From Coraliomargaritaceae bacterium (lineage in GTDB: Bacteria; Verrucomicrobiota; Verrucomicrobiia; Opitutales; Coraliomargaritaceae), in assembly GCA_965657485.1 (NCBI GenBank), contig CBFHPB010000004.1, forward strand, positions 1,947-65,946: a DNA stretch of 64,000 nucleotides, written 5' to 3'. Shown piece by piece: positions 1-64,000 of the stretch; positions within the stretch are counted from its first letter, which is position 1, and every line of letters begins with the position of its first letter. A program made the translations under genes and the position numbers. The notes under the pieces were generated by a model, which was given only the letters and a program-made list of their open reading frames with translations, did no database searches and was not told the origin of the DNA.

Positions 1-5
1 AAATC

Positions 6-488
6 GTGCGGATGATTCAGGAGTTTAAACAGGAGCTGACTATTGTCACCCCCTACTTCATCCCCGACGAAGTGATACTGCGCTCACTGATCGTGAAAGC
101 ACACACTGGACGTAAAATTCGGCTCATTATGCCATTAAAATCAAATCAGCGCCTCGCCGATATCGCCCGCCACCATTTTCTTCGTCAACTCGAAGATGCC
201 GGCGTCGATATACAACTCTACGAGCCACGCATGATGCACGGTAAGCTCATCCTTGCGGATAACAAATTGGCCATGACCGGTTCGGCCAACATCGATATGC
301 GCTCGCTGTTTGTGAATTTCGAAATCGCGCAGCTACATTACACTCAGAGCGACGTCGACCAACTCGCAAACTGGACAACTGAGCTACTCGGCAATTGCAC
401 CTCCTACCAGAATGCCACTCGCGACGGAGCCAACATGCCCTCACGCTTCGCTCAGGATCTGGTGCATTTATTGGTACCATTGTTATAG
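6..488 (+). CDS. cls: Cardiolipin synthase / phospholipase D family protein, C-terminal part (5' end outside window)
   Basis: HKD motif HGKLILAD followed by TGSANIDMRSLFVNFE, typical of the second PLD domain of cardiolipin synthases; frame is open to the window edge. Confidence 0.8.
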   Translation: MRMIQEFKQELTIVTPYFIPDEVILRSLIVKAHTGRKIRLIMPLKSNQRLADIARHHFLRQLEDAGVDIQLYEPRMMHGKLILADNKLAMTGSANIDMRSLFVNFEIAQLHYTQSDVDQLANWTTELLGNCTSYQNATRDGANMPSRFAQDLVHLLVPLL

Positions 489-511
489 ATCTCGAATCTT
501 TGTATTTGCAG

Positions 512-594
512 GCAGGGATCGTTATCCTTAACGATCCGTTGCAGATTGAGACGGCATTGAAAACCGGCGGCACGATAAGGATATCGTGCCCTAC
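512..594. repeat. Inverted REP doublet (REPIN-like, GTAG family)
   Basis: GCAG-GGATCGTT-ATCCTT-AACGATCC on + (512-537) and GTAG-GGCACGAT-ATCCTT-ATCGTGCC on - (594-569); both are tetranucleotide plus hairpin with the same ATCCTT loop. Confidence 0.7.
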
Positions 595-615
595 CCAATC
601 GCACTATACATCCAC

Positions 616-2223
616 ATGCTCAAAAGCTTCACATCTCTCCTCCTACTAGCCTCCATCGCCCTGACCGGCTGCGGGCCAAATCAATCGAACGTGCAAACGG
701 GCAACGCGAAGCAGGAGCTCTTTATCGGAATCGGCACAGAACCGGAGGGGCTGGATCCACACCTTGTAACAGGTGTTACCGAACACTACGTGATGCTCTC
801 ACTGCTCGAGGGCCTCGTCACCGTCCACCCTGAAACTTTAGAGATCGAACCCGGCATGGCCAAGAGCTGGGAGGTCTCCGACGATGGCCTGCACTACACC
901 TTCCACCTCAACCCCGAGGCCAAATGGTCGAACGGCGACCCCGTCACTTCGGAGGACTTTATGTTCTCGCACGAGCGCATCCTCACACCCGCACTCGGTG
1001 GCCCCTACGCCTACATGCTCTACAGCATCAAAAACGCAGAGGCCTTCAACAAGGGAGAGATTGAGGACTTTGCAGAAGTTGGCGTCAAAGCGCCCGATCT
1101 ACAGACTTTGACCTACGAACTGGAAGCCCCCACTCCCTATTTCCTAAGTCTCTCCACACACTTCACATGGTGGCCCGTGCACCCGCCCACCGTTCTGGCT
1201 CATGGTACTATGACAAGCCGCATTACGAAATGGACGAAGCCGGGCAACTTCGTCGGCAACGGCCCCTTTGCACTTAAAACCTGGCGGCTCAATCACTCGA
1301 TCAAAGTCGAGAAGAACCCGCACTACCGCGACGCGGAGAATGTCCGGCTCAGCGGCATACATTTCCTCCCCATTAGTCTCGATACTGAAGAGCGCGCCTT
1401 TCGCGCCGAGCAGCTTCACATTACCAGCACCGTGCCAATCCCCCGTATCGATTGGTACCGTGAAAACGCGCCCCAGCGTCTACGCTTCGATCCTTATCTC
1501 GGCGTTTACTACTACATCGTCAACACCGAGCGCGGCCCCCTCAAAGACCCCCTTGTGCGCAAGGCGCTCGCCTATTCCATCGACCGCGAGTCATTAACCA
1601 AGCACGTGCTCAAAGCCGGGCAAAAGCCTGCCTACCATTTCACTCCGCCTGACACCGCCGGCTATACTCCGTCAGTCAAACTACCCTACGACCCAGAGCT
1701 CGCGCGCAAGCTCTTGGCCGAGGCCGGCTATCCCGAAGGCAAAGGCTTCCCGAAATTTGAGCTACTCTTCAATACAAGCGAGTCGCACCGCACCATCGCC
1801 GTGGCCATCCAACAAATGTGGAAAGAAGAACTCGGCATCGACATCGGCCTCTACAATCAGGAGTGGAAGGTCTACCTCGCCACCCGCAAAGAGCGCAATT
1901 TCGACATCGTGCGCGCCGCCTGGATCGGCGACTACGTCGACCCCAACACCTTCCTTAGTCTCGGCACCAGCGACAACGGCAACAACCACAGCAACTGGGG
2001 CAACCAGCGCTACGACGAACTCATCCGCGAAGCCAGCTTCGCCTCCGAACCCGAAGCCCGCCACGCCCTCTTTCAAGAAGCCGAAAAAATCCTGTTGGAC
2101 GAGATGCCCGTCATCCCCATCTATTTCTACGTCCGCAGTCTATTGATCGACGAATCGGTCCGCGGCTGGCACCCCAACATTCGGGATTACCACCCCTATC
2201 AGGACGTCTGGCTGGAGGAGTGA
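616..2223 (+). CDS. oppA: Peptide ABC transporter substrate-binding lipoprotein (OppA/SBP family 5)
   Basis: ATG at 616 gives a signal peptide with lipobox LTGC; SBP_bac_5 motifs EPEGLDPH, AKSWEVSDDGLHYTFHL, GNGPF. The ORF-track GTG at 586 lies inside the REP hairpin. Confidence 0.85.
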   Translation: MLKSFTSLLLLASIALTGCGPNQSNVQTGNAKQELFIGIGTEPEGLDPHLVTGVTEHYVMLSLLEGLVTVHPETLEIEPGMAKSWEVSDDGLHYTFHLNPEAKWSNGDPVTSEDFMFSHERILTPALGGPYAYMLYSIKNAEAFNKGEIEDFAEVGVKAPDLQTLTYELEAPTPYFLSLSTHFTWWPVHPPTVLAHGTMTSRITKWTKPGNFVGNGPFALKTWRLNHSIKVEKNPHYRDAENVRLSGIHFLPISLDTEERAFRAEQLHITSTVPIPRIDWYRENAPQRLRFDPYLGVYYYIVNTERGPLKDPLVRKALAYSIDRESLTKHVLKAGQKPAYHFTPPDTAGYTPSVKLPYDPELARKLLAEAGYPEGKGFPKFELLFNTSESHRTIAVAIQQMWKEELGIDIGLYNQEWKVYLATRKERNFDIVRAAWIGDYVDPNTFLSLGTSDNGNNHSNWGNQRYDELIREASFASEPEARHALFQEAEKILLDEMPVIPIYFYVRSLLIDESVRGWHPNIRDYHPYQDVWLEE

Positions 2224-2227
2224 GAAT

Positions 2228-2323
2228 GCTCAATCGTAGGGCCTTCGCTTGCGGCGGCCGAGTCGTCTTTGCGGGCACGCTTGCACCAAGCGGCGTCGAG
2301 ACAAGCTCGAGCCCTACAATGAG
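2228..2323. repeat. Inverted REP doublet (GTAG family) between convergent genes
   Basis: GTAGGGCCTTCGCTTGCGGCGGCC at 2236 faces the reverse complement of GTAGGGCTCGAGCTTGTCTCGACGCC ending at 2317; each arm has an internal palindrome. Confidence 0.65.
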
Positions 2324-2334
2324 AAAACTCTTTG

Positions 2335-4908
2335 CTACTTCGGTCCCACCACTAACTGAACACGCTTGTCTTCGCTGAAATGTTCTTTCGCGAATTGGGC
2401 TAATGCAGCTGCGTCGACCTCATCGAGCTTCGCAGCATGCTGTGCGTCGTCATCGATCGGCAGATCGTAGGTGACTTGAATCGCGGCATGCATGGCACGA
2501 GCTCCAATGGTTTGCTTGGCCATCGGGCGAGCAGCTTTTAGGCGAGTCCGACAGCGAGCTAGCTCATCGTCGGTCACTTCCCCGTTAGCGACTCGCTCGA
2601 CCTCTAGATTGATTTCGCGAACGACGGCTTCGGCCTGACTCGGATGGGTGCCGGCGTAAAAAACGAACATGCCTGTTTGTAAACCAATCACCCGCGTGGA
2701 GCCCACGTAGTAGGCCATGCCCTGATCTTCGCGAATGCGTTCGAAGAGCCGGCTGGACATGCCGCTGAATAATTCGTTGAGCACCTCGGCGACAATGAAG
2801 TCCTCATCTTGGATGCCCGCATCGGGATAGGCCTGCAACACGACGGCTTGCTCACGATCCATACTCTCAGTGCCACTGTAGCTTTCCCAGGTAGCTTGTG
2901 CAGAGGGATTGGCTGCTTGGAATGGTTCCGCATTCAGTTGCTCCTCAAGCAAAGGACTTAATGCGGCGCGCATCGCATCGATCTCGAAATCACCGGTCAC
3001 CGAGAGCACGACATTGCCCGCGCGAACCAACTCGCGGTAGTGTATCAAGACATCTTCGCGCTTCAACGCTTCGAGATCTTCGACCCGTCCGTCGGATGAC
3101 ACGCATAAAGGATGCTCTCCAAAGAAGCGCTCGCGTAGCTTACGGAAGCCATACTCGAGGATTTCGTCATCCTCCTCTCGGATGCTAGCAACTTGCGCCT
3201 CGCGTTCAGTTTCGAAGGTGGCCGGAACAAAGCTCGGTTGGGTCAGAGCGTCACTGAGTAGCTCAATGGCGATCTTCAAGTCGGCTGGCAGCACTTCGAT
3301 CGCAAAACTGACGGTATTGTTGCCGCCGGTAGCGGAGAAGCTGCCGCCGATACTTTCGATTAGCTCGGCAATCTCCTGCGCACTGCGGCGCTCGGTATCT
3401 TTGGTCAACAGCTCGGCCAACAAGGCGGAAACACCTCGCTGGTTGGCTGGCTCGTAAAGCGGGCCGCCTTGCAAGACGCAGCGAAAGTGCACCTTGGGCA
3501 GGCGACTGTCGGGCTGCAGGAGCAAACGTGCTCCGCTCTCCAAGTCGTGTTGCTGAAATGGTTCGAGCGATAATTTCCCCTCGAGAGCTTCGCTCTCAGC
3601 CTCCATCGGCGCGGGTCCTATAGTAACAGCCGAAAGACTTTCTTCCACGAGGTAGCGATTGGCCACGTCCTGAAGATCAGACGAGCGAACAGCCTGCAAG
3701 CGCCTCAGGTAGCGACGACCATAGTAAATGTCGCCGATTACCACTTCACCGAGACCGAGGCGGGAAGCCTGACCACTCATCGTCTTACGGCCGTTAATCT
3801 CAGAGCTAAGTGCTTGTCGGCGGGCCTTTTCGACAACCGATTCGGGTAAGCCCTGCTCGACCACTTCATTGAGCACAGCCCGAACAGCCGCTTCGACCTC
3901 CCCGCTCTTGCCGGGGTCGCAAACGTAGGAGATCCAGAAAAGCCCACGGCCTCCGGGATTCCAATTACGGCAGTCGATGTAGTTGACCAGCTTTTGCTGG
4001 TTGCGCAAACGCTCCCACAGTAGCGAGCTCTCGCCCCCTCCGAGGGCTTGGGCCAGAGAGTCCAACTTTGGAGAATCTTCATGACTCAGGTGCGGCACCT
4101 TGAATCCAACACCACCGCGAAAGATATTATAGTCACCAACGATGTCCTCACGACGCGACGCCAGCTGGATAGGCTCTTCCTCTATCTGAACGGGCGCCAA
4201 ACGCCCACGCGGGACATTGCCGAAGCAATTGTCAATCGTTGCCATGCAGGCCTCCGGCGTGACAGCGCCAACTACACTCACCACCATATTGTTGGGCACG
4301 TAGCGTGCATGATAGTATTCGCGAAGCTCGTCGGCCGTGACCTTCTCAAAGAGTGCGCGGTGCCCGATTACCGGCTCGCGGTAGGGATGCTTCTGAAAGG
4401 CGGTACGGAAGAGGGCCTGACTCAGCTGGCGGTCGGGATCGTCGAGACCCATATCGATCTCCCGTAGGATGACGTCGCGCTCCCGATCAACTTCATGCGG
4501 GGGCAAAGTTGAATGGATCACGATGTCGGAAAGCACATCGACTACCTGCACAAATGCAGCTGAGGGCGCATCGATGTAATATACGGTGCGGTCAAAGGTC
4601 GTGTAGGCGTTGATAGCACCACCCATCGCATGAACTTCGCGACTGATAGACTTACCGTCGCGGCGCGAGGTGCCCTTGAAAAGCATATGCTCAAGGTAGT
4701 GCGAAAGCCCGGAGCCGATTAACTCGTCTTCATGAATACTGCCTGTTTTGACCCAGACCTGCACCGAGACCACCTCACTGGAGAAGTCTGGCCTGTGGAC
4801 CAATGTTAGGCCATTACTAAGCGTATGGCGCTCGACAGGCGCTCGAAAGAGGCGCTCGATCAGTTCGTGGGATTCACTAGCGGAGAATTGACTGGGACTA
4901 AAATCCAT
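2335..4908 (-). CDS. M16 family zinc metallopeptidase (pitrilysin-like, two fused halves)
   Basis: Inverted zinc motif HYLEH in SGLSHYLEHMLFKGT, NAYTTFDRTVY; second half repeats the fold without the metal motif; no signal peptide seen. Confidence 0.9.
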   Translation of the reverse strand: MDFSPSQFSASESHELIERLFRAPVERHTLSNGLTLVHRPDFSSEVVSVQVWVKTGSIHEDELIGSGLSHYLEHMLFKGTSRRDGKSISREVHAMGGAINAYTTFDRTVYYIDAPSAAFVQVVDVLSDIVIHSTLPPHEVDRERDVILREIDMGLDDPDRQLSQALFRTAFQKHPYREPVIGHRALFEKVTADELREYYHARYVPNNMVVSVVGAVTPEACMATIDNCFGNVPRGRLAPVQIEEEPIQLASRREDIVGDYNIFRGGVGFKVPHLSHEDSPKLDSLAQALGGGESSLLWERLRNQQKLVNYIDCRNWNPGGRGLFWISYVCDPGKSGEVEAAVRAVLNEVVEQGLPESVVEKARRQALSSEINGRKTMSGQASRLGLGEVVIGDIYYGRRYLRRLQAVRSSDLQDVANRYLVEESLSAVTIGPAPMEAESEALEGKLSLEPFQQHDLESGARLLLQPDSRLPKVHFRCVLQGGPLYEPANQRGVSALLAELLTKDTERRSAQEIAELIESIGGSFSATGGNNTVSFAIEVLPADLKIAIELLSDALTQPSFVPATFETEREAQVASIREEDDEILEYGFRKLRERFFGEHPLCVSSDGRVEDLEALKREDVLIHYRELVRAGNVVLSVTGDFEIDAMRAALSPLLEEQLNAEPFQAANPSAQATWESYSGTESMDREQAVVLQAYPDAGIQDEDFIVAEVLNELFSGMSSRLFERIREDQGMAYYVGSTRVIGLQTGMFVFYAGTHPSQAEAVVREINLEVERVANGEVTDDELARCRTRLKAARPMAKQTIGARAMHAAIQVTYDLPIDDDAQHAAKLDEVDAAALAQFAKEHFSEDKRVQLVVGPK

Positions 4909-5103
4909 AAAAAAAGATCCGCAAGTAGAACAGAGCCGGAGCCAATTTCCATCTTAAGTTTAAGATTGATTTATAGGCTATAAACCCTAATTATTTCCAG
5001 AAAATACACTATTCATTTGTTAGAAGAATGTTTAACTAGCTGATAACAAGCTTTCTAGAAACTTCTTTTATTGAATTGGCGATAACAGGCCACACAGTAA
5101 GGT

Positions 5104-5751
5104 GTGATGTTTTCACGATCTAAAAAAAGCAAAGAGCCCAAAGCACAGCCGGAAAAGGGAGCGACGTCAGCGACGCCTCCTCCGATACGCCATCAGCCGC
5201 AGCGACTCCGCTTGAAAACTGCAATAGCCGCAGTAACTCGGCGCGAAGGAGCTGATGTGTCACCTCTCCTGAGCCAGATCGATTAATTTCCCTCCGTTAA
5301 ATCACAATCTGGTGAGCAGCAAGAAATGGAGGCACAGCTCTTGGAGTTGCAGGCGCAGATTATTGTGCGCGAGGATCAAGTGGCCGAACGCGAGAAACAG
5401 TTGGAGAAAGATGAACTCGAATTAAATGAGCGCGAAGCATTGCTTGAAGCTCACAAGAAATTAGTCGAGACCAAGTCCGCTACTGGTGGTGTTCTGCAAG
5501 CTAGCAACACGGCTGATCTGAGCGAAGAAGCCAAAGCACTCAAAGCACTCCAGAAAGAACTGGAGGCGCAGGAAGCCTCTCTTCAGGAAGCCCGCAAGAT
5601 GCTCTAGGAGCGAGAAGCCTTTATTGAGCAGTGTGAAAACGAACTGGTCGAGAAGTCGATGCTCCTCACCGAGCGCGAAGCCCGAGTCGAACAAGACGAG
5701 GAAGATAACGCACACATTCGACGCGCCAATCTTAAGGCACTTGGCGAATAA
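5104..5751 (+). pseudogene. Coiled-coil protein reading frame interrupted by two in-frame stops
   Basis: 5104-5286, 5326-5607 and 5608-5751 share one frame; TAA at 5284-5286 and TAG at 5605-5607 split a continuous E/K/Q/L-rich heptad sequence (..QEARKML*EREAFIEQCENELVEKSMLLTEREARVEQ..). Confidence 0.7.
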
Positions 5752-5760
5752 GTTTAATCT

Positions 5761-5878
5761 CGAATGGGTAGGGACGCCTGCCCCTAGGCATCCGCGATTT
5801 TTCCTACAGCCACAGAAACCTTCACGCTTCGCACGAATAGACACCGGAGGCCCGAGGGCAGGCGTCCCTACCCATTCG
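5761..5878. repeat. Inverted REP doublet (GTAG family), 34-bp arms
   Basis: CGAATGGGTAGGGACGCCTGCCC (5761-5783) has a perfect reverse complement ending at 5878; arms extend to 34 bp with mismatches; lies between convergent genes. Confidence 0.8.
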
Positions 5879-5879
5879 C

Positions 5880-6308
5880 TCAGCCTAAACGCGGCTTTTT
5901 AGTCGTTGGCTTAATTCGCTCCGGGCGGAAGGGTTTTTCGAAGGCGCTGGCAAACTTATAACCACCGGCGAAGTCCTCGACACTATCTTGGTCAGTCTTT
6001 CCGAGCACTTTGCACTCAACTAGATTAAAGACGATATTACCGAAATCGCGACACTCCTTAATGCCCCAGTGCTCCAAGACCGGACGAGCCATCGGGCCGT
6101 ATTGGTCGATCGCAAAGAGGCGTATTCCTTCCAAGAGTTGAGCCCCGGAGAGGTGGTTGGTTTTATCGAGCTCACCGCGCTTGTGCAGCTCTTTTAAACT
6201 GTAGTCCAAAGCCTGCCGTAGAAAGTAATAAGCACCACGTGCATAACGGGGATCTTCCTTGCGGATGGTCCGTATCACTTCGTTGAAATCTCGGCTGGGG
6301 TCGTTCAC
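5880..6308 (-). CDS. Conserved Verrucomicrobia/Planctomycetes hypothetical protein (TIGR04138 / Minf_1886-like)
   Basis: DPRYARGAYYFLRQALDY, HLSGAQLLEGIR, YGPMARPVLEHWGI, DFGNIVFNLVE and TDQDSVEDF match my recollection of this PVC-restricted family. Confidence 0.7.
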   Translation of the reverse strand: MNDPSRDFNEVIRTIRKEDPRYARGAYYFLRQALDYSLKELHKRGELDKTNHLSGAQLLEGIRLFAIDQYGPMARPVLEHWGIKECRDFGNIVFNLVECKVLGKTDQDSVEDFAGGYKFASAFEKPFRPERIKPTTKKPRLG

Positions 6309-6386
6309 GGCCTAAAGATGAAGGGGAAAATGCGGCGAGGTCAACCCCCTCGCCTTTCAAACTTACACCTCCTATTAGAAGTGGCA

Positions 6387-7298
6387 TTACGATTCTTCGC
6401 TGACAGTAAGGCCACGATTGTCTGTCATCAGTCGATAAGCGCGACTCTTAACCTTGTTTGCTGTGTAAACCTGCTGCATGGCATTCGCCACTTCAAGCGA
6501 TTGCTCGGAACTGGTCACGCAAACCACGGTCGATCCACTTCCGCTCAACCAACCTGTATAGGCACCCACATGGCAACCCGCTTCAATACTCTCATGCCCG
6601 AAGGGATTCAGCAACTCACGGTAAGGCTGATGGATAAAATCATTCACCGCTCCATTCAGGCGTTGAAAATCACCGGACACCAATACGCCCACCAAGAAAG
6701 CCAAGCTATTGACACTGCGAACGACATCATTATATGGAATCGTATCGGGCAAGACACGACGAGAGGTATCTGTTAGCACCTTGTAGTCCGGAGAAACGGC
6801 CACAAAGGATAATGTTTCAGGCAGGTTAAATCGCACATGCTCACGATAGGCGAAGTTCTGTGGTTCCGTTCGAGCAATACAAAAGCCACCCGCAAATACA
6901 GCGCAGGCATTGTCCGGAGCATTGTCCAGCTTAGTAGTCAGGCGGATCATCGCCTCCATATCCAGCAGCCCACCATTCAGTTTATTAAGACCGGCGACAA
7001 TGGCAGCACGAATAGTCGAGCTGGAACCGAGTCCTCGAGCTTCAGGAACATCGCCCCAGATCTCATAATCAAAACCTATTGAATCGACACCAGTCGTGGC
7101 CGCGAAAGAAAGCGCCGCTTCCTCGACCATCGCTTGCGTTGCCTCGTTGACAGCATCTATGGGACGGATCGCATCATCTTTCCGTTCAACCATTCGCACG
7201 AAATTATACAACGAGAGGGCAATGCTCAGTGTATCAAATCCAGGACCACAATTCGAGGTACTTGCGGGTGCTTTAATGATGATAGAACGTTGTGACAT
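6387..7298 (-). CDS. thrB: Homoserine kinase (GHMP kinase family)
   Basis: PASTSNCGPGFD, PEARGLGSSS, D(F)IHQPYR and LSGSGST motifs of ThrB. Confidence 0.8.
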   Translation of the reverse strand: MSQRSIIIKAPASTSNCGPGFDTLSIALSLYNFVRMVERKDDAIRPIDAVNEATQAMVEEAALSFAATTGVDSIGFDYEIWGDVPEARGLGSSSTIRAAIVAGLNKLNGGLLDMEAMIRLTTKLDNAPDNACAVFAGGFCIARTEPQNFAYREHVRFNLPETLSFVAVSPDYKVLTDTSRRVLPDTIPYNDVVRSVNSLAFLVGVLVSGDFQRLNGAVNDFIHQPYRELLNPFGHESIEAGCHVGAYTGWLSGSGSTVVCVTSSEQSLEVANAMQQVYTANKVKSRAYRLMTDNRGLTVSEES

Positions 7299-7391
7299 TT
7301 ATGCCGTAAAATTAAGGATTTATGATGAGAATATTAAAAAAGAGATGCTTCTAAGTAACACGTAGACGATATACTCGCCGCACTAGGAGCG

Positions 7392-7865
7392 CTAGCGGCC
7401 TTGGCGCATTTCCCGTTCTGCTTCGCGCATCGTGATCTTCTTTTTCAAAGTCTCACGCTTGTCGTGGAGCTTCTTACCAGTGCAGAGCGCAATCTCCACT
7501 TTAATCAAGCCATGCTTGAGATACATACGCGTCGGGATCAGCGATTTACCTCCGGCCTCGACTGCGCCGATTAGTTTATGAATCTCGCGGCGGTGAAGCA
7601 GCAACTTGCGCTTCCGGCGTGGCGGGTGGTTTTGAAAATTGCCGAATTTATATTCACCGATGTGAGAGTTATAGAGCCAGACCTGCCCTTTCTCAACACG
7701 ACAAAACGATTCGCTGATCTGCGCATCACCGTTACGGATCGCCTTCACTTCAGTACCCTGAAGTACAATACCGCACTCAAAACGGTCGCCCACAAAGTAG
7801 TTGTGGTTTGCTTTGGAGTTACGGATCTCGCGTTGCTGATCCGTCGATTTTTTTTTCGCGCACAC
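7392..7865 (-). CDS. smpB: SsrA-binding protein SmpB
   Basis: NSKANHNY..ECGIVLQGTEVKAIR, RKRKLLLHRREI, GKKLHDKRETLK. Confidence 0.95.
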   Translation of the reverse strand: MCAKKKSTDQQREIRNSKANHNYFVGDRFECGIVLQGTEVKAIRNGDAQISESFCRVEKGQVWLYNSHIGEYKFGNFQNHPPRRKRKLLLHRREIHKLIGAVEAGGKSLIPTRMYLKHGLIKVEIALCTGKKLHDKRETLKKKITMREAEREMRQGR

Positions 7866-7921
7866 GTAAATTGGCTCCCTCTATTGGGGAAACGCAGAGG
7901 GCACGCTATAAAATTTGAGGC

Positions 7922-8131
7922 TTAATCCTCTTCGACTTCCGCAAGTTGGTAGGTAATCTTACCTTCCATGATCTCACGTAGAGCCATATCTTCTGCAGAA
8001 AGTCGCTCCAAAGACTCGATTAGAGGCTTGTAGCCACTCTTGAGTTGCTTTGCACGGCGGGAAACCACATTAATCAGAATCATCGGATCTGTGATTTTCT
8101 TCTGCGCTTCTTGTAAATAGTCGTCTCTCAA
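7922..8131 (-). CDS. rpoZ: RNA polymerase omega subunit
   Basis: 69 aa; LINVVSRRAKQL and ALREIMEGKI resemble the omega signature; TTG start preceded by GAGGA. Confidence 0.85.
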   Translation of the reverse strand: MRDDYLQEAQKKITDPMILINVVSRRAKQLKSGYKPLIESLERLSAEDMALREIMEGKITYQLAEVEED

Positions 8132-8239
8132 AGTCGTCTCCTCTAGGTAGGTTGAAATAGGAAAACATTTGAAAATGACGCTCTGGAGCGCCTTTGCAAT
8201 AAAAAAGCGGGATTCCTTCTATTTTCTCTAAAAATCCCA

Positions 8240-8267
8240 TTGACAGGGATACGCCCGAATCTACTGT
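8240..8267 (+). promoter_or_regulatory. Sigma-70-type promoter of rplM-rpsI
   Basis: TTGACA (8240-8245), 16-nt spacer, TACTGT (8262-8267), about 20 nt before the rplM ATG. Confidence 0.6.
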
Positions 8268-8286
8268 TCCCCGCTTTTCCAAAATC

Positions 8287-8712
<426 letters not shown>

Positions 8713-8739
8713 TCGAGTTCAAACACCACTCTATATACA

Positions 8740-9132
8740 ATGAGCGATCAAACATTTGTCACCGTAGGCCGTCGTAAGAAGGCTACAGCTCGTGTCCGCC
8801 TCACTCGCGGAACTGGTAAAGTCATCGTCAACGGATCTGAGCCAGCGGCTTACTTCAAGACTGAAGACTTCACCAACGCAGCACTCTCTCCTCTTAAGAC
8901 TGTTGAAATGTCCGACCAGGTCGACATCACAGTTAAAGCACAAGGTGGTGGCCTCAACGGTCAAGCCGGTGCAGTTCGCCTCGGCATCGCACGTGCTCTG
9001 GAGAAAATGAACAGCGAGCTTCGCGTCCCTCTTAAACAAGAAGGCCACATGAAGCGTGACCCTCGTTCTCGCGAGCGTAAGAAAGCCGGTCAACCCGGTG
9101 CTCGTAAGCGATTCCAATTCTCGAAACGTTAA
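8740..9132 (+). CDS. rpsI: 30S ribosomal protein S9
   Basis: GRRKKATARVRL, GGGLNGQAGAVRLGIARAL, ERKKAGQPGARKRFQFSKR. Confidence 0.98.
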   Translation: MSDQTFVTVGRRKKATARVRLTRGTGKVIVNGSEPAAYFKTEDFTNAALSPLKTVEMSDQVDITVKAQGGGLNGQAGAVRLGIARALEKMNSELRVPLKQEGHMKRDPRSRERKKAGQPGARKRFQFSKR

Positions 9133-9168
9133 TCCGCCAGCGGCGGTTAAGGTCGCAACTCTTTTTGC

Positions 9169-9209
9169 AACCCTCCAAAGCCGCGTAAGCGTGGCTTGGA
9201 GGGTTTTTT
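9169..9209 (+). terminator. Rho-independent terminator after rpsI
   Basis: AACCCTCCAAAGCCGCG-TAAG-CGTGGCTTGGAGGGTT imperfect stem followed by a T run. Confidence 0.8.
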
Positions 9210-9234
9210 GTTTCTAAATTACAAGGATTTTTCA

Positions 9235-9262
9235 GTCATCAACCATTTGTCATTAGTCATTT
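9235..9262. repeat. Four heptamer repeats directly upstream of argC
   Basis: GTCATCA-ACCATTT-GTCATTA-GTCATTT, then TTTC-ATG. Confidence 0.6.
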
Positions 9263-9266
9263 TTTC

Positions 9267-10289
9267 ATGAACGCAGCAATCATAGGCGCATCCGGTTACT
9301 CAGGCGAAGAACTTGTCCGGATTCTTTCACAGCACCCGAATGTCGAGCTCACAGCGGTCACCTCCCGGTCGCTGGCAGGCACACCTGTAGCGGATCAAAT
9401 GCCGAGCCTCAGACATCTGGTCGGCGATCTCGCGTTCACAACGTCCGATCCCGCCGAGTTGGCAGGCAACGCTGATATTGATATCTTTTTCCTCGCCCTA
9501 CCCCATGGCGTGGCATCGGAATTTGCCGACCCGCTCTATCAAGCTGGCAAGGTGGTCATCGACCTGAGTGCCGACTTCCGGCTTGGTAAAACACGGATCT
9601 ACGAAGATTACTACGGCCAACCACACCCAGCGCCTCACTTGCTAGAGGCAGCGCCCTACGTCATCCCGGAGCTAGCTGATGACAAATGGAAAGAAGCCAA
9701 ACTGATCGCGTGCCCGGGCTGCTATCCTACCAGCATACAGATTCCTCTGGTTCCACTTCTCAAAGCGGGACACATCGACCCTAAAGGCATCGTAATTAAC
9801 AGCTACAGCGGCGTCAGCGGCGCCGGACGGAAAGTGGCAGAGGACTTTATATACTGTGAAAGGAACGAAAGTATGAAGGCCTACGGCCTGCCCAAGCACA
9901 GGCACCTTTCAGAAATCGAAGAGCAACTAGAGAAAGCCGCCTTTGCCGATTGCACTGTGCAGTTCAACCCACACCTCGCACCCATGTCACGGGGCATTTC
10001 GACAACGATCGTAGCCAAGGCGAAATCCGGAATCAAACAACTCTACACAACATGGGAGAAAGCCTACGCAGACAAAGCCTTTGTATCCGTTCTCCCTACA
10101 AGTACGTATCCGGATACCAAATACGTAAGCGGCACCAACCGGTGTGACATCTCCGCTGTCTATGACCCACGGACCGAAAACTTCGTCATCACTTCCGCGA
10201 TCGACAACCTAATCAAGGGCGCCAGCGGCCAAGCCGTGCAAATCATGAATCTCAAATTCGGCTTCGAAGAAACTGCTGGTTTAAAGTAA
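9267..10289 (+). CDS. argC: N-acetyl-gamma-glutamyl-phosphate reductase
   Basis: IIGASGYSG, FLALPHG, DLSADFRL, IACPGCYPT, SGVSGAGR, IDNLIKGASGQAVQ. Confidence 0.97.
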   Translation: MNAAIIGASGYSGEELVRILSQHPNVELTAVTSRSLAGTPVADQMPSLRHLVGDLAFTTSDPAELAGNADIDIFFLALPHGVASEFADPLYQAGKVVIDLSADFRLGKTRIYEDYYGQPHPAPHLLEAAPYVIPELADDKWKEAKLIACPGCYPTSIQIPLVPLLKAGHIDPKGIVINSYSGVSGAGRKVAEDFIYCERNESMKAYGLPKHRHLSEIEEQLEKAAFADCTVQFNPHLAPMSRGISTTIVAKAKSGIKQLYTTWEKAYADKAFVSVLPTSTYPDTKYVSGTNRCDISAVYDPRTENFVITSAIDNLIKGASGQAVQIMNLKFGFEETAGLK

Positions 10290-10326
10290 GCCCATTCCCA
10301 CCCTCACATTCACTTTCACTTACAGC

Positions 10327-11562
10327 ATGAGCGACGTAATCCCAGTTAAACTGATCGACGATCCGAAAGGTATTTCAGATTGCCCCAGCTTCAAGACAGC
10401 TGGCGTGGCGTGCGACGTGCGGGAAAACGGTGACCTTAAGCGGCTCGATCTAACACTCGTCACCGCAGACAAGCCATGCAGTGCTGCGGGTGTTTTCACA
10501 CTCAACGACGTTTGCGCCGCGCCCGTTCACGTCTGCAAACAGATCCTAACCAGCCCCACCGCCAAGATAGGCGGATTCGTGGCCAACAGCGGCAATGCCA
10601 ACGCAGCCACAGGCGAACAGGGCATGATCGATGCCAAAGAGATGTCAGCGACATCCCAATTGGAAACCGGCATCGGTTCCCCTTTCCTAGTATGCTCCAC
10701 TGGGCGGATCGGCCGGAAACTGCCGATGGGAAAAATCAAAGCAGGCATTGCTGCCGCTGCGGCCGCCTTGAATGAGGATAGCCAAAACTCACTTGACTCG
10801 GCGGACGCCATTCTCACTTCCGACACTCGACGAAAATGCGCCACCGCACAATTCACCTATAAGACAAAGACGATCACCGTCGCGGGCATCGCCAAGGGGG
10901 CTGGAATGATTGAGCCCAATATGGCAACAATGCTCGCTTTCCTGGCGACCAACATTGATGCCGATAACAGCGCGCTGAAAAACGCGCTCACTCAGGCCAG
11001 CAATAAAACATTTAACCGGATCTCCATCGATGGTGATATGAGCACCAACGACACCGTGCTTCTTCTCGCCAATGGCGAATCTGGAGTGGCTCCGGACGAA
11101 AGCCCCGAGCTACTCCAAGCTTTCCGGGAAGCCGTATTCATGGTCTGCGATGCCCTGGCCGAAAAAATCGTCGGCGATGGTGAAAAAGTCACCAAGCTCG
11201 TCGAGCTAGTTGTCAAAGGCTGCCAGTCAGAAGCCGACGCCGAAAAAGTCGCCAGATCCGTTGGTAACTCCTTGCTAGTCAAGACCTCCTGGTATGGGTC
11301 CGACCCTAACTGGGGACGGATCGCCGACGCTGCGGGCTACGCTAGGATCGGCCTCAAGGAGGAGTTGTTGGATATTCACTACGACGAAGTGCCCGCCTTA
11401 ATTAAAGGCGTTCCACAGGACGAAAAGCTCAGCCAATGGAAAGAGATCGTCTCGAAGAAACGCTTCCGGATCACACTCAATCTAAATCAAGGCAGCGGAA
11501 CTTTCCGCCTGCTAACATCCGACCTTAGCGAGGCTTACGTCGACTTTAACAAGTCCGAGTAA
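10327..11562 (+). CDS. argJ: Glutamate N-acetyltransferase / ornithine acetyltransferase
   Basis: NSGNANAATG, CSTGRIG, AKGAGMIEPNMATML (autocleavage site), IDGDMSTND, DPNWGRI. Confidence 0.97.
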   Translation: MSDVIPVKLIDDPKGISDCPSFKTAGVACDVRENGDLKRLDLTLVTADKPCSAAGVFTLNDVCAAPVHVCKQILTSPTAKIGGFVANSGNANAATGEQGMIDAKEMSATSQLETGIGSPFLVCSTGRIGRKLPMGKIKAGIAAAAAALNEDSQNSLDSADAILTSDTRRKCATAQFTYKTKTITVAGIAKGAGMIEPNMATMLAFLATNIDADNSALKNALTQASNKTFNRISIDGDMSTNDTVLLLANGESGVAPDESPELLQAFREAVFMVCDALAEKIVGDGEKVTKLVELVVKGCQSEADAEKVARSVGNSLLVKTSWYGSDPNWGRIADAAGYARIGLKEELLDIHYDEVPALIKGVPQDEKLSQWKEIVSKKRFRITLNLNQGSGTFRLLTSDLSEAYVDFNKSE

Positions 11563-11604
11563 TTGCAGTTCTTCAACTTTTCCAAATTTCAGAATATCCA
11601 AACA

Positions 11605-12495
11605 ATGACACCAACCGAACATCTTGATGCCACGACCAAGTCAGCAGTGCTCTTGGAAGCACTCCCGTATATCCAACGGTTTCGTGATGCCATTTTCGTG
11701 GTCAAATACGGCGGCGCATTTATGGATGATGCGGACCCTGAAGTTCGGACGCGGGTGGCCACAGACATCGCCTTCCTTCACGCCGCAGGTATAAAGGTAG
11801 TCGTCGTTCACGGTGGCGGGAAAGCGATCACTCGGGCACTGGCCGAGTCGGATGTCGAAACCAGATTCGAGCACGGCCTCCGGGTCACGGATGGCGAATC
11901 TGTCAAAGTCGTCGACCACACGCTGAACAATGTCGTCAATCTTGAGATTTGCGAAATCCTACAGGCTAAGAACGCGAGGCCACTCTCCATTCCCGGCAAC
12001 AACATCCTTGTCTGCGATAAAAAGGAAGTCGTAGTCGACGGCGAGAAGCTGGATCTCGGCTTTGTCGGTGAAACGCATACCGTAAAAACCAAGATCATCA
12101 AGAAGGCGCTGAACGACGGCTACATTCCAATCATCTCGCCGATCGCTTGCGACGACGACGGACAAATTTATAACACCAATGCCGACGCCGCAGCCGGCCG
12201 AGTCGCGTCCGCACTGCGCGCTCGACGACTGGTCTACCTCTGTGATGTGCCCGGTCTAATGCGTGACATCAACAAGCCGGAGTCATTGATTTCATCGTTA
12301 AAAGCGGATGAAGTTGAAGGCTTGGTCCAAGATGGCACCATCAGCAAGGGAATGATCCCGAAGACAGACAGTGCCGTCGGTGCGCTTAAAAATGGCGTCC
12401 ACCGCGTGCACTTCATCGACGGCGAACAACCACACAGCCTCCTGCTGGAAATCTTCACCGATAAGGGCGTCGGCACGGAGATCGTGAATGCCTAA
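11605..12495 (+). CDS. argB: Acetylglutamate kinase
   Basis: LLEALPYI, VVKYGG, VVVHGGG, NTNADAAA, GMIPK; ATG at 11605 preferred over TTG at 11563. Confidence 0.96.
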   Translation: MTPTEHLDATTKSAVLLEALPYIQRFRDAIFVVKYGGAFMDDADPEVRTRVATDIAFLHAAGIKVVVVHGGGKAITRALAESDVETRFEHGLRVTDGESVKVVDHTLNNVVNLEICEILQAKNARPLSIPGNNILVCDKKEVVVDGEKLDLGFVGETHTVKTKIIKKALNDGYIPIISPIACDDDGQIYNTNADAAAGRVASALRARRLVYLCDVPGLMRDINKPESLISSLKADEVEGLVQDGTISKGMIPKTDSAVGALKNGVHRVHFIDGEQPHSLLLEIFTDKGVGTEIVNA

Positions 12496-12510
12496 GCCCA
12501 CTCCGTGGGC

Positions 12511-12577
12511 TGATTAATCATCATTAATGAATGATCACTGATTGAATCAGTCATTTGTCATCAACCATCAGTAATTT
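12511..12577. repeat. AT-rich heptamer repeat array between argB and argD
   Basis: TGATTAA..TGATCAC-TGATTGA left part facing GTCATTT-GTCATCA-ACCATCA-GTAATTT (12550-12577); preceded by a 7-bp hairpin at 12495-12511. Confidence 0.55.
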
Positions 12578-12580
12578 TTT

Positions 12581-13755
<1,175 letters not shown>

Positions 13756-13771
<16 letters not shown>

Positions 13772-13866
13772 ACGCCCAACTTCCAATATTAAACTAATTC
13801 TACATTCCAAAATCCCCAATTTATAGCATTCGATGTTCAGCGTTCGACGTTGAACGTTCGATGTTC
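13756..13866. repeat. Palindromic heptamer element (5 x GAACRTC-like, spacer, 5 x GAYGTTC-like)
   Basis: Left GAACATC-GAACGTT-GAACGCC-CAACTTC-CAATATT; right GATGTTC-AGCGTTC-GACGTTG-AACGTTC-GATGTTC; the left arm supplies the argD stop codon. Confidence 0.85.
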
Positions 13867-13873
13867 CATCACA

Positions 13874-14812
13874 ATGAACCACTTCCTCAAAGAAACCGAC
13901 TTCACGCTCGAACAAGCCCAAGAGGTTTTCACCTTAGCCAAAGAGCTCAAGGCGAGCCGGCTAAACGGCCCGCAACCCCTAAACATGCAGTCTTGGGGTC
14001 TGCTCTTTTATAAGAGCAGCACACGGACACGGATCTCCTTCGAGGTCGGTGTGAACGAGCTGGGCGGCTTCCCTATTGTGCTTAATTCTGAAAACACTCA
14101 AATCGGCCGGGGCGAAACGATTGAAGACACAGCTAAAGTTATGTCGCGGTATTTGCACGGCCTTGTCATCCGGACTTACGGGCACGACATCGTCGAAGGC
14201 TTCGCCGAGCATGGAACTGTTCCCATCGTCAACGGCCTGACCGACTTCAATCATCCCTGCCAGCTCTACACCGATATCTTTACAGCGCTCGAGCACTACT
14301 CGCCCGATGCCGTCGACATCAATATTCTAAAGGGTAAGAAAGTCGCCTTCTTCGGTGACTGCGCGAGCAACATGGCCAACTCATGGATCATGACTGCGGC
14401 CATGTTTGGCATGAAGATCTCACTGGCTGGCCCAGAAAGCTATGCGCCTGAGTCTGTCATCGACGAAGCCCTCAAGGCTGACGGCCTGCCTGTGAACTAT
14501 CAGTTCACCACCGACGCTGCCGCCGCCGCCAAGGATGCTGACATCCTCTATACGGACGTATGGGTCTCCATGGGTGACGAAGCCGAAGCCGCCGAACGCA
14601 AAGCACAGATGCTACCTTACCAGGTCACCAGCGAACTGATGGCTGCGGCCAAGCCCGACGCCCTCTTCATGCACTGCTTGCCTGCTCACGCCGGCGAAGA
14701 AGTCAGCCAAGAGGTACTCGATAGCCCGCAGAGCGTCATTTTCGACGAAGCCGAGAACCGGCTTCACGCCCAAAAAGCTATCATGGCCAAGCTGATAGAG
14801 TTAAACAACTAA
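13874..14812 (+). CDS. argF: Ornithine carbamoyltransferase
   Basis: SSTRTR, HPCQ, DVWVSMG and HCLP motifs; ATG at 13874. Confidence 0.96.
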   Translation: MNHFLKETDFTLEQAQEVFTLAKELKASRLNGPQPLNMQSWGLLFYKSSTRTRISFEVGVNELGGFPIVLNSENTQIGRGETIEDTAKVMSRYLHGLVIRTYGHDIVEGFAEHGTVPIVNGLTDFNHPCQLYTDIFTALEHYSPDAVDINILKGKKVAFFGDCASNMANSWIMTAAMFGMKISLAGPESYAPESVIDEALKADGLPVNYQFTTDAAAAAKDADILYTDVWVSMGDEAEAAERKAQMLPYQVTSELMAAAKPDALFMHCLPAHAGEEVSQEVLDSPQSVIFDEAENRLHAQKAIMAKLIELNN

Positions 14813-14837
14813 GTCCTATCTTGAAGCAGCGCATAAC

Positions 14838-14871
14838 AAAACCTCCAATCGCAAGTCGATGGAGTTTTTTT
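14838..14871 (+). terminator. Probable Rho-independent terminator after argF
   Basis: CTCCA(A)TCG / CGATGGAG stem followed by T7. Confidence 0.6.
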
Positions 14872-15080
14872 GATTTCTGCATATAAGAAGTGCTCTAGCC
14901 TACTTTAAGGACTCCTCAGGGCCGTGGCAGAAGCGGCATCATAACTTTGCCGAATATTTTGAAACTATAGCATGTACGTCGCGATTATCTTTTTGATCTA
15001 GCATAAATGCGGGATACCTCATTTACAAATCATTAATGATATCTTAACTTACTATGGGCTTGTCCTGTATTTAGAGGATT

Positions 15081-17381
15081 ATGAGCAACTATATTCAATC
15101 CAACCTAAAGCGAAGGGCAGTATTCATAAGCCTGCTTCTTCTCTTTCACTCCGTCGAGGCTCGGGTCTTCACCAACTCGGAAGGCATCACTCTGGAGGCG
15201 GAACTCCACTCGATGAACGGCAACGACGTGACCATTCGCCGCACAGTGGATAACAAACTCTACACACTAAGCCTCGATAAGTTTTCCAAGAAGGATCAAA
15301 AGTTCATCGTGGCCGAGCGCGACGCAGGTCGCCTTACGATTTACAAATACACCGGCTTAGAAGAAGCCACCGCAGTCGCACCCGTCAAAAAGCACAGCAA
15401 ACACTTCAATGCCAGCAAGCGTATCGATCAAATCCTTGAAGGGCACTGGAAAAAGCAAGGCGTCGAGCCACGCCCATTTATAAATGACTCGACCTATCTA
15501 CGCCGCAGCTACCTGAAAATTGTAGGCCGCATCCCGACCCATGCAGAAGCGGTTCACTTTCTAAACAGTGAAGATCCCTACAAACGCAGCCAACTAGTCG
15601 ACAAGCTGCTCGATTCTCCGGGCTACGTAAGCCACAACTTTAATCTTTGGGCCGATATTTTGCGTGCACGCTCAATCGGCCGTGACGGCACCCAACACGG
15701 CGGCATCTATTATGTGCCTTGGATCAAAGAGCAAATCCGTAACAACGTGCCCTACGACAAATTCGTAAAAACGCTCCTCACTGCGGAAGGATATCCTTGG
15801 GATAACCCGGCGGTCGGCTACTACCTGCGCGACTATGGGATGCCACTCGACAACATGTCGATGACCGCACAGGTCTTTCTCGGCACCCAGATGCAGTGCG
15901 CCCAATGCCACGACCACCCGACCGATGTGTGGACGCAGAAAGAGTTCTATCAGCTATCCGCCTTCACCTATGGGATGGAGACAGGCATCGACATTTACAA
16001 GGAAGTTCCGGAGATCAGAAAAGTCTTCAAACAGCTTCGCCAAGAAGGCATCATTGATAACAAGGATCCTGAGAAACGTGCCGCCAACAAGACCGCACGT
16101 GACTTCTTCCAACCTATGCGCTACGGCGTAATCAACAAGAAGCGCGATCTCAAACTACCTCATGACTATCAGTATGACGACGCCGAGCCAAAGTCAGTCG
16201 TCCAGCCAGCAGTTCTCTACGGAGAGCTCGAAGACGCCGCTCTATTGCACGATCCCGACCAGCGCGTCGAAAGTTATGCCGACTGGATGGTTTCGGAAAA
16301 TAACGAGCGTTTCACCAAGGTCATTGCCAATCGCATGTGGAAGCACGCCATGGGCAAGGGCTTGATCGAGCCGGTCGACCACCTCACAGCCGAGTCCGTG
16401 GCCGACATCCCGGAACTGATGTCCTATCTCGAAGAACTGATGGTCAGCCTTGACTACGACCTGAAGCAGTACCTCCGCATCGTTTACAATACACGCTATT
16501 TCCAACGCGAAGCCGTCATCGACAATCCGGACCTGGCTGACGATTACAATTTGGAAGGCCCTGTCTTCGAGCGCATGTCAGCCGAGCAAATTTGGGACTC
16601 CATCGCCACGCTGATGACGCCCGATGTCGACGCTCATATCCGCGAAAGCTATACCGGCCGCAACAACCGCAACCAGTATGCCAGCGACGGGATGCCCGCA
16701 TCTGTGCAAATGCTGGAGACGATGCCACCAACACGGCTTGCTCAGCACATCGCCAGAGCAGCCGAGGTCTCGCAGGAATTTGAAGAAAGCCGCACCCAGC
16801 TCACAAAAATGCGCGGTGACCCGAAATTTAAAAACAGCCCAGAGCTGAAAGATGTACAAAGGAAGAGCAGGGAACTCCAAAGGGAGTATGCCGCTATAAT
16901 GAATCCGGCAATGGAATCGGATGGTTCCGGCACGATGATGGGCATGAGCATGATGGAAAGCAGCCAGCAGAAAAATAAGAATCAAAATAAAAACGGCTAT
17001 TATAAAAACCATATTCGCCGCGCTTCAGAGCTCAACTCACCGGAGTACGATGGCCACCTACTTCAAGTCTTCGGCCAGTCGGACCGAGACTTGATCGAAA
17101 ACTCCGAGTCCAGCAGCAACGTCATCCAGGCACTCTTCCTGATGAACTCCAACCAAACAAATCAATTGTTGGCCATGAACTCGACTCCGGTTCTGGAAGC
17201 ACGCCAAGCCAAGACGCCGGAGGACAAACTCGAAACTCTCTACATCGGTTTCCTTTCGCGTAAACCCACCATTGAAGAAAAAGAAGCACTCATCCCCTAC
17301 TTCATGGAAAATCCGGAAAAAGCCCGTGAACGCATCATCTGGGCGATGATGAATACTCAACAATTCCTCTTTATTCAGTAA
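15081..17381 (+). CDS. Secreted DUF1549/DUF1553 (PSCyt2/PSD1) c-type cytochrome-like protein with N-terminal SHD1-like domain
   Basis: Signal peptide; FTNSEGITLEAEL..DKFSKKDQKFI; LRRSYLKIVGRIPT, heme motif CAQCHDHP, IANRMWKHAMGKGLIEPVD, FGQSDR, QALFLMNS. Confidence 0.85.
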   Translation: MSNYIQSNLKRRAVFISLLLLFHSVEARVFTNSEGITLEAELHSMNGNDVTIRRTVDNKLYTLSLDKFSKKDQKFIVAERDAGRLTIYKYTGLEEATAVAPVKKHSKHFNASKRIDQILEGHWKKQGVEPRPFINDSTYLRRSYLKIVGRIPTHAEAVHFLNSEDPYKRSQLVDKLLDSPGYVSHNFNLWADILRARSIGRDGTQHGGIYYVPWIKEQIRNNVPYDKFVKTLLTAEGYPWDNPAVGYYLRDYGMPLDNMSMTAQVFLGTQMQCAQCHDHPTDVWTQKEFYQLSAFTYGMETGIDIYKEVPEIRKVFKQLRQEGIIDNKDPEKRAANKTARDFFQPMRYGVINKKRDLKLPHDYQYDDAEPKSVVQPAVLYGELEDAALLHDPDQRVESYADWMVSENNERFTKVIANRMWKHAMGKGLIEPVDHLTAESVADIPELMSYLEELMVSLDYDLKQYLRIVYNTRYFQREAVIDNPDLADDYNLEGPVFERMSAEQIWDSIATLMTPDVDAHIRESYTGRNNRNQYASDGMPASVQMLETMPPTRLAQHIARAAEVSQEFEESRTQLTKMRGDPKFKNSPELKDVQRKSRELQREYAAIMNPAMESDGSGTMMGMSMMESSQQKNKNQNKNGYYKNHIRRASELNSPEYDGHLLQVFGQSDRDLIENSESSSNVIQALFLMNSNQTNQLLAMNSTPVLEARQAKTPEDKLETLYIGFLSRKPTIEEKEALIPYFMENPEKARERIIWAMMNTQQFLFIQ

Positions 17382-17400
17382 GCCTCAACGGGCAGTCACC

Positions 17401-18681
17401 ATGTATAACGAACTCAATAAAATGGATGAACTCTCCCGCCGAAAGTTCATCCAATATTCAGCCAAGGCCATGCTTGGCGTCGGACTAGCTTCGACCAGTA
17501 ACAACCTCTGGGGCTCACAAGTCATCGGTCGCCCCACAGCGAAAAGCGTCATCTACATTTATCTGGGCGGCGGTATGAGCCAGCTCGAAACTTTCGACCC
17601 GAAGCCGGACTGGGAGCAACAGGGACCTGTCTCCCCGATCAATACAAACGTCGACGGCATTCGCATTTCTGAAAACCTCCCGGGTCTCGCCAAACGGATG
17701 GACAAGATGGCCATCATCCGTTCGATGACATCGAATCAGGGCGCGCACGAACAAGGTACTTACTTCATGCACACCAGCTACGAACAGCGTGGCACCATCA
17801 AACACCCCGGTCTCGGCGCATGGCTCAACTCCATGTCCGGAAAAACCAATTCCACCCTACCCGGCAACATCCGCATTGGCGGCAGCAACAATGCCCCCGG
17901 CGGTGCCGGTTTCTTCGATTCTAAATACGAACCACTCCACCTCGGCGACCCGAACAAAGGCCTCCCCTATGTGAAGCGACACAAAAACATCAGCGAGATT
18001 GAACTCGAGGAACGTCTCGCCATCGCTCAGATGATGGACCTGAGCTTTCACAAAAAATATCCGGCCAAGAAGGTAAAGGCCTACCACGATGTTTATGACG
18101 AAGCGATTCGTCTCATGACCAGCCAGGATCTGGAAGCGTTCAACTTAAACAAAGAGCCTCAATCCGTTCGCAATCGCTACGGCGATACCAAGTTTGGCAA
18201 GGGCTGCCTACTCGCACGACGTCTCGTCGAACACGGTGTCCGCTTTATCGAAGTCACCCACGGCGGCTGGGATACACACAACGACAACCACGACCAAGTC
18301 GCCAACTTGTGTAACCCGCTCGACCAATCGGTTTCCGCGCTTCTCGATGACCTTCACTATCGTGGACTTCTTGAGGAAACACTCGTTGTCATCGGCACCG
18401 AGTTTGGGCGCACCCCAAAAATCAACCAGAACGCGGGCCGCGACCACCACCCAAAAGTCTTCAGCTGCGTGCTGGCCGGCGGCGGCATCCAGGGTGGACA
18501 AGTTTACGGCGCCTCCGACGCAAGCGCACACTCCGTGGCGGAAAAACCCGTCACCGTGCCCGACTTCAACGCGACCATCGCATACTCGCTCGGCCTGCCA
18601 ACCGACAAAGTCGTTTACTCGCCAAGCGGTCGCCCATTCCAAGTCGCGCACAAGGGTCAACCCATTACCGCGCTCTTTTAA
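17401..18681 (+). CDS. DUF1501 family protein (Tat-exported)
   Basis: SRRKFI twin-arginine signal; GGMSQLETFDPKP, CLLARRLVEHGVRFIEV, GGWDTH, TEFGRTPKIN, GRDHHP. Confidence 0.9.
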   Translation: MYNELNKMDELSRRKFIQYSAKAMLGVGLASTSNNLWGSQVIGRPTAKSVIYIYLGGGMSQLETFDPKPDWEQQGPVSPINTNVDGIRISENLPGLAKRMDKMAIIRSMTSNQGAHEQGTYFMHTSYEQRGTIKHPGLGAWLNSMSGKTNSTLPGNIRIGGSNNAPGGAGFFDSKYEPLHLGDPNKGLPYVKRHKNISEIELEERLAIAQMMDLSFHKKYPAKKVKAYHDVYDEAIRLMTSQDLEAFNLNKEPQSVRNRYGDTKFGKGCLLARRLVEHGVRFIEVTHGGWDTHNDNHDQVANLCNPLDQSVSALLDDLHYRGLLEETLVVIGTEFGRTPKINQNAGRDHHPKVFSCVLAGGGIQGGQVYGASDASAHSVAEKPVTVPDFNATIAYSLGLPTDKVVYSPSGRPFQVAHKGQPITALF

Positions 18682-18684
18682 AAT

Positions 18685-19665
18685 ATGCGCCACCACTCGC
18701 TTTTTTGTAGTTCGTTCAGCAGCGCACTCTGCCTCATCGGGAGCGCTCTCCCACTCATTGCTGACGATGAGATGATGTCGGGAGAGGAAATGCAAATGGA
18801 GCCCATGATGGGCGAGATGATGGAGACCATGCAGAGCGCGGGCGATCCACATGTCGCTCTCTTCGAGGCCGCCCATTCTGTGCTCAATAATCACTGCTTC
18901 GAGTGCCATGGCGCGACCAAGCAAAAAGGCGACTACCGACTCGACCTCAGGAGCACCATTTACACACCCGGCGAGAGCGAGGCCCCGCCCATCGTCGCGG
19001 GCAAGCCCGACCAGAGTGAGCTCTTCTACCGCATGACACTGCCGATGGATGACGACGATGTCATGCCACCCAAGAAAAAGGCGCGCCCGTCGCCCAAGGA
19101 CATTCAAGCGGTCAATGACTGGATCACCGCCGGTGCCATTTGGACCAGCGAGGAAGAAGGCCGCGGCCTGCCCACCAGCTACGTTGAGATTGGCGACGAT
19201 GCCACCAACGCACTGATCGACGTAATCAACGCGACCAGAGCCAAGGCCGAATACAATGCCTGGGGCGACAACTCCGTGCGCGTCGACATGAGCTTCGCCG
19301 ATAAAGATAAACTCAAGGATGCGATTGAAGCCTTGGAAGATTTCGGTGACCAACTCGCTTGGCTCGATTGCAGCCACCTAGAACTCAAAGCTTCGTTCTT
19401 CAAAGATCTCGCCCAATACAAGAACCTACAACGCCTCCACCTCGACAACAGCAACGTAAGCGACGACGACCTCAAGTCACTCAGCGAACTGCCCAAGCTC
19501 AATTACCTCAATCTCTACGCAACCGGAATCACCGACGAAGGCATCCCCCATCTCAAAGCCTGTAAGAGCCTCGAGAAACTATTTCTTACCGATACAAAAG
19601 TGAGCAAAGAAGGCGTCGTCCAACTAAAAGCTGCCAGTCCGAAATTGGTGATTATCGGCAAGTAA
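18685..19665 (+). CDS. Planctomycete-type cytochrome c domain protein with C-terminal leucine-rich repeats
   Basis: Signal peptide, Met-rich stretch, CFECHG..QKGDYRLD, MPPK, WITAGA, then LRRs (LQRLHLDNSNVSD, LNYLNLYATGITD, LEKLFLTDTKVS). Confidence 0.85.
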   Translation: MRHHSLFCSSFSSALCLIGSALPLIADDEMMSGEEMQMEPMMGEMMETMQSAGDPHVALFEAAHSVLNNHCFECHGATKQKGDYRLDLRSTIYTPGESEAPPIVAGKPDQSELFYRMTLPMDDDDVMPPKKKARPSPKDIQAVNDWITAGAIWTSEEEGRGLPTSYVEIGDDATNALIDVINATRAKAEYNAWGDNSVRVDMSFADKDKLKDAIEALEDFGDQLAWLDCSHLELKASFFKDLAQYKNLQRLHLDNSNVSDDDLKSLSELPKLNYLNLYATGITDEGIPHLKACKSLEKLFLTDTKVSKEGVVQLKAASPKLVIIGK

Positions 19666-19716
19666 AAGTAGCGGAATACGCCGCATCCGGTATAACTTGT
19701 CGCACGAAGACCTATC

Positions 19717-19947
19717 TCCGACGTCACCAGTCCAACGCATTATGTTACCCATCGTATCGTCGAGGCGCATGCCGACGGCGCGCGCGCCAATCGGTTGCCC
19801 GCCTAGGTCATTGGTAAACGACTCGATCTCGTAAGCGTAGAGGTGGCGTTCTACTATCTCAGGCAAGACCTCCGGCTCGGCACCATTCACTGCCACGATG
19901 GTTTCACCGCGGCAGAACCATGGGCTCTCCACTGTGATTTTACCTTG
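19717..19947 (-). pseudogene. C-terminal remnant of a Gfo/Idh/MocA oxidoreductase
   Basis: After an in-frame TGA: [32 protein letters not shown] resembles GFO_IDH_MocA C-termini; no Rossmann N-terminus present. Confidence 0.45.
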
Positions 19948-20013
19948 TCAGCGCAATCCCAGCCACGTTTTCTAGCGAAATTTCAATCAAGAGATAAAGC
20001 GCCGCAAATTCCT

Positions 20014-20754
20014 ATGATGAAACTTGCCACCGTATTCGCTGGCTTATTGATGTCCTTTACCCTTCTCGCGAAGGATGACGTTCTGGCTTGGAAAGATCTT
20101 TTCAATGGCAAGAACCTTGAAGGATGGATTGATTTGAATACCTCTCCCGAGACTTGGTCGGTGAAGGATGGCCTGCTGATCTGTTCCGGCCTGCCGATCG
20201 GGGTAATGAGAAGTGAGAAGCAATATGAAAATTTCATTCTTCAGATCGAGTGGCGGCACATGAAGCCCGGCGGCAATTCCGGGATCTTCGCCTGGTGCGA
20301 TGCCGTGCCGTCGAAGAATCGACTGCCCAAGGGAATGGAGATCCAAATGCTGGAACTGGATTGGATCAACCAGCACCCGCTGAAGGATGGGAAACCCAAT
20401 CATGCTGGGTTCATCAGTGGTGAGCTATTTGGTGCGAATGGACTTACCTGCATCCCCGATAACCCCCGCGGCTCGCGGAGCATGTCGACTGAGTTCCGCT
20501 GCAAGCCTCAGGGGGAATGGAACAAGTATGTGGTCGTATGTGTGGACGGTGTGGTGAAATTGTCGATTAATGGAAAATTCGTGAATGGTGTGCGAAATTC
20601 TTCGGTCAAGAAGGGATACCTCTGCCTGGAGTCCGAGGGTTCGGAAATCCATTTCCGCAGTATTCGCATCATGGAACTGCCGGCTGGTAATGCCACGGCA
20701 GCAGAAACCGCTCCCCTCCTCGACGACGATTCGGGATCTTCAGAAGTCGATTAA
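20014..20754 (+). CDS. Secreted DUF1080 (3-keto-glycoside hydrolase/eliminase family) protein
   Basis: Signal peptide [10 protein letters not shown]..; [46 protein letters not shown]. Confidence 0.88.
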
Positions 20755-20809
20755 GCTTCGCACATCCACCGACACACTCCACAGTATCAACATCTCCATA
20801 AACCCAGTC

Positions 20810-22129
20810 ATGTCTCGATCACGCCGCCGATTCTTAAAGCAAAGCTCCGTAGGAGCTGGCATGCTCATCCTTCCGTCTGGAATTGTCTCAGGTCAGAGTT
20901 CCCCCAACAACAAACTCAATATCGCCCTGATCGGAACCGGAGGCAGAGCGATCGATCATTTCAAGTCGGTTGAGGGTGAGAACATCGTGGCGCTCTGTGA
21001 TGTCGACTCCAACCATTTAGCCAAGGCAGCGCTGAGGTTCTCCGGTGCCACTCACTACGAGGAATGGAGAAAGTGCCTCGATCACAAGGGGCTTGATGCG
21101 ATCGTCTGCTCAACTACCGACCACACCCATGCCATGATTTCGAATTGGGCGATGGCAAGGGAGATCCATGTGTATTGCGAAAAGCCCTTGGCCATCACTG
21201 TCGAAGAGGCCAGGACAGTGCGTGAAACTTATCTTTCCAACAAGGGCAAGCTGGCGACTCAGATCGGCACTCAGCTACATGCCAAGAATGGCTTCAGAAA
21301 AATCAAAGATCTGATTCGTGAGGGAGCGATCGGTGATTTGAAGTCGGTTTCCGCTTGGGGTAATCGGAAGAACCCGAGGCCTGCTTACTTGCCGGCCAAG
21401 GACAAGCCGCCCGCGCATCTCAACTATGATCTTTGGCTGGGGCCATCGAAGTTCCACCCCTATAATCCTGGTTACTTTGAACACGACGCCCCAGGTTCGA
21501 ATTGTCTCAACTGGAACATGTTCTGGGATTTCGGAGCCGGACAGGTAGGGGACATGGGCTCGCATACCATGGATTTCGTCTGGAATGCGATCGACGCTCG
21601 GGGGCCAAGCTCGGCAATGGCCAAGGGTGATCCCTTCAATGCGGATGTGACTCCCGTCAAGCTCGCGAGCCATTTCCAGATACCGGCCAATGAATGGCGC
21701 GGTGAAATCAAGGTTTCGTGGTTCCAAGGTGGAGCCATGCCAGAAGGTCCCGTGCCCGGGGTGTTTCGTGGAATTGCTCACGGTGCGATCTTTGAAGGAA
21801 CCGACGGTTGGTTAGTTTCGGATTATCGAGGCACTCACGCAATCATACCAAAGTCGGCGAAAGAGGGAGATCGATTCAAGCGGACTGCAGTCAAGGGCGG
21901 TTACAGTCATCAGGGCGAGTGGATTGAGGCTTGTAAGGGAGGTCCGATGACTTCTTGCAACTTCGACTACGCCAGTCGAATGATCGAGACCATGCTACTC
22001 GGTCTCGTCGCCTACCGCGCCGGTGGAAAGATCGACTACGATCTAGGTGCGGGTAAAGTGACCAACGATGAGAAGGCAAATGCCTTCTTGAGCCGGAGCT
22101 ACCGGGAAGGTTGGTCATTACAGGGCTGA
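20810..22129 (+). CDS. Tat-exported Gfo/Idh/MocA family oxidoreductase
   Basis: SRRRFLK signal; IALIGTGGRA, TTDHTHA, VYCEKPL, GDMGSHTMD. Confidence 0.9.
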   Translation: MSRSRRRFLKQSSVGAGMLILPSGIVSGQSSPNNKLNIALIGTGGRAIDHFKSVEGENIVALCDVDSNHLAKAALRFSGATHYEEWRKCLDHKGLDAIVCSTTDHTHAMISNWAMAREIHVYCEKPLAITVEEARTVRETYLSNKGKLATQIGTQLHAKNGFRKIKDLIREGAIGDLKSVSAWGNRKNPRPAYLPAKDKPPAHLNYDLWLGPSKFHPYNPGYFEHDAPGSNCLNWNMFWDFGAGQVGDMGSHTMDFVWNAIDARGPSSAMAKGDPFNADVTPVKLASHFQIPANEWRGEIKVSWFQGGAMPEGPVPGVFRGIAHGAIFEGTDGWLVSDYRGTHAIIPKSAKEGDRFKRTAVKGGYSHQGEWIEACKGGPMTSCNFDYASRMIETMLLGLVAYRAGGKIDYDLGAGKVTNDEKANAFLSRSYREGWSLQG

Positions 22130-22354
22130 CGCATCCGCCCCTTGTCCACTACAATAGGCTCGAACCGTTGCAGAATCCTCATCGACTACCGAGGTAGAAA
22201 CCGCCCCGGCGTTTCGATATGGCTCTAGCTTCAATTCAGACTACGAGTCTGCGAAGCGGATGCGACTGGATGGCTCTCCCCCTCTGCCTTTCACTTTGTG
22301 AAATCCGGTCTTGTCGTGCCGAAGCACTCTCAACAAAGTTCCACCTTTCCAGAC

Positions 22355-26389
<4,035 letters not shown>

Positions 26390-26582
26390 GAGCAAGACAA
26401 AACCCCTTTACTCGCCCTGCTCAGCTTCAGTAGCACAGATATAATACTGACTATTTCAGCTAACTTAGGCCACTAAAATGAGGCTTTTTATAGAAGTACT
26501 TTGACAGCTCGAAACCAAAATTATGCATTTTCATGCTATTTAGTATTGATTAATTAAAACTTTTCTATAACAAAAAAAACAA

Positions 26583-27146
26583 ATGAAATTTCATTTAAAC
26601 TCGTCATATTTGATACTTGCATACTTCTGCACATGCCTTAGCGCACAAGCTGCTATCGTTGTTTTCACAGCGAACGATGTGCAGTATGCGCTCACGCAGA
26701 CCACTTACTCTGCCACCAGCGATTGGAGCAGCAATGTATCGTCTGATCTCGTTGGACAAGAGGTTGCTGGCTCTGGTGAAACTATAACGAGCGCGTTTGT
26801 TGCAGATTGGACAGATCTTAAAACGAATTTTGCTGGAGATACGGCTGGCTTCATCTCCCTTTTAGGTGGGCAGTACGGTAATAGTGGGTATGTTCTATAT
26901 AACGGTGCCCAAACCATAAGCGGCTACGGTTATTTTGCAGAAGTGCATTTCGGAGATCCACCTGGTACAGGATGGTTTGTGATTGATACATTCGATAGTG
27001 GCCAAATAGATTTGGGCAGATGGACTGGTAATCGCTACATTGTGGCTGAGATTTCTACAGATCCTATACCAGTCCCAGAACCTGCAATGTTTGCTGCCTT
27101 CCTTGGCTTTTCAGCCCTACTTTTGCTCGCGCGCCGTCGCAGGTAG
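26583..27146 (+). CDS. PEP-CTERM sorting-domain protein
   Basis: Signal peptide; C-terminus PIPVPEPAMFAAFLGFSALLLLARRRR. Confidence 0.9.
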   Translation: MKFHLNSSYLILAYFCTCLSAQAAIVVFTANDVQYALTQTTYSATSDWSSNVSSDLVGQEVAGSGETITSAFVADWTDLKTNFAGDTAGFISLLGGQYGNSGYVLYNGAQTISGYGYFAEVHFGDPPGTGWFVIDTFDSGQIDLGRWTGNRYIVAEISTDPIPVPEPAMFAAFLGFSALLLLARRRR

Positions 27147-27220
27147 CAACAGCTTAAAGCGTTTTTGCGCTGTTTGCCTCTAGACAACTCATGTTTGTTA
27201 GCTGCTCACAGCCTAGATTA

Positions 27221-27955
27221 ATGAAGTTTAGATTTATTATCATTCTGCTGTCTGCTTCTTGCTTGCAGAGCCTGCAGGCGGCGACTCTTGTTTTTAATAG
27301 TGCCTTTAACGAGGCGTCGGAATTGAGCACGCAATTGGTTTACGAAAATAGACAAAATATTGCAGACTCTTTGACATTAACTAACGTTTCGGGGGGGGCC
27401 TTGGATGGCACCGTGCGGGCTACTGTTTTACAAAATGATGATCAGGGATCGGATGCTTTTACTGCCTATCTCGTCACTAGCTCGCAGCGGCCGACGTTCA
27501 CTCCGTCCTCTCAAGGTGCAATTGAAAGCCTAACATTTTCCATCGATCAGGCGAACATTCTGACTAATTTCGTACAAGCCCCACTCTATTTTCCGGCTCT
27601 GATTCAAAATGACACTATCTATCTGTGGGACACATTTATCAGAGAGAATAGCTCCACCTTAACTACATTCACCAAGACATTTACCAATCTAGATGATTTT
27701 GATCAGCTTCGTACCAGTGGAGCAACTGGAGTAGTCGATTTAGGAACCACGGGGGATGTGGATGCCACCATCACCGGCAGTGAGATTGAGTTTGCACTCA
27801 TTATAGCTGGCTCCACAAACTCTAACAATCACCGAGAAGGAGTTTTTGACAACGTCACATACAGCATCGACTATGCTGCAGTGCCTGAAGTTTCCAGTTT
27901 TTTCCCGCTAGTATTGAGTCTGGGTATGGCATTGGCTTTTAGGCGTCCAAGGTAG
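27221..27955 (+). CDS. PEP-CTERM-like sorting-domain protein (VPEV variant)
   Basis: Signal peptide MKFRFIIILLSASCLQSLQA; Thr/Ser/Asp-rich body; C-terminus AVPEVSSFFPLVLSLGMALAFRRPR. Confidence 0.8.
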   Translation: MKFRFIIILLSASCLQSLQAATLVFNSAFNEASELSTQLVYENRQNIADSLTLTNVSGGALDGTVRATVLQNDDQGSDAFTAYLVTSSQRPTFTPSSQGAIESLTFSIDQANILTNFVQAPLYFPALIQNDTIYLWDTFIRENSSTLTTFTKTFTNLDDFDQLRTSGATGVVDLGTTGDVDATITGSEIEFALIIAGSTNSNNHREGVFDNVTYSIDYAAVPEVSSFFPLVLSLGMALAFRRPR

Positions 27956-28043
27956 TCAATTTTAGTCAGAGTCCCCGAAGTTATGGCATATTAACTTCAT
28001 TGCGTCACAACACTATCTGATTGGGGCACACACGGGCGCGATA

Positions 28044-28572
28044 TCATGTCGCACAACAGTCGAGGAAGCAAAAGCTGATTAGTTGGCCAGCGGCAAAAGC
28101 TTCGCCGATGCTGAAGTCGTCAAAAGTGTTGATGGCAGTCGATTGTTTGAGTTGGTAAGTGTTGCCACCAACAAATACCAATTCGGCTTCGGTCGCGGTT
28201 TCTTTGATTGCCCGCAGGTCAATAGCCGTAAATGTGCCAGCCGTGTCGTAAGAGAAGATGAGCGCTTGGCTACCGTCCCGGTTGTCTATGTGATAATAGC
28301 AAGTCGTTTGTATCTCCCGTCTGGTCGATACAGAAACCGTTGACGGTTCAATTCATGACGGCAGCACCCGGGACTGAAGCTGAAGCGCTGAGAGTGACTC
28401 CGTCAACACTTGAGCTTCCGGATGCAAGCCCGTTCAGGTCGGCTCCGGAGGCTAGGGGCTTGGAGCCATCGTGAAAAACAAAAGTCACTGTGATCACGCC
28501 TGAGCATAAGTTGAAGGTTCCAGTTACGAGCAGCAGAATCAGTGCGGGTCGAAGATGCCAAAAACAACACAT
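28044..28572 (-). pseudogene. Disrupted secreted protein similar in style to the PEP-CTERM bodies
   Basis: Signal peptide then TGA at 28350-28348; the frame continues TVNGFCIDQTGDTND and after a frameshift IDNRDGSQALIFSYDTAGTFTAIDLRAI..; no intact sorting tail found. Confidence 0.55.
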
Positions 28573-28685
28573 ACTCTAGGCAATAGTCTTTTCGCGGAAA
28601 TAGAAAATCCAAAAGAAAAACCGGAGGTATGCTTACCTCGAAAGGTGTCATGCGTAGAATATTAAGCACATAGTACTGAAAGCGA

Positions 28686-29528
28686 TTATTTCAGCGTTTC
28701 CAAATACCCGAGAGAAACGAGAAAACGGTCCATATCGCGAATGGTCGGCTCGTAGTATTTCTTTCCGTAATTAAAGAATCCGTGAGTCTGATCTTTGTAG
28801 AGGTAGACATCGCAGCGAAGGCCCAGAGCCTCCATACGGCGCTTATACTCTTCCGCCGCGGGAACCGGTATAACATTGTCTCTGGTGCCCAGTAAAAGAA
28901 CGGTGGGAGGCGTGTTTTTGTGAATACTGTGGATTGGGGATATTTTCTCCCAATAGTCTTTCATTCTCTCATGCTGAAAACCTGTGGGACCGACGTCGAG
29001 GACCGGATTAAAAAGGACCAGCGCGGAGGGTCGCGACGATACACTGAGATCTTCCCCCTCTTCTTCAAAATATTCTATTGTCCCTGTCGCAGCGGCAATA
29101 TGCCCACCAGCAGACGCACCCGCTGCGAGAATGCTGTCTGGATCGATACCGCGCTCAGCCGCATTGCTACGAATCCACCTCACCGCGGATTTTGCATCCT
29201 TAACACACTCTATGGGGGTGGTCTTATTTCTATACCTGACTCGGTATTCTGCAGATAGAGCCACCATGCCCCGGGAAGCCAAATACTCACATTGAGGAAA
29301 GAACTGACTGGGAGAGCCCTCGTTCCAGCCGCCACCAAAGAAAAATACGATGCCCGGACGAAGGTCTGTTACTTTATGGCCTTCGGGGTAGAAGATATGA
29401 AGTTTTAGCTCTGTGTCGCCAATAGTTTTATAGACCAGACTGTCATCCGGTGAGAAGCCTTTGATTTCAACCGCATAAGCCGTCAGCGTGAATAGGCATG
29501 TTAGGGCTAAGAGTAACGGTCGATTCAT
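28686..29528 (-). CDS. Secreted alpha/beta hydrolase (carboxylesterase-like)
   Basis: Signal MNRPLLLALTCLFTLTAYA; FFFGGGW, nucleophile elbow GASAGGH, GTRD and HGFFN catalytic motifs. Confidence 0.88.
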   Translation of the reverse strand: MNRPLLLALTCLFTLTAYAVEIKGFSPDDSLVYKTIGDTELKLHIFYPEGHKVTDLRPGIVFFFGGGWNEGSPSQFFPQCEYLASRGMVALSAEYRVRYRNKTTPIECVKDAKSAVRWIRSNAAERGIDPDSILAAGASAGGHIAAATGTIEYFEEEGEDLSVSSRPSALVLFNPVLDVGPTGFQHERMKDYWEKISPIHSIHKNTPPTVLLLGTRDNVIPVPAAEEYKRRMEALGLRCDVYLYKDQTHGFFNYGKKYYEPTIRDMDRFLVSLGYLETLK

Positions 29529-29562
29529 TGGACTTTTGGAGTGGTAGAGACTGTTTCTGGCT

Positions 29563-30411
<849 letters not shown>

Positions 30412-30885
30412 ACTGTCGACACGGCAGCAAAAAGGAGCAAACGCAAAATATGTATCACGCGTAAAAAGGGATCCTATAGTAGTATTTGCTACTAGTTTAG
30501 AGCATTAGCTTTAAACTAAGCCACTTAAGCAGAGCCCTAATCTATAGTGGCCTGCCAAAAAGGGATGAAGAATGGCCATCACGGAAGCGGTGGTAGAGAG
30601 GTAGAAGCTTATGCCCCATATTTTGGCATCCCACAAAAAATAAAACTTCCTCGTTTATTGTATATACGGGTTCCAAATAATTGGCATGCCGTGTTTACTG
30701 AATAAGCGCTCGTGGTTTTGAGCAACTTATTCGCCAAGGCTTGAGCAAAAACGCTACAGACATTTTTTTACACCAGCTCACAAATACATTCCTTTTTTCT
30801 TGCTCACCCCCAAATTCCATCTAATTGAGGACATCTTCATATCCACGACAACGTCCGCCATCACACTTAGTCCCTCATTACACTT

Positions 30886-31842
30886 ATGAAAACAGCCTAT
30901 AACTCCTTCATTGCAGCTGGCCTTATGGCCGCTTCCTCCGCCTCGGCTGCCATCATCATCGACACTGTCTTCGTCGGCGATGCAGGCAATGCGAACGACC
31001 CGACGACTGACTACGGCGCTGTGAATTACAACTATCACATCGGCACCTATGAGGTAACTAACAGCCAATACACGGCCTTTTTAAATGCGACTGCGAAGAC
31101 CGATACGCATTCTCTCTACAACACGAACATGGGCTCCAACTCCAATGGCGGCATCAATCGTTCAGGCAGTGATGGGAGCTACACATACACAGTAAAGGCA
31201 GGCTTCGATAACAAGCCGGTTAACTACGTCAGCTTCTGGGATGCGGCCCGCTTTAGTAACTGGTTGACCACAGGCGGCACTGAGACAGGCGTTTACAATC
31301 TGAACGGCACGACAAATCCAACGAACGAAACGGTCACTCGTGATGAAACGTTTTGGGGCAGTGGCGGCGTGGCGGTCGCCAGCGAGAATGAGTGGTATAA
31401 GGCAGCGTATTATCAGCCAGTGGGTGCTGGTGGCGATACCGACAGCTACTGGCTTTATCCCACACAGAGCAACAGCATCGAATTCGCGGATGCTAACTAT
31501 TCCAACTATGTAGGATCGCTGACGGACGTGGGCACTTATTCCACAGAGCCGAGCTACTACGGCACCTTTGATCAAGGCGGCAACTTGCAGGAGTTGAATG
31601 ACTCTATCGTGAGCTCTAATCGCGTGCGGCGCGGAGGAACATACGACGGTTTCGATTTGGGCGGCATCGGCCTACGTTCCTCGACCCGTAACACGATTAG
31701 TCCGACCAGCGAGTCCAATAACATCGGATTCCGCGTCACCAGCCTCGCGCCTATTCCTGAACCTTCTGCGTATGCTGGGATCTTGGGCTGCCTGGGACTT
31801 GGGCTGGCACTGTCGAGGCGCAAAGGGCGCAGCACCCTTTGA
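30886..31842 (+). CDS. PEP-CTERM protein with formylglycine-generating-enzyme-like (SUMF1/EgtB/PvdO) domain
   Basis: IGTYEVTNSQYTAFLN, KPVNYVSFWDAARFSNWL, ENEWYKAAY, GTFDQGGNLQE, IGFRV; tail PIPEPSAYAGILGCLGLGLALSRRK. Confidence 0.9.
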   Translation: MKTAYNSFIAAGLMAASSASAAIIIDTVFVGDAGNANDPTTDYGAVNYNYHIGTYEVTNSQYTAFLNATAKTDTHSLYNTNMGSNSNGGINRSGSDGSYTYTVKAGFDNKPVNYVSFWDAARFSNWLTTGGTETGVYNLNGTTNPTNETVTRDETFWGSGGVAVASENEWYKAAYYQPVGAGGDTDSYWLYPTQSNSIEFADANYSNYVGSLTDVGTYSTEPSYYGTFDQGGNLQELNDSIVSSNRVRRGGTYDGFDLGGIGLRSSTRNTISPTSESNNIGFRVTSLAPIPEPSAYAGILGCLGLGLALSRRKGRSTL

Positions 31843-31887
31843 TGTATACTATTACCTTTTTACCCCGCAAAGCGGGGTCGAATTTCC

Positions 31888-31916
31888 AAGTCTCCGCCCG
31901 CAGGCGGAGACTTTTT
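31888..31916 (+). terminator. Rho-independent terminator
   Basis: AAGTCTCCGCC-CGCA-GGCGGAGACTT plus T run; a second hairpin ACCCCGC-AAA-GCGGGGT lies at 31862-31878. Confidence 0.8.
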
Positions 31917-31989
31917 CATTACAAAAAACCCAGTTAAATTCCTTCCTCAGTGTCTACGTCTCCGCGTTACGAGCTCCTTCTGTGAGCAG

Positions 31990-32023
31990 CACTAGTGTCC
32001 AAAACAGGTTTTGGACACTAGTG
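31990..32023. repeat. Perfect 16-bp inverted repeat with 2-nt spacer
   Basis: CACTAGTGTCCAAAAC-AG-GTTTTGGACACTAGTG. Confidence 0.85.
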
Positions 32024-32029
32024 TTCCCG

Positions 32030-32350
32030 CCGTTTTTTTTTAGAATCTCGTTCATCCGCTTCTGCTTGGCCAACTCCTTGCGCAGCGGCGCCAGCTCTGC
32101 GGCCATCGCCGTCGGATCCTGAGCCCCCTCAGGCGCGTTTTCCTCCAGCTCGGACAGGATGCCTCTGTTTCCAGCTGTAAAGAACCCCCTCGGGCACTCC
32201 TGGCTGCTGTGAGACCTCTTTGACCGGAGTCCCGTCGATTATTATCATTTTTGCCGCTTCTTTTTTAAACTCGGCTGTGTAACGTCGTTTCTTCATGGTT
32301 GGATCCTCTCGTTAAGAGAATCCCGTGTCCACTTTTCTCAGGCCAGATCA
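32030..32350 (-). mobile_element. IS3-family remnant (left IR plus frameshifted orfA; orfB absent)
   Basis: IR TGATCTGGCCTGAGAAAAGTGGACAC (32350-32325); MKKRRYTAEFKKEAAKMIIIDG..VLYSWK, one frameshift, then AELAPLRKELAKQKRMNEILKK ending at an A9 run. Confidence 0.85.
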
Positions 32351-32505
32351 GCCTACGAATTATAGCGACAAAGAGGTGATTTGCTGATAATGCTCGAGTT
32401 GTATCGATTTTTAGCGACATCGCCCATTTTCTCCTATATGACCCGACTTGCAAAGCCAGCAAACGGCCGGCGATGCAGTATTACACAGTAAAGAAATATC
32501 ATTAT

Positions 32506-32709
32506 ATGAGCACAGGAACAGTTAAATGGTTCGACGCCGAAAAAGGCTACGGATTCATCCAACCCGAAGACGGAAGCAAAGATCTCTTTGTCCATCACTC
32601 CGAAATCCAGGTCGACGGCTACGCTAAGCTAGAAGACGGCCAACAAGTCGAATTTGAAGTCGGCAGTGGCCCCAAAGGCCCTTGCGCGACTCAGGTGAAA
32701 CCTGCCTAA
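32506..32709 (+). CDS. cspA: Cold-shock protein
   Basis: [15 protein letters not shown] and DLFVHHS RNP motifs; the symbol denotes the family, not a specific paralogue. Confidence 0.95.
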
Positions 32710-32737
32710 TTCGAGCAGTAAACACTTTCGCAAGACC

Positions 32738-32769
32738 AGCTCCCCTTCCAAACAGAAGGGGAGCTTTTT
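32738..32769 (+). terminator. Rho-independent terminator after the csp gene
   Basis: AGCTCCCCTTC-CAAACA-GAAGGGGAGCT followed by Ts. Confidence 0.85.
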
Positions 32770-32826
32770 ATTGTCTGGGTCCAATGGTGACCTAAACCAC
32801 TCTACCAGAATTAAATCAAAACGGTA

Positions 32827-33738
32827 TTAAGCAGTTAATTTGACCCGAACCTGCTCCAAGCGTTCTCGTGCAGCGTTCAGACCACCGTAACCACCGTATT
32901 CGATCCCACAGTGACCTCGAAAACCGGTGTCGGTGACCAGCTTGAGCATGCGCTCAAAATCCATCGGCGATTGCTTGCCTTCGTCGTCCCAGACATTGTC
33001 TTTGATCGACACACCCTTGGCCCACTTCATGAGTTTCTTCACACCACGATAGGAATCATAGGACTGGCCATTCTTAATCTTAAAGTTGCCCGTATCAGGC
33101 AAGGTACCACAGTTAGGGTGGTCCACCTGTGTCATGACTTCCGCCAACCAATCGGCGTTACTGGAAAGGCCGCCGTGATTCTCCACGATTACGTTCAAGC
33201 CCATCGACGCACCGTGCTCGGTAAGGCGGGCCAGCCCGTCCGCCACAAGCTCAACTTGACGCGCCCAACTGCCTGAACTGCCGGCATTGACGCGTATCGA
33301 ATGGCAGCCAAGAAACTTGGCCGCATCAAGCCACTTGCGGTGATTCTCAACGGTTTGGGCACGTTTTTTTTCATCGGGGTCACCAATGTTACCCTCGCCA
33401 TCACACATGATGAGTAGACTGCGGACACCTAGATCGGCCGCACGTTTTTTCATCTCGCCAAGATATTTCATGTCCTTCGCTTTATCCATGAAGAACTGGT
33501 TCACGTATTCGACCGCATAGATCTTATGGTCGGTCGCCACTTTAGCGAAATCCAGGTTATCAATCTTACCGGAAAACAACTCGCGGTTGATCGTCCATTG
33601 AGCAAGCGAGATTTCAAATAAGGGCGATACCTTCTCCTGCCCGAACATATGAGGTAGTACGGTAAGGGCTCCGGCAGCGATGCTGGCCCGACGAATAAAT
33701 TGGCGACGTGGTATCGCAGTAGTCAAAGAAGTCTTCAT
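32827..33738 (-). CDS. Tat-exported sugar phosphate isomerase/epimerase family (xylose-isomerase-like TIM barrel)
   Basis: PRRQFI signal; SLAQWT, VENHGGLSS, TLPDTGNF, GIEY. Confidence 0.88.
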   Translation of the reverse strand: MKTSLTTAIPRRQFIRRASIAAGALTVLPHMFGQEKVSPLFEISLAQWTINRELFSGKIDNLDFAKVATDHKIYAVEYVNQFFMDKAKDMKYLGEMKKRAADLGVRSLLIMCDGEGNIGDPDEKKRAQTVENHRKWLDAAKFLGCHSIRVNAGSSGSWARQVELVADGLARLTEHGASMGLNVIVENHGGLSSNADWLAEVMTQVDHPNCGTLPDTGNFKIKNGQSYDSYRGVKKLMKWAKGVSIKDNVWDDEGKQSPMDFERMLKLVTDTGFRGHCGIEYGGYGGLNAARERLEQVRVKLTA

Positions 33739-33970
33739 GTTGGCCTAATTTGCATAGTATGCTTGGATTGCCAATAATATTGCACACATGTCTGGTTACG
33801 TACGAGAACCATTCCAATGGCTTTCCTGCCGTAGAAGTCCAAGGCGAAATCGACGATGTAAAGTGCGACTAGCAAACGTTCTACAAACTCAGAGAAACAT
33901 AGACGGCCTCCGATTGTATTCCAAAATAAACTGGTGCTGCGCTAATCCCTTATCATATGCTTGGAAACGC

Positions 33971-34597
33971 ATGCACCCCCTACATCTCGTATTTCTCATT
34001 CCCCTCTTTTTATCTGCTGGATGCTCACTGAAAGCTCAGAATCCATTACATGGTGGACACAGTCCGACGGATTGGATGGGCGACGTTGAAAGCTACGACT
34101 TTAAGGATGGAGAGATCCGTTGCCGAAAAGACCGTAGCGGTGTGATTTACACGAAGAAGCAATACACAGACTTCGTCGTCAGCTTAGAGTTTCAACTTCC
34201 GAAAGGGGGCAACAATGGCCTAGCCATTCGCTATTCGGGAGAAGGCAACCCTGCCTACGACGGCATGTGTGAACTACAAGTTCTGGATAATACGGCTGAG
34301 AAATACGCGAAACTCGATATTCGCCAGTATCATGGTTCCGCTTACGGCATGGTCGCAGCGAAACGAGGATACCTCAAACCGATCGGCGAATGGAACAGTC
34401 AGACAGTGACCATAATCGGCTCGAAGATCCAAGTCGTACTAAATGGCGAGCTGATACTTGACGCAGATCTTTCCAAGGTCACCGAGTTTATGGGCAATAG
34501 TACCTATGCAGGTAGAACGCGCACTAAAGGTCATTTTGGTTTTGCTGGACATCACAGTCCGGTCGCCTTTCGTAATATTATCATAACAGAACTGTAA
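33971..34597 (+). CDS. Secreted DUF1080 protein
   Basis: Signal/lipobox-like LSAGC; GGNNGLAIR, ELQVLD, YHGSAYG, GEWN, VAFRNI; ATG at 33971. Confidence 0.88.
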   Translation: MHPLHLVFLIPLFLSAGCSLKAQNPLHGGHSPTDWMGDVESYDFKDGEIRCRKDRSGVIYTKKQYTDFVVSLEFQLPKGGNNGLAIRYSGEGNPAYDGMCELQVLDNTAEKYAKLDIRQYHGSAYGMVAAKRGYLKPIGEWNSQTVTIIGSKIQVVLNGELILDADLSKVTEFMGNSTYAGRTRTKGHFGFAGHHSPVAFRNIIITEL

Positions 34598-34598
34598 G

Positions 34599-35927
34599 AT
34601 GCTGAACCGAAGAGAATTTATTCGTAACCTCACACTCGCGAGCGCCTCTTTGCCGCTCTTCAACATCGCCCGCGCGGGTGTAACCGCGAGTTCGAAAATC
34701 AACCACGCCAGCTTCGGTGCCGGTGGTATGGCTTTTGCCGACATCAACTCACTGACTCGCTCCGATAAGATTAACCTCGTGGCGGTCGCAGAAGTCGACG
34801 AAACACGCCTTGGCCAATTGAAAGAAAAGTTTCCCGATGTAAAGCTGTACAAGGACTGGCGCGTCCTACTGGACAAAGAAGGTCATCACCTCGACTCGAT
34901 CAATGTATCTACGCCGGATCACATGCATGCCACGATGGGCGCTGCCGCGATGCAGCTCGGACTACATGTTTACGGTCAGAAACCGCTCGGCCAAACTCTG
35001 TATGAGACTCGACGCTTGGCCGAGATCGCCAAGGAAACCGGCGTCGTGACACAGCTCGGTATACAGCTGGCCTCCAGCATCTATGAACGCTTGACCGTGC
35101 AGATGGTACAAGACGGCGTGATCGGCAAAGTCAAAGAGGTCTATATTTTCACAAACAAAACCTGGGGCGACTCTGAGCCCTTACCGGATCGCTCCGACCC
35201 CATCCCTGAAACGCTCGAATGGGATCTCTGGTGCGGTGTTGCGGCGGAGCGCCCCTACATCGGCAACCAATACTATACACAGAACGGTTGGCGCAAACGA
35301 ATCGATTTTGGGACAGGCACGCTGGGCGACATGGGCTGCCATCTTTATAATGGAATGTACACAGCGCTAGCTCTGAGCCAGCCGATTTCCATCAGATCAA
35401 CCGGTGGCCAGCCGAACGCAACAAATTGGGCACTCGACGAAGCCTTTGAGTATGTCTTTCAGGGAACAGAATACACGGCAGAGTCGACCATCAAAGTACA
35501 TTGGTGCGATGGCTCGCTGCGGCCACCCGAAAAGTTCCTGGATATGTTCGGTGACAAAATGCCCGATCAGGGATCAATCTTTGTCGGAACTGAAGGCATT
35601 TTATTACAGCCACTTGGAAGAGTCCCGATCCCCTACCCACGCGAAAACTTCTCTGATTACAAGTATCCAAAGCTTGAGCCGCGCAACCACTACCTCGAGT
35701 TCGTCGATGCAATCGGTGATCGCAGTATCCAACCTATCACCGACTTCGCGAGACACGGCGGTCCGCTGACCGAAACTGTCTTACTCGGAGCTCTGGCCTC
35801 ACGCTTCCCGCAACAAACACTGGAATGGGATGCAAAGAACTTGCGCGTTAAGAACTTCGAAGAAGCCAACCAGTTTATCTCCAAGAGCTACCGCGAAGGT
35901 TGGGAAGTTAAAGGACTCTCTGCATGA
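34599..35927 (+). CDS. Tat-exported Gfo/Idh/MocA oxidoreductase
   Basis: NRREFI signal; FGAGGMA, STPDHMHA, VYGQKPL, LGDMGCH. Confidence 0.9.
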   Translation: MLNRREFIRNLTLASASLPLFNIARAGVTASSKINHASFGAGGMAFADINSLTRSDKINLVAVAEVDETRLGQLKEKFPDVKLYKDWRVLLDKEGHHLDSINVSTPDHMHATMGAAAMQLGLHVYGQKPLGQTLYETRRLAEIAKETGVVTQLGIQLASSIYERLTVQMVQDGVIGKVKEVYIFTNKTWGDSEPLPDRSDPIPETLEWDLWCGVAAERPYIGNQYYTQNGWRKRIDFGTGTLGDMGCHLYNGMYTALALSQPISIRSTGGQPNATNWALDEAFEYVFQGTEYTAESTIKVHWCDGSLRPPEKFLDMFGDKMPDQGSIFVGTEGILLQPLGRVPIPYPRENFSDYKYPKLEPRNHYLEFVDAIGDRSIQPITDFARHGGPLTETVLLGALASRFPQQTLEWDAKNLRVKNFEEANQFISKSYREGWEVKGLSA

Positions 35928-36889
35928 GGATTGGCATCATCGGACTCGGATTCATGGGGGGCATGCATTTAAATGCATGGCAACAGATCGCCGGCGCACA
36001 GATTGCCGCAGTGTGCACCGCAAACCCAATTTCCAAACAAGCCAAGCAAGGCAACATCGGTTCAACTTCGGGCGAGCTGAATCTAGAAGGCATTGCCGCC
36101 TATACCGACATTGCAGAAATGCTGGTCAACGAATCTCTGGATGCAGTCTCGATCACTTTACCAACACACCTACATAAGGCGATCTCCATCCAATGCCTTG
36201 AGGCGGGCGTGCATGTGCTCTGCGAAAAGCCGATGGCTCTAAACACAGAAGACTGCGAGGCAATGATCTCCGCAGCCAAAAGTGCTGGCAAAGAACTGAT
36301 GATCGCTCATTGCATTCGCTTTTGGCCAGCCTACGCATGGCTAAGGCAGGCCGTCGAGCAAGCAACATACGGCAAAGCATACTCCGCAAATTTTGAGCGA
36401 CTCTCCAGTATGCCCACGTGGAGCAAGGACTCGTGGTTTTCCGACCCCAAGAAAAGTGGCGGCATCGCACTCGACCTTCACATTCACGACCTGGACTTTA
36501 TTCAGCATCTATTCGGAGCCACCAATCAGATTAATTCGCGGACAGTAAAACTGAAAGACGGGAATCCGAGATACATTCAATCATGGATCGACTATCCAGA
36601 GAATAGAACAGTTACCGCAACTGCGAGTTGGATGATGCCCGAGTCCTTCGGGTTCAAGATGGCATTCAATGTTACTTTCGAAAACGCGGCCGTGGTCTTT
36701 GACGGGCAGACACTCGAGGTTTTCCCAAATGACGCAGAAGCATTCAGCCCAGAGTTGGCGGAGGGCGACGGATACCGGCACGAGATTCAATACTTCGCCG
36801 ATCTCATACGAGGCGAAGCCAAGGAAATAATCATCACTCCCGAGCAGGCCGCCGAATCGGTACGTATGGCCTTGGAAACGATCTTATGA
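35924..36889 (+). CDS. Cytoplasmic Gfo/Idh/MocA oxidoreductase
   Basis: IGIIGLGFMG, LPTHLH, VLCEKPM, SGGIALDLHIHDLD; ATGA overlap with the upstream gene. Confidence 0.9.
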   Translation: MRIGIIGLGFMGGMHLNAWQQIAGAQIAAVCTANPISKQAKQGNIGSTSGELNLEGIAAYTDIAEMLVNESLDAVSITLPTHLHKAISIQCLEAGVHVLCEKPMALNTEDCEAMISAAKSAGKELMIAHCIRFWPAYAWLRQAVEQATYGKAYSANFERLSSMPTWSKDSWFSDPKKSGGIALDLHIHDLDFIQHLFGATNQINSRTVKLKDGNPRYIQSWIDYPENRTVTATASWMMPESFGFKMAFNVTFENAAVVFDGQTLEVFPNDAEAFSPELAEGDGYRHEIQYFADLIRGEAKEIIITPEQAAESVRMALETIL

Positions 36890-37668
36890 ACAATCGAACC
36901 GCTATTTGCAGCTGGTCACTGAAGAACGATTTAGCTCGTGTTTCATCTACCCTCCAGAACACAGGCCTCAGTTGCCTACATCTTGACGTTTCTGCAATCG
37001 AGACATTCAAGGACGCGATTCTCGACAAGGGGTGGACGGTCAATTGCACGATGGTCAGCTTCCCACAGGAAGACTACACCACTCTGGATACAATCCGGAC
37101 AAGCGGCGGCATCCTACCCGACGCGGAATGGCCGCAGAACCGAGAACTCGCACTCAATGCGATCAAAGCCACCGCGGCGATGAAGGTCCCCTATCTCTCG
37201 ACCCATGCCGGGTTCATCGACCACACAGACCCCGTTGCTTACAGCGCGTTTTGCGAGCGTATGCGTGAACTGGCGAAAGCGGCTCAAGCAGCGGGCATCA
37301 TGCTGCTGATGGAAACAGGACAGGAAACTGCGGAGGAACTCCGCGACTTTCTACAACATCTGAACCACCCGGCAGTCGGCGTAAACTTCGACCCAGCCAA
37401 TATGATACTCTATGCCAAGGGCGATCCGATTGAAGCAGTTCGTATCTTAGCTCCATGGATCAAGCATGTGCATTACAAAGACGCCCTCGCGACAAAAGTA
37501 AGCGGTGAATGGGGACGAGAAGTACCTTGGGGCGACGGTGAAGTCGGCACCTCCGAATTTCTAAAAGCCTTAGAAGAAATAAACTATAACGGCACCGGCG
37601 CGATCGAGCGTGAAGCCGGCGATCAGCGAGAAGAAGATATTCTCTATGCCACTAAACAATTAAACTGA
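36886..37668 (+). CDS. Sugar phosphate isomerase/epimerase family (TIM barrel)
   Basis: METGQE, NFDPANMILY, HVHYKD, WGDGEV, AIERE; ATGA overlap. Confidence 0.88.
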   Translation: MNNRTAICSWSLKNDLARVSSTLQNTGLSCLHLDVSAIETFKDAILDKGWTVNCTMVSFPQEDYTTLDTIRTSGGILPDAEWPQNRELALNAIKATAAMKVPYLSTHAGFIDHTDPVAYSAFCERMRELAKAAQAAGIMLLMETGQETAEELRDFLQHLNHPAVGVNFDPANMILYAKGDPIEAVRILAPWIKHVHYKDALATKVSGEWGREVPWGDGEVGTSEFLKALEEINYNGTGAIEREAGDQREEDILYATKQLN

Positions 37669-37673
37669 ATCAA

Positions 37674-38909
37674 ATGACCAAATCTACAATGCCCCCATCC
37701 GTCTACTCGCGACTCGCGATCATGATGTTCCTTCAATTTTTCATCTGGGGTGCATGGTTTGTTACTTTGGCGACCTACCTATCACAAGGACTGGGTTTTG
37801 AACCCGGACAGATCGGGCGTGCCTACAGTTCGATGCCGTGGGGCGCAGTCATCGCACCATTCATTGTCGGTATGATCGCCGACCGTTTCTTTGCCGCAGA
37901 AAAAGTCATGGCCTTTATGCATATTGTCGGCGGCGCTCTACTGATCTATGCGAGCACGATTACCAACTCCGCCGTTCTGTTCTGGGTATTGTTGGCATAC
38001 GCCATTTGCTACAACCCCACCCTAGGCTTGGTAAACGCCATTTCGTTCAACCAAATGGAAAATCCGGAAAAGCAGTTCCCCGGCATCCGTGTCTACGGCA
38101 CCATCGGCTGGATTGTGGCCGGCCTACTCATCGGCTTCCTCAAGATTGAAGCGCAAAGCACCCCCATCTTGATCGCTGGTGGCGCCTCCATTTTACTCGG
38201 CATCTATTCGATCTTTCTGCCTGCCACTCCGCCAAAATCACTTGGCCACAAAGTGACCGTTCGCGATGTGCTGGGCTTGGACACACTGAAGCTGATGAAG
38301 CAACGCTCCTTTGCCATTTTTGTGATCGGCTCCCTGCTGATCTGTATCCCGCTGGCCTTCTACTACAACTTCGCAAACTTGTTCCTCAACATGGCCGGCG
38401 TTGAGAATGCCGCGGGCAAGATGACCCTCGGCCAGATGTCAGAGATCGTCTTCATGATCGTGATGCCCTTCTTCTTCGTTCGACTCGGTGTAAAGAAGAT
38501 GCTTCTCATCGGTATGCTCGCGTGGGTCGTGCGCTATCTGCTCTTTGCCTTCGGCACGGCTGAATCACTGGTCTGGATGTTTTATCTCGGCATCCTGCTA
38601 CACGGCATCTGTTACGACTTCTTCTTCGTTACCGGACAAATCTACGTCGATAGGACTGCGCCGAAAGCCATTCAGGCCCAGGCGCAGGGCTTTATCGCAT
38701 TCATCACCTACGGCGTGGGTATGGTGATCGGCGCAAATCTGGCCGGAGAAGTTGCGCAGCGATTCACCACAATGAACACCGTCGACGGATTGACCGAACA
38801 GGTTATGCAATGGCAACAGATCTGGCTCTTCCCTGCCATCGTGGCGGGAGTCATTATGATCCTCTTCGCCATTTTATTTACGGACGAAAAGCCAAGCAAA
38901 GAAAGCTGA
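37674..38909 (+). CDS. MFS permease, nucleoside:H+ symporter (NupG-like) family
   Basis: MMFLQFFIWGAW, GMIADRFFAAEK, FPGIRVYGTIGW, MTLGQMSE, LHGICYDFFFVTGQIYVD. Confidence 0.88.
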   Translation: MTKSTMPPSVYSRLAIMMFLQFFIWGAWFVTLATYLSQGLGFEPGQIGRAYSSMPWGAVIAPFIVGMIADRFFAAEKVMAFMHIVGGALLIYASTITNSAVLFWVLLAYAICYNPTLGLVNAISFNQMENPEKQFPGIRVYGTIGWIVAGLLIGFLKIEAQSTPILIAGGASILLGIYSIFLPATPPKSLGHKVTVRDVLGLDTLKLMKQRSFAIFVIGSLLICIPLAFYYNFANLFLNMAGVENAAGKMTLGQMSEIVFMIVMPFFFVRLGVKKMLLIGMLAWVVRYLLFAFGTAESLVWMFYLGILLHGICYDFFFVTGQIYVDRTAPKAIQAQAQGFIAFITYGVGMVIGANLAGEVAQRFTTMNTVDGLTEQVMQWQQIWLFPAIVAGVIMILFAILFTDEKPSKES

Positions 38910-39009
38910 TACTAATTCATAGAATATGAGAATCCACCTCATTCGGCCCCTAGCTCTCTAAGCACTTAGAATCACAGGGACTGCCCACATCTAGAAGCCA
39001 ATCATAACT

Positions 39010-40059
39010 ATGTTTCGTATAACTCAGCTCCTGATTCTATCAATCGCACTAGCTTGTGCCTCATTCGCCGCAGAGAAGAAGGACCGTGCAATGCCCGAGC
39101 ACGAAGATATCGAAGCCAGCAAAGAGGAGAAGGTGTTCAATAAGGAATCCCCTTCCTATAAACCTGAAATCAGCGAGGGTGAAGCGAGAATCAGCGAGGG
39201 TGAAGCGAGAATCAGCGGCAAGAAAGATAAATACACGACGAAGACAGGAATGATGCCCATCCTGGATGCAGGAGGCGAGTTGAAGGCAAAAGTCTTCTTT
39301 GTATACTATCAGGCTGAATCCAAAGACAGCGAATTACGCCCTGTAACTTTCTGTTTCAATGGCGGACCAGGCTCGTCGGCCGTTTGACTCCATCTTGGCG
39401 GACTAGGCTCCAAAAGAGTCGACACACTACTTGACGGCCGCATGCCGGAAGCGATCGCAGCGGTCGTCGACAATCCAAATTCGATACTGGATGCGACCGA
39501 CCTCGTATTTATCGACCCCGTGCAGACCGGACTCAGCCGTGCGGTTGAAGACGAGGAAGCCGATCAATTCCACAGCGTGAATAAAGACATCGAATCAGTC
39601 TCTGAATTTATCCGTCAATTCTGCTCGCAGGAAGAACGCTAGGCTTCTCCAAAGTTCCTCTGTGGCGAAAGCTATATCGGTGTTCGCAGCCATCAATCAC
39701 TACGTGCGCACCAGGCTCGGCTACGACGGCGACCACCCCTACAACGTTATGGCTCGCCTCAAGTGGCGCTTCACTCCTTTCACTAATCGCTCCATGTCTA
39801 TGGAAGAGAGCCTAAGCAGTGCGATGAAGGAGAATCCATCCATGAAGGTCTTAATTATGGTCGGCCTTCGCGACATCGTCGTATCGGAAGATGCGATGCG
39901 CTACAGCATCGACCACCTGCCGATCCCAGACTCGCTTGAGATAACATACAGTTCGTCCGCTACCAGAGCGGACATATGATGTATTTTGAGAAAGAGGGCG
40001 CCAAGAAATTCAGAAACGATTCCCTCGAGTTTATCGACAGCTGCTTGGCTAAATCGTAG
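39010..40059 (+). pseudogene. S10 family serine carboxypeptidase pseudogene
   Basis: FNGGPGSSAV*LHLGG (TGA 39385-39387), DLVFIDPVQTGLS, R*ASPKFLCGESY (TAG 39640-39642), apparent deletion after GESY, frameshifts, and a GHMMY catalytic-His motif near the end. Confidence 0.85.
39168..39217 (+). repeat. 21-nt tandem duplication (2.4 copies)
   Basis: AATCAGCGAGGGTGAAGCGAG x2 plus AATCAGCG, encoding ISEGEAR-ISEGEAR-IS. Confidence 0.9.
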
Positions 40060-40077
40060 CTTTGCCTCTCTGCGGGC

Positions 40078-40284
40078 TTAAAAGCTTGCTTCAAAGCTCT
40101 GCCGCATGAGCTCACGAACGTCGGCACCTTCCTGCCATTCATTGCCATCGAGTCCGTATAGAAGCACGGGGTCGAACCAAGCGTTTTGAATGAGCTGATA
40201 GATCAATTCTTCCACTGAGAGGCATTTTCTAACCTCGCGAGCTTGCAGTTCCAATTCAACAGAGTCGAGACAATGTCTGCTCAC
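40078..40284 (-). CDS. Small hypothetical protein
   Basis: 68-aa ORF filling an intergenic gap with protein-like composition; no motif recognised. Confidence 0.35.
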   Translation of the reverse strand: MSRHCLDSVELELQAREVRKCLSVEELIYQLIQNAWFDPVLLYGLDGNEWQEGADVRELMRQSFEASF

Positions 40285-40357
40285 TGCGAGCGGAACCCCT
40301 TCCCTTTTTTAAGTCTGACGATTGACCCAGGCTAAAATCGCAGTCATAGCCATTAGT

Positions 40358-41548
40358 ATGAAGTTTCGTCGTTTTGGTCGCACCGATTTGGATTTGTCTG
40401 TCTTTAGCTTTGGCGGGATGCGACTGCCGCGCGGATTTGAGAAAGATATTACACCTAAAGATCTCACTACGGCAGAGTGTGATGAAATCTGCGCCACCCT
40501 GAATCGCAGCTTCAAGTTGGGTATCAATCATGTGGAAACCGCCAGCAGCTACGTAAATTCGGAGCAATGGCTCGGGTTCGCACTGAAGCCTTATGCTAGA
40601 GACAGCTACTACCTTCAGACGAAAGTAACCCCCAAGCCGAATCCCAAAGAATTCGAGGCGGAATTGGAAAGATCCATGCGCATCTTGGAGGTGGATTATT
40701 TGGATCTGTTTTCCTTCCATGGAATCAACGAGCAACAGGAACTGGATTGGACTCTGCGGCCGGGCGGTTGCATGGAGGTGGTTCGCCGCTGGCAAAAGGA
40801 GGGGCGTATTCGCCATGTCGGCTTCTCAACACACGGAGCATGTTCAATGATCATGAAAGCGATCCGTACCGGCGAATTCGACTATGTAAATTTGCATTGG
40901 TATTTCATCAACCAAACCAACTGGCCAGCTGTAGTCGCCGCCCAGGAGTTCGATATGGGCGTGTTCATCATCAGCCCGACAGACAAAGGTGGACAGTTGT
41001 TCAAGCCCCCGCAGAAGTTGATCGACGTATGCGCACCGCTTCACCCGATTACCTTTAACGATCTATTTTGTCTGAGTCGCCCAGAGGTACATACACTAAG
41101 CCTTGGTGCAGCACGCCCCTCCGACTACGACGAGCACATCGACGCACTGGAATATTATGATCGTGCCGACACCTGGGTCGTACCAATCGAAGCACGCTTC
41201 AACGAGGCGATGGAGACGGCGCTCGGTAAGGACTGGTGGCCGGGCTATGCGGAGGGTCTGCCATGGTATACGGACGTACCCGGCGAACTTAATCTGCCCT
41301 ATATCCTGCGCCTGTGGAGCCTGACCAAAGGCATGGATATGTTAGACTATGGTAAATACCGCTATGGTATGATTGAAAGTGGCGATGGCGGCAACTGGAT
41401 GGGCGGCACCCCTGCGGTTGATTTTGACGAAGATGCGATTCTGCAAATTGTCGCCAAACACCCGAACCGCGACCGCATTCTCCCAGCCCTACACGAAGCC
41501 CATGAACTTCTGCACGGAAGGAAACAGAAGCGCTTGAGCACCAATTGA
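40358..41548 (+). CDS. Aldo/keto reductase family protein
   Basis: RRFGRT..FSFGGMR, GINHVETASSY, LQTK, DLFSFHGIN, HVGFSTHG; ATG at 40358. Confidence 0.9.
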   Translation: MKFRRFGRTDLDLSVFSFGGMRLPRGFEKDITPKDLTTAECDEICATLNRSFKLGINHVETASSYVNSEQWLGFALKPYARDSYYLQTKVTPKPNPKEFEAELERSMRILEVDYLDLFSFHGINEQQELDWTLRPGGCMEVVRRWQKEGRIRHVGFSTHGACSMIMKAIRTGEFDYVNLHWYFINQTNWPAVVAAQEFDMGVFIISPTDKGGQLFKPPQKLIDVCAPLHPITFNDLFCLSRPEVHTLSLGAARPSDYDEHIDALEYYDRADTWVVPIEARFNEAMETALGKDWWPGYAEGLPWYTDVPGELNLPYILRLWSLTKGMDMLDYGKYRYGMIESGDGGNWMGGTPAVDFDEDAILQIVAKHPNRDRILPALHEAHELLHGRKQKRLSTN

Positions 41549-41660
41549 CACTGGTCAAACACGCCAAGCAACGGTAGGCTGATACTGCACGACGCCCCTA
41601 AAGCGACCAAGCCAGCTTGGCCGAAATACAACTAAACCCAAAATCCAGAACCCTCTTTTA

Positions 41661-42539
41661 TTAAAACCTCGGAATAAATATTGATGAGCTACCTAGAAAC
41701 TCATCGGTGATTGGATGTCGAATTTCGCAGGCTGCAAAGTTTTCCGGGCTACCGAATTTATTGCGCAAGATCAAATACCTGCGGGCAATCTCACGAGCCT
41801 CCGCGCCGTAGTCTACCCGAACGTCCTCTTTAGGCCACCACTTGAACACTAGGTTATCCTCCCCTATATCTAGTGAGACAGAACCATAGTTCTGGTGGCA
41901 CCATATTCGCATTTCCGACCAAAACTCTGCATCGCCTCGCTCTGTCCCCAGGCGAAAACGGACCCTCGAGAATCGCTTTAGATCATCGAAAACGACTGGT
42001 TCGAGTTCGTATTTTCCCTCATACTTTTCTTCAAACCAGTTCACGAAAGTAGTCTCATGGACCGAAAGACTCAAATAATTGCCGCCAATTCTGCCAAGAA
42101 CTTCACCATTCGAAGTTAACGCTTCGACAGCAATAATCATCCCTTCGGAGAATTGCATAAACCCATATTCTTTTTCGTTGTAGCGTATCTTAACTTTCTT
42201 ATTCACCGCCAATGGGAGGCTTTTAGGCCAGAGGTATTTCTGCCTACTGATATCCTCCATTGAAATCGATTGAATTGGCGGTGGGGCAGCCGGAACCTCC
42301 TGAGTGGGCTCAAGCATCACGACTTCCTCCTCTACCTCCGTAAGTTCTGTTTCTTCAACCTCCTCTTCGCTCTCAGACCTGAAACCATCAATTAGGGCAC
42401 GGATAGATTTTGCTATCTCTGAATCTTCGGTTTGATAGGCCCAGTATACAAGCAGCGACATGCTGAAACCACATATGAAGATTACGGAGCATACTCCAGC
42501 CACGCTTATACGTCGTGTTTTTTTGTTCTCTATGACCAT
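41661..42539 (-). CDS. Hypothetical membrane-anchored protein
   Basis: Single N-terminal TM helix, acidic/Pro-rich linker, globular C-terminus; ATG at 42539 (ORF track starts at 42602). Confidence 0.65.
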   Translation of the reverse strand: MVIENKKTRRISVAGVCSVIFICGFSMSLLVYWAYQTEDSEIAKSIRALIDGFRSESEEEVEETELTEVEEEVVMLEPTQEVPAAPPPIQSISMEDISRQKYLWPKSLPLAVNKKVKIRYNEKEYGFMQFSEGMIIAVEALTSNGEVLGRIGGNYLSLSVHETTFVNWFEEKYEGKYELEPVVFDDLKRFSRVRFRLGTERGDAEFWSEMRIWCHQNYGSVSLDIGEDNLVFKWWPKEDVRVDYGAEAREIARRYLILRNKFGSPENFAACEIRHPITDEFLGSSSIFIPRF

Positions 42540-42626
42540 CTGCGTAAAATACTGAACTAAGAGACGCGCTCTCTGCGATAAGAAAGAAAACGAATACTTC
42601 AAATAATATGTAATTTTTCAGGCTCA

Positions 42627-42881
42627 TTAGAATGGCTCACGCAAGATAAGTTCCTTTTCCGCTTTGGATAGTCTCTTTAAGCGACGCTCTTCAATGAGCG
42701 CTTCCGACCTGGATCCAACCGATTCTTTATAGACAAGTTCCAACGGACCACGCCCTCGAAGATACTTGGCCGACTTAGGGCCCGCGGCAGAATGCTCTTT
42801 GAAGCGACGGGCAACATCTGTGCTAATCCCAGTATATAGTGATCCACCTCTGCATCGAATAATGTAAACCGACCAGCTCAT
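42627..42881 (-). CDS. GIY-YIG nuclease family protein (UPF0213-like)
   Basis: VYIIRCRGGSLYTGISTDVARRFKEH..AKYLRGRGPLELVY..RSEALIEERRLK. Confidence 0.9.
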   Translation of the reverse strand: MSWSVYIIRCRGGSLYTGISTDVARRFKEHSAAGPKSAKYLRGRGPLELVYKESVGSRSEALIEERRLKRLSKAEKELILREPF

Positions 42882-43282
42882 CAAAAAGACCTCTCGATTA
42901 TTTCACTGCCCAGATAATGCCAGCATCCTGAATAGCGCTTAGAACAGGATTTTTCGTGATGAAGTGATTTCTGCACATCTCGAATATGAGTAGCCGCGAA
43001 TTCAGCTCTGCCGGCCTTATCTAACACCCTCTTTTTAGTGGAGCCCTGCCTTTCAAGCCCGACCGGCCGTATATTGTCGTAAGTCGATTCATTAACTGCT
43101 TTGAGATTTCGCTTACGCACCAACCAATGCGTCGTATCAAAATGATAATTCAACTCACCCAGAACGTATGCCACACAGCAAGAACCTACCATGACTCCTG
43201 CAGTCAATGGAAGCGATCGACTAAAATGATATTTCGGGCAACAATTTCCATAATCGAGACCACTACTAGATGAACAATTCAT
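42881..43282 (-). CDS. Uncertain hypothetical ORF, possibly degraded
   Basis: 133 aa; its TGA overlaps the GIY-YIG ATG (TGATG), but no motif is recognised and it abuts the IS3 end. Confidence 0.3.
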   Translation of the reverse strand: MNCSSSSGLDYGNCCPKYHFSRSLPLTAGVMVGSCCVAYVLGELNYHFDTTHWLVRKRNLKAVNESTYDNIRPVGLERQGSTKKRVLDKAGRAEFAATHIRDVQKSLHHEKSCSKRYSGCWHYLGSEIIERSF

Positions 43283-43408
43283 ACTTACATGAAAGATTCG
43301 ATTTGGTTAATATTAAGCCCTAAGAGCATTTCTATTAAAACTAATTACCAACAAGTTCTGGTTTGCTTGTAAGAGCGAAAGCTACTTCAGTTAAATGCGT
43401 TACAATTA

Positions 43409-44491
43409 TGATGTGTCCTAAGATTGCTTGACAGAGGATTCCGTTATTCGCGTGTGGTTATGATGTTTAGTTGTGGTTGATGCAAGCGGTTAGGCTAGCT
43501 CCTATGTCCCGCATGGGGGGGGCGCGATTTTTTCTTCGAACTGGACCGGATTTTTATAGCCCAGCGAGGAGTGTTTTCTGAACCTGTTATAAAATACCTC
43601 GATATACTCGCAGGCATTGCTGCGGGCAGCTGCTTCATCGAAGAATACTTCATCAGCGACGGTCGAGGTTTTGTATCTGCCGTAAATGGATACCTGTGCG
43701 GCGTTATCCTAGCAATTGCCCTTCGCGATCATGCTCTGTTCGATCCCAAAGCTCCTGAGCATGGCCTCATAGTCATAGCTGGCTTAAGTACTGTCCCGGT
43801 CGCTGTGGTGAACCAGGCCCTCCGGCAACTCTCCCCGCCGCGTCAACACGGCGCATTGCAGAGCATGGCAGACCAGCTTTGAGTCGTTCCGTGAGGAGAC
43901 GCTCCAACCGATGATCCGCCGGCTGTAGAGATCCATCACCGTTGCCAGGTAACACCAGCCATGCTGGACCCGCAGGTAGGTGGGGTCTGCCACCCAGACC
44001 CGGTCACAGGCATCGGGCTGTCCAAGTTCCCTCAGAAGGTTTGGACTGTAGCCGAAGTCGTGCTTGCTGTTGGTGCCCAGAGGCTTGAAGCGCTTCTTTT
44101 GCCTGCCTTCGATACCCAGCTCCTTCATCAGCCGAAGGGTCCGGTCCCGAGCGCACTCAAAGGACTCGTCCTTCAAGTGTTCGCGGATCGGGCGGTGCCC
44201 GTAGCGGCCACGGGCCTGCTTGCGCAGCTGTGCCAGCTCAGCCGCCATCTCCTTGGGGCTCTGCGCACCTTCTGGCGCATCCCGCCTCCAGCTGGTCCAA
44301 GTGCATCTGCTTCCAGCTGCAAAGAACCCCTTCAAGCACCCAAATTGCTGCGAAACCTCCTTCACCGGGGTCCCGTCGATTAGTATCAGTTTGACTGCCT
44401 CTTGTTTGAACTCGGCAGTAAAGCGTTGTCTCTTTATGGTATCATCCTCTTTTTAAGAGTATCCCATGTCCAGTTTTCTCAGGACACATCA
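43409..44491 (-). mobile_element. Decayed IS3-family insertion sequence with both terminal IRs
   Basis: IRs TGATGTGTCCTAAGATTGCTTGACA (43409-43433) and TGATGTGTCCTGAGAAAACTGGACA (44491-44467); orfA start decayed to ATA, internal deletion fusing orfA to orfB, integrase core WVADPTY..MDLYSRRIIGW..HHSDR with stops at 43786-43784 and 43711-43709. Confidence 0.92.
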
Positions 44492-44502
44492 GAAACATTC
44501 GG

Positions 44503-45456
44503 TTAATGTTGAGTAAGTTTCAGGGAAATCTCTCCGTAGAGTTTTGCCAACTCGGGCATTTCGAGGCCTAGATGACGTCCACGGCGAAGCGGTTCGCCCC
44601 AGATCGACTCGAGCTCGACCGGCTTGCCTGCAAGGTAATCGATTAATGAGGATGGCTTGTAGGCTCCCATTTTCTCGGTAACAGTAAACTGGCCTTCGAT
44701 AAATTCGTCAGAAATCCGGTGCCCTTCAAGTGATGCTGCGGTTCTAACCTCTTCCATCAGTGTACGTGCAGTTTTTACCATTACTGAGCTAGACAATATC
44801 TTGTCCGTCGTCACGCCACCCGCCGCAATAGAGAGGCCATTAAATGGTATATTCCAGCATAGTTTTCTCCAGAGGGCACCGTTTAATTTCACTGCATGTT
44901 TGGTAAAAACGCCCGATTGATTAAAGACGTCAACAACAGCCTTGGTTTCTTCAGGCCAGCAATCATCAAGTGAACCGATCTCAACCCGCCCGGGATGGTA
45001 ATTCTCGACGCATCCAGGTTGCGTTCGATTGACACAGACAAAACAGAGGCCGGCTAGAATTGGGTTATTCGGGAAGTGTCGCCCAAAGAATTCCGCATTA
45101 CCCATTCCGTTTTGCAAGGAGAGGATAACAGTATGACCTGGCTCTACAATATGGGAAAGTGTTTCAATTAGGTCATCATTTACGATAGTCTTTGCCGCGA
45201 CGATTATACAATCAACTGGCCCAAGCTGCCTTGCATCTTCTGAAACAGTTTCTAGTGGCACCTGAATTCGATCGAGGATATCCTTACTTTCAGCGTCAAC
45301 CATCATGATCTGAATGCCATCGCGGACTAGCGCGTTCAGGTCACTTCTGGCTAAAACCGATAGACTGCGCCCCGTATTGGCAATACGGCCTGCATAATAT
45401 AATCCAATCGCTCCTGGGCCTACCACCGCCCACCGTCCTAGATCCAGTGTTTTCAT
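44503..45456 (-). CDS. panE: 2-dehydropantoate 2-reductase (ketopantoate reductase family)
   Basis: VVGPGAIG, SLQNGMG, WRKLCWNIPFN, SSLIDYLAGKPVELE; ATG overlaps the nadB stop. Confidence 0.85.
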   Translation of the reverse strand: MKTLDLGRWAVVGPGAIGLYYAGRIANTGRSLSVLARSDLNALVRDGIQIMMVDAESKDILDRIQVPLETVSEDARQLGPVDCIIVAAKTIVNDDLIETLSHIVEPGHTVILSLQNGMGNAEFFGRHFPNNPILAGLCFVCVNRTQPGCVENYHPGRVEIGSLDDCWPEETKAVVDVFNQSGVFTKHAVKLNGALWRKLCWNIPFNGLSIAAGGVTTDKILSSSVMVKTARTLMEEVRTAASLEGHRISDEFIEGQFTVTEKMGAYKPSSLIDYLAGKPVELESIWGEPLRRGRHLGLEMPELAKLYGEISLKLTQH

Positions 45457-47060
45457 CAAATACGGCAAACCCTGGTGTCATTCAGTTCGGCGACTTTGTC
45501 CGGAAAATCCATAATATAGTGCAAGCCGCGGCTCTCTCGTCGCTGCAGTGCGCAGTCGATGACGAGTGCCGCAACTAGCGTCATGTTTCGTAGTTCCAGT
45601 AAACTCTCATCCACTTTGAAGTTCCAGTAGTACTCGTTGATCTCTCGATCTAGCGTCTGGATACGTGTGCGAGCACGCTCGAGGCGCTTCTTGGTACGCA
45701 CAATACCGACATAGTCCCACATTGTGCGCTTCACTTCATCCCAGTTGTGGAGTAGGACCACGCGCTCATCGGAGTCGCCGAAATTTCCGTCTTTCCAGTC
45801 CGGAAGTTCAATATCAAACGGCGCATTCTCATTCAAAAAATCTACTACGGAATTGGCTCCTCTATTCGCCATGACGACTGCCTCGAGAAGCGAGTTGCTT
45901 GCTAGTCGATTCGCACCATGCAAACCGGTGCAAGCGACTTCACCGCAAGCATAGAGGCCTGAAAGCGAAGTTTTAGCGTCAAGATTGGTCTTCACTCCCC
46001 CGCAAAGATAATGCGCAGCAGGCACGACGGGGATCATATCTTTTTCAGGGGCTATACCTTTATCCTGACAATAAGCATAGATATTGGGGAAGCGTTCATG
46101 CAGATTCTTCAAGCCGATCCCAGAAGCATCCAACCATACATGTCGAGCGCCTGTCCGCTTCATTTCTGAGTCGATGGCACGTGCAACGACATCTCTTGGT
46201 GCCAGTTCCTCACGCTTGTCATATTTAGCCATAAAGGCCTCACCTTCTAAATTCTTAAGAACAGCACCCTCACCACGAATCGCTTCAGTAATCAAAAAAC
46301 GATCTGACGAATCTTTTGAATAAAAGGCTGTCGGGTGGAATTGAATAAACTCCATGTTATGCACCGCAACTCCAGCCCGGTAGGCCATCGCAATGCCATC
46401 TCCCGTCGCGATGAAAGGGTTGGTGGTATATTGGTAAATTTGGCCTATTCCACCGGTCGCCAATAAGACCGAACCGGCGCGGAAGGTTTCAACTGAGCCG
46501 CTTTGTGTATCCAATGCATATAAACCCAAAACTCGATTGAACCCGGGAGCCGACTGACCGCTCATTCGGATCTTCGCGGATGTGATTAACTCCACCGCAA
46601 AATAGTGTTCTAAGGTATCAATATTATCGGAATTTTCTATAGAGTGTAAAAGGGCTTCTTCAATCGCCTTTCCGGTGACATCTCGCACGTGCAGAATTCG
46701 TCGTTTCGAGTGCCCGCCCTCTTTTCCTAGAGAAACACGGCCATCGTCGAGTTGCGAGAAGTCGACACCACGTTTAACTAGTTCATCAATACAGCTAGCA
46801 CCATCCTTTAAGATTTCTCTAACAACTGCCTCATCGCAGAGGCCATCTCCTGCAGTCAGCGTATCGGACACATGCATCTCCACATCATCCGTCTGTGAGG
46901 TCACTGCGGCGATTCCGCCTTGAGCGTAGTTGGTATTAGACTCGGCGGAGTTCTTTTTAGTAATAATAGCCACGCGCTTGCCCGCTTCAGCTACTTTTAA
47001 TGCAAAGCTAAGACCCGCAATGCCGCTGCCAACGACAATAACATCATAGTATTTCGACAT
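45456..47060 (-). CDS. nadB: L-aspartate oxidase
   Basis: VVGSGIAGL, SNTNYAQGGIA, EGGHSKRRILH, EFIQFHPT, LAPRDVVARAI, TGLHGANRLASNSLLE. Confidence 0.96.
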   Translation of the reverse strand: MSKYYDVIVVGSGIAGLSFALKVAEAGKRVAIITKKNSAESNTNYAQGGIAAVTSQTDDVEMHVSDTLTAGDGLCDEAVVREILKDGASCIDELVKRGVDFSQLDDGRVSLGKEGGHSKRRILHVRDVTGKAIEEALLHSIENSDNIDTLEHYFAVELITSAKIRMSGQSAPGFNRVLGLYALDTQSGSVETFRAGSVLLATGGIGQIYQYTTNPFIATGDGIAMAYRAGVAVHNMEFIQFHPTAFYSKDSSDRFLITEAIRGEGAVLKNLEGEAFMAKYDKREELAPRDVVARAIDSEMKRTGARHVWLDASGIGLKNLHERFPNIYAYCQDKGIAPEKDMIPVVPAAHYLCGGVKTNLDAKTSLSGLYACGEVACTGLHGANRLASNSLLEAVVMANRGANSVVDFLNENAPFDIELPDWKDGNFGDSDERVVLLHNWDEVKRTMWDYVGIVRTKKRLERARTRIQTLDREINEYYWNFKVDESLLELRNMTLVAALVIDCALQRRESRGLHYIMDFPDKVAELNDTRVCRI

Positions 47061-47062
47061 GA

Positions 47063-47905
47063 CTATAGCTCGACGTTATCGATCAAGCGAGTTTGGTCTG
47101 CCCAAGCCGCCACACAGAGCAAGTTCTTACCCGGCGAAATTTCACGAGCAGGTTCCATAGTCTCGCGATCTACGACTTGAACGTAAATCACACGCATTCG
47201 CCGCGAAAGCGACAGGTGATGTGTCACTTCAGCAACTATTCGATCTACGCTTCGCGTGCCAGAGTCGACCATCTCTTTGGCAATCAATAATGATTTTGAA
47301 ATGCTCAATGCTTCTCGCCGCTGTGTCTCACTAAGATAAGCGTTTCTGGAACTGGTAGCCATCCCATCGGCGTCACGAAGCGTCGACCCAATCAAGATCT
47401 CCGCTGGAATATTCAGGTCCGTGACCATCTTTCTTATGACGGCACATTGCTGGGCATCCTTCTGTCCGAATACTGCAATATCTGGACGAGTGATGTTGAA
47501 AAGTTTCAGACAAACCGTGGTGACTCCTCTAAAGTGCTGCGGACGTGATATACCACAGAGACCGGCGCTGATGTGCTCTTCGTTGACGTATGTCGAATAG
47601 CCTTCGGGGTACATTTCTGTTACGGAAGGATTGAAGACGATATCAACTCCTCGTTGACGGCATTTTTCAATGTCTTCTTCCAGAACACGCGGGTATTTGT
47701 CAAAATCTTCGCTCGGGCCAAACTGGGTGGGGTTGACAAAAATGGAAACGATGACCTTATCTGCCTTTTCTTTGGCAATATCGATCAACGACAGATGTCC
47801 CTCGTGGAGGCAGCCCATTGTAGGCACCAGTGCTATCAGCTGGCCGCTTGAGCGCATGCCGATGGCAAGTGATTGCATTTCGTTAACCGATTGAATTGTC
47901 TGCAT
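47063..47905 (-). CDS. panC: Pantoate--beta-alanine ligase
   Basis: VPTMGCLHEGH, SIFVNPTQF, RPQHFRGV, FGQKDAQQ, SSRN, RLIDN. Confidence 0.96.
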   Translation of the reverse strand: MQTIQSVNEMQSLAIGMRSSGQLIALVPTMGCLHEGHLSLIDIAKEKADKVIVSIFVNPTQFGPSEDFDKYPRVLEEDIEKCRQRGVDIVFNPSVTEMYPEGYSTYVNEEHISAGLCGISRPQHFRGVTTVCLKLFNITRPDIAVFGQKDAQQCAVIRKMVTDLNIPAEILIGSTLRDADGMATSSRNAYLSETQRREALSISKSLLIAKEMVDSGTRSVDRIVAEVTHHLSLSRRMRVIYVQVVDRETMEPAREISPGKNLLCVAAWADQTRLIDNVEL

Positions 47906-47995
47906 AGCAAAATTTTCTACAGAATAATTGTTATCTCATAGATTTCACAATCATAAACAAATATCAACCAACACTAAACAAGATATCACTATCCA

Positions 47996-49240
47996 ATGAG
48001 CGACCCTTACATCCAGGAACTCTTTGCTGAGCGAATCGGCGGCAATCAATACGGCAAATCGACAGCAATCTATAAATTTGAAAAGATCAAACGCGCCAAG
48101 AATGCAGCCAAAGCGGCCAATCCGGACGTCGACCTGATCGATATGGGCGTTGGAGAACCAGATGAGATGGCCTTCCCTATCGTGGTCAAAACGCTTCAAG
48201 AGGAGGCCGCAAAACCAGAAAACCGCGGCTATGCCGACAATGGAGGCGCCGAATTCAAAACAGCCGCCGCAAAATATATGGCTGATGTTTTTGGTGTGAC
48301 AGGGATCGACGCAAGCACAGAAATTGTTCACTCGATCGGCTCGAAGACAGCACTTTCCATGGTCCCTGCCTGTTTTATAAATCCGGGCGATTATGTTTTG
48401 ATGACAGTACCTGGTTATCCAGTTCTAGGAACTCATGCAAAATATCTCGGCGGCCACGTTTACAATATGGAGTTGCGTGAGGAAAACGGCTTCTTGCCAG
48501 ATCTTGATGCCATTCCATCTGATGTGATCGAAAAGGCAAAAATCATGGTGCTGAACTACCCGAACAATCCAACTGGTGCATCCGCAACCCTCGAGTTCTT
48601 CGAGAAAGCCGTTAAATTCGCAAAGGAAAACAACCTCATTATTCTTCAGGATGCTGCTTATGCTTCCTTGATTTTTGAAGGCAGTCCGATCTCAATTTTT
48701 CAAGTGCCCGGCGCAAAGGAAGTCGCCATCGAACTTCACTCTCTATCAAAGAGCTACAATATGACTGGCTGGCGGTTAGGCTTCGTGGTCGGAAACCCAC
48801 TCATCGTTCAAGCTTATGCGGACATGAAGGACAATTCCGACTCCGGCCAATTTTTAGCGATCCAAAAGGCTGGAGCAGCGGCTCTGCAAAATCCTCAGAT
48901 TACAGAGGAGATTGCTTCAAAGTATTCACGCCGAATGGACCTGCTTGTTGATGCGCTTAATCAGAATGGTTTCAATGCGAAGAAACCTAAGGGAAGCTTC
49001 TTTCTCTATGTCACCGCACCTAAGTCAGCAACTGTCAATGACACCACAACTGATTTTCACTCTGGTGAGGACTTTAGCCAATGGCTAATCACTAATGAGT
49101 TGATCAGCACAGTGCCCTGGGATGATTGCGGTAACTTTGTCCGCTTTTCGGTGACCTTTGCCGCCAAGGGCGAAGATAAGGAAAAGGAAATTGTCGCGGA
49201 GATCGCTCAGCGTCTTGCAAAATACCAATTCAAATTCTGA
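47996..49240 (+). CDS. dapL: LL-diaminopimelate aminotransferase (class I PLP)
   Basis: FAERIGG..YKFEKIKRAK N-terminus, LNYPNNPTG, QDAAY, SLSKSYNMTGWR. Confidence 0.85.
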   Translation: MSDPYIQELFAERIGGNQYGKSTAIYKFEKIKRAKNAAKAANPDVDLIDMGVGEPDEMAFPIVVKTLQEEAAKPENRGYADNGGAEFKTAAAKYMADVFGVTGIDASTEIVHSIGSKTALSMVPACFINPGDYVLMTVPGYPVLGTHAKYLGGHVYNMELREENGFLPDLDAIPSDVIEKAKIMVLNYPNNPTGASATLEFFEKAVKFAKENNLIILQDAAYASLIFEGSPISIFQVPGAKEVAIELHSLSKSYNMTGWRLGFVVGNPLIVQAYADMKDNSDSGQFLAIQKAGAAALQNPQITEEIASKYSRRMDLLVDALNQNGFNAKKPKGSFFLYVTAPKSATVNDTTTDFHSGEDFSQWLITNELISTVPWDDCGNFVRFSVTFAAKGEDKEKEIVAEIAQRLAKYQFKF

Positions 49241-49248
49241 TTCCAGGA

Positions 49249-49590
49249 ATGCGATGGTTTCAAGCGAAAGGCCGTCTAGCTCAAACTGGACGGCCTTTTT
49301 GCGGGAAACATGCCTGCTTAGATCTACTTGCTGTTCCAGTTGTTGATCGTTGCCCCGATTTATGGATTTGTGATGATTGTATCCATAACGGTAGCAAGGC
49401 AGCCCTATCAGGTGATCTTTACCGTATGCGTTGGCACTCGCCTCAAGTGGATCAGTCATATAGACAAAGGTATTCTGGCAATTCAGTATTGCTGATGTAT
49501 GCAGTAGCCTGTCTTTTCGGGCCCGCATTTGATTCCATTGTAGGCAAGATTCACTTGCCCAACCAGCCCCATAAGTCACCCTCTACTTAA
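49249..49590 (+). other. Uncertain ORF with a degenerate ClpX-type C4 zinc-finger-like motif
   Basis: RPFCGK...LWICDDCI resembles CxFCGK...YICDEC, with the first Cys missing. Confidence 0.3.
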
Positions 49591-49625
49591 TGCAGAGCAC
49601 CATAGTATCATCTACTGAATCTATT

Positions 49626-51107
49626 ATGAAAAAAAACCTCCCCATCTTAAATCGGCGTCAATTTCTCAAGACATCGGCTGCATTCAGTGCTTTCACAATT
49701 GTCCCTTCCTATGTTGTACTGGGAAATAAATCCACGACAGGCACCGCACCCAGCGAAAGAGTTAACATAGCCTCAATCGGAATCGGCAATCGTGGAGGAG
49801 GTGTACTCCAGTCGATGTATAGCACTGGCCTGTGCAATATTGTTGCACTGTGCGACATCGACATGGGCTCTCCTCACACTCATAAAGGCCGCTACCGTTT
49901 CGGCCTCACCGATAAGAATCCAGGTCCGCAAAATGGTAAGAATATCGAGCGCGCACCCAACAAAGCGCGAGGTTTCACTGATTTCCGCAAGATGTTTGAT
50001 GAGATGTCCGATGAGATTGATGCGGTTATTGTTTGTACGCCGGACCACTCTCACTTTGCAGCCTCCATGCTGGCGATGTCCCTCGGTAAACACGTCTATG
50101 TCGAAAAGCCACTTGCGCACACATTCGGGCAAGCCGCTCGCATGATTGATCTCGCCAAACGTTCAGGGGTATCCACGCAGATGGGCAATCAGGGACACTC
50201 CGGTGCAAATTACTTTCAGTTTAAGGCGTGGACCGAAGCTGGAGTCATCTCGGATGTAACTCGCATCAAGTCCTACATGAATAGTCCGCGTCGCTGGCAC
50301 GGTTGGGGGCAAGACACGACAGGTTACCCTGCAGATCCGAAACCAGACTACATTGATTGGGAACAATGGCACGATACCATAGCCGCTAAAATACCGTTCA
50401 GTAAGAGGATGCACCCCGCTGAATGGCGCAGTTGGTATACGACTGGAAGTGGAGCCTTTGGAGATTGGGGCCCACATATTTTGGACACGTGTCACAGATT
50501 TTTGAAGCTCGGCTTACCACATACAATCACTGCTGACATGCTTGAAGGTGCCAACGACTTTGTCTACCCTCAGGCTTCGACCATTCGCTTCAATTTCGCT
50601 GAACGAGGTCCCGGCCTGCCCGCTTGCGAGGTGACTTGGCAGGACGGCATTAACAATAAACCTGTCCTTGAAGAGAAATACTTTAACAAAGAAGAAGATA
50701 AAGCGTCTGGAATATCAAAACTAGTCACGCCAAAGCTCGGTGGGGCAGGAAAAATTATTTATGCCAAGGATACAGTGTTTCAGGGCGCTTCACATTCAAG
50801 CGTACTCACAATGCTTCCGAAAGAGAAGTATTTGGATATGCGTCGATCTTTACCGAAATTCTCTCAAAAGAATACAAATCACTCTGAGAACTTCCTACTA
50901 AGTTGCAAAGGCGAGGAAGCGTCTCGCTCTCCTTTTCACATTAGTGGCGAACTCTGCCAGGTGTTCAACCTTGGAATGATCGCGCAACGTCTTGGAGGTG
51001 AGCTTAAATTTGACACCAAGACTCAGACTATCACCAACAACAATGCAGCGCAGGCGCTCCTCGACCCAGCACCACGCAAGGGATGGGAAGAGTTCTATAA
51101 AATGTAA
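49626..51107 (+). CDS. Tat-exported Gfo/Idh/MocA oxidoreductase
   Basis: NRRQFLK signal; IASIGIGNRG, TPDHSH, VYVEKPL, FGDWGPHILD. Confidence 0.9.
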   Translation: MKKNLPILNRRQFLKTSAAFSAFTIVPSYVVLGNKSTTGTAPSERVNIASIGIGNRGGGVLQSMYSTGLCNIVALCDIDMGSPHTHKGRYRFGLTDKNPGPQNGKNIERAPNKARGFTDFRKMFDEMSDEIDAVIVCTPDHSHFAASMLAMSLGKHVYVEKPLAHTFGQAARMIDLAKRSGVSTQMGNQGHSGANYFQFKAWTEAGVISDVTRIKSYMNSPRRWHGWGQDTTGYPADPKPDYIDWEQWHDTIAAKIPFSKRMHPAEWRSWYTTGSGAFGDWGPHILDTCHRFLKLGLPHTITADMLEGANDFVYPQASTIRFNFAERGPGLPACEVTWQDGINNKPVLEEKYFNKEEDKASGISKLVTPKLGGAGKIIYAKDTVFQGASHSSVLTMLPKEKYLDMRRSLPKFSQKNTNHSENFLLSCKGEEASRSPFHISGELCQVFNLGMIAQRLGGELKFDTKTQTITNNNAAQALLDPAPRKGWEEFYKM

Positions 51108-51126
51108 AACATGAGTCTTTTTGATT

Positions 51127-52449
51127 ATGAATTTATTACGTTATTCCCTACTCGCGACCTTCTCGGTTTGTCTCTGCTCTGCTAACCAAGTCTCGGACAG
51201 TCAGCAAAAATGGGTTAAGCACTACGCAAAGCAAAAGAATATTGTGCCCCCCACTGAAGCACTCATTCAATCGGATGCCGAACCCGATTTCCGCGAAGGC
51301 TTCGTTTCACTTTACAACGGTAAGGACCTCTCAGGTTGGACACCACTAGGCGGCCACTGCACCTTTGAGGCCTCCGGCGATTCTATCGTCGGAACTTGTG
51401 TGCCGGGTTCGCCCAGCACATATCTCTCTACAGACAGAAATGACTATACCGACTTCATCTTCACTGCTGAAGTAAAATGGGAAGTCGATGGCAATAGCGG
51501 TATCATGTTTCGTGCATCTAGCCGTAAAGGGAGTAGTGGAAACGAAATTGTTTACGGCCCACAATGTGAGATGGAAGGCTTCTCACAGGATCGTGGCTGG
51601 TCTGGTGGTATTTATGGGCAATCGGCAGGAGCTTGGTTCTACCCGCTGTGGCTGGATGCCCACGAGGAAGCGCGCAAGGCGCTGAAGAAAGATCAGTGGA
51701 ATCGAATTACGATTCAAGCGATCGGTAAAGACATAAAGACTTGGATCAATGGCGTGCCCGCTGCCCACTGGATCGACGAGGAATTCGGAGAGGGATTTTT
51801 TAGCCTACAAGTGCATTCCGGTAAGCAGGGCAAAATTCATTTCAGAAATATTAAGGTAAAAGAGATCGATGCAGGCTATGAAGACCTATTCGCAAGTGGT
51901 GACTTTTCCAAATGGACAACAGTAGACGGCTATCCGGTGACTCGATGGACAATAGAAAAAGGCGTTGTCGAACGCCCAAAAATCAATTTCGGTGACACAT
52001 TCCCTGGCTCAATCATCACGAAAGCAGATTATAAAGATTTCGATCTCAAATTTGAATGGAAGATTAGCAAGGGTGGCAATTCTGGCGTGAAATATCGTAC
52101 CGATGGCCATCTAGGCCTAGAGTATCAAATTCTCGACGATGGAGTTCATAGAGATATCAATCTGTCCGCGGGTATCTACGCACTGGTTTCAGCTAGAGAC
52201 GACAAGCCTTACAACCCTGGCGGACAATGGAACTCAGGTCGTATTATGGTGAAAGGTGATCGCGTTGAGCACTACATTAATGGAGAGAAAGTAGCCGAAG
52301 TATTAATCGGTAGCGAGGACTGGGTCGAACGTTTCAAAAAGAGCAAATATAAGAAGCACGAAGGCTTCGGCACATGGACCGGACCGATCTACTTACAGGA
52401 TCATAGCGATCCGGTTGCCTTTCGTAACGTTCGCATAAAGGAGCTGTAA
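51127..52449 (+). CDS. Secreted tandem DUF1080 protein (two domains)
   Basis: Signal peptide; domain 1 LYNGKDLSGW..GNSGIMFR..FRNIKVK; domain 2 GGNSGVKYR..EYQILDD..LQDHSDPVAFRNVRIKEL. Confidence 0.9.
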   Translation: MNLLRYSLLATFSVCLCSANQVSDSQQKWVKHYAKQKNIVPPTEALIQSDAEPDFREGFVSLYNGKDLSGWTPLGGHCTFEASGDSIVGTCVPGSPSTYLSTDRNDYTDFIFTAEVKWEVDGNSGIMFRASSRKGSSGNEIVYGPQCEMEGFSQDRGWSGGIYGQSAGAWFYPLWLDAHEEARKALKKDQWNRITIQAIGKDIKTWINGVPAAHWIDEEFGEGFFSLQVHSGKQGKIHFRNIKVKEIDAGYEDLFASGDFSKWTTVDGYPVTRWTIEKGVVERPKINFGDTFPGSIITKADYKDFDLKFEWKISKGGNSGVKYRTDGHLGLEYQILDDGVHRDINLSAGIYALVSARDDKPYNPGGQWNSGRIMVKGDRVEHYINGEKVAEVLIGSEDWVERFKKSKYKKHEGFGTWTGPIYLQDHSDPVAFRNVRIKEL

Positions 52450-52488
52450 GCTTTTACCATTAATTTCCCCTCACCTTACTGTCGTTAA

Positions 52489-54117
52489 ATGAGTCAGCAA
52501 AACCTCGACAAATTACTACTAGAAGCCGAAAATAGAGGTTGCACAGGAAAGTTACTAACTTACGCACGCCTATCCGGCCCCGGTTGGGTGCAAGCCGCTG
52601 TCACACTCGGAGGGGGGTCACTCGTAGGGGCACTATACCTAGGCGTCATCGGTGGCTATCAATTCATGTGGCTTCAGCCCCTTGCAATGCTTTGCGGGGT
52701 CATCATGCTTTCTGCTATTTCTTTCGTAACACTCTCATCCGATGAGAGGCCATTTATTATCGTAAAGAAGAACATCTCTCCAACACTGGCATGGGGTTGG
52801 CTCGTAGCCACGGTCATAGCAAACATAGTCTTTTGCTCCGCCCAGTTCGCGCTGGGCACCGATGCGGCACAAAACAACCTTAGCATCCTGCCTAGTTTAG
52901 AGCAGCCATACTTGATAACGGCAGTATTTGCGATTGGTAGCCTTGGCCTACTCTGGCTATCTAGGCAAGGAGGTGCAGCTTCGAAGTTAATTGATAATGT
53001 TTTAAAGGCACTTGTGGCAGTCGTTGTATGCGCGTTCATGGGTGTTGTCGTCGTGCTCGCCTCAAAAGGTGCCATCGAATGGGGAGCTCTATTCAAAGGA
53101 CTCATCCCCGATTTTAGCGCCCTCTTCAAACCTACCAGCACCTACAGTGATGCCATCGCGGCGACCGGGAGCAGCTCGGAATTTTGGACTACATACATCG
53201 CAAACAATCAGCGTAATGTAATCATCGGCGCCTTCGGCTCGGCAGTTGGCATCAACATGACCTTTCTGCTGCCCTACAGCCTCAAGGCAAAGGGTTGGGG
53301 CAAACGACATCTCACACTCTCTCGCTACGACCTGTTCCTGGGGCTTTTTGTGCCATTCATACTAGCCACTTCGTTCTTGGTGATAGCGACCTCATCACAG
53401 TTTCATGCACGCGCGAACGGCGTTCACTCTGAAGCAGCCTATCAAAAGGTAATCGACTCACGACTAGCTTCCACTCATGTCGACTATGCGAGTTTACCAG
53501 ACGACGAGAAAATTCTTCTTAGAGAGGCACTGCCACAAGCTGACCAGGACATGGGCGTCATGCTAGCGAAACGAAATGCCAAAGATCTTGCTAGTTCACT
53601 TGAACCTTTCTTAGGCAAAAATGCCCAGCTCATCTTCGGCGTAGGCGTGCTTGCGATGGCGCTTAGCACAATGATCGTCCATATGGTGATGAATGGCTAT
53701 GCCATTTCAGAGGCATTTGGTAAGCCTGGCGCTAAAGGTATCTTTATGATGGGAGCGGCCATGCCCGCGCTCACTGGGTTCCTTTCCCCGATTCTTTGGA
53801 GCGGTCAGACAAAAACCGCTCTGGTAGTTCCCGCAGCAGTCATCGCGACAACCCTACTCCCAATTGCTTACGTCATCTTCATACTTTTGATGAATTCGAA
53901 GAAAGCCCTTGGTCCTGAGCTACCGAAGAAGCGTGGTCTGATTAATGCACTGATGCTACTGGCAACAGCTGTCGCATCTTTCGCCTCGGTTTGGAGTCTC
54001 GTAGGCAAAGCTTCTACAGGCGGTACAACTGGCATTCAAGGCATCGTTGGCCTCATCATGCTTCCGGTATTACTGCTCGTCGGCATGCTAGGATTCCTCA
54101 AGCGCAACCGAGCCTAA
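52489..54117 (+). CDS. Nramp-fold membrane transporter lacking the DPGN metal motif
   Basis: GPGWVQAAVTLGGGSLVGALYLGVIGGYQFMW aligns without gaps to Nramp TM1; about 11 hydrophobic segments. Confidence 0.75.
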   Translation: MSQQNLDKLLLEAENRGCTGKLLTYARLSGPGWVQAAVTLGGGSLVGALYLGVIGGYQFMWLQPLAMLCGVIMLSAISFVTLSSDERPFIIVKKNISPTLAWGWLVATVIANIVFCSAQFALGTDAAQNNLSILPSLEQPYLITAVFAIGSLGLLWLSRQGGAASKLIDNVLKALVAVVVCAFMGVVVVLASKGAIEWGALFKGLIPDFSALFKPTSTYSDAIAATGSSSEFWTTYIANNQRNVIIGAFGSAVGINMTFLLPYSLKAKGWGKRHLTLSRYDLFLGLFVPFILATSFLVIATSSQFHARANGVHSEAAYQKVIDSRLASTHVDYASLPDDEKILLREALPQADQDMGVMLAKRNAKDLASSLEPFLGKNAQLIFGVGVLAMALSTMIVHMVMNGYAISEAFGKPGAKGIFMMGAAMPALTGFLSPILWSGQTKTALVVPAAVIATTLLPIAYVIFILLMNSKKALGPELPKKRGLINALMLLATAVASFASVWSLVGKASTGGTTGIQGIVGLIMLPVLLLVGMLGFLKRNRA

Positions 54118-54139
54118 TACTTATGTGCAAATACAAAAT

Positions 54140-55186
54140 ATGAAATTTGGAATTATAGGAACCGGCATGATTGGCGGTTTTCACGCAAAAGCAATTGCAG
54201 CGATGGAAGGCGGCACACTCGGAGGCGTTGCTAATAGAGTATTTGAACGCTCACAGGCATTCGCGGATCAGTACAACACTCGTGCTTACGAGTCTGTCGA
54301 TGCGATGCTCACCGATCCGGAAATAGATATTGTTACGATCGGTACACCTTCCGGCGCGCACTTGGAACCAGCCATGGCTGCTATCGAAGCGGGCAAGCAC
54401 GTCGTCATTGAAAAGCCACTGGAAATTACGACCGAACGCATCGATCAGATGGTTGATGCTGCAAAAGCAAAAGGCGTGACCATCGCGGCGGTTCTCAATC
54501 GTCGTTTTCACCCGGGAATGGACGCTTTCAAAAAGGCGGCCGACGCGGGTCGTTTTGGCAAGCTAACCTCTGCCTCGGCTTATGTTAAGTGGTATCGAGA
54601 CCAAGCCTATTATAATTCAGCTGGTTGGCGTGGTACTTGGGCACTCGATGGGGGCGGCGCTCTCATGAATCAGTCGATTCACACGATCGATGCACTACTT
54701 TACCTCGCTGGGCCGGTTAAGTCCGTCCAAGCCAACACTGCCTGTCTCGCTCATACCGATATCGAAGTCGAAGACATCGCTGTAGCCATTATCGAGTTCG
54801 AAAATGGTGCAAGAGGCGTCATTGAAGGCAGCACCTGCACTTGGTCCAAGGATGGCCACCCTTCACGCGTGCAACTCGCTGGCACCGAGGGTTCCGTATT
54901 TCTTGCCGATGAAGCCTTCGAAATCTGGGATTTCATGAATGAGAACGATGAAGACGAACAAGTCCGGGCTCAATTTATGAAAGGTGCTGAAGCTGGACTG
55001 GGAGCGAACGACCCTAGCGCGATCAATTTCTATCAGCATCAGCGCAATTTTGAGGAAGTGGTTAACGCCATCAACGAGGGTCGGGAACCTAACACCAATG
55101 CGGCTGAAGCACGAAAAAGCGTTGAATTGATTCAAGCAATTTACACATCTGCCAAGAATGACGGCCAAAAGGTAACGCTGAGCTAG
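54140..55186 (+). CDS. Cytoplasmic Gfo/Idh/MocA oxidoreductase
   Basis: FGIIGTGMIG, TPSGAH, VVIEKPL, WRGTWALDGGGALMNQSIHTID. Confidence 0.92.
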   Translation: MKFGIIGTGMIGGFHAKAIAAMEGGTLGGVANRVFERSQAFADQYNTRAYESVDAMLTDPEIDIVTIGTPSGAHLEPAMAAIEAGKHVVIEKPLEITTERIDQMVDAAKAKGVTIAAVLNRRFHPGMDAFKKAADAGRFGKLTSASAYVKWYRDQAYYNSAGWRGTWALDGGGALMNQSIHTIDALLYLAGPVKSVQANTACLAHTDIEVEDIAVAIIEFENGARGVIEGSTCTWSKDGHPSRVQLAGTEGSVFLADEAFEIWDFMNENDEDEQVRAQFMKGAEAGLGANDPSAINFYQHQRNFEEVVNAINEGREPNTNAAEARKSVELIQAIYTSAKNDGQKVTLS

Positions 55187-55232
55187 ACACGTGTTGCTGA
55201 ATCGAACTATATAAAGGTCCCTATATTCTACT

Positions 55233-56123
55233 ATGATATTATCCGGATTTACCGATGAAGCGGGTCAAGACCTGACTTCACAGATAAAAGCCACGCATGA
55301 GCTTGGCTGGAAGCACCTATCTGCGCGTGGAGTTAACGGCAAAAATCTACATGACTTGCCGGATGCCGAGTTTGAATCCGTCGCCGAGCAGTTGGATGCT
55401 GCCAGCATACAAGTCGTTGAGTTCGGATCTCTGATCGGTAGCTGGTCCAAGCCCATTGATTCCGACTTTGATCTTACAATTGCTGAAATCAACAGGGCCA
55501 TTCCTCGAATGCAGCGCCTTGGCACTAAAATGATCCGTATTATGTCTTACGGGCAGAAGCCTTGGGGAGAAGATCAGCAAGAAGGTGAACGCTTTCGCCG
55601 TATACGAGAGATCGTCGCCCGATTTGCCGAAGCGGGCCTATCTGCAATACATGAAAACTGCATGAATTGGGGCGGTTTTTCATCTGAGCACACACTTCGA
55701 CTGATTGACGAAGTGCCGGGCCTCAAGCTGATCTTTGACACGGGTAATCCGGTTTTTCAGCGTGACCGTTCGAAACCCGAACCCTACCCATGGCAGGATC
55801 CACTCGAGTTTTACAACGCTGTTAAAGAGCACGTTGTTCACGTCCATATCAAAGACTGCCTAAAGCCTGTCGATGGAAATGACGAACCCGAGCAGTACAC
55901 GCTTCCAGGCGATGGCCAGGCGCGCTTGCCGAAGATCCTCTCTGCTCTTCATGCCGATGGATATGATGGTGCCTTTGCAATTGAGCCACACGTAGCCACA
56001 GTTTTTCACTCGAGTGATACATCCTCCACCGATGAGGAGCTCTGCTATCGCTCATACGTAGAATACGGTAAGGTCTTCGAAAGCATTCTAGCAGATCATT
56101 TCGCCAGCCAGATTTCAGCATAG
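55233..56123 (+). CDS. Sugar phosphate isomerase/epimerase family (TIM barrel)
   Basis: SGFTDEAG, HENC, IFDTGNP, HVHIKD, AIEPH. Confidence 0.88.
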   Translation: MILSGFTDEAGQDLTSQIKATHELGWKHLSARGVNGKNLHDLPDAEFESVAEQLDAASIQVVEFGSLIGSWSKPIDSDFDLTIAEINRAIPRMQRLGTKMIRIMSYGQKPWGEDQQEGERFRRIREIVARFAEAGLSAIHENCMNWGGFSSEHTLRLIDEVPGLKLIFDTGNPVFQRDRSKPEPYPWQDPLEFYNAVKEHVVHVHIKDCLKPVDGNDEPEQYTLPGDGQARLPKILSALHADGYDGAFAIEPHVATVFHSSDTSSTDEELCYRSYVEYGKVFESILADHFASQISA

Positions 56124-56197
56124 CGCGCGATTTGCTAAGTTTCGCGCTACGAATTGGATCATTGCAGACTTCGCGGAACACGCTTCTATAGGGGCTG

Positions 56198-57700
56198 ATG
56201 CAACGAGCTTATCTCAATTGGATTAGCTGGAGTGTTGTTATAGCACTCGCCATATGGTTGCGCATGGATGGATTGAGTGATCGACCCATTCACGCGGATG
56301 AAGCAACGGGTGCACGCATATTGGCCGAACGCATTGCGGGTAATGATTACGAGTTCGATCCGAATCACTTCCATGGACCGTTTCTAAGCTTCATCACACA
56401 ACCGATTGCTCAGATTAGAGGTGAAGGCAATTGGTCTGATTTATCAGTGAACACCCTGAGATTCAGCGTTGTTCTCGCAGGATTACTGACCGTCCTAGCC
56501 CCGCTCCTTTTACTCAACGAGATCGGTCGATTGCCGGCTTTGATTTCCGGGGCACTATTGGCCACCTCCCCTCTTCTGGTCTACTACAACCGAATGTACA
56601 TACACGAGAGCTGGCTTGTGCTTTTTGGTTTACTCTCGTTCTGTGCAATCCACCGCCTACTTGTTCGACCGAACTCTTACAATAGTTTGCTGGCAGGGTT
56701 GTTCGTAGGCCTAATGTTTGCGACCAAAGAAACTCTTGCGATCTCGATCATCAGTTGGTCGCTTGCCTGCTTTGTTTATTTATTCAGTCGCTACTACGCG
56801 GGTGGAAGTAAATTCGCTCTGAAACCCTACTTCAAATCTATCACAATCGGTTCCCTGTTCTCTATTTTTGTAGGCGCTGTATTCTTTACGAATTGCTTTA
56901 CTCGACCAACTGCCATTCTTGATGCATTTGAAACGTTCTTTGTCTACGAAACGACTCCCGGGCATGAAAAGCCATTACTCTACTATTTAGAATTATTGGT
57001 TTGGCCAAAATACGCGATAGGGACTTGGTGGAGCGAAGCACTCGTGTGCTTGTTAAGTATCATCGCAGTTGCTTTTAGTGTCATCAGGAAAAAGAATCTG
57101 CCCTTTCTGCTTCTAGTTCTCGTTTCGACTTCCGCTCATATTCTAATCTACAGTTCTATCGCCTATAAAACTCCTTGGCTAATGCTTTTGCCATGGGCGC
57201 ATGCATGCTTCTTAGGTGCTTTTGCATTCCGAACATTCGATCAAGAGACTAGGCTTATCAAAGGATCTCTTATGGTTCTGCTGGTTCTTGGTCTGACTTT
57301 TCAAACAAAGCAGAGCCTCGATGCCTCTGGAAAGTTTTCGAATGATGCGCGAAATCCTTATGCCTACGTGCCCACCAGCAAGGATTTACGAAATCTTCAA
57401 TCATGGCTAGTGGGTCTCAATGCTATGCAGCAGATAGAACCAATTGCTGTCGTTGGCTCAGGATACTGGCCTTTGCCCTGGTATTTAAAAGAATTCGAAA
57501 GAGTCGGATATTGGCCAACTGTGAATGATGAAATGAAGACCTTGCCACTGGTTATCTCGATGCAATCTGAGTCGGAAGCCTGCACTGATGTGCTCAAAGC
57601 AACTCACATCCCACTCCCGCGCGGCCTTCGCGAGAATGCATCCATCATGCTCTTTCTCAGGTACGACTTGTGGCAACAATGGAATGAAGAAGCACCATGA
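56198..57700 (+). CDS. GT-C fold membrane glycosyltransferase (PMT/ArnT-like; TIGR03663/Agl23-like)
   Basis: First TM followed by RPIHADEA (DE acceptor-loop motif), YEFDPNHFHGP, YIHE, TKE, IAYKTPW; many TM helices. Confidence 0.75.
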   Translation: MQRAYLNWISWSVVIALAIWLRMDGLSDRPIHADEATGARILAERIAGNDYEFDPNHFHGPFLSFITQPIAQIRGEGNWSDLSVNTLRFSVVLAGLLTVLAPLLLLNEIGRLPALISGALLATSPLLVYYNRMYIHESWLVLFGLLSFCAIHRLLVRPNSYNSLLAGLFVGLMFATKETLAISIISWSLACFVYLFSRYYAGGSKFALKPYFKSITIGSLFSIFVGAVFFTNCFTRPTAILDAFETFFVYETTPGHEKPLLYYLELLVWPKYAIGTWWSEALVCLLSIIAVAFSVIRKKNLPFLLLVLVSTSAHILIYSSIAYKTPWLMLLPWAHACFLGAFAFRTFDQETRLIKGSLMVLLVLGLTFQTKQSLDASGKFSNDARNPYAYVPTSKDLRNLQSWLVGLNAMQQIEPIAVVGSGYWPLPWYLKEFERVGYWPTVNDEMKTLPLVISMQSESEACTDVLKATHIPLPRGLRENASIMLFLRYDLWQQWNEEAP

Positions 57701-58491
57701 GCAACGAGTTCAAATTTCAGCATGAAGCGATGAATACGACCTTCAGCTTTCGGATTGTCCATGAGGATGAAAAGGAAGCCAGGTCGGCCTTCTCGTCTGC
57801 AATCGAACTCATTGAGAAACTCGAGAACTTGCTGAGTCGTTACATTCCCGGGAGTGACGTATGGCAACTCAATCACATGCAGGCGGGCCAATCGCTTTTC
57901 ATCGATGATCATACCTACGCCTGTCTGCGCCAGGCGGTGGAAATGCATTCGCTGAGCGGTGGCCTGTTCGATGTCTCTCTAGGTCGTCAGATCGAGCATC
58001 TTAAATCACAATCGGACGCCCCTGCTCCTGGTATCGAAGGCTCCTTGAATATCGATCCTGACAAACCGGCAGTTCACTGTCTCGAACCGGGCCGTGAGGT
58101 TGACTTGGGTGGGATTGGTAAAGGTTACGCCCTGGATTGCGTCGCAAAGGAAATGTCCGAATGGGGCATTCAATGTGCTCTAATTTCGTCGGGTGCTAGC
58201 ACGCATTTAGCCTTTGGGGATAAGAGTTGGCAGATTCAATTAGTCGGAGCGTTGACTGAAAGAACGATCAACCTTCAAAACATGGCTCTCAGTGTATCCG
58301 GTGCGGACGTTCAAGGGACGCACATTGTATCTCCCGCAGATACATCAAATGCAGCTCCTAATGGCCCGAAATTATGGGTACTCCACCCGAAAGCCTCTTA
58401 TGCAGATGCTTGGTCGACTGCCTGCTTTTTGATGGACGATCAACAGTTGGATCAAATCAGCGATCAATTGAGCATCATTAAAGACTGCTGA
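57697..58491 (+). CDS. apbE: FAD:protein FMN transferase (ApbE family)
   Basis: EAMNTTF, LSRYIPGSDVWQLN, SGGLFDVS, DLGGIGKGYALD, HIVSP, ADAWSTA; ATGA overlap with the upstream GT-C gene. Confidence 0.9.
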   Translation: MSNEFKFQHEAMNTTFSFRIVHEDEKEARSAFSSAIELIEKLENLLSRYIPGSDVWQLNHMQAGQSLFIDDHTYACLRQAVEMHSLSGGLFDVSLGRQIEHLKSQSDAPAPGIEGSLNIDPDKPAVHCLEPGREVDLGGIGKGYALDCVAKEMSEWGIQCALISSGASTHLAFGDKSWQIQLVGALTERTINLQNMALSVSGADVQGTHIVSPADTSNAAPNGPKLWVLHPKASYADAWSTACFLMDDQQLDQISDQLSIIKDC

Positions 58492-58510
58492 TTCACTCTA
58501 ATGCGATGAA

Positions 58511-59227
58511 CTACTGCAAAGGCCTAGTGATTGGCTCAAGCAGCTGAACGGCCGCTTCGTTTTCATACTTGAGAGCCACATCGAGTGCGCGTCCTCCATC
58601 CTTTGCGATTACATTTGGATCTACTTCAGCGTCTATTAGCAGCTGTATCATATCCGCGCTCCCGCTTGAGGCGGCTTCGTGAAGGACCGAGCCGCCCAGT
58701 TTGCTAATCACATGCAAATCGGCGCCTGCCTCGATGAGAGCCTTTGCGGCATCAATCCGATCTTTTGCAGCCGCCCAATGCAGAGGCGCCCAACCGACGC
58801 TATCGAGTTCATTTAAGCCCGCACCCTTTTCGGCTAACAGAGGAATCAACTCCGGCAAATTCCTGTCAACTGCCAAGTGCGTGGCTGTTCGAGAGCTGGA
58901 GTCCGTAGCACAGACATCGGCACCTTTGAGGATCAGTAACTTCGCAATCTCGACCTTTTTTCGTAGTATGGCCGATAGCAACGGCGGCATATCAGGCCGA
59001 CTGCCCCTGTTAACCAAATCGGGATTCGACTCGATTAGTGCTTGAACTGCAGAAAAGTCCCCCCTTGCAACTGCCTTATCAATGGTAATCTTGTCGATAA
59101 CCACACGAACCGCATCTTCTTCGATTGAAGCCAAGTCATCAGACTTCTGCTCGCAACCTGAAACGATCAAGGCGAGCAGAAGACTGAAACTAAAGAGATG
59201 GCTTTTGTTAGTGCGCACCCTCACCAA
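58511..59227 (-). CDS. Ankyrin-repeat lipoprotein
   Basis: Lipobox IVSGC; ankyrin repeats TATHLAVD, APLHWAA, SVLHEAA; start probably GTG at 59224 or 59218, overlapping the MFS stop. Confidence 0.85.
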   Translation of the reverse strand: MVRVRTNKSHLFSFSLLLALIVSGCEQKSDDLASIEEDAVRVVIDKITIDKAVARGDFSAVQALIESNPDLVNRGSRPDMPPLLSAILRKKVEIAKLLILKGADVCATDSSSRTATHLAVDRNLPELIPLLAEKGAGLNELDSVGWAPLHWAAAKDRIDAAKALIEAGADLHVISKLGGSVLHEAASSGSADMIQLLIDAEVDPNVIAKDGGRALDVALKYENEAAVQLLEPITRPLQ

Positions 59228-60767
59228 GAACTTTTGGCTTATAGCCTCCCTTGCTCTTGAAGTAGAGAATTAGACCGATGTAACACACCAGTAGGAAAGC
59301 AGGAAAGAATGCCATTTTAGCCAAGGCACCCTGGGACTCGCGCTCAACAATACCAGCAATAGTCGCTTGTTGTCCTTCAGGAAGTGCTGCGACAGCATCG
59401 GCATCGAGAGAATGGTAGTTTCCAAGGACATACTCCTTTTCAACAGTAACCTGTTGGTGGATCGTTGGAATTTCCTCTTCGACAGAAGAACTAACTGAAC
59501 TGTCCTGCAGGAACCCGATGAACGGGAACCCGAGAATTCCAACCGCCAGCATACCAATGCCAGCAATAGCGTTGAGTGTCAGCGCCCCTCCTTTAGGTGT
59601 TTGTTCAGAGACGACCCCAAGCATGGTTGGCCAGAAATAGGTTTTGCCAACGCCATAGAGTGTGGCCGCGGCAAAGATCATCGCCAGTCCGGTTGAGAAG
59701 GACAAAAGGTAAAGACCAATGATAGCGAGAACCGAGCAGATAGCCAGCAACCCAAGGGGCTTAAAGAATGCAATCACTGGTCCGGCGAAGAAGCGGAGCA
59801 CCATCATGATAGCTGAAGTGTAAACAAGCACCCAAGCGGCGTTGTAACCAGCTTCGTGCATCGGTTTTTCCATGAGGCCAGAGATCCAGCCGTCTGTGCC
59901 GATTTCAGTTGTAGCCAATGGCATCATCATAATCACTAAGATGATCAACAGCCAGTTACCAACTGAGCGGCAATAGAGGCCGTATCCTGCGACTGTAACA
60001 ATTGTCAGCCCCCATGTTAGAGGTGTCGACCACCAGCTAAAGACTTGCTCCAACTGGACGAAGATCAAGGCGAAGGCGATTAAAGCACTGACAACACCAA
60101 ACTCAGCCAGCATGTCGCGGTAGCTTGTGCCCGCTGCCACACGTTCGTTGACTGGGAATTTAGCCTTAGCAAGCATGACGACATAAACAATCGCAGGAAG
60201 AAAGATCAGACCGATAAAAATGCGCCAGTCACTGCCAGCCACACCAGTTAGCATAATAGTTAAGACACCACCGAGCACCAAGCCACCCGGCCAGCCGGCA
60301 TGGAGAATATTCAGCCATTTAGACTTTTCATCCCTGAAGAGTGTCGCAACCACTGGATTGATAAATGCCTCAACAGTGCCGTTGCCTAAGCCAAGGACGA
60401 CTGAGCCCCAATACAAAAGTGTCCAAGCCTTCGCCTGGGCTGCAGCTAGATCAGTCACGTCACCTGTGATTGTACTATATGCCATCATGGCCATCGCTCC
60501 AAACACTGCATAACAAGCGAAACTGAAATACATCGCAAACTTATAGCCGACGCGATCGATGATTAAACTGAACAAGATAATACTGATCGCAAAAGGCCAA
60601 ATGCCCGCACCGAAGAGCGCACCACTCTGAGTATTATCTAGTCCGAATTGCTCGGGCCACATACCACCATTAATTAGAATGGCACGAATAATAAATGCCA
60701 TTGAGGTTGTGATAAGGGCTATAAATGAGCCCCAGAATACGATTTGGTCGTTTTTGCTGTGTTTCAA
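59208..60767 (-). CDS. MFS transporter (sugar permease-like)
   Basis: SLIIDRVGYK, GNGTVEAFINPVVATLF, WLNILHAGWPGG, YGVGKTYFWPTMLG; 12+ TM segments; TTG start. Confidence 0.88.
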   Translation of the reverse strand: MKHSKNDQIVFWGSFIALITTSMAFIIRAILINGGMWPEQFGLDNTQSGALFGAGIWPFAISIILFSLIIDRVGYKFAMYFSFACYAVFGAMAMMAYSTITGDVTDLAAAQAKAWTLLYWGSVVLGLGNGTVEAFINPVVATLFRDEKSKWLNILHAGWPGGLVLGGVLTIMLTGVAGSDWRIFIGLIFLPAIVYVVMLAKAKFPVNERVAAGTSYRDMLAEFGVVSALIAFALIFVQLEQVFSWWSTPLTWGLTIVTVAGYGLYCRSVGNWLLIILVIMMMPLATTEIGTDGWISGLMEKPMHEAGYNAAWVLVYTSAIMMVLRFFAGPVIAFFKPLGLLAICSVLAIIGLYLLSFSTGLAMIFAAATLYGVGKTYFWPTMLGVVSEQTPKGGALTLNAIAGIGMLAVGILGFPFIGFLQDSSVSSSVEEEIPTIHQQVTVEKEYVLGNYHSLDADAVAALPEGQQATIAGIVERESQGALAKMAFFPAFLLVCYIGLILYFKSKGGYKPKVLGEGAH

Positions 60768-60788
60768 AACTGGTGCGGGGTTAGTTGT

Positions 60789-61613
60789 TTATGAGGTAGT
60801 TGTTTGTAAGGTCTTGTTCTTACGACGTTGCGTTGGGGATGCGGAAATATCACTGAAACGCCGACGATAACGCAATGGCGTAATCTTAAGTTCCAGGCGA
60901 AATGCACGAGTCATATTGGTTTGGTCGTTAAAGCCGCAATAAATTGCAATCTTGGAAAGCTGGTTCTTTGTCTCGCGAAGTAATTTACAGGCAGCATTTA
61001 AGCGTGTCCTGCGTAAATACATCAGTGGCGTTAATCCGAAGGTTTTGCGGAAGAGTCTCTCCTGGGAACTGACCGATATACCACCAACTTTTGCCATATC
61101 GGAAACGGATAACTTCTCGCGGAAGTTCGACTTCACGAAGTTCACAATTTCATACATCTCAGGGTGCCCCGAATAGACTGAGTCCGAATCTTGTATAATC
61201 CGAGCCACGCCGGCTAAGCCAATCACCTTTCCATCTAGCCCCCATAGCGGTATTTTAGTCGTGCAGAGCCAGTCAAGAGAGCCGTCACGGGAAGATACCA
61301 ACTCAATCTTATCACGTAGAGGCCTGCTTGAAGCAATCACGGCTTGGTCGTCCGCGTAAAACGCATCGGCCATGAAATCAGGGCTATAATCGTAGTCCGT
61401 CTTGCCGATCATCGCGTCAACTGACGGCTCACCGAGTGCGTTCGCAAAACTCTGATTGCCCCCCGTAAAGCGGCTGTTCACATCCTTGACAAAATAGTGA
61501 ACTCCGGGGATGCTATCAAATAACTCAAAGAGTAACTGTCCCGGTTGAAGCGAACTCAGGAAATCCTCACGGTTGCAAGGTGGAAGGTTTTTGAACTTGA
61601 GGCTAAAGCTCAT
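60789..61613 (-). CDS. AraC family transcriptional regulator with N-terminal PAS domain
   Basis: YFVKDVNSRF..GKTDYDY..D..V PAS_4 pattern; C-terminal ERLFRKTFGLTP and IAIYCGFNDQTNMTRAFR double HTH. Confidence 0.92.
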   Translation of the reverse strand: MSFSLKFKNLPPCNREDFLSSLQPGQLLFELFDSIPGVHYFVKDVNSRFTGGNQSFANALGEPSVDAMIGKTDYDYSPDFMADAFYADDQAVIASSRPLRDKIELVSSRDGSLDWLCTTKIPLWGLDGKVIGLAGVARIIQDSDSVYSGHPEMYEIVNFVKSNFREKLSVSDMAKVGGISVSSQERLFRKTFGLTPLMYLRRTRLNAACKLLRETKNQLSKIAIYCGFNDQTNMTRAFRLELKITPLRYRRRFSDISASPTQRRKNKTLQTTTS

Positions 61614-61889
61614 TCATTGAAATTCTCCACCGGCTGACGCAATTTGACAAGCAATATTTGGGATGCTGGAAATGATTCCTTATCGACCAGATACAGAAAT
61701 TTAACCTTTCTAAGTCGCATGCAACTGAAACGCAGTAGGTTGCACAATGCATCTACCCGGCAGAGTGGGCAAATATTTTTGAGAAATCTTCAACCACAGG
61801 AAATTTCTTATTGCTCTATTCTCTGCGATTTGCATATAATTGGATTTCCTTGGACTGTCCCGAAACAATTATAATATACGTATATTCCC

Positions 61890-62405
61890 ATGATTGCTGT
61901 CACAAAAAACGACGAGCTAGGCCTGAGCTTGGCCATGTTAACCCTTCGTATTTGGCTATCCGTACGCGCCATACAAACTGGAATCGAAAAGTTTGCCGGA
62001 ATCAAATCGATCGATACTGCGGTCACCATCGATGGAGCACCGAATAGCTATGGATTAACAGAGAGCGGCACAGAGAAGGCCTATGCTTTCAGTAATTACA
62101 GTGGTGTCCCTGCCCCGCTTCAGGACAAGTTCGCGAGCGAACCTCTGATTCCTTCATGGGGTCTCAGCATCTACGACACAGTCATAGGTCCGGCGCTTAT
62201 CATCATGGGCCTGACTCTCTTGCTGGGGCTCGCGACTCGCATCTCTCTTTTTGCCATGGGCTTACTCTATACAAGTCTCACCTTCGGTCTAATTCTGATT
62301 AAGCAGGACGCAGGCGTTGCCTGGCTTGGCATACATATTATTATGATTACTGCCGCTCTGGCACTTGCGAAATACAATCGCTTCGCCATCCTCAAGAAGT
62401 GGTAA
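61890..62405 (+). CDS. DoxX family membrane protein
   Basis: LRIWL..GIEKF, LLLGLATR; four hydrophobic segments. Confidence 0.75.
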   Translation: MIAVTKNDELGLSLAMLTLRIWLSVRAIQTGIEKFAGIKSIDTAVTIDGAPNSYGLTESGTEKAYAFSNYSGVPAPLQDKFASEPLIPSWGLSIYDTVIGPALIIMGLTLLLGLATRISLFAMGLLYTSLTFGLILIKQDAGVAWLGIHIIMITAALALAKYNRFAILKKW

Positions 62406-62430
62406 TTAAGCAATAAATAGATTCTTTATT

Positions 62431-63810
62431 ATGGAGCCCCCATTTCCCCCACTCTCTCGGAGAGATTTCATAACCAAGAGCGCAATAGGGACAGGCCTAG
62501 CACTTGGTGCTCCGAGTATTTTAAAAGCAAAAGAGCCCGGCGCATCTGGCGATGATATTCGAGTCGGTTTCATCGGTTGTGGTAAACAACATGAAGTGCT
62601 TTTCAACGCCATGGTCAATATTCCCGGCATCCACTACGTGGCTGCTGCGGATATTATGCGTGACCGCTTAGGGCGCACTTTCGGCGCTATCCGTGGGCGC
62701 TTCGACACTCAGATCAAGCGCTACTTCGATGTTGAAGAGATGCTGGAAAAAGAAGAACTCGATGCTGTCTTCATCTCTACGCCTGATTTTTGGCACGCAC
62801 CACATACCATTATGGCTTTGGAAGCTGGATGCCATGTGTATTGCGAGAAGATGATGTCCAATACCATCGAAGGTGCCCGCAGCATGGTCGCGGCTATGGA
62901 TCGCACCGGCAAACTCTGCCAGATCGGCCATCAGCGACGCAGCAATCCACGCTATCTTTTTACGCTCAACGAGTTGATCAAGAAGCATGAAATTTGCGGA
63001 CAGATTATCAATATCAACGGACAATGGAATCGTGCCTTGAGTTCATCTCAAGACATCGTCTCCAAACCATCCATCCTCCCAAAGAAGGATATCCTGCTCA
63101 AGGCTGGTTTCAACTCGGGCACAGATAAAGATCTAAGCGAAGAAGAACTTCGTCATCGCTTCCTGAACTGGCGCTTCTACACAGCTCTTTCCGGCGGTCC
63201 GATCTCCGACTTGGGTGCACACCAAATCGACATCTTCAACTGGTATCTCGGCGCAAACCCGAAATCCGTCATGGCATCGGGCGGCCGAAGTTACTTCAAG
63301 GAGCGCGAGCACTTCGACAACGTCATGTGCGTATTCGATTACGATACATCACAGGGCAACGCTCGCGCATTTTATCAAGTCCTCACGACGACTAGTGCTG
63401 GCGGCGGATACTATGAGTCCTTTATGGGGACTGAAGGCACGATCGAGATCTCCGAACGTGAAGCTTATACCAACATTTACAAAGAGTCTGGTGCTGACGG
63501 AGCGAAATGGAACGAGCTCGTTTCTCGCGGCATTTTAAAGAAAGAAGCTGCCGGTGTGGCTGCTGGTGGTTCCGATGCGATTGCATCTTATGAGTCCGCT
63601 CCACCCGACAAGTACGCCCTTCCGGGCGGGCTTAATAAGCCACCTCACCAGCCACATATTGAAAACTTTCTCAACGCAATCCGTGGCGATGCAGAATTGA
63701 CTTGCGATGCACGTCACGCACTTGAGTCTGAAGCACCGATCTATTGGGTAAACCCAGCTGCAGAGAGCAAAGAAATTATCAAATTTACAGACGAACACCT
63801 ACACACATAA
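62431..63810 (+). CDS. Tat-exported Gfo/Idh/MocA oxidoreductase
   Basis: SRRDFI signal; VGFIGCG, STPDFWHA, VYCEKMM, QIGHQRRS, DLGAHQID. Confidence 0.9.
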   Translation: MEPPFPPLSRRDFITKSAIGTGLALGAPSILKAKEPGASGDDIRVGFIGCGKQHEVLFNAMVNIPGIHYVAAADIMRDRLGRTFGAIRGRFDTQIKRYFDVEEMLEKEELDAVFISTPDFWHAPHTIMALEAGCHVYCEKMMSNTIEGARSMVAAMDRTGKLCQIGHQRRSNPRYLFTLNELIKKHEICGQIININGQWNRALSSSQDIVSKPSILPKKDILLKAGFNSGTDKDLSEEELRHRFLNWRFYTALSGGPISDLGAHQIDIFNWYLGANPKSVMASGGRSYFKEREHFDNVMCVFDYDTSQGNARAFYQVLTTTSAGGGYYESFMGTEGTIEISEREAYTNIYKESGADGAKWNELVSRGILKKEAAGVAAGGSDAIASYESAPPDKYALPGGLNKPPHQPHIENFLNAIRGDAELTCDARHALESEAPIYWVNPAAESKEIIKFTDEHLHT

Positions 63811-63814
63811 GAAA

Positions 63815-64000
63815 ATGAGACACATCGCATACCTTACAATTGCATCAAGCGCACTTTTCTTCACCGCATGTGGTGATAAAAGCGGATCTTCGGATGAAGT
63901 GCCCGCTACAGCTGACACACCCGCTTCTGCGCCATCCGGCGGGGGCATGGCTCTCACCACAGAGATCCCGCCCGAGCTTATTGAAGGCACACCTCAACCG
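63815..64000 (+). CDS. Lipoprotein of unknown function, N-terminal part (runs out of window)
   Basis: MRHIAYLTIASSALFFTAC lipobox, A/P/S/T-rich tether, then TTEIPPELIEGTPQP; frame open to position 64000. Confidence 0.75.
   Translation, partial: MRHIAYLTIASSALFFTACGDKSGSSDEVPATADTPASAPSGGGMALTTEIPPELIEGTPQP

Follow-up and report, generated by a model that had tools for sequence, protein, structure and literature searches.

The region at positions 49626-64000 of the window (the whole stretch of DNA that was analysed, 64 kb of a marine Verrucomicrobiota genome) brings together genes for sugar oxidoreductases, a GT-C glycosyltransferase, an ApbE-like protein and a DoxX-like protein, and the question raised by this locus is whether these genes form one envelope system, as the first-pass annotation had supposed. 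All of the genes that it had listed were located by Pfam and NCBIfam profiles and by inspection of the sequence, and its account of the gene content was borne out, except that the name DoxX holds only at the level of the DoxX/MauE group and by matches below threshold. Its statement that no characterised pathway has such a combination also stands; no described pathway combining GT-C, ApbE, DoxX-like and sugar oxidoreductase genes was found in the literature. The comparison set consisted of 165 related loci. Four modules make up the region, shuffled into a supercluster rather than forming one indivisible system: a keto-glycoside-type catabolic cassette (module A, 49626-56123), a GT-C protein with a short ApbE-fold gene (module B, 56198-58491), an ankyrin lipoprotein with an MFS transporter and a PAS-AraC regulator (module C, 58511-61613), and a DoxX/MauE-like membrane protein with a Tat-exported Gfo/Idh/MocA enzyme and a lipoprotein (module D, 61890-64000). 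The idea of a single system survives for the link between modules B and D and, mainly within Opitutales, for module C, whereas module A is rarely linked to module B.

Catabolic genes and the background of the window

Module A is encoded on the forward strand. Its first gene, TatGfo1 (49626-51107, in a reading frame that opens at 49590), encodes a Tat-exported Gfo/Idh/MocA oxidoreductase with Pfam GFO_IDH_MocA, C2 and TAT_signal matches and the twin-arginine motif RRQFLK; the likely start is the Met at 49626, immediately 5′ of LNRRQFLK. The protein matches the NCBIfam glycoside 3-dehydrogenase family BT_2158_fam at 262 bits, which is below the cut-off of 750. It is followed by a secreted protein with two DUF1080 (3-keto-disaccharide hydrolase, 3keto-disac_hyd) domains (51121-52449; PF06439, 238.9 bits in two stretches) and by a divergent Nramp-fold transporter of 542 aa (52489-54117; Pfam Nramp, 74.5 bits). 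The transporter scores 29.5 bits against NCBIfam Nramp_1 (cut-off 50), has by inspection SGPGW where the canonical DPGN metal motif is expected, and found no match at E<=0.01 in a PDB sequence search. The module ends with a cytoplasmic Gfo/Idh/MocA oxidoreductase that lacks a signal peptide and resembles inositol 2-dehydrogenase (54125-55186; Pfam N, C and C3 domains; TIGR04380, 141.6 bits, below the cut-off) and a xylose-isomerase-like TIM-barrel protein (55233-56123; AP_endonuc_2, 92.9 bits).

The window contains a total of six Gfo/Idh/MocA, three DUF1080 and three TIM-barrel genes. Because three, two and two of these, respectively, lie beyond 49626-64000, clustering at the family level is uninformative, and only linkage at the ortholog level counts. 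At least two other keto-glycoside cassettes accompany module A in the window, and the cassette of the same logic at 32827-38909 lacks GT-C, ApbE, DoxX and modules B and D altogether. Orthologs of module A occur near GT-C only in a few close relatives, and their linkage to GT-C/ApbE is not far above chance. Module A is most likely an ordinary keto-glycoside catabolic cassette, in which periplasmic oxidation would be followed by DUF1080 cleavage, uptake, and cytoplasmic reduction and isomerisation, and which may have come to sit between housekeeping genes and module B in this lineage. The density of such genes also favours an explanation without any functional coupling, in which GT2, GT-C and the ApbE-like protein would form a unit for envelope glycosylation in general, and module D and the cassettes would serve unrelated sugar metabolism. 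Their adjacency would then come from ancestral gene order and from the very dense packing of these genomes with Gfo/Idh/MocA genes. We consider this explanation somewhat unlikely, for reasons given with the linkage data below.

The GT-C protein and its ApbE-like neighbour

The GT-C-fold membrane protein (56198-57700, forward strand) has a PMT_2 match and belongs to the TIGR03663/Agl23 family (146 bits, above the cut-off of 126). Its AF2 model (pLDDT 82.8) confirms the GT-C fold, with ALG12, ArnT, STT3/AglB/PglB and Pmt4 as the top PDB fold matches. Eleven TM helices are predicted, with a C-terminal alpha/beta domain on the periplasmic side, and the motifs HADEATGAR and HGP of the first outer loop are invariant in the alignment columns. 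The catalytic-type DE loop and the C-terminal domain both lie on the periplasmic face. A GT2 gene stands divergently upstream of GT-C in 55 of 74 loci; its best NCBIfam matches are weak and are to polyprenyl- or dolichyl-phosphate sugar synthases, namely AglJ (a haloarchaeal dolichyl-phosphate hexose transferase), ArnC and PpgS. No GT2 gene is present in the 64-kb window or in the near relatives L087-L089. Module B appears to be a unit for glycosylation by way of a lipid carrier, like archaeal Agl22/Agl23; its GT-C is of the Agl23 family, and in most relatives the gene divergently upstream is a small GT2. Agl23 has been described as working with Agl22 on Dol-P-hexose in extracellular glycosylation, and a flippase role, not that of a transferase, has been reported for it (PMC11182771).

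The pair GT-C-ApbE, usually with GT2, is a unit of its own. It lies amid unrelated genes in most genomes, such as those of C. akajimensis, Lentimonas and L166, and in L166 the same panE-nadB-panC-aminotransferase genes that are found in the window directly abut GT-C. Housekeeping genes surround module B in L004, L166 and L167, a setting that agrees with an absence of coupling to sugar oxidation.

The second gene of the module (57697-58491, forward strand) encodes a minimal ApbE-fold protein of 264 aa (Pfam ApbE, 117.9 bits), and its model (pLDDT 91.8) superposes on solved ApbE/Ftp structures with a TM of 0.82. The two genes share 4 nt (ATGA), which hold the start of this gene and the stop of GT-C. 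It comes directly after GT-C in 78 of 78 loci, and in most of them the two codons overlap. The protein retains the FAD/Mg catalytic residues: the counterparts of Ftp Y/N55, H256, D284 and T288 are kept as Y/F49, H209, D/E237 and T241. The earlier argument had taken as a premise that ApbE flavinylates extracytoplasmic proteins. This premise is not directly applicable here, because a signal peptide or lipobox is absent from every one of 81 orthologs; nor does any neighbour family, TatGfo2, the lipoprotein and the 171-aa protein included, have a conserved flavinylation motif ([ST]GA[ST]). The most likely site of action of the ApbE-like protein is the cytoplasmic face, where it would use FAD and serve as a partner of GT-C. 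The intact fold and catalytic residues, together with the public annotation as FAD:protein FMN transferase, would also suit a housekeeping flavin transferase for NQR/RNF-type complexes that is translationally coupled to GT-C by happenstance. However, the known sites of NqrB/C and RnfD/G receive their flavin outside the cytoplasm, from an ApbE that is a secreted lipoprotein (PMC12052999), in contrast with the orthologs described here. Moreover, solved ApbEs are approximately 50 residues longer than this protein, its score against the ApbE equivalog is 28.5 bits (cut-off 498), and a housekeeping enzyme would have no reason to follow GT-C so invariably. We consider this explanation very improbable.

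The TatGfo2 gene set and its regulator

Module D, on the forward strand, begins with a 171-aa membrane protein (61890-62405) that has approximately four TM helices and a conserved loop of approximately 65 aa, identified by hydropathy and sub-threshold Pfam matches as distantly DoxX/MauE-like. It scores 16.8 bits against Pfam DoxX, below the cut-off of 23.6, and among 26 orthologs DoxX was matched by 16 and MauE by 11, in all cases below threshold; the DoxX call would therefore reach only to the level of the DoxX/MauE group. This gene stands immediately 5′ of TatGfo2 in 69 of 69 loci. TatGfo2 (62431-63810) is a Tat-exported Gfo/Idh/MocA oxidoreductase by Pfam, with the motif SRRDFI, and its closest solved relatives are the glycoside 3-oxidoreductase DgpA, aldose-aldose oxidoreductase and AFR. 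Its conservation is very strong, with many residues at >=95% across 81 sequences. The last gene (63815-64000), cut by the end of the window, is the 5′ part of a lipoprotein gene encoding the lipobox FTAC and a Ser/Thr/Pro-rich linker, and its full-length orthologs, which are 232-242 aa long, have an F5/8 type C (discoidin)/NedA-like galactose-binding domain. After GT-C/ApbE, these three genes are a second invariant set, in which the Tat-exported enzyme is a sugar oxidoreductase of the NAD(P) type. Unrelated genes follow module D in L096 and L099, the nearest relatives, as would be expected if the modules were not coupled.

Module C is encoded on the reverse strand. The ankyrin-repeat lipoprotein (58511-59227; lipobox VSGC; Pfam Ank_2 and related families) has orthologs near GT-C/ApbE or Tat-Gfo in many loci, and in L169 it is fused to a DUF1080 domain. 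The highly conserved MFS transporter of 519 aa (59208-60767; Pfam MFS_1), which found no match in NCBIfam and PDB searches and was not assigned to a subfamily, adjoins GT-C-ApbE in L075, L077 and L085 (Chthoniobacterales/Terrimicrobiaceae-type loci). The PAS-AraC transcription regulator (60789-61613; Pfam PAS_4 and HTH_18) is transcribed divergently from the 171-aa gene in the window, and its ortholog-grade matches (>=280 bits) hold the same divergent upstream position in at least 20 loci. The intergenic region between the two genes (61614-61889, read from the sequence), presumed to be a promoter/operator, has no 12-mer in common with the other two upstream regions.

Linkage of module C is mainly confined to Opitutales, where PAS-AraC and MFS are tightly linked to module D. 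This linkage, and the keto-glycoside cassettes found beside module D in the window and in L098, L099, L103, L116 and L026, would suit a membrane-bound periplasmic sugar:quinone oxidoreductase encoded by module D, with module C taking up the product and module B maturing the complex. This catabolic and respiratory explanation is close to the first-pass annotation, which had suggested wiring to the membrane electron chain. The lipoprotein would bind a glycan, the Tat enzyme would oxidise it, and the DoxX/MauE-like protein would pass reducing equivalents to quinone, in line with the quinone or thiol redox reactions to which proteins of the DoxX/MauE group are linked. GT-C would O-glycosylate the lipoprotein linkers in a PMT-like manner; the linkers of both lipoproteins are rich in S/T/P/D/E, and the best fold matches of GT-C include Pmt4. 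Cofactors are inserted into Tat substrates in the cytoplasm, and flavinylation of the Tat substrate before export would account for the missing signal peptide of the ApbE-like protein. Furthermore, it is conceded for periplasmic Tat-exported Gfo enzymes, BT2158 among them, that their electron acceptor has yet to be identified (PMC8121099). However, we consider it unlikely: the DoxX assignment is below threshold, the [ST]GA[ST] motif is not conserved in the candidate targets, the ApbE-like protein strictly tracks GT-C and not the Tat enzyme, and most module B loci lack module D. In addition, the cluster contains no cytochrome, flavin-binding domain or above-threshold DoxX match, and no flavinylation target, cytochrome or riboswitch was found across the related loci.

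Linkage between modules B and D

Whichever gene serves as the anchor, module D adjoins module B in about 30-40% of loci; it lies immediately upstream in about a third of genomes, and these belong to at least two Verrucomicrobiota orders. With GT-C as the anchor, a TatGfo2 ortholog with its 171-aa partner and lipoprotein lies <=5 kb upstream in 17 of 57 loci; with Tat-Gfo as the anchor, GT-C lies <=5 kb downstream in 10 of 33. The chance expectation for two single-copy genes <=10 kb apart in a genome of ~4 Mb is ~0.5%. The linkage of GT-C, apbE and DoxX to oxidoreductases proposed earlier is therefore upheld, far above chance, for TatGfo2 but not for the keto-glycoside cassette. A single gene order is found in 39 of 40 loci that have both, and the gaps are operon-like where GT2 is absent (19-84 bp from lipoprotein to GT-C in L060, L078, L118, L119 and L120).

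These observations count against the explanation without coupling. The linkage is one between orthologs (TatGfo2 matches of 550-950 bits), not between mere members of a family; either anchor reveals it, and it extends to MAGs labelled Planctomycetota. The co-directional gaps suggest shared transcripts in several lineages. The families recurring in at least 10 of 83 GT-C loci are GT-C, ApbE-like, GT2, Tat-Gfo, the lipoprotein, the 171-aa protein and Ank, and no further real gene family reaches this frequency. The genes also stay together despite permutations of their order (the window, L138, L168+L026, L169): in the MAG GCA_039815375.1 (L168+L026), all of the window genes and GT2 are contiguous in a permuted order, and L169 is largely similar. 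Nevertheless, many of the sampled loci come from related lineages, so that the counts overstate independent events and some of the linkage may be synteny by descent. Because module B stands without module D in about 60-70% of loci, any coupling between them is optional.

We tentatively favour, at somewhat less than an even chance, a lipid-carrier glycosylation module coupled to periplasmic sugar oxidation. GT2 would load polyprenyl phosphate with a hexose at the cytoplasmic face, and the Agl23-like GT-C would flip the hexose and/or transfer it, in the periplasm, to an acceptor of the envelope, which could be a lipoprotein linker, LPS or some other glycan. TatGfo2, which the 171-aa protein would tether to the membrane and the sugar-binding lipoprotein would guide, would oxidise, epimerise or trim the same hexose at the membrane surface, for which DprE1/E2 with Emb/Aft and RgtE/RgtA-D with LpxQ offer precedents. 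The PAS-AraC regulator would make module D and the MFS/ankyrin operon inducible. Against this envelope reading, an AraC-type regulator, an MFS transporter and adjacent catabolic cassettes usually mark nutrient catabolism. The proposed chemistry has no step for the ApbE-like partner, and none of the neighbours shows a conserved flavinylation motif; the missing GT2 and the reported flippase role of Agl23 also count against it. In its favour, TatGfo2 (62-83% identity) and MFS (72-87%) are much better conserved than GT-C and the ApbE-like protein (37-60%) within one set of relatives, and this difference fits a conserved endogenous substrate. Only a few metatranscriptome fragments match GT-C, MFS and TatGfo2.

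Gene content and linkage across relatives

The gene content that the first-pass annotation proposed for 49.6-64.0 kb was confirmed by the ORF listing and by profile searches, which together support 13 genes. The plus-strand run at 49626-58491, with intergenic gaps of 7-74 bp, opens with a keto-glycoside-type cassette (module A). It comprises a Tat-signal Gfo/Idh/MocA gene (TatGfo1, 49626-51107; 262 bits against BT_2158_fam, far under the cut-off of 750) and, from profile searches, genes for a tandem DUF1080 protein (51121-52449), a divergent Nramp-fold transporter (52489-54117), a cytoplasmic Gfo enzyme (54125-55186) and a xylose-isomerase-like TIM barrel (55233-56123). The run closes with module B, in which an ApbE-family gene (57697-58491) overlaps by 4 nt the stop of the gene for a GT-C protein (56198-57700). 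Module C lies on the minus strand and contains, again by profile search, an ankyrin lipoprotein (58511-59227), an MFS transporter (59208-60767) and a PAS-AraC regulator (60789-61613). A divergent gap of 276 bp separates the regulator from module D on the plus strand, which consists of a 171-aa membrane protein (61890-62405), a second Tat-signal Gfo identified by profile search (TatGfo2, 62431-63810) and the first 62 codons of a lipoprotein gene, recognized in the sequence, that runs off the window end (63815-64000). The closest homologs of the window genes are found in Opitutales (Verrucomicrobiota), near Lentimonas and Coraliomargarita, and the window sequence occurs in marine metagenomes. 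The 385-bp gap before TatGfo1 contains a 113-aa ORF (49249-49590, plus strand) with no Pfam match, which is probably not a gene.

An alignment of the GT-C protein was scanned against one genome per GTDB species and yielded 80 loci, from Opitutales, Verrucomicrobiales (Akkermansiaceae, Luteolibacter, Haloferula, Prosthecobacter), Chthoniobacterales/Terrimicrobiaceae and a few MAGs labelled Planctomycetota. The six-frame ORFs of these loci and of five further loci were searched with the window proteins as queries, so paralogs of other families are under-reported in the resulting counts. An ApbE-like gene follows GT-C in all 78 loci with room for it. A TatGfo2 ortholog (550-950 bits) lies no more than 5 kb upstream of GT-C in 17 of 57 loci, and within 10 kb on either side in 13 of the 34 loci with full flanks. 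According to an unsupervised clustering of the ORFs, the only real families in at least 10 GT-C loci are GT-C, the ApbE-like protein, a small glycosyltransferase (GT2), Tat-Gfo, the lipoprotein, the 171-aa protein and the ankyrin lipoprotein; all other clusters consist of shadow ORFs on the antisense strand. A metagenome scan anchored on Tat-Gfo added 80 further loci. In these, the 171-aa gene is directly upstream of Tat-Gfo in 69 of 69, a lipoprotein gene comes next in at least 42 of 66 (a lower bound, the query being only 62 aa long), and GT-C is found downstream within 5 kb in 10 of 33 and within 10 kb in 7 of the 17 with full flanks. Because relatives are not independent samples, all of these fractions overstate the number of evolutionary events. 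By our own estimate, the chance that two single-copy genes lie within 10 kb of each other in a genome of ~4 Mb is ~0.5%.

The order 171-aa gene, Tat-Gfo, (lipoprotein), (GT2 reversed), GT-C and ApbE-like gene is kept in 39 of the 40 loci that have both anchor genes. Furthermore, in five loci where GT2 is absent (L060, L078, L118, L119 and L120), the gap between the lipoprotein gene and GT-C is 19-84 bp, so modules D and B there resemble one operon. GT-C with the ApbE-like gene and the 171-aa gene with Tat-Gfo are thus two invariant pairs, and the junction between the two sets is recurrent, ordered and sometimes operon-like. In the MAG GCA_039815375.1, two contigs end in complementary halves of one Nramp-like gene (L168, 1-856; L026, 3-911) and can be joined. 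The joined sequence carries all of the window genes and GT2 contiguously in an order that differs from that of the window, namely Ank, MFS, AraC, TatGfo1, tandem DUF1080, Nramp, cytoplasmic Gfo, TIM barrel, 171-aa, TatGfo2, lipoprotein, GT2, GT-C and ApbE. Another permutation is found in L169, and Coraliomargarita algicola (CP138858.1) carries Ank, Gfo, MFS, 171-aa, TatGfo2, lipoprotein, Gfo, GT2, GT-C, ApbE and AraC genes at a single locus.

The GT-C-ApbE pair also often stands alone, without the other modules. In L166, whose ApbE identity of 59-60% makes it a closer relative, the pair directly follows the panE, nadB, panC and aminotransferase genes that also precede the region in the window; there is no cassette between these genes and GT-C, and modules C and D do not follow. 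The pair stands between feoAB and aconitase in C. akajimensis and between nadA and a helicase in L004. A truncated IS3-type transposase (HTH_21 and rve core, 193 aa; 43784-44365, minus strand) lies just upstream of panE-nadB-panC in the window and is possibly a trace of rearrangement.

The first-pass annotation had proposed that the whole region may be a single periplasmic sugar-redox or glycan-remodelling system wired to the membrane electron chain. What stands of this claim is the ortholog-level linkage of GT-C/ApbE, the DoxX-like protein, Tat-Gfo and the lipoprotein, which is real and, as far as could be found, undescribed: our searches of the literature on TIGR03663, on ApbE with PMT and on DoxX with Gfo/Idh/MocA found nothing relevant. 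The keto-glycoside cassette does not belong to it; this bystander is near GT-C only in L012, L026 and L116. A reading in which the modules share no functional coupling at all, with the solitary GT-C-ApbE pairs on its side and the ordered junction against it, seems to us somewhat unlikely.

The GT-C protein and its ApbE-like partner

The GT-C protein matches TIGR03663 (an NCBIfam family now named after the archaeal Agl23) over residues 12-435 with 146 bits, above the cut-off of 126.25. The description of this family includes an invariant DE dipeptide, an HGP tripeptide and Arg residues near the N-terminus. The corresponding residues D34, E35, H59, G60, P61, R22 and R88 do not vary among 17 sequences and are at least 95% conserved among 81. 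An AF2 model (pLDDT 82.8) has 11 long membrane helices and a C-terminal alpha/beta domain at 397-498, and its best fold matches in the PDB are without exception GT-C enzymes (E 1e-7 to 1e-5): ALG12, ArnT, STT3/AglB/PglB and Pmt4, with Emb and Aft also among the matches. The modelled protein conforms to the GT-C architecture, with a multi-TM N-terminal module, an acidic motif in an outer loop and a putative extracytoplasmic C-terminal domain. In addition, the positive residues fall on the predicted cytoplasmic loops, and the catalytic loop and the C-terminal domain are predicted to face the periplasm. The sequence similarity of solved GT-C proteins to the window protein is undetectable, PDB sequence searches with the GT-C, GT2, MFS and Nramp-like proteins gave no match, and an exact-sequence look-up of the window GT-C returned no record.

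The window lacks GT2, a protein of 250 aa whose gene lies upstream of GT-C and divergent from it in 55 of 74 relatives. Against the Dol-P/Und-P sugar synthases in NCBIfam, GT2 scores just 16-31 bits. In the published account, the TIGR03663 protein Agl23 and the GT2 protein Agl22 act on dolichyl-phosphate hexose for extracellular glycosylation, and Agl23 shows flippase activity in vitro (PMC11182771). The present case resembles the Haloarcula hispanica Agl22/Agl23 pair in that GT-C exceeds the family cut-off and carries the DE and HGP motifs, and in that a small GT2, whose weak best matches are dolichyl- or polyprenyl-phosphate sugar synthases, pairs with it in most relatives. It differs in being bacterial (Verrucomicrobiota), in the lack of GT2 in the window and in the ApbE-like gene that is always attached. 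To our knowledge, bacterial homologs of the archaeal Agl23 are unstudied, and we know of no report of an ApbE-like gene attached to the archaeal pair.

The same division of labour, with synthesis of a polyprenyl-phosphate sugar by a GT2 in the cytoplasm and transfer by a GT-C enzyme outside it, is found in GtrB/GtrC. The GT2/GT-C pairs ArnC/ArnT, RgtE/RgtA-D, Ppm1/Pmt and PpgS/Rv3779 use polyprenyl-phosphate sugars to glycosylate targets in the envelope. Lipid-linked or transferred sugars can also be substrates of oxidoreductases, namely of DprE1/E2 with the mycobacterial Emb/Aft and of LpxQ with RgtE/RgtA-D in Rhizobium. The present set appears to share the logic of all these systems. However, the linked oxidoreductase here belongs to the Tat-exported Gfo/Idh/MocA enzymes and has a DoxX/MauE-like partner, and the ApbE-like subunit has no counterpart there. 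We regard the GT-C/ApbE set as a putative lipid-carrier GT2/GT-C module whose obligatory and facultative partners are new.

Within the region, the ApbE-like protein stands out as the most unusual element. It matches Pfam ApbE with 117.9 bits (gathering score 25.6), and its model (pLDDT 91.8) superposes on 39 solved ApbE/Ftp/FmnB chains with TM scores of 0.79-0.84 (~0.82). Among 81 sequences, H209 and T241 are invariant and position 237 is Asp in 46 and Glu in 35, the counterparts of Ftp H256, T288 and D284, respectively; in the loop DLGxIxKG (DLGGIGKG in the window), D136, G138, K142 and G143 are each present in all 81. Position 49 is Tyr in 43 and Phe in 38, which is the aromatic residue at Ftp position 55 that is decisive for transferase activity. 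The protein therefore shares with the ApbE/Ftp FAD:protein FMN transferases the fold, the metal- and FAD-binding residues and the Tyr/Phe at the activity-deciding position. Unlike mature ApbEs (~310 aa), it has only ~264 aa, at 17-22% identity; it scores 28.5 bits against the equivalog PRK10461, below the cut-off of 498; it is always coupled to a membrane glycosyltransferase; and no FMN_bind-type target or flavinylation motif is nearby. It also has invariant residues of its own (Cys76, Cys128, I99-E100-H101-x-K103 and Pro111/121/124; gene at 57697-58491) that are not known to belong to the canonical ApbE motifs.

An N-terminal lipoprotein signal is typical of extracytoplasmic ApbE proteins, although not universal. 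In the window protein and the sampled orthologs, neither a hydrophobic segment nor a lipobox was seen before the first conserved motif, and in the window and most sampled orthologs the stretch ahead of the AMxT motif amounts to just 10-26 residues, mostly polar; it is longer only where the longest-ORF call extends back into GT-C. The 264-aa protein should therefore be cytoplasmic, and from its residues it looks catalytically competent. In its lack of a signal peptide, it resembles the cytoplasmic ApbE of Klebsiella pneumoniae, which serves a soluble fumarate reductase. Cytoplasmic ApbEs are known solely for soluble targets of the fumarate-reductase type (PMC12052999), and a survey of flavinylation-associated clusters, in which glycosyltransferases are unmentioned, states that the substrates of prevalent ApbEs are still unidentified (PMC8238504). 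The predicted cytoplasmic location makes a housekeeping role for NQR or RNF unlikely. We discarded the possibility of an obvious ApbE substrate among the genes of the cluster, because the canonical flavinylation motif Dxx[ST]GA[ST] is absent from every conserved neighbour family; in none of them is even [ST]GA[ST] conserved.

The invariant outer-loop motif of GT-C, HADEATGAR (residues 32-40), is similar to the ApbE target motif except for an Arg in place of the acceptor residue. We rejected DEATGAR as a flavinylation site on account of this Arg and because the loop is predicted to be periplasmic and the ApbE-like protein cytoplasmic; the "DE" loop of GT-C probably has this likeness by coincidence. 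GT-C and the ApbE-like protein are 37-60% identical to those of relatives (L026, L087, L003 and others), compared with 62-83% for Tat-Gfo and 72-87% for MFS. We considered whether the window pair is a foreign replacement, given ~48% identity to relatives with 80%-identical neighbours, and rejected this explanation. The identity is equally low against all relatives, so the pair simply appears to evolve markedly faster than its neighbours.

The Tat oxidoreductase set and its possible function

The 171-aa protein was named DoxX in the first-pass annotation. A small DoxX/MauE-like protein of about four TM helices is indeed encoded there (hydropathy peaks at 10-28, 97-115, 118-136 and 141-168), but its match to DoxX is weak, with 16.8 bits against a gathering threshold of 23.6 for Pfam PF07681. 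Of 26 orthologs, DoxX is hit by 16 and MauE by 11, in no case above threshold; the best E-value is 0.0021. DoxD/DoxX is a thiosulfate:quinone oxidoreductase, and MauE acts in the maturation of methylamine dehydrogenase and likewise serves a Tat-exported periplasmic enzyme. The 171-aa family is like them in its approximately four helices and in that most orthologs weakly match both Pfam families; it is unlike them in that every member falls under the gathering threshold and in a conserved insert of ~65 residues between TM1 and TM2.

TatGfo2 has only family-level similarity to BT_2158_fam (61 bits, cut-off 750). Its solved relatives include the Zymomonas glucose-fructose oxidoreductase (GFOR), the Caulobacter aldose-aldose oxidoreductase, the glycoside 3-oxidoreductase DgpA and GH109, and two of these Gfo/Idh/MocA enzymes, GFOR and GH109, are exported via Tat with tightly bound NAD(P). 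The likeness is confined to the Rossmann half, and the C-terminal substrate half matches none of them; therefore, dehydrogenase, epimerase and NAD-dependent glycosidase chemistry are all possible. Full-length orthologs of the terminal lipoprotein contain a discoidin domain (F5/8 type C, NedA-like galactose-binding), and unrelated genes follow it in the nearest relatives.

Tat-Gfo is far more conserved than GT-C and has a fixed membrane partner, which favours an endogenous, membrane-proximal substrate. We tentatively prefer a reading, still short of probable, in which lipid-carrier glycosylation is coupled to periplasmic oxidation of the same sugar on such a substrate. GT2 would make a polyprenyl-phosphate hexose, GT-C would flip or transfer the hexose in the periplasm, and the membrane-tethered Tat oxidoreductase, with the sugar-binding lipoprotein, would oxidise, epimerise or trim the same sugar; the PAS-AraC regulator may render the genes of modules D and C inducible. 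The wiring to the electron chain that the first-pass annotation proposed is a hypothesis. The AraC regulator, the MFS transporter and the neighbouring catabolic cassettes favour instead a nutritional role, that is, a catabolic or respiratory function in which module B would be a maturation unit; we judge this role unlikely. A far bolder proposal, which we consider highly improbable, is that the pairing of an ApbE fold with an Agl23-like protein represents new chemistry. A flavin or other dinucleotide-derived phospho-linked group would be loaded in the cytoplasm, cross the membrane and be installed outside, as a covalent cofactor or modified glycan for the Tat-Gfo/DoxX-like/lipoprotein set, with sugar oxidation feeding the quinone pool. 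This would be a GT-C- or lipid-carrier-assisted alternative to secreted ApbE.

Tat-exported Gfo/Idh/MocA enzymes number in the dozens in Verrucomicrobiota and their relatives, and their re-oxidation and substrates are an acknowledged open question even for the Bacteroides BT2158. The present comparison singles out one highly conserved Tat-Gfo that always has a dedicated membrane partner, is usually adjoined by a sugar-binding lipoprotein and repeatedly lies in an apparent operon with a lipid-carrier glycosyltransferase; the five or six genes concerned are a concrete set for testing. A clade of minimal ApbE proteins without signal sequences also emerges, whose sole constant partner is a GT-C membrane protein, a concrete example of the many ApbEs for which flavinylation surveys record no substrate. 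If the modules cooperate, this would be a new periplasmic tailoring of envelope glycans or a new wiring of periplasmic sugar oxidation to the membrane.

Flanking genes, regulatory sequences and further cassettes

In many Opitutales loci, a PAS-AraC ortholog stands upstream of the 171-aa gene in divergent orientation, and the MFS and ankyrin genes then follow the regulator; in L075, L077 and L085, MFS directly adjoins GT-C-ApbE without Tat-Gfo. A scan for sigma-70 promoters and terminators gave the same counts as shuffled sequence, so operon structure was judged by gaps alone. Rfam gave no match in the whole window, hence no FMN or other riboswitch, and no common 12-mer (one mismatch allowed) that could be a shared operator was found upstream of TatGfo1, GT-C and the 171-aa gene. 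The 9-mer ATTTGCWWA occurs at 33748, 56130 and 61828, 40-68 bp upstream of the plus-strand starts of DUF1080, GT-C and the 171-aa gene. We rejected it as evidence because its count equals chance and the pattern was derived from those same regions; as a promoter element ahead of GT-C it is only a hint. In the metatranscriptome X25, just five read-length contigs map to the region, on GT-C, MFS and Tat-Gfo, which is too sparse for co-expression.

Module A (49626-56123) is best read, by analogy, as an ordinary pathway like that of BT2156-2159 and as a bystander of a common kind. As in Bacteroides thetaiotaomicron BT2156-BT2160, a Tat-exported BT2158-like Gfo, a DUF1080 3-keto-glycoside hydrolase (51121-52449), a TIM barrel (55233-56123) and a second Gfo (54125-55186) form one cluster. 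It differs in scores far under the equivalog cut-offs (262 vs 750; 29 vs 650), in its tandem DUF1080, in its atypical Nramp-fold transporter and in a regulator that is not of the SusR type. The route, modelled on the BT2156-2159 pathway (PMC8121099), would comprise periplasmic oxidation, DUF1080 cleavage, uptake, and cytoplasmic reduction and isomerisation. The Nramp-like protein is above the Pfam cut-off (74.5 bits) and below that of NCBIfam (29.5 vs 50), solved Nramps are unmatched, and by eye, without a formal reference alignment, its TM1 reads SGPGW where the metal motif is DPGN.

The window contains two more sets of the same families. A complete cassette at 32827-38909 follows the logic of module A. 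A minus-strand TIM barrel is accompanied there by DUF1080, two Gfo genes (442 and 321 aa), another TIM barrel and an MFS that resembles nucleoside/H+ symporters, and GT-C, ApbE and the DoxX-like 171-aa gene are absent. At 15081-22129, PSCyt2+PSD1 (766 aa), DUF1501, a PSCyt1 "Planctomycete cytochrome c", DUF1080 and a 514-aa Gfo/Idh/MocA stand in a row. Because of these sets, family-level adjacency is cheap, and only ortholog-level conservation is usable evidence. The cytochrome c that adjoins the Gfo/DUF1080 pair in the second set could be a different answer to the question of the electron acceptor. The blocks at 9267-14812 and 22298-26389 are ordinary housekeeping, with arginine biosynthesis (Pfam fits argC, argJ, argB, argD and argF) and purL. 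Lastly, L169 encodes at 12787-14088 a single 433-aa protein in which ankyrin repeats are fused to a DUF1080/3-keto-disaccharide hydrolase domain, and this fusion links the ankyrin lipoprotein family to DUF1080 enzymes.
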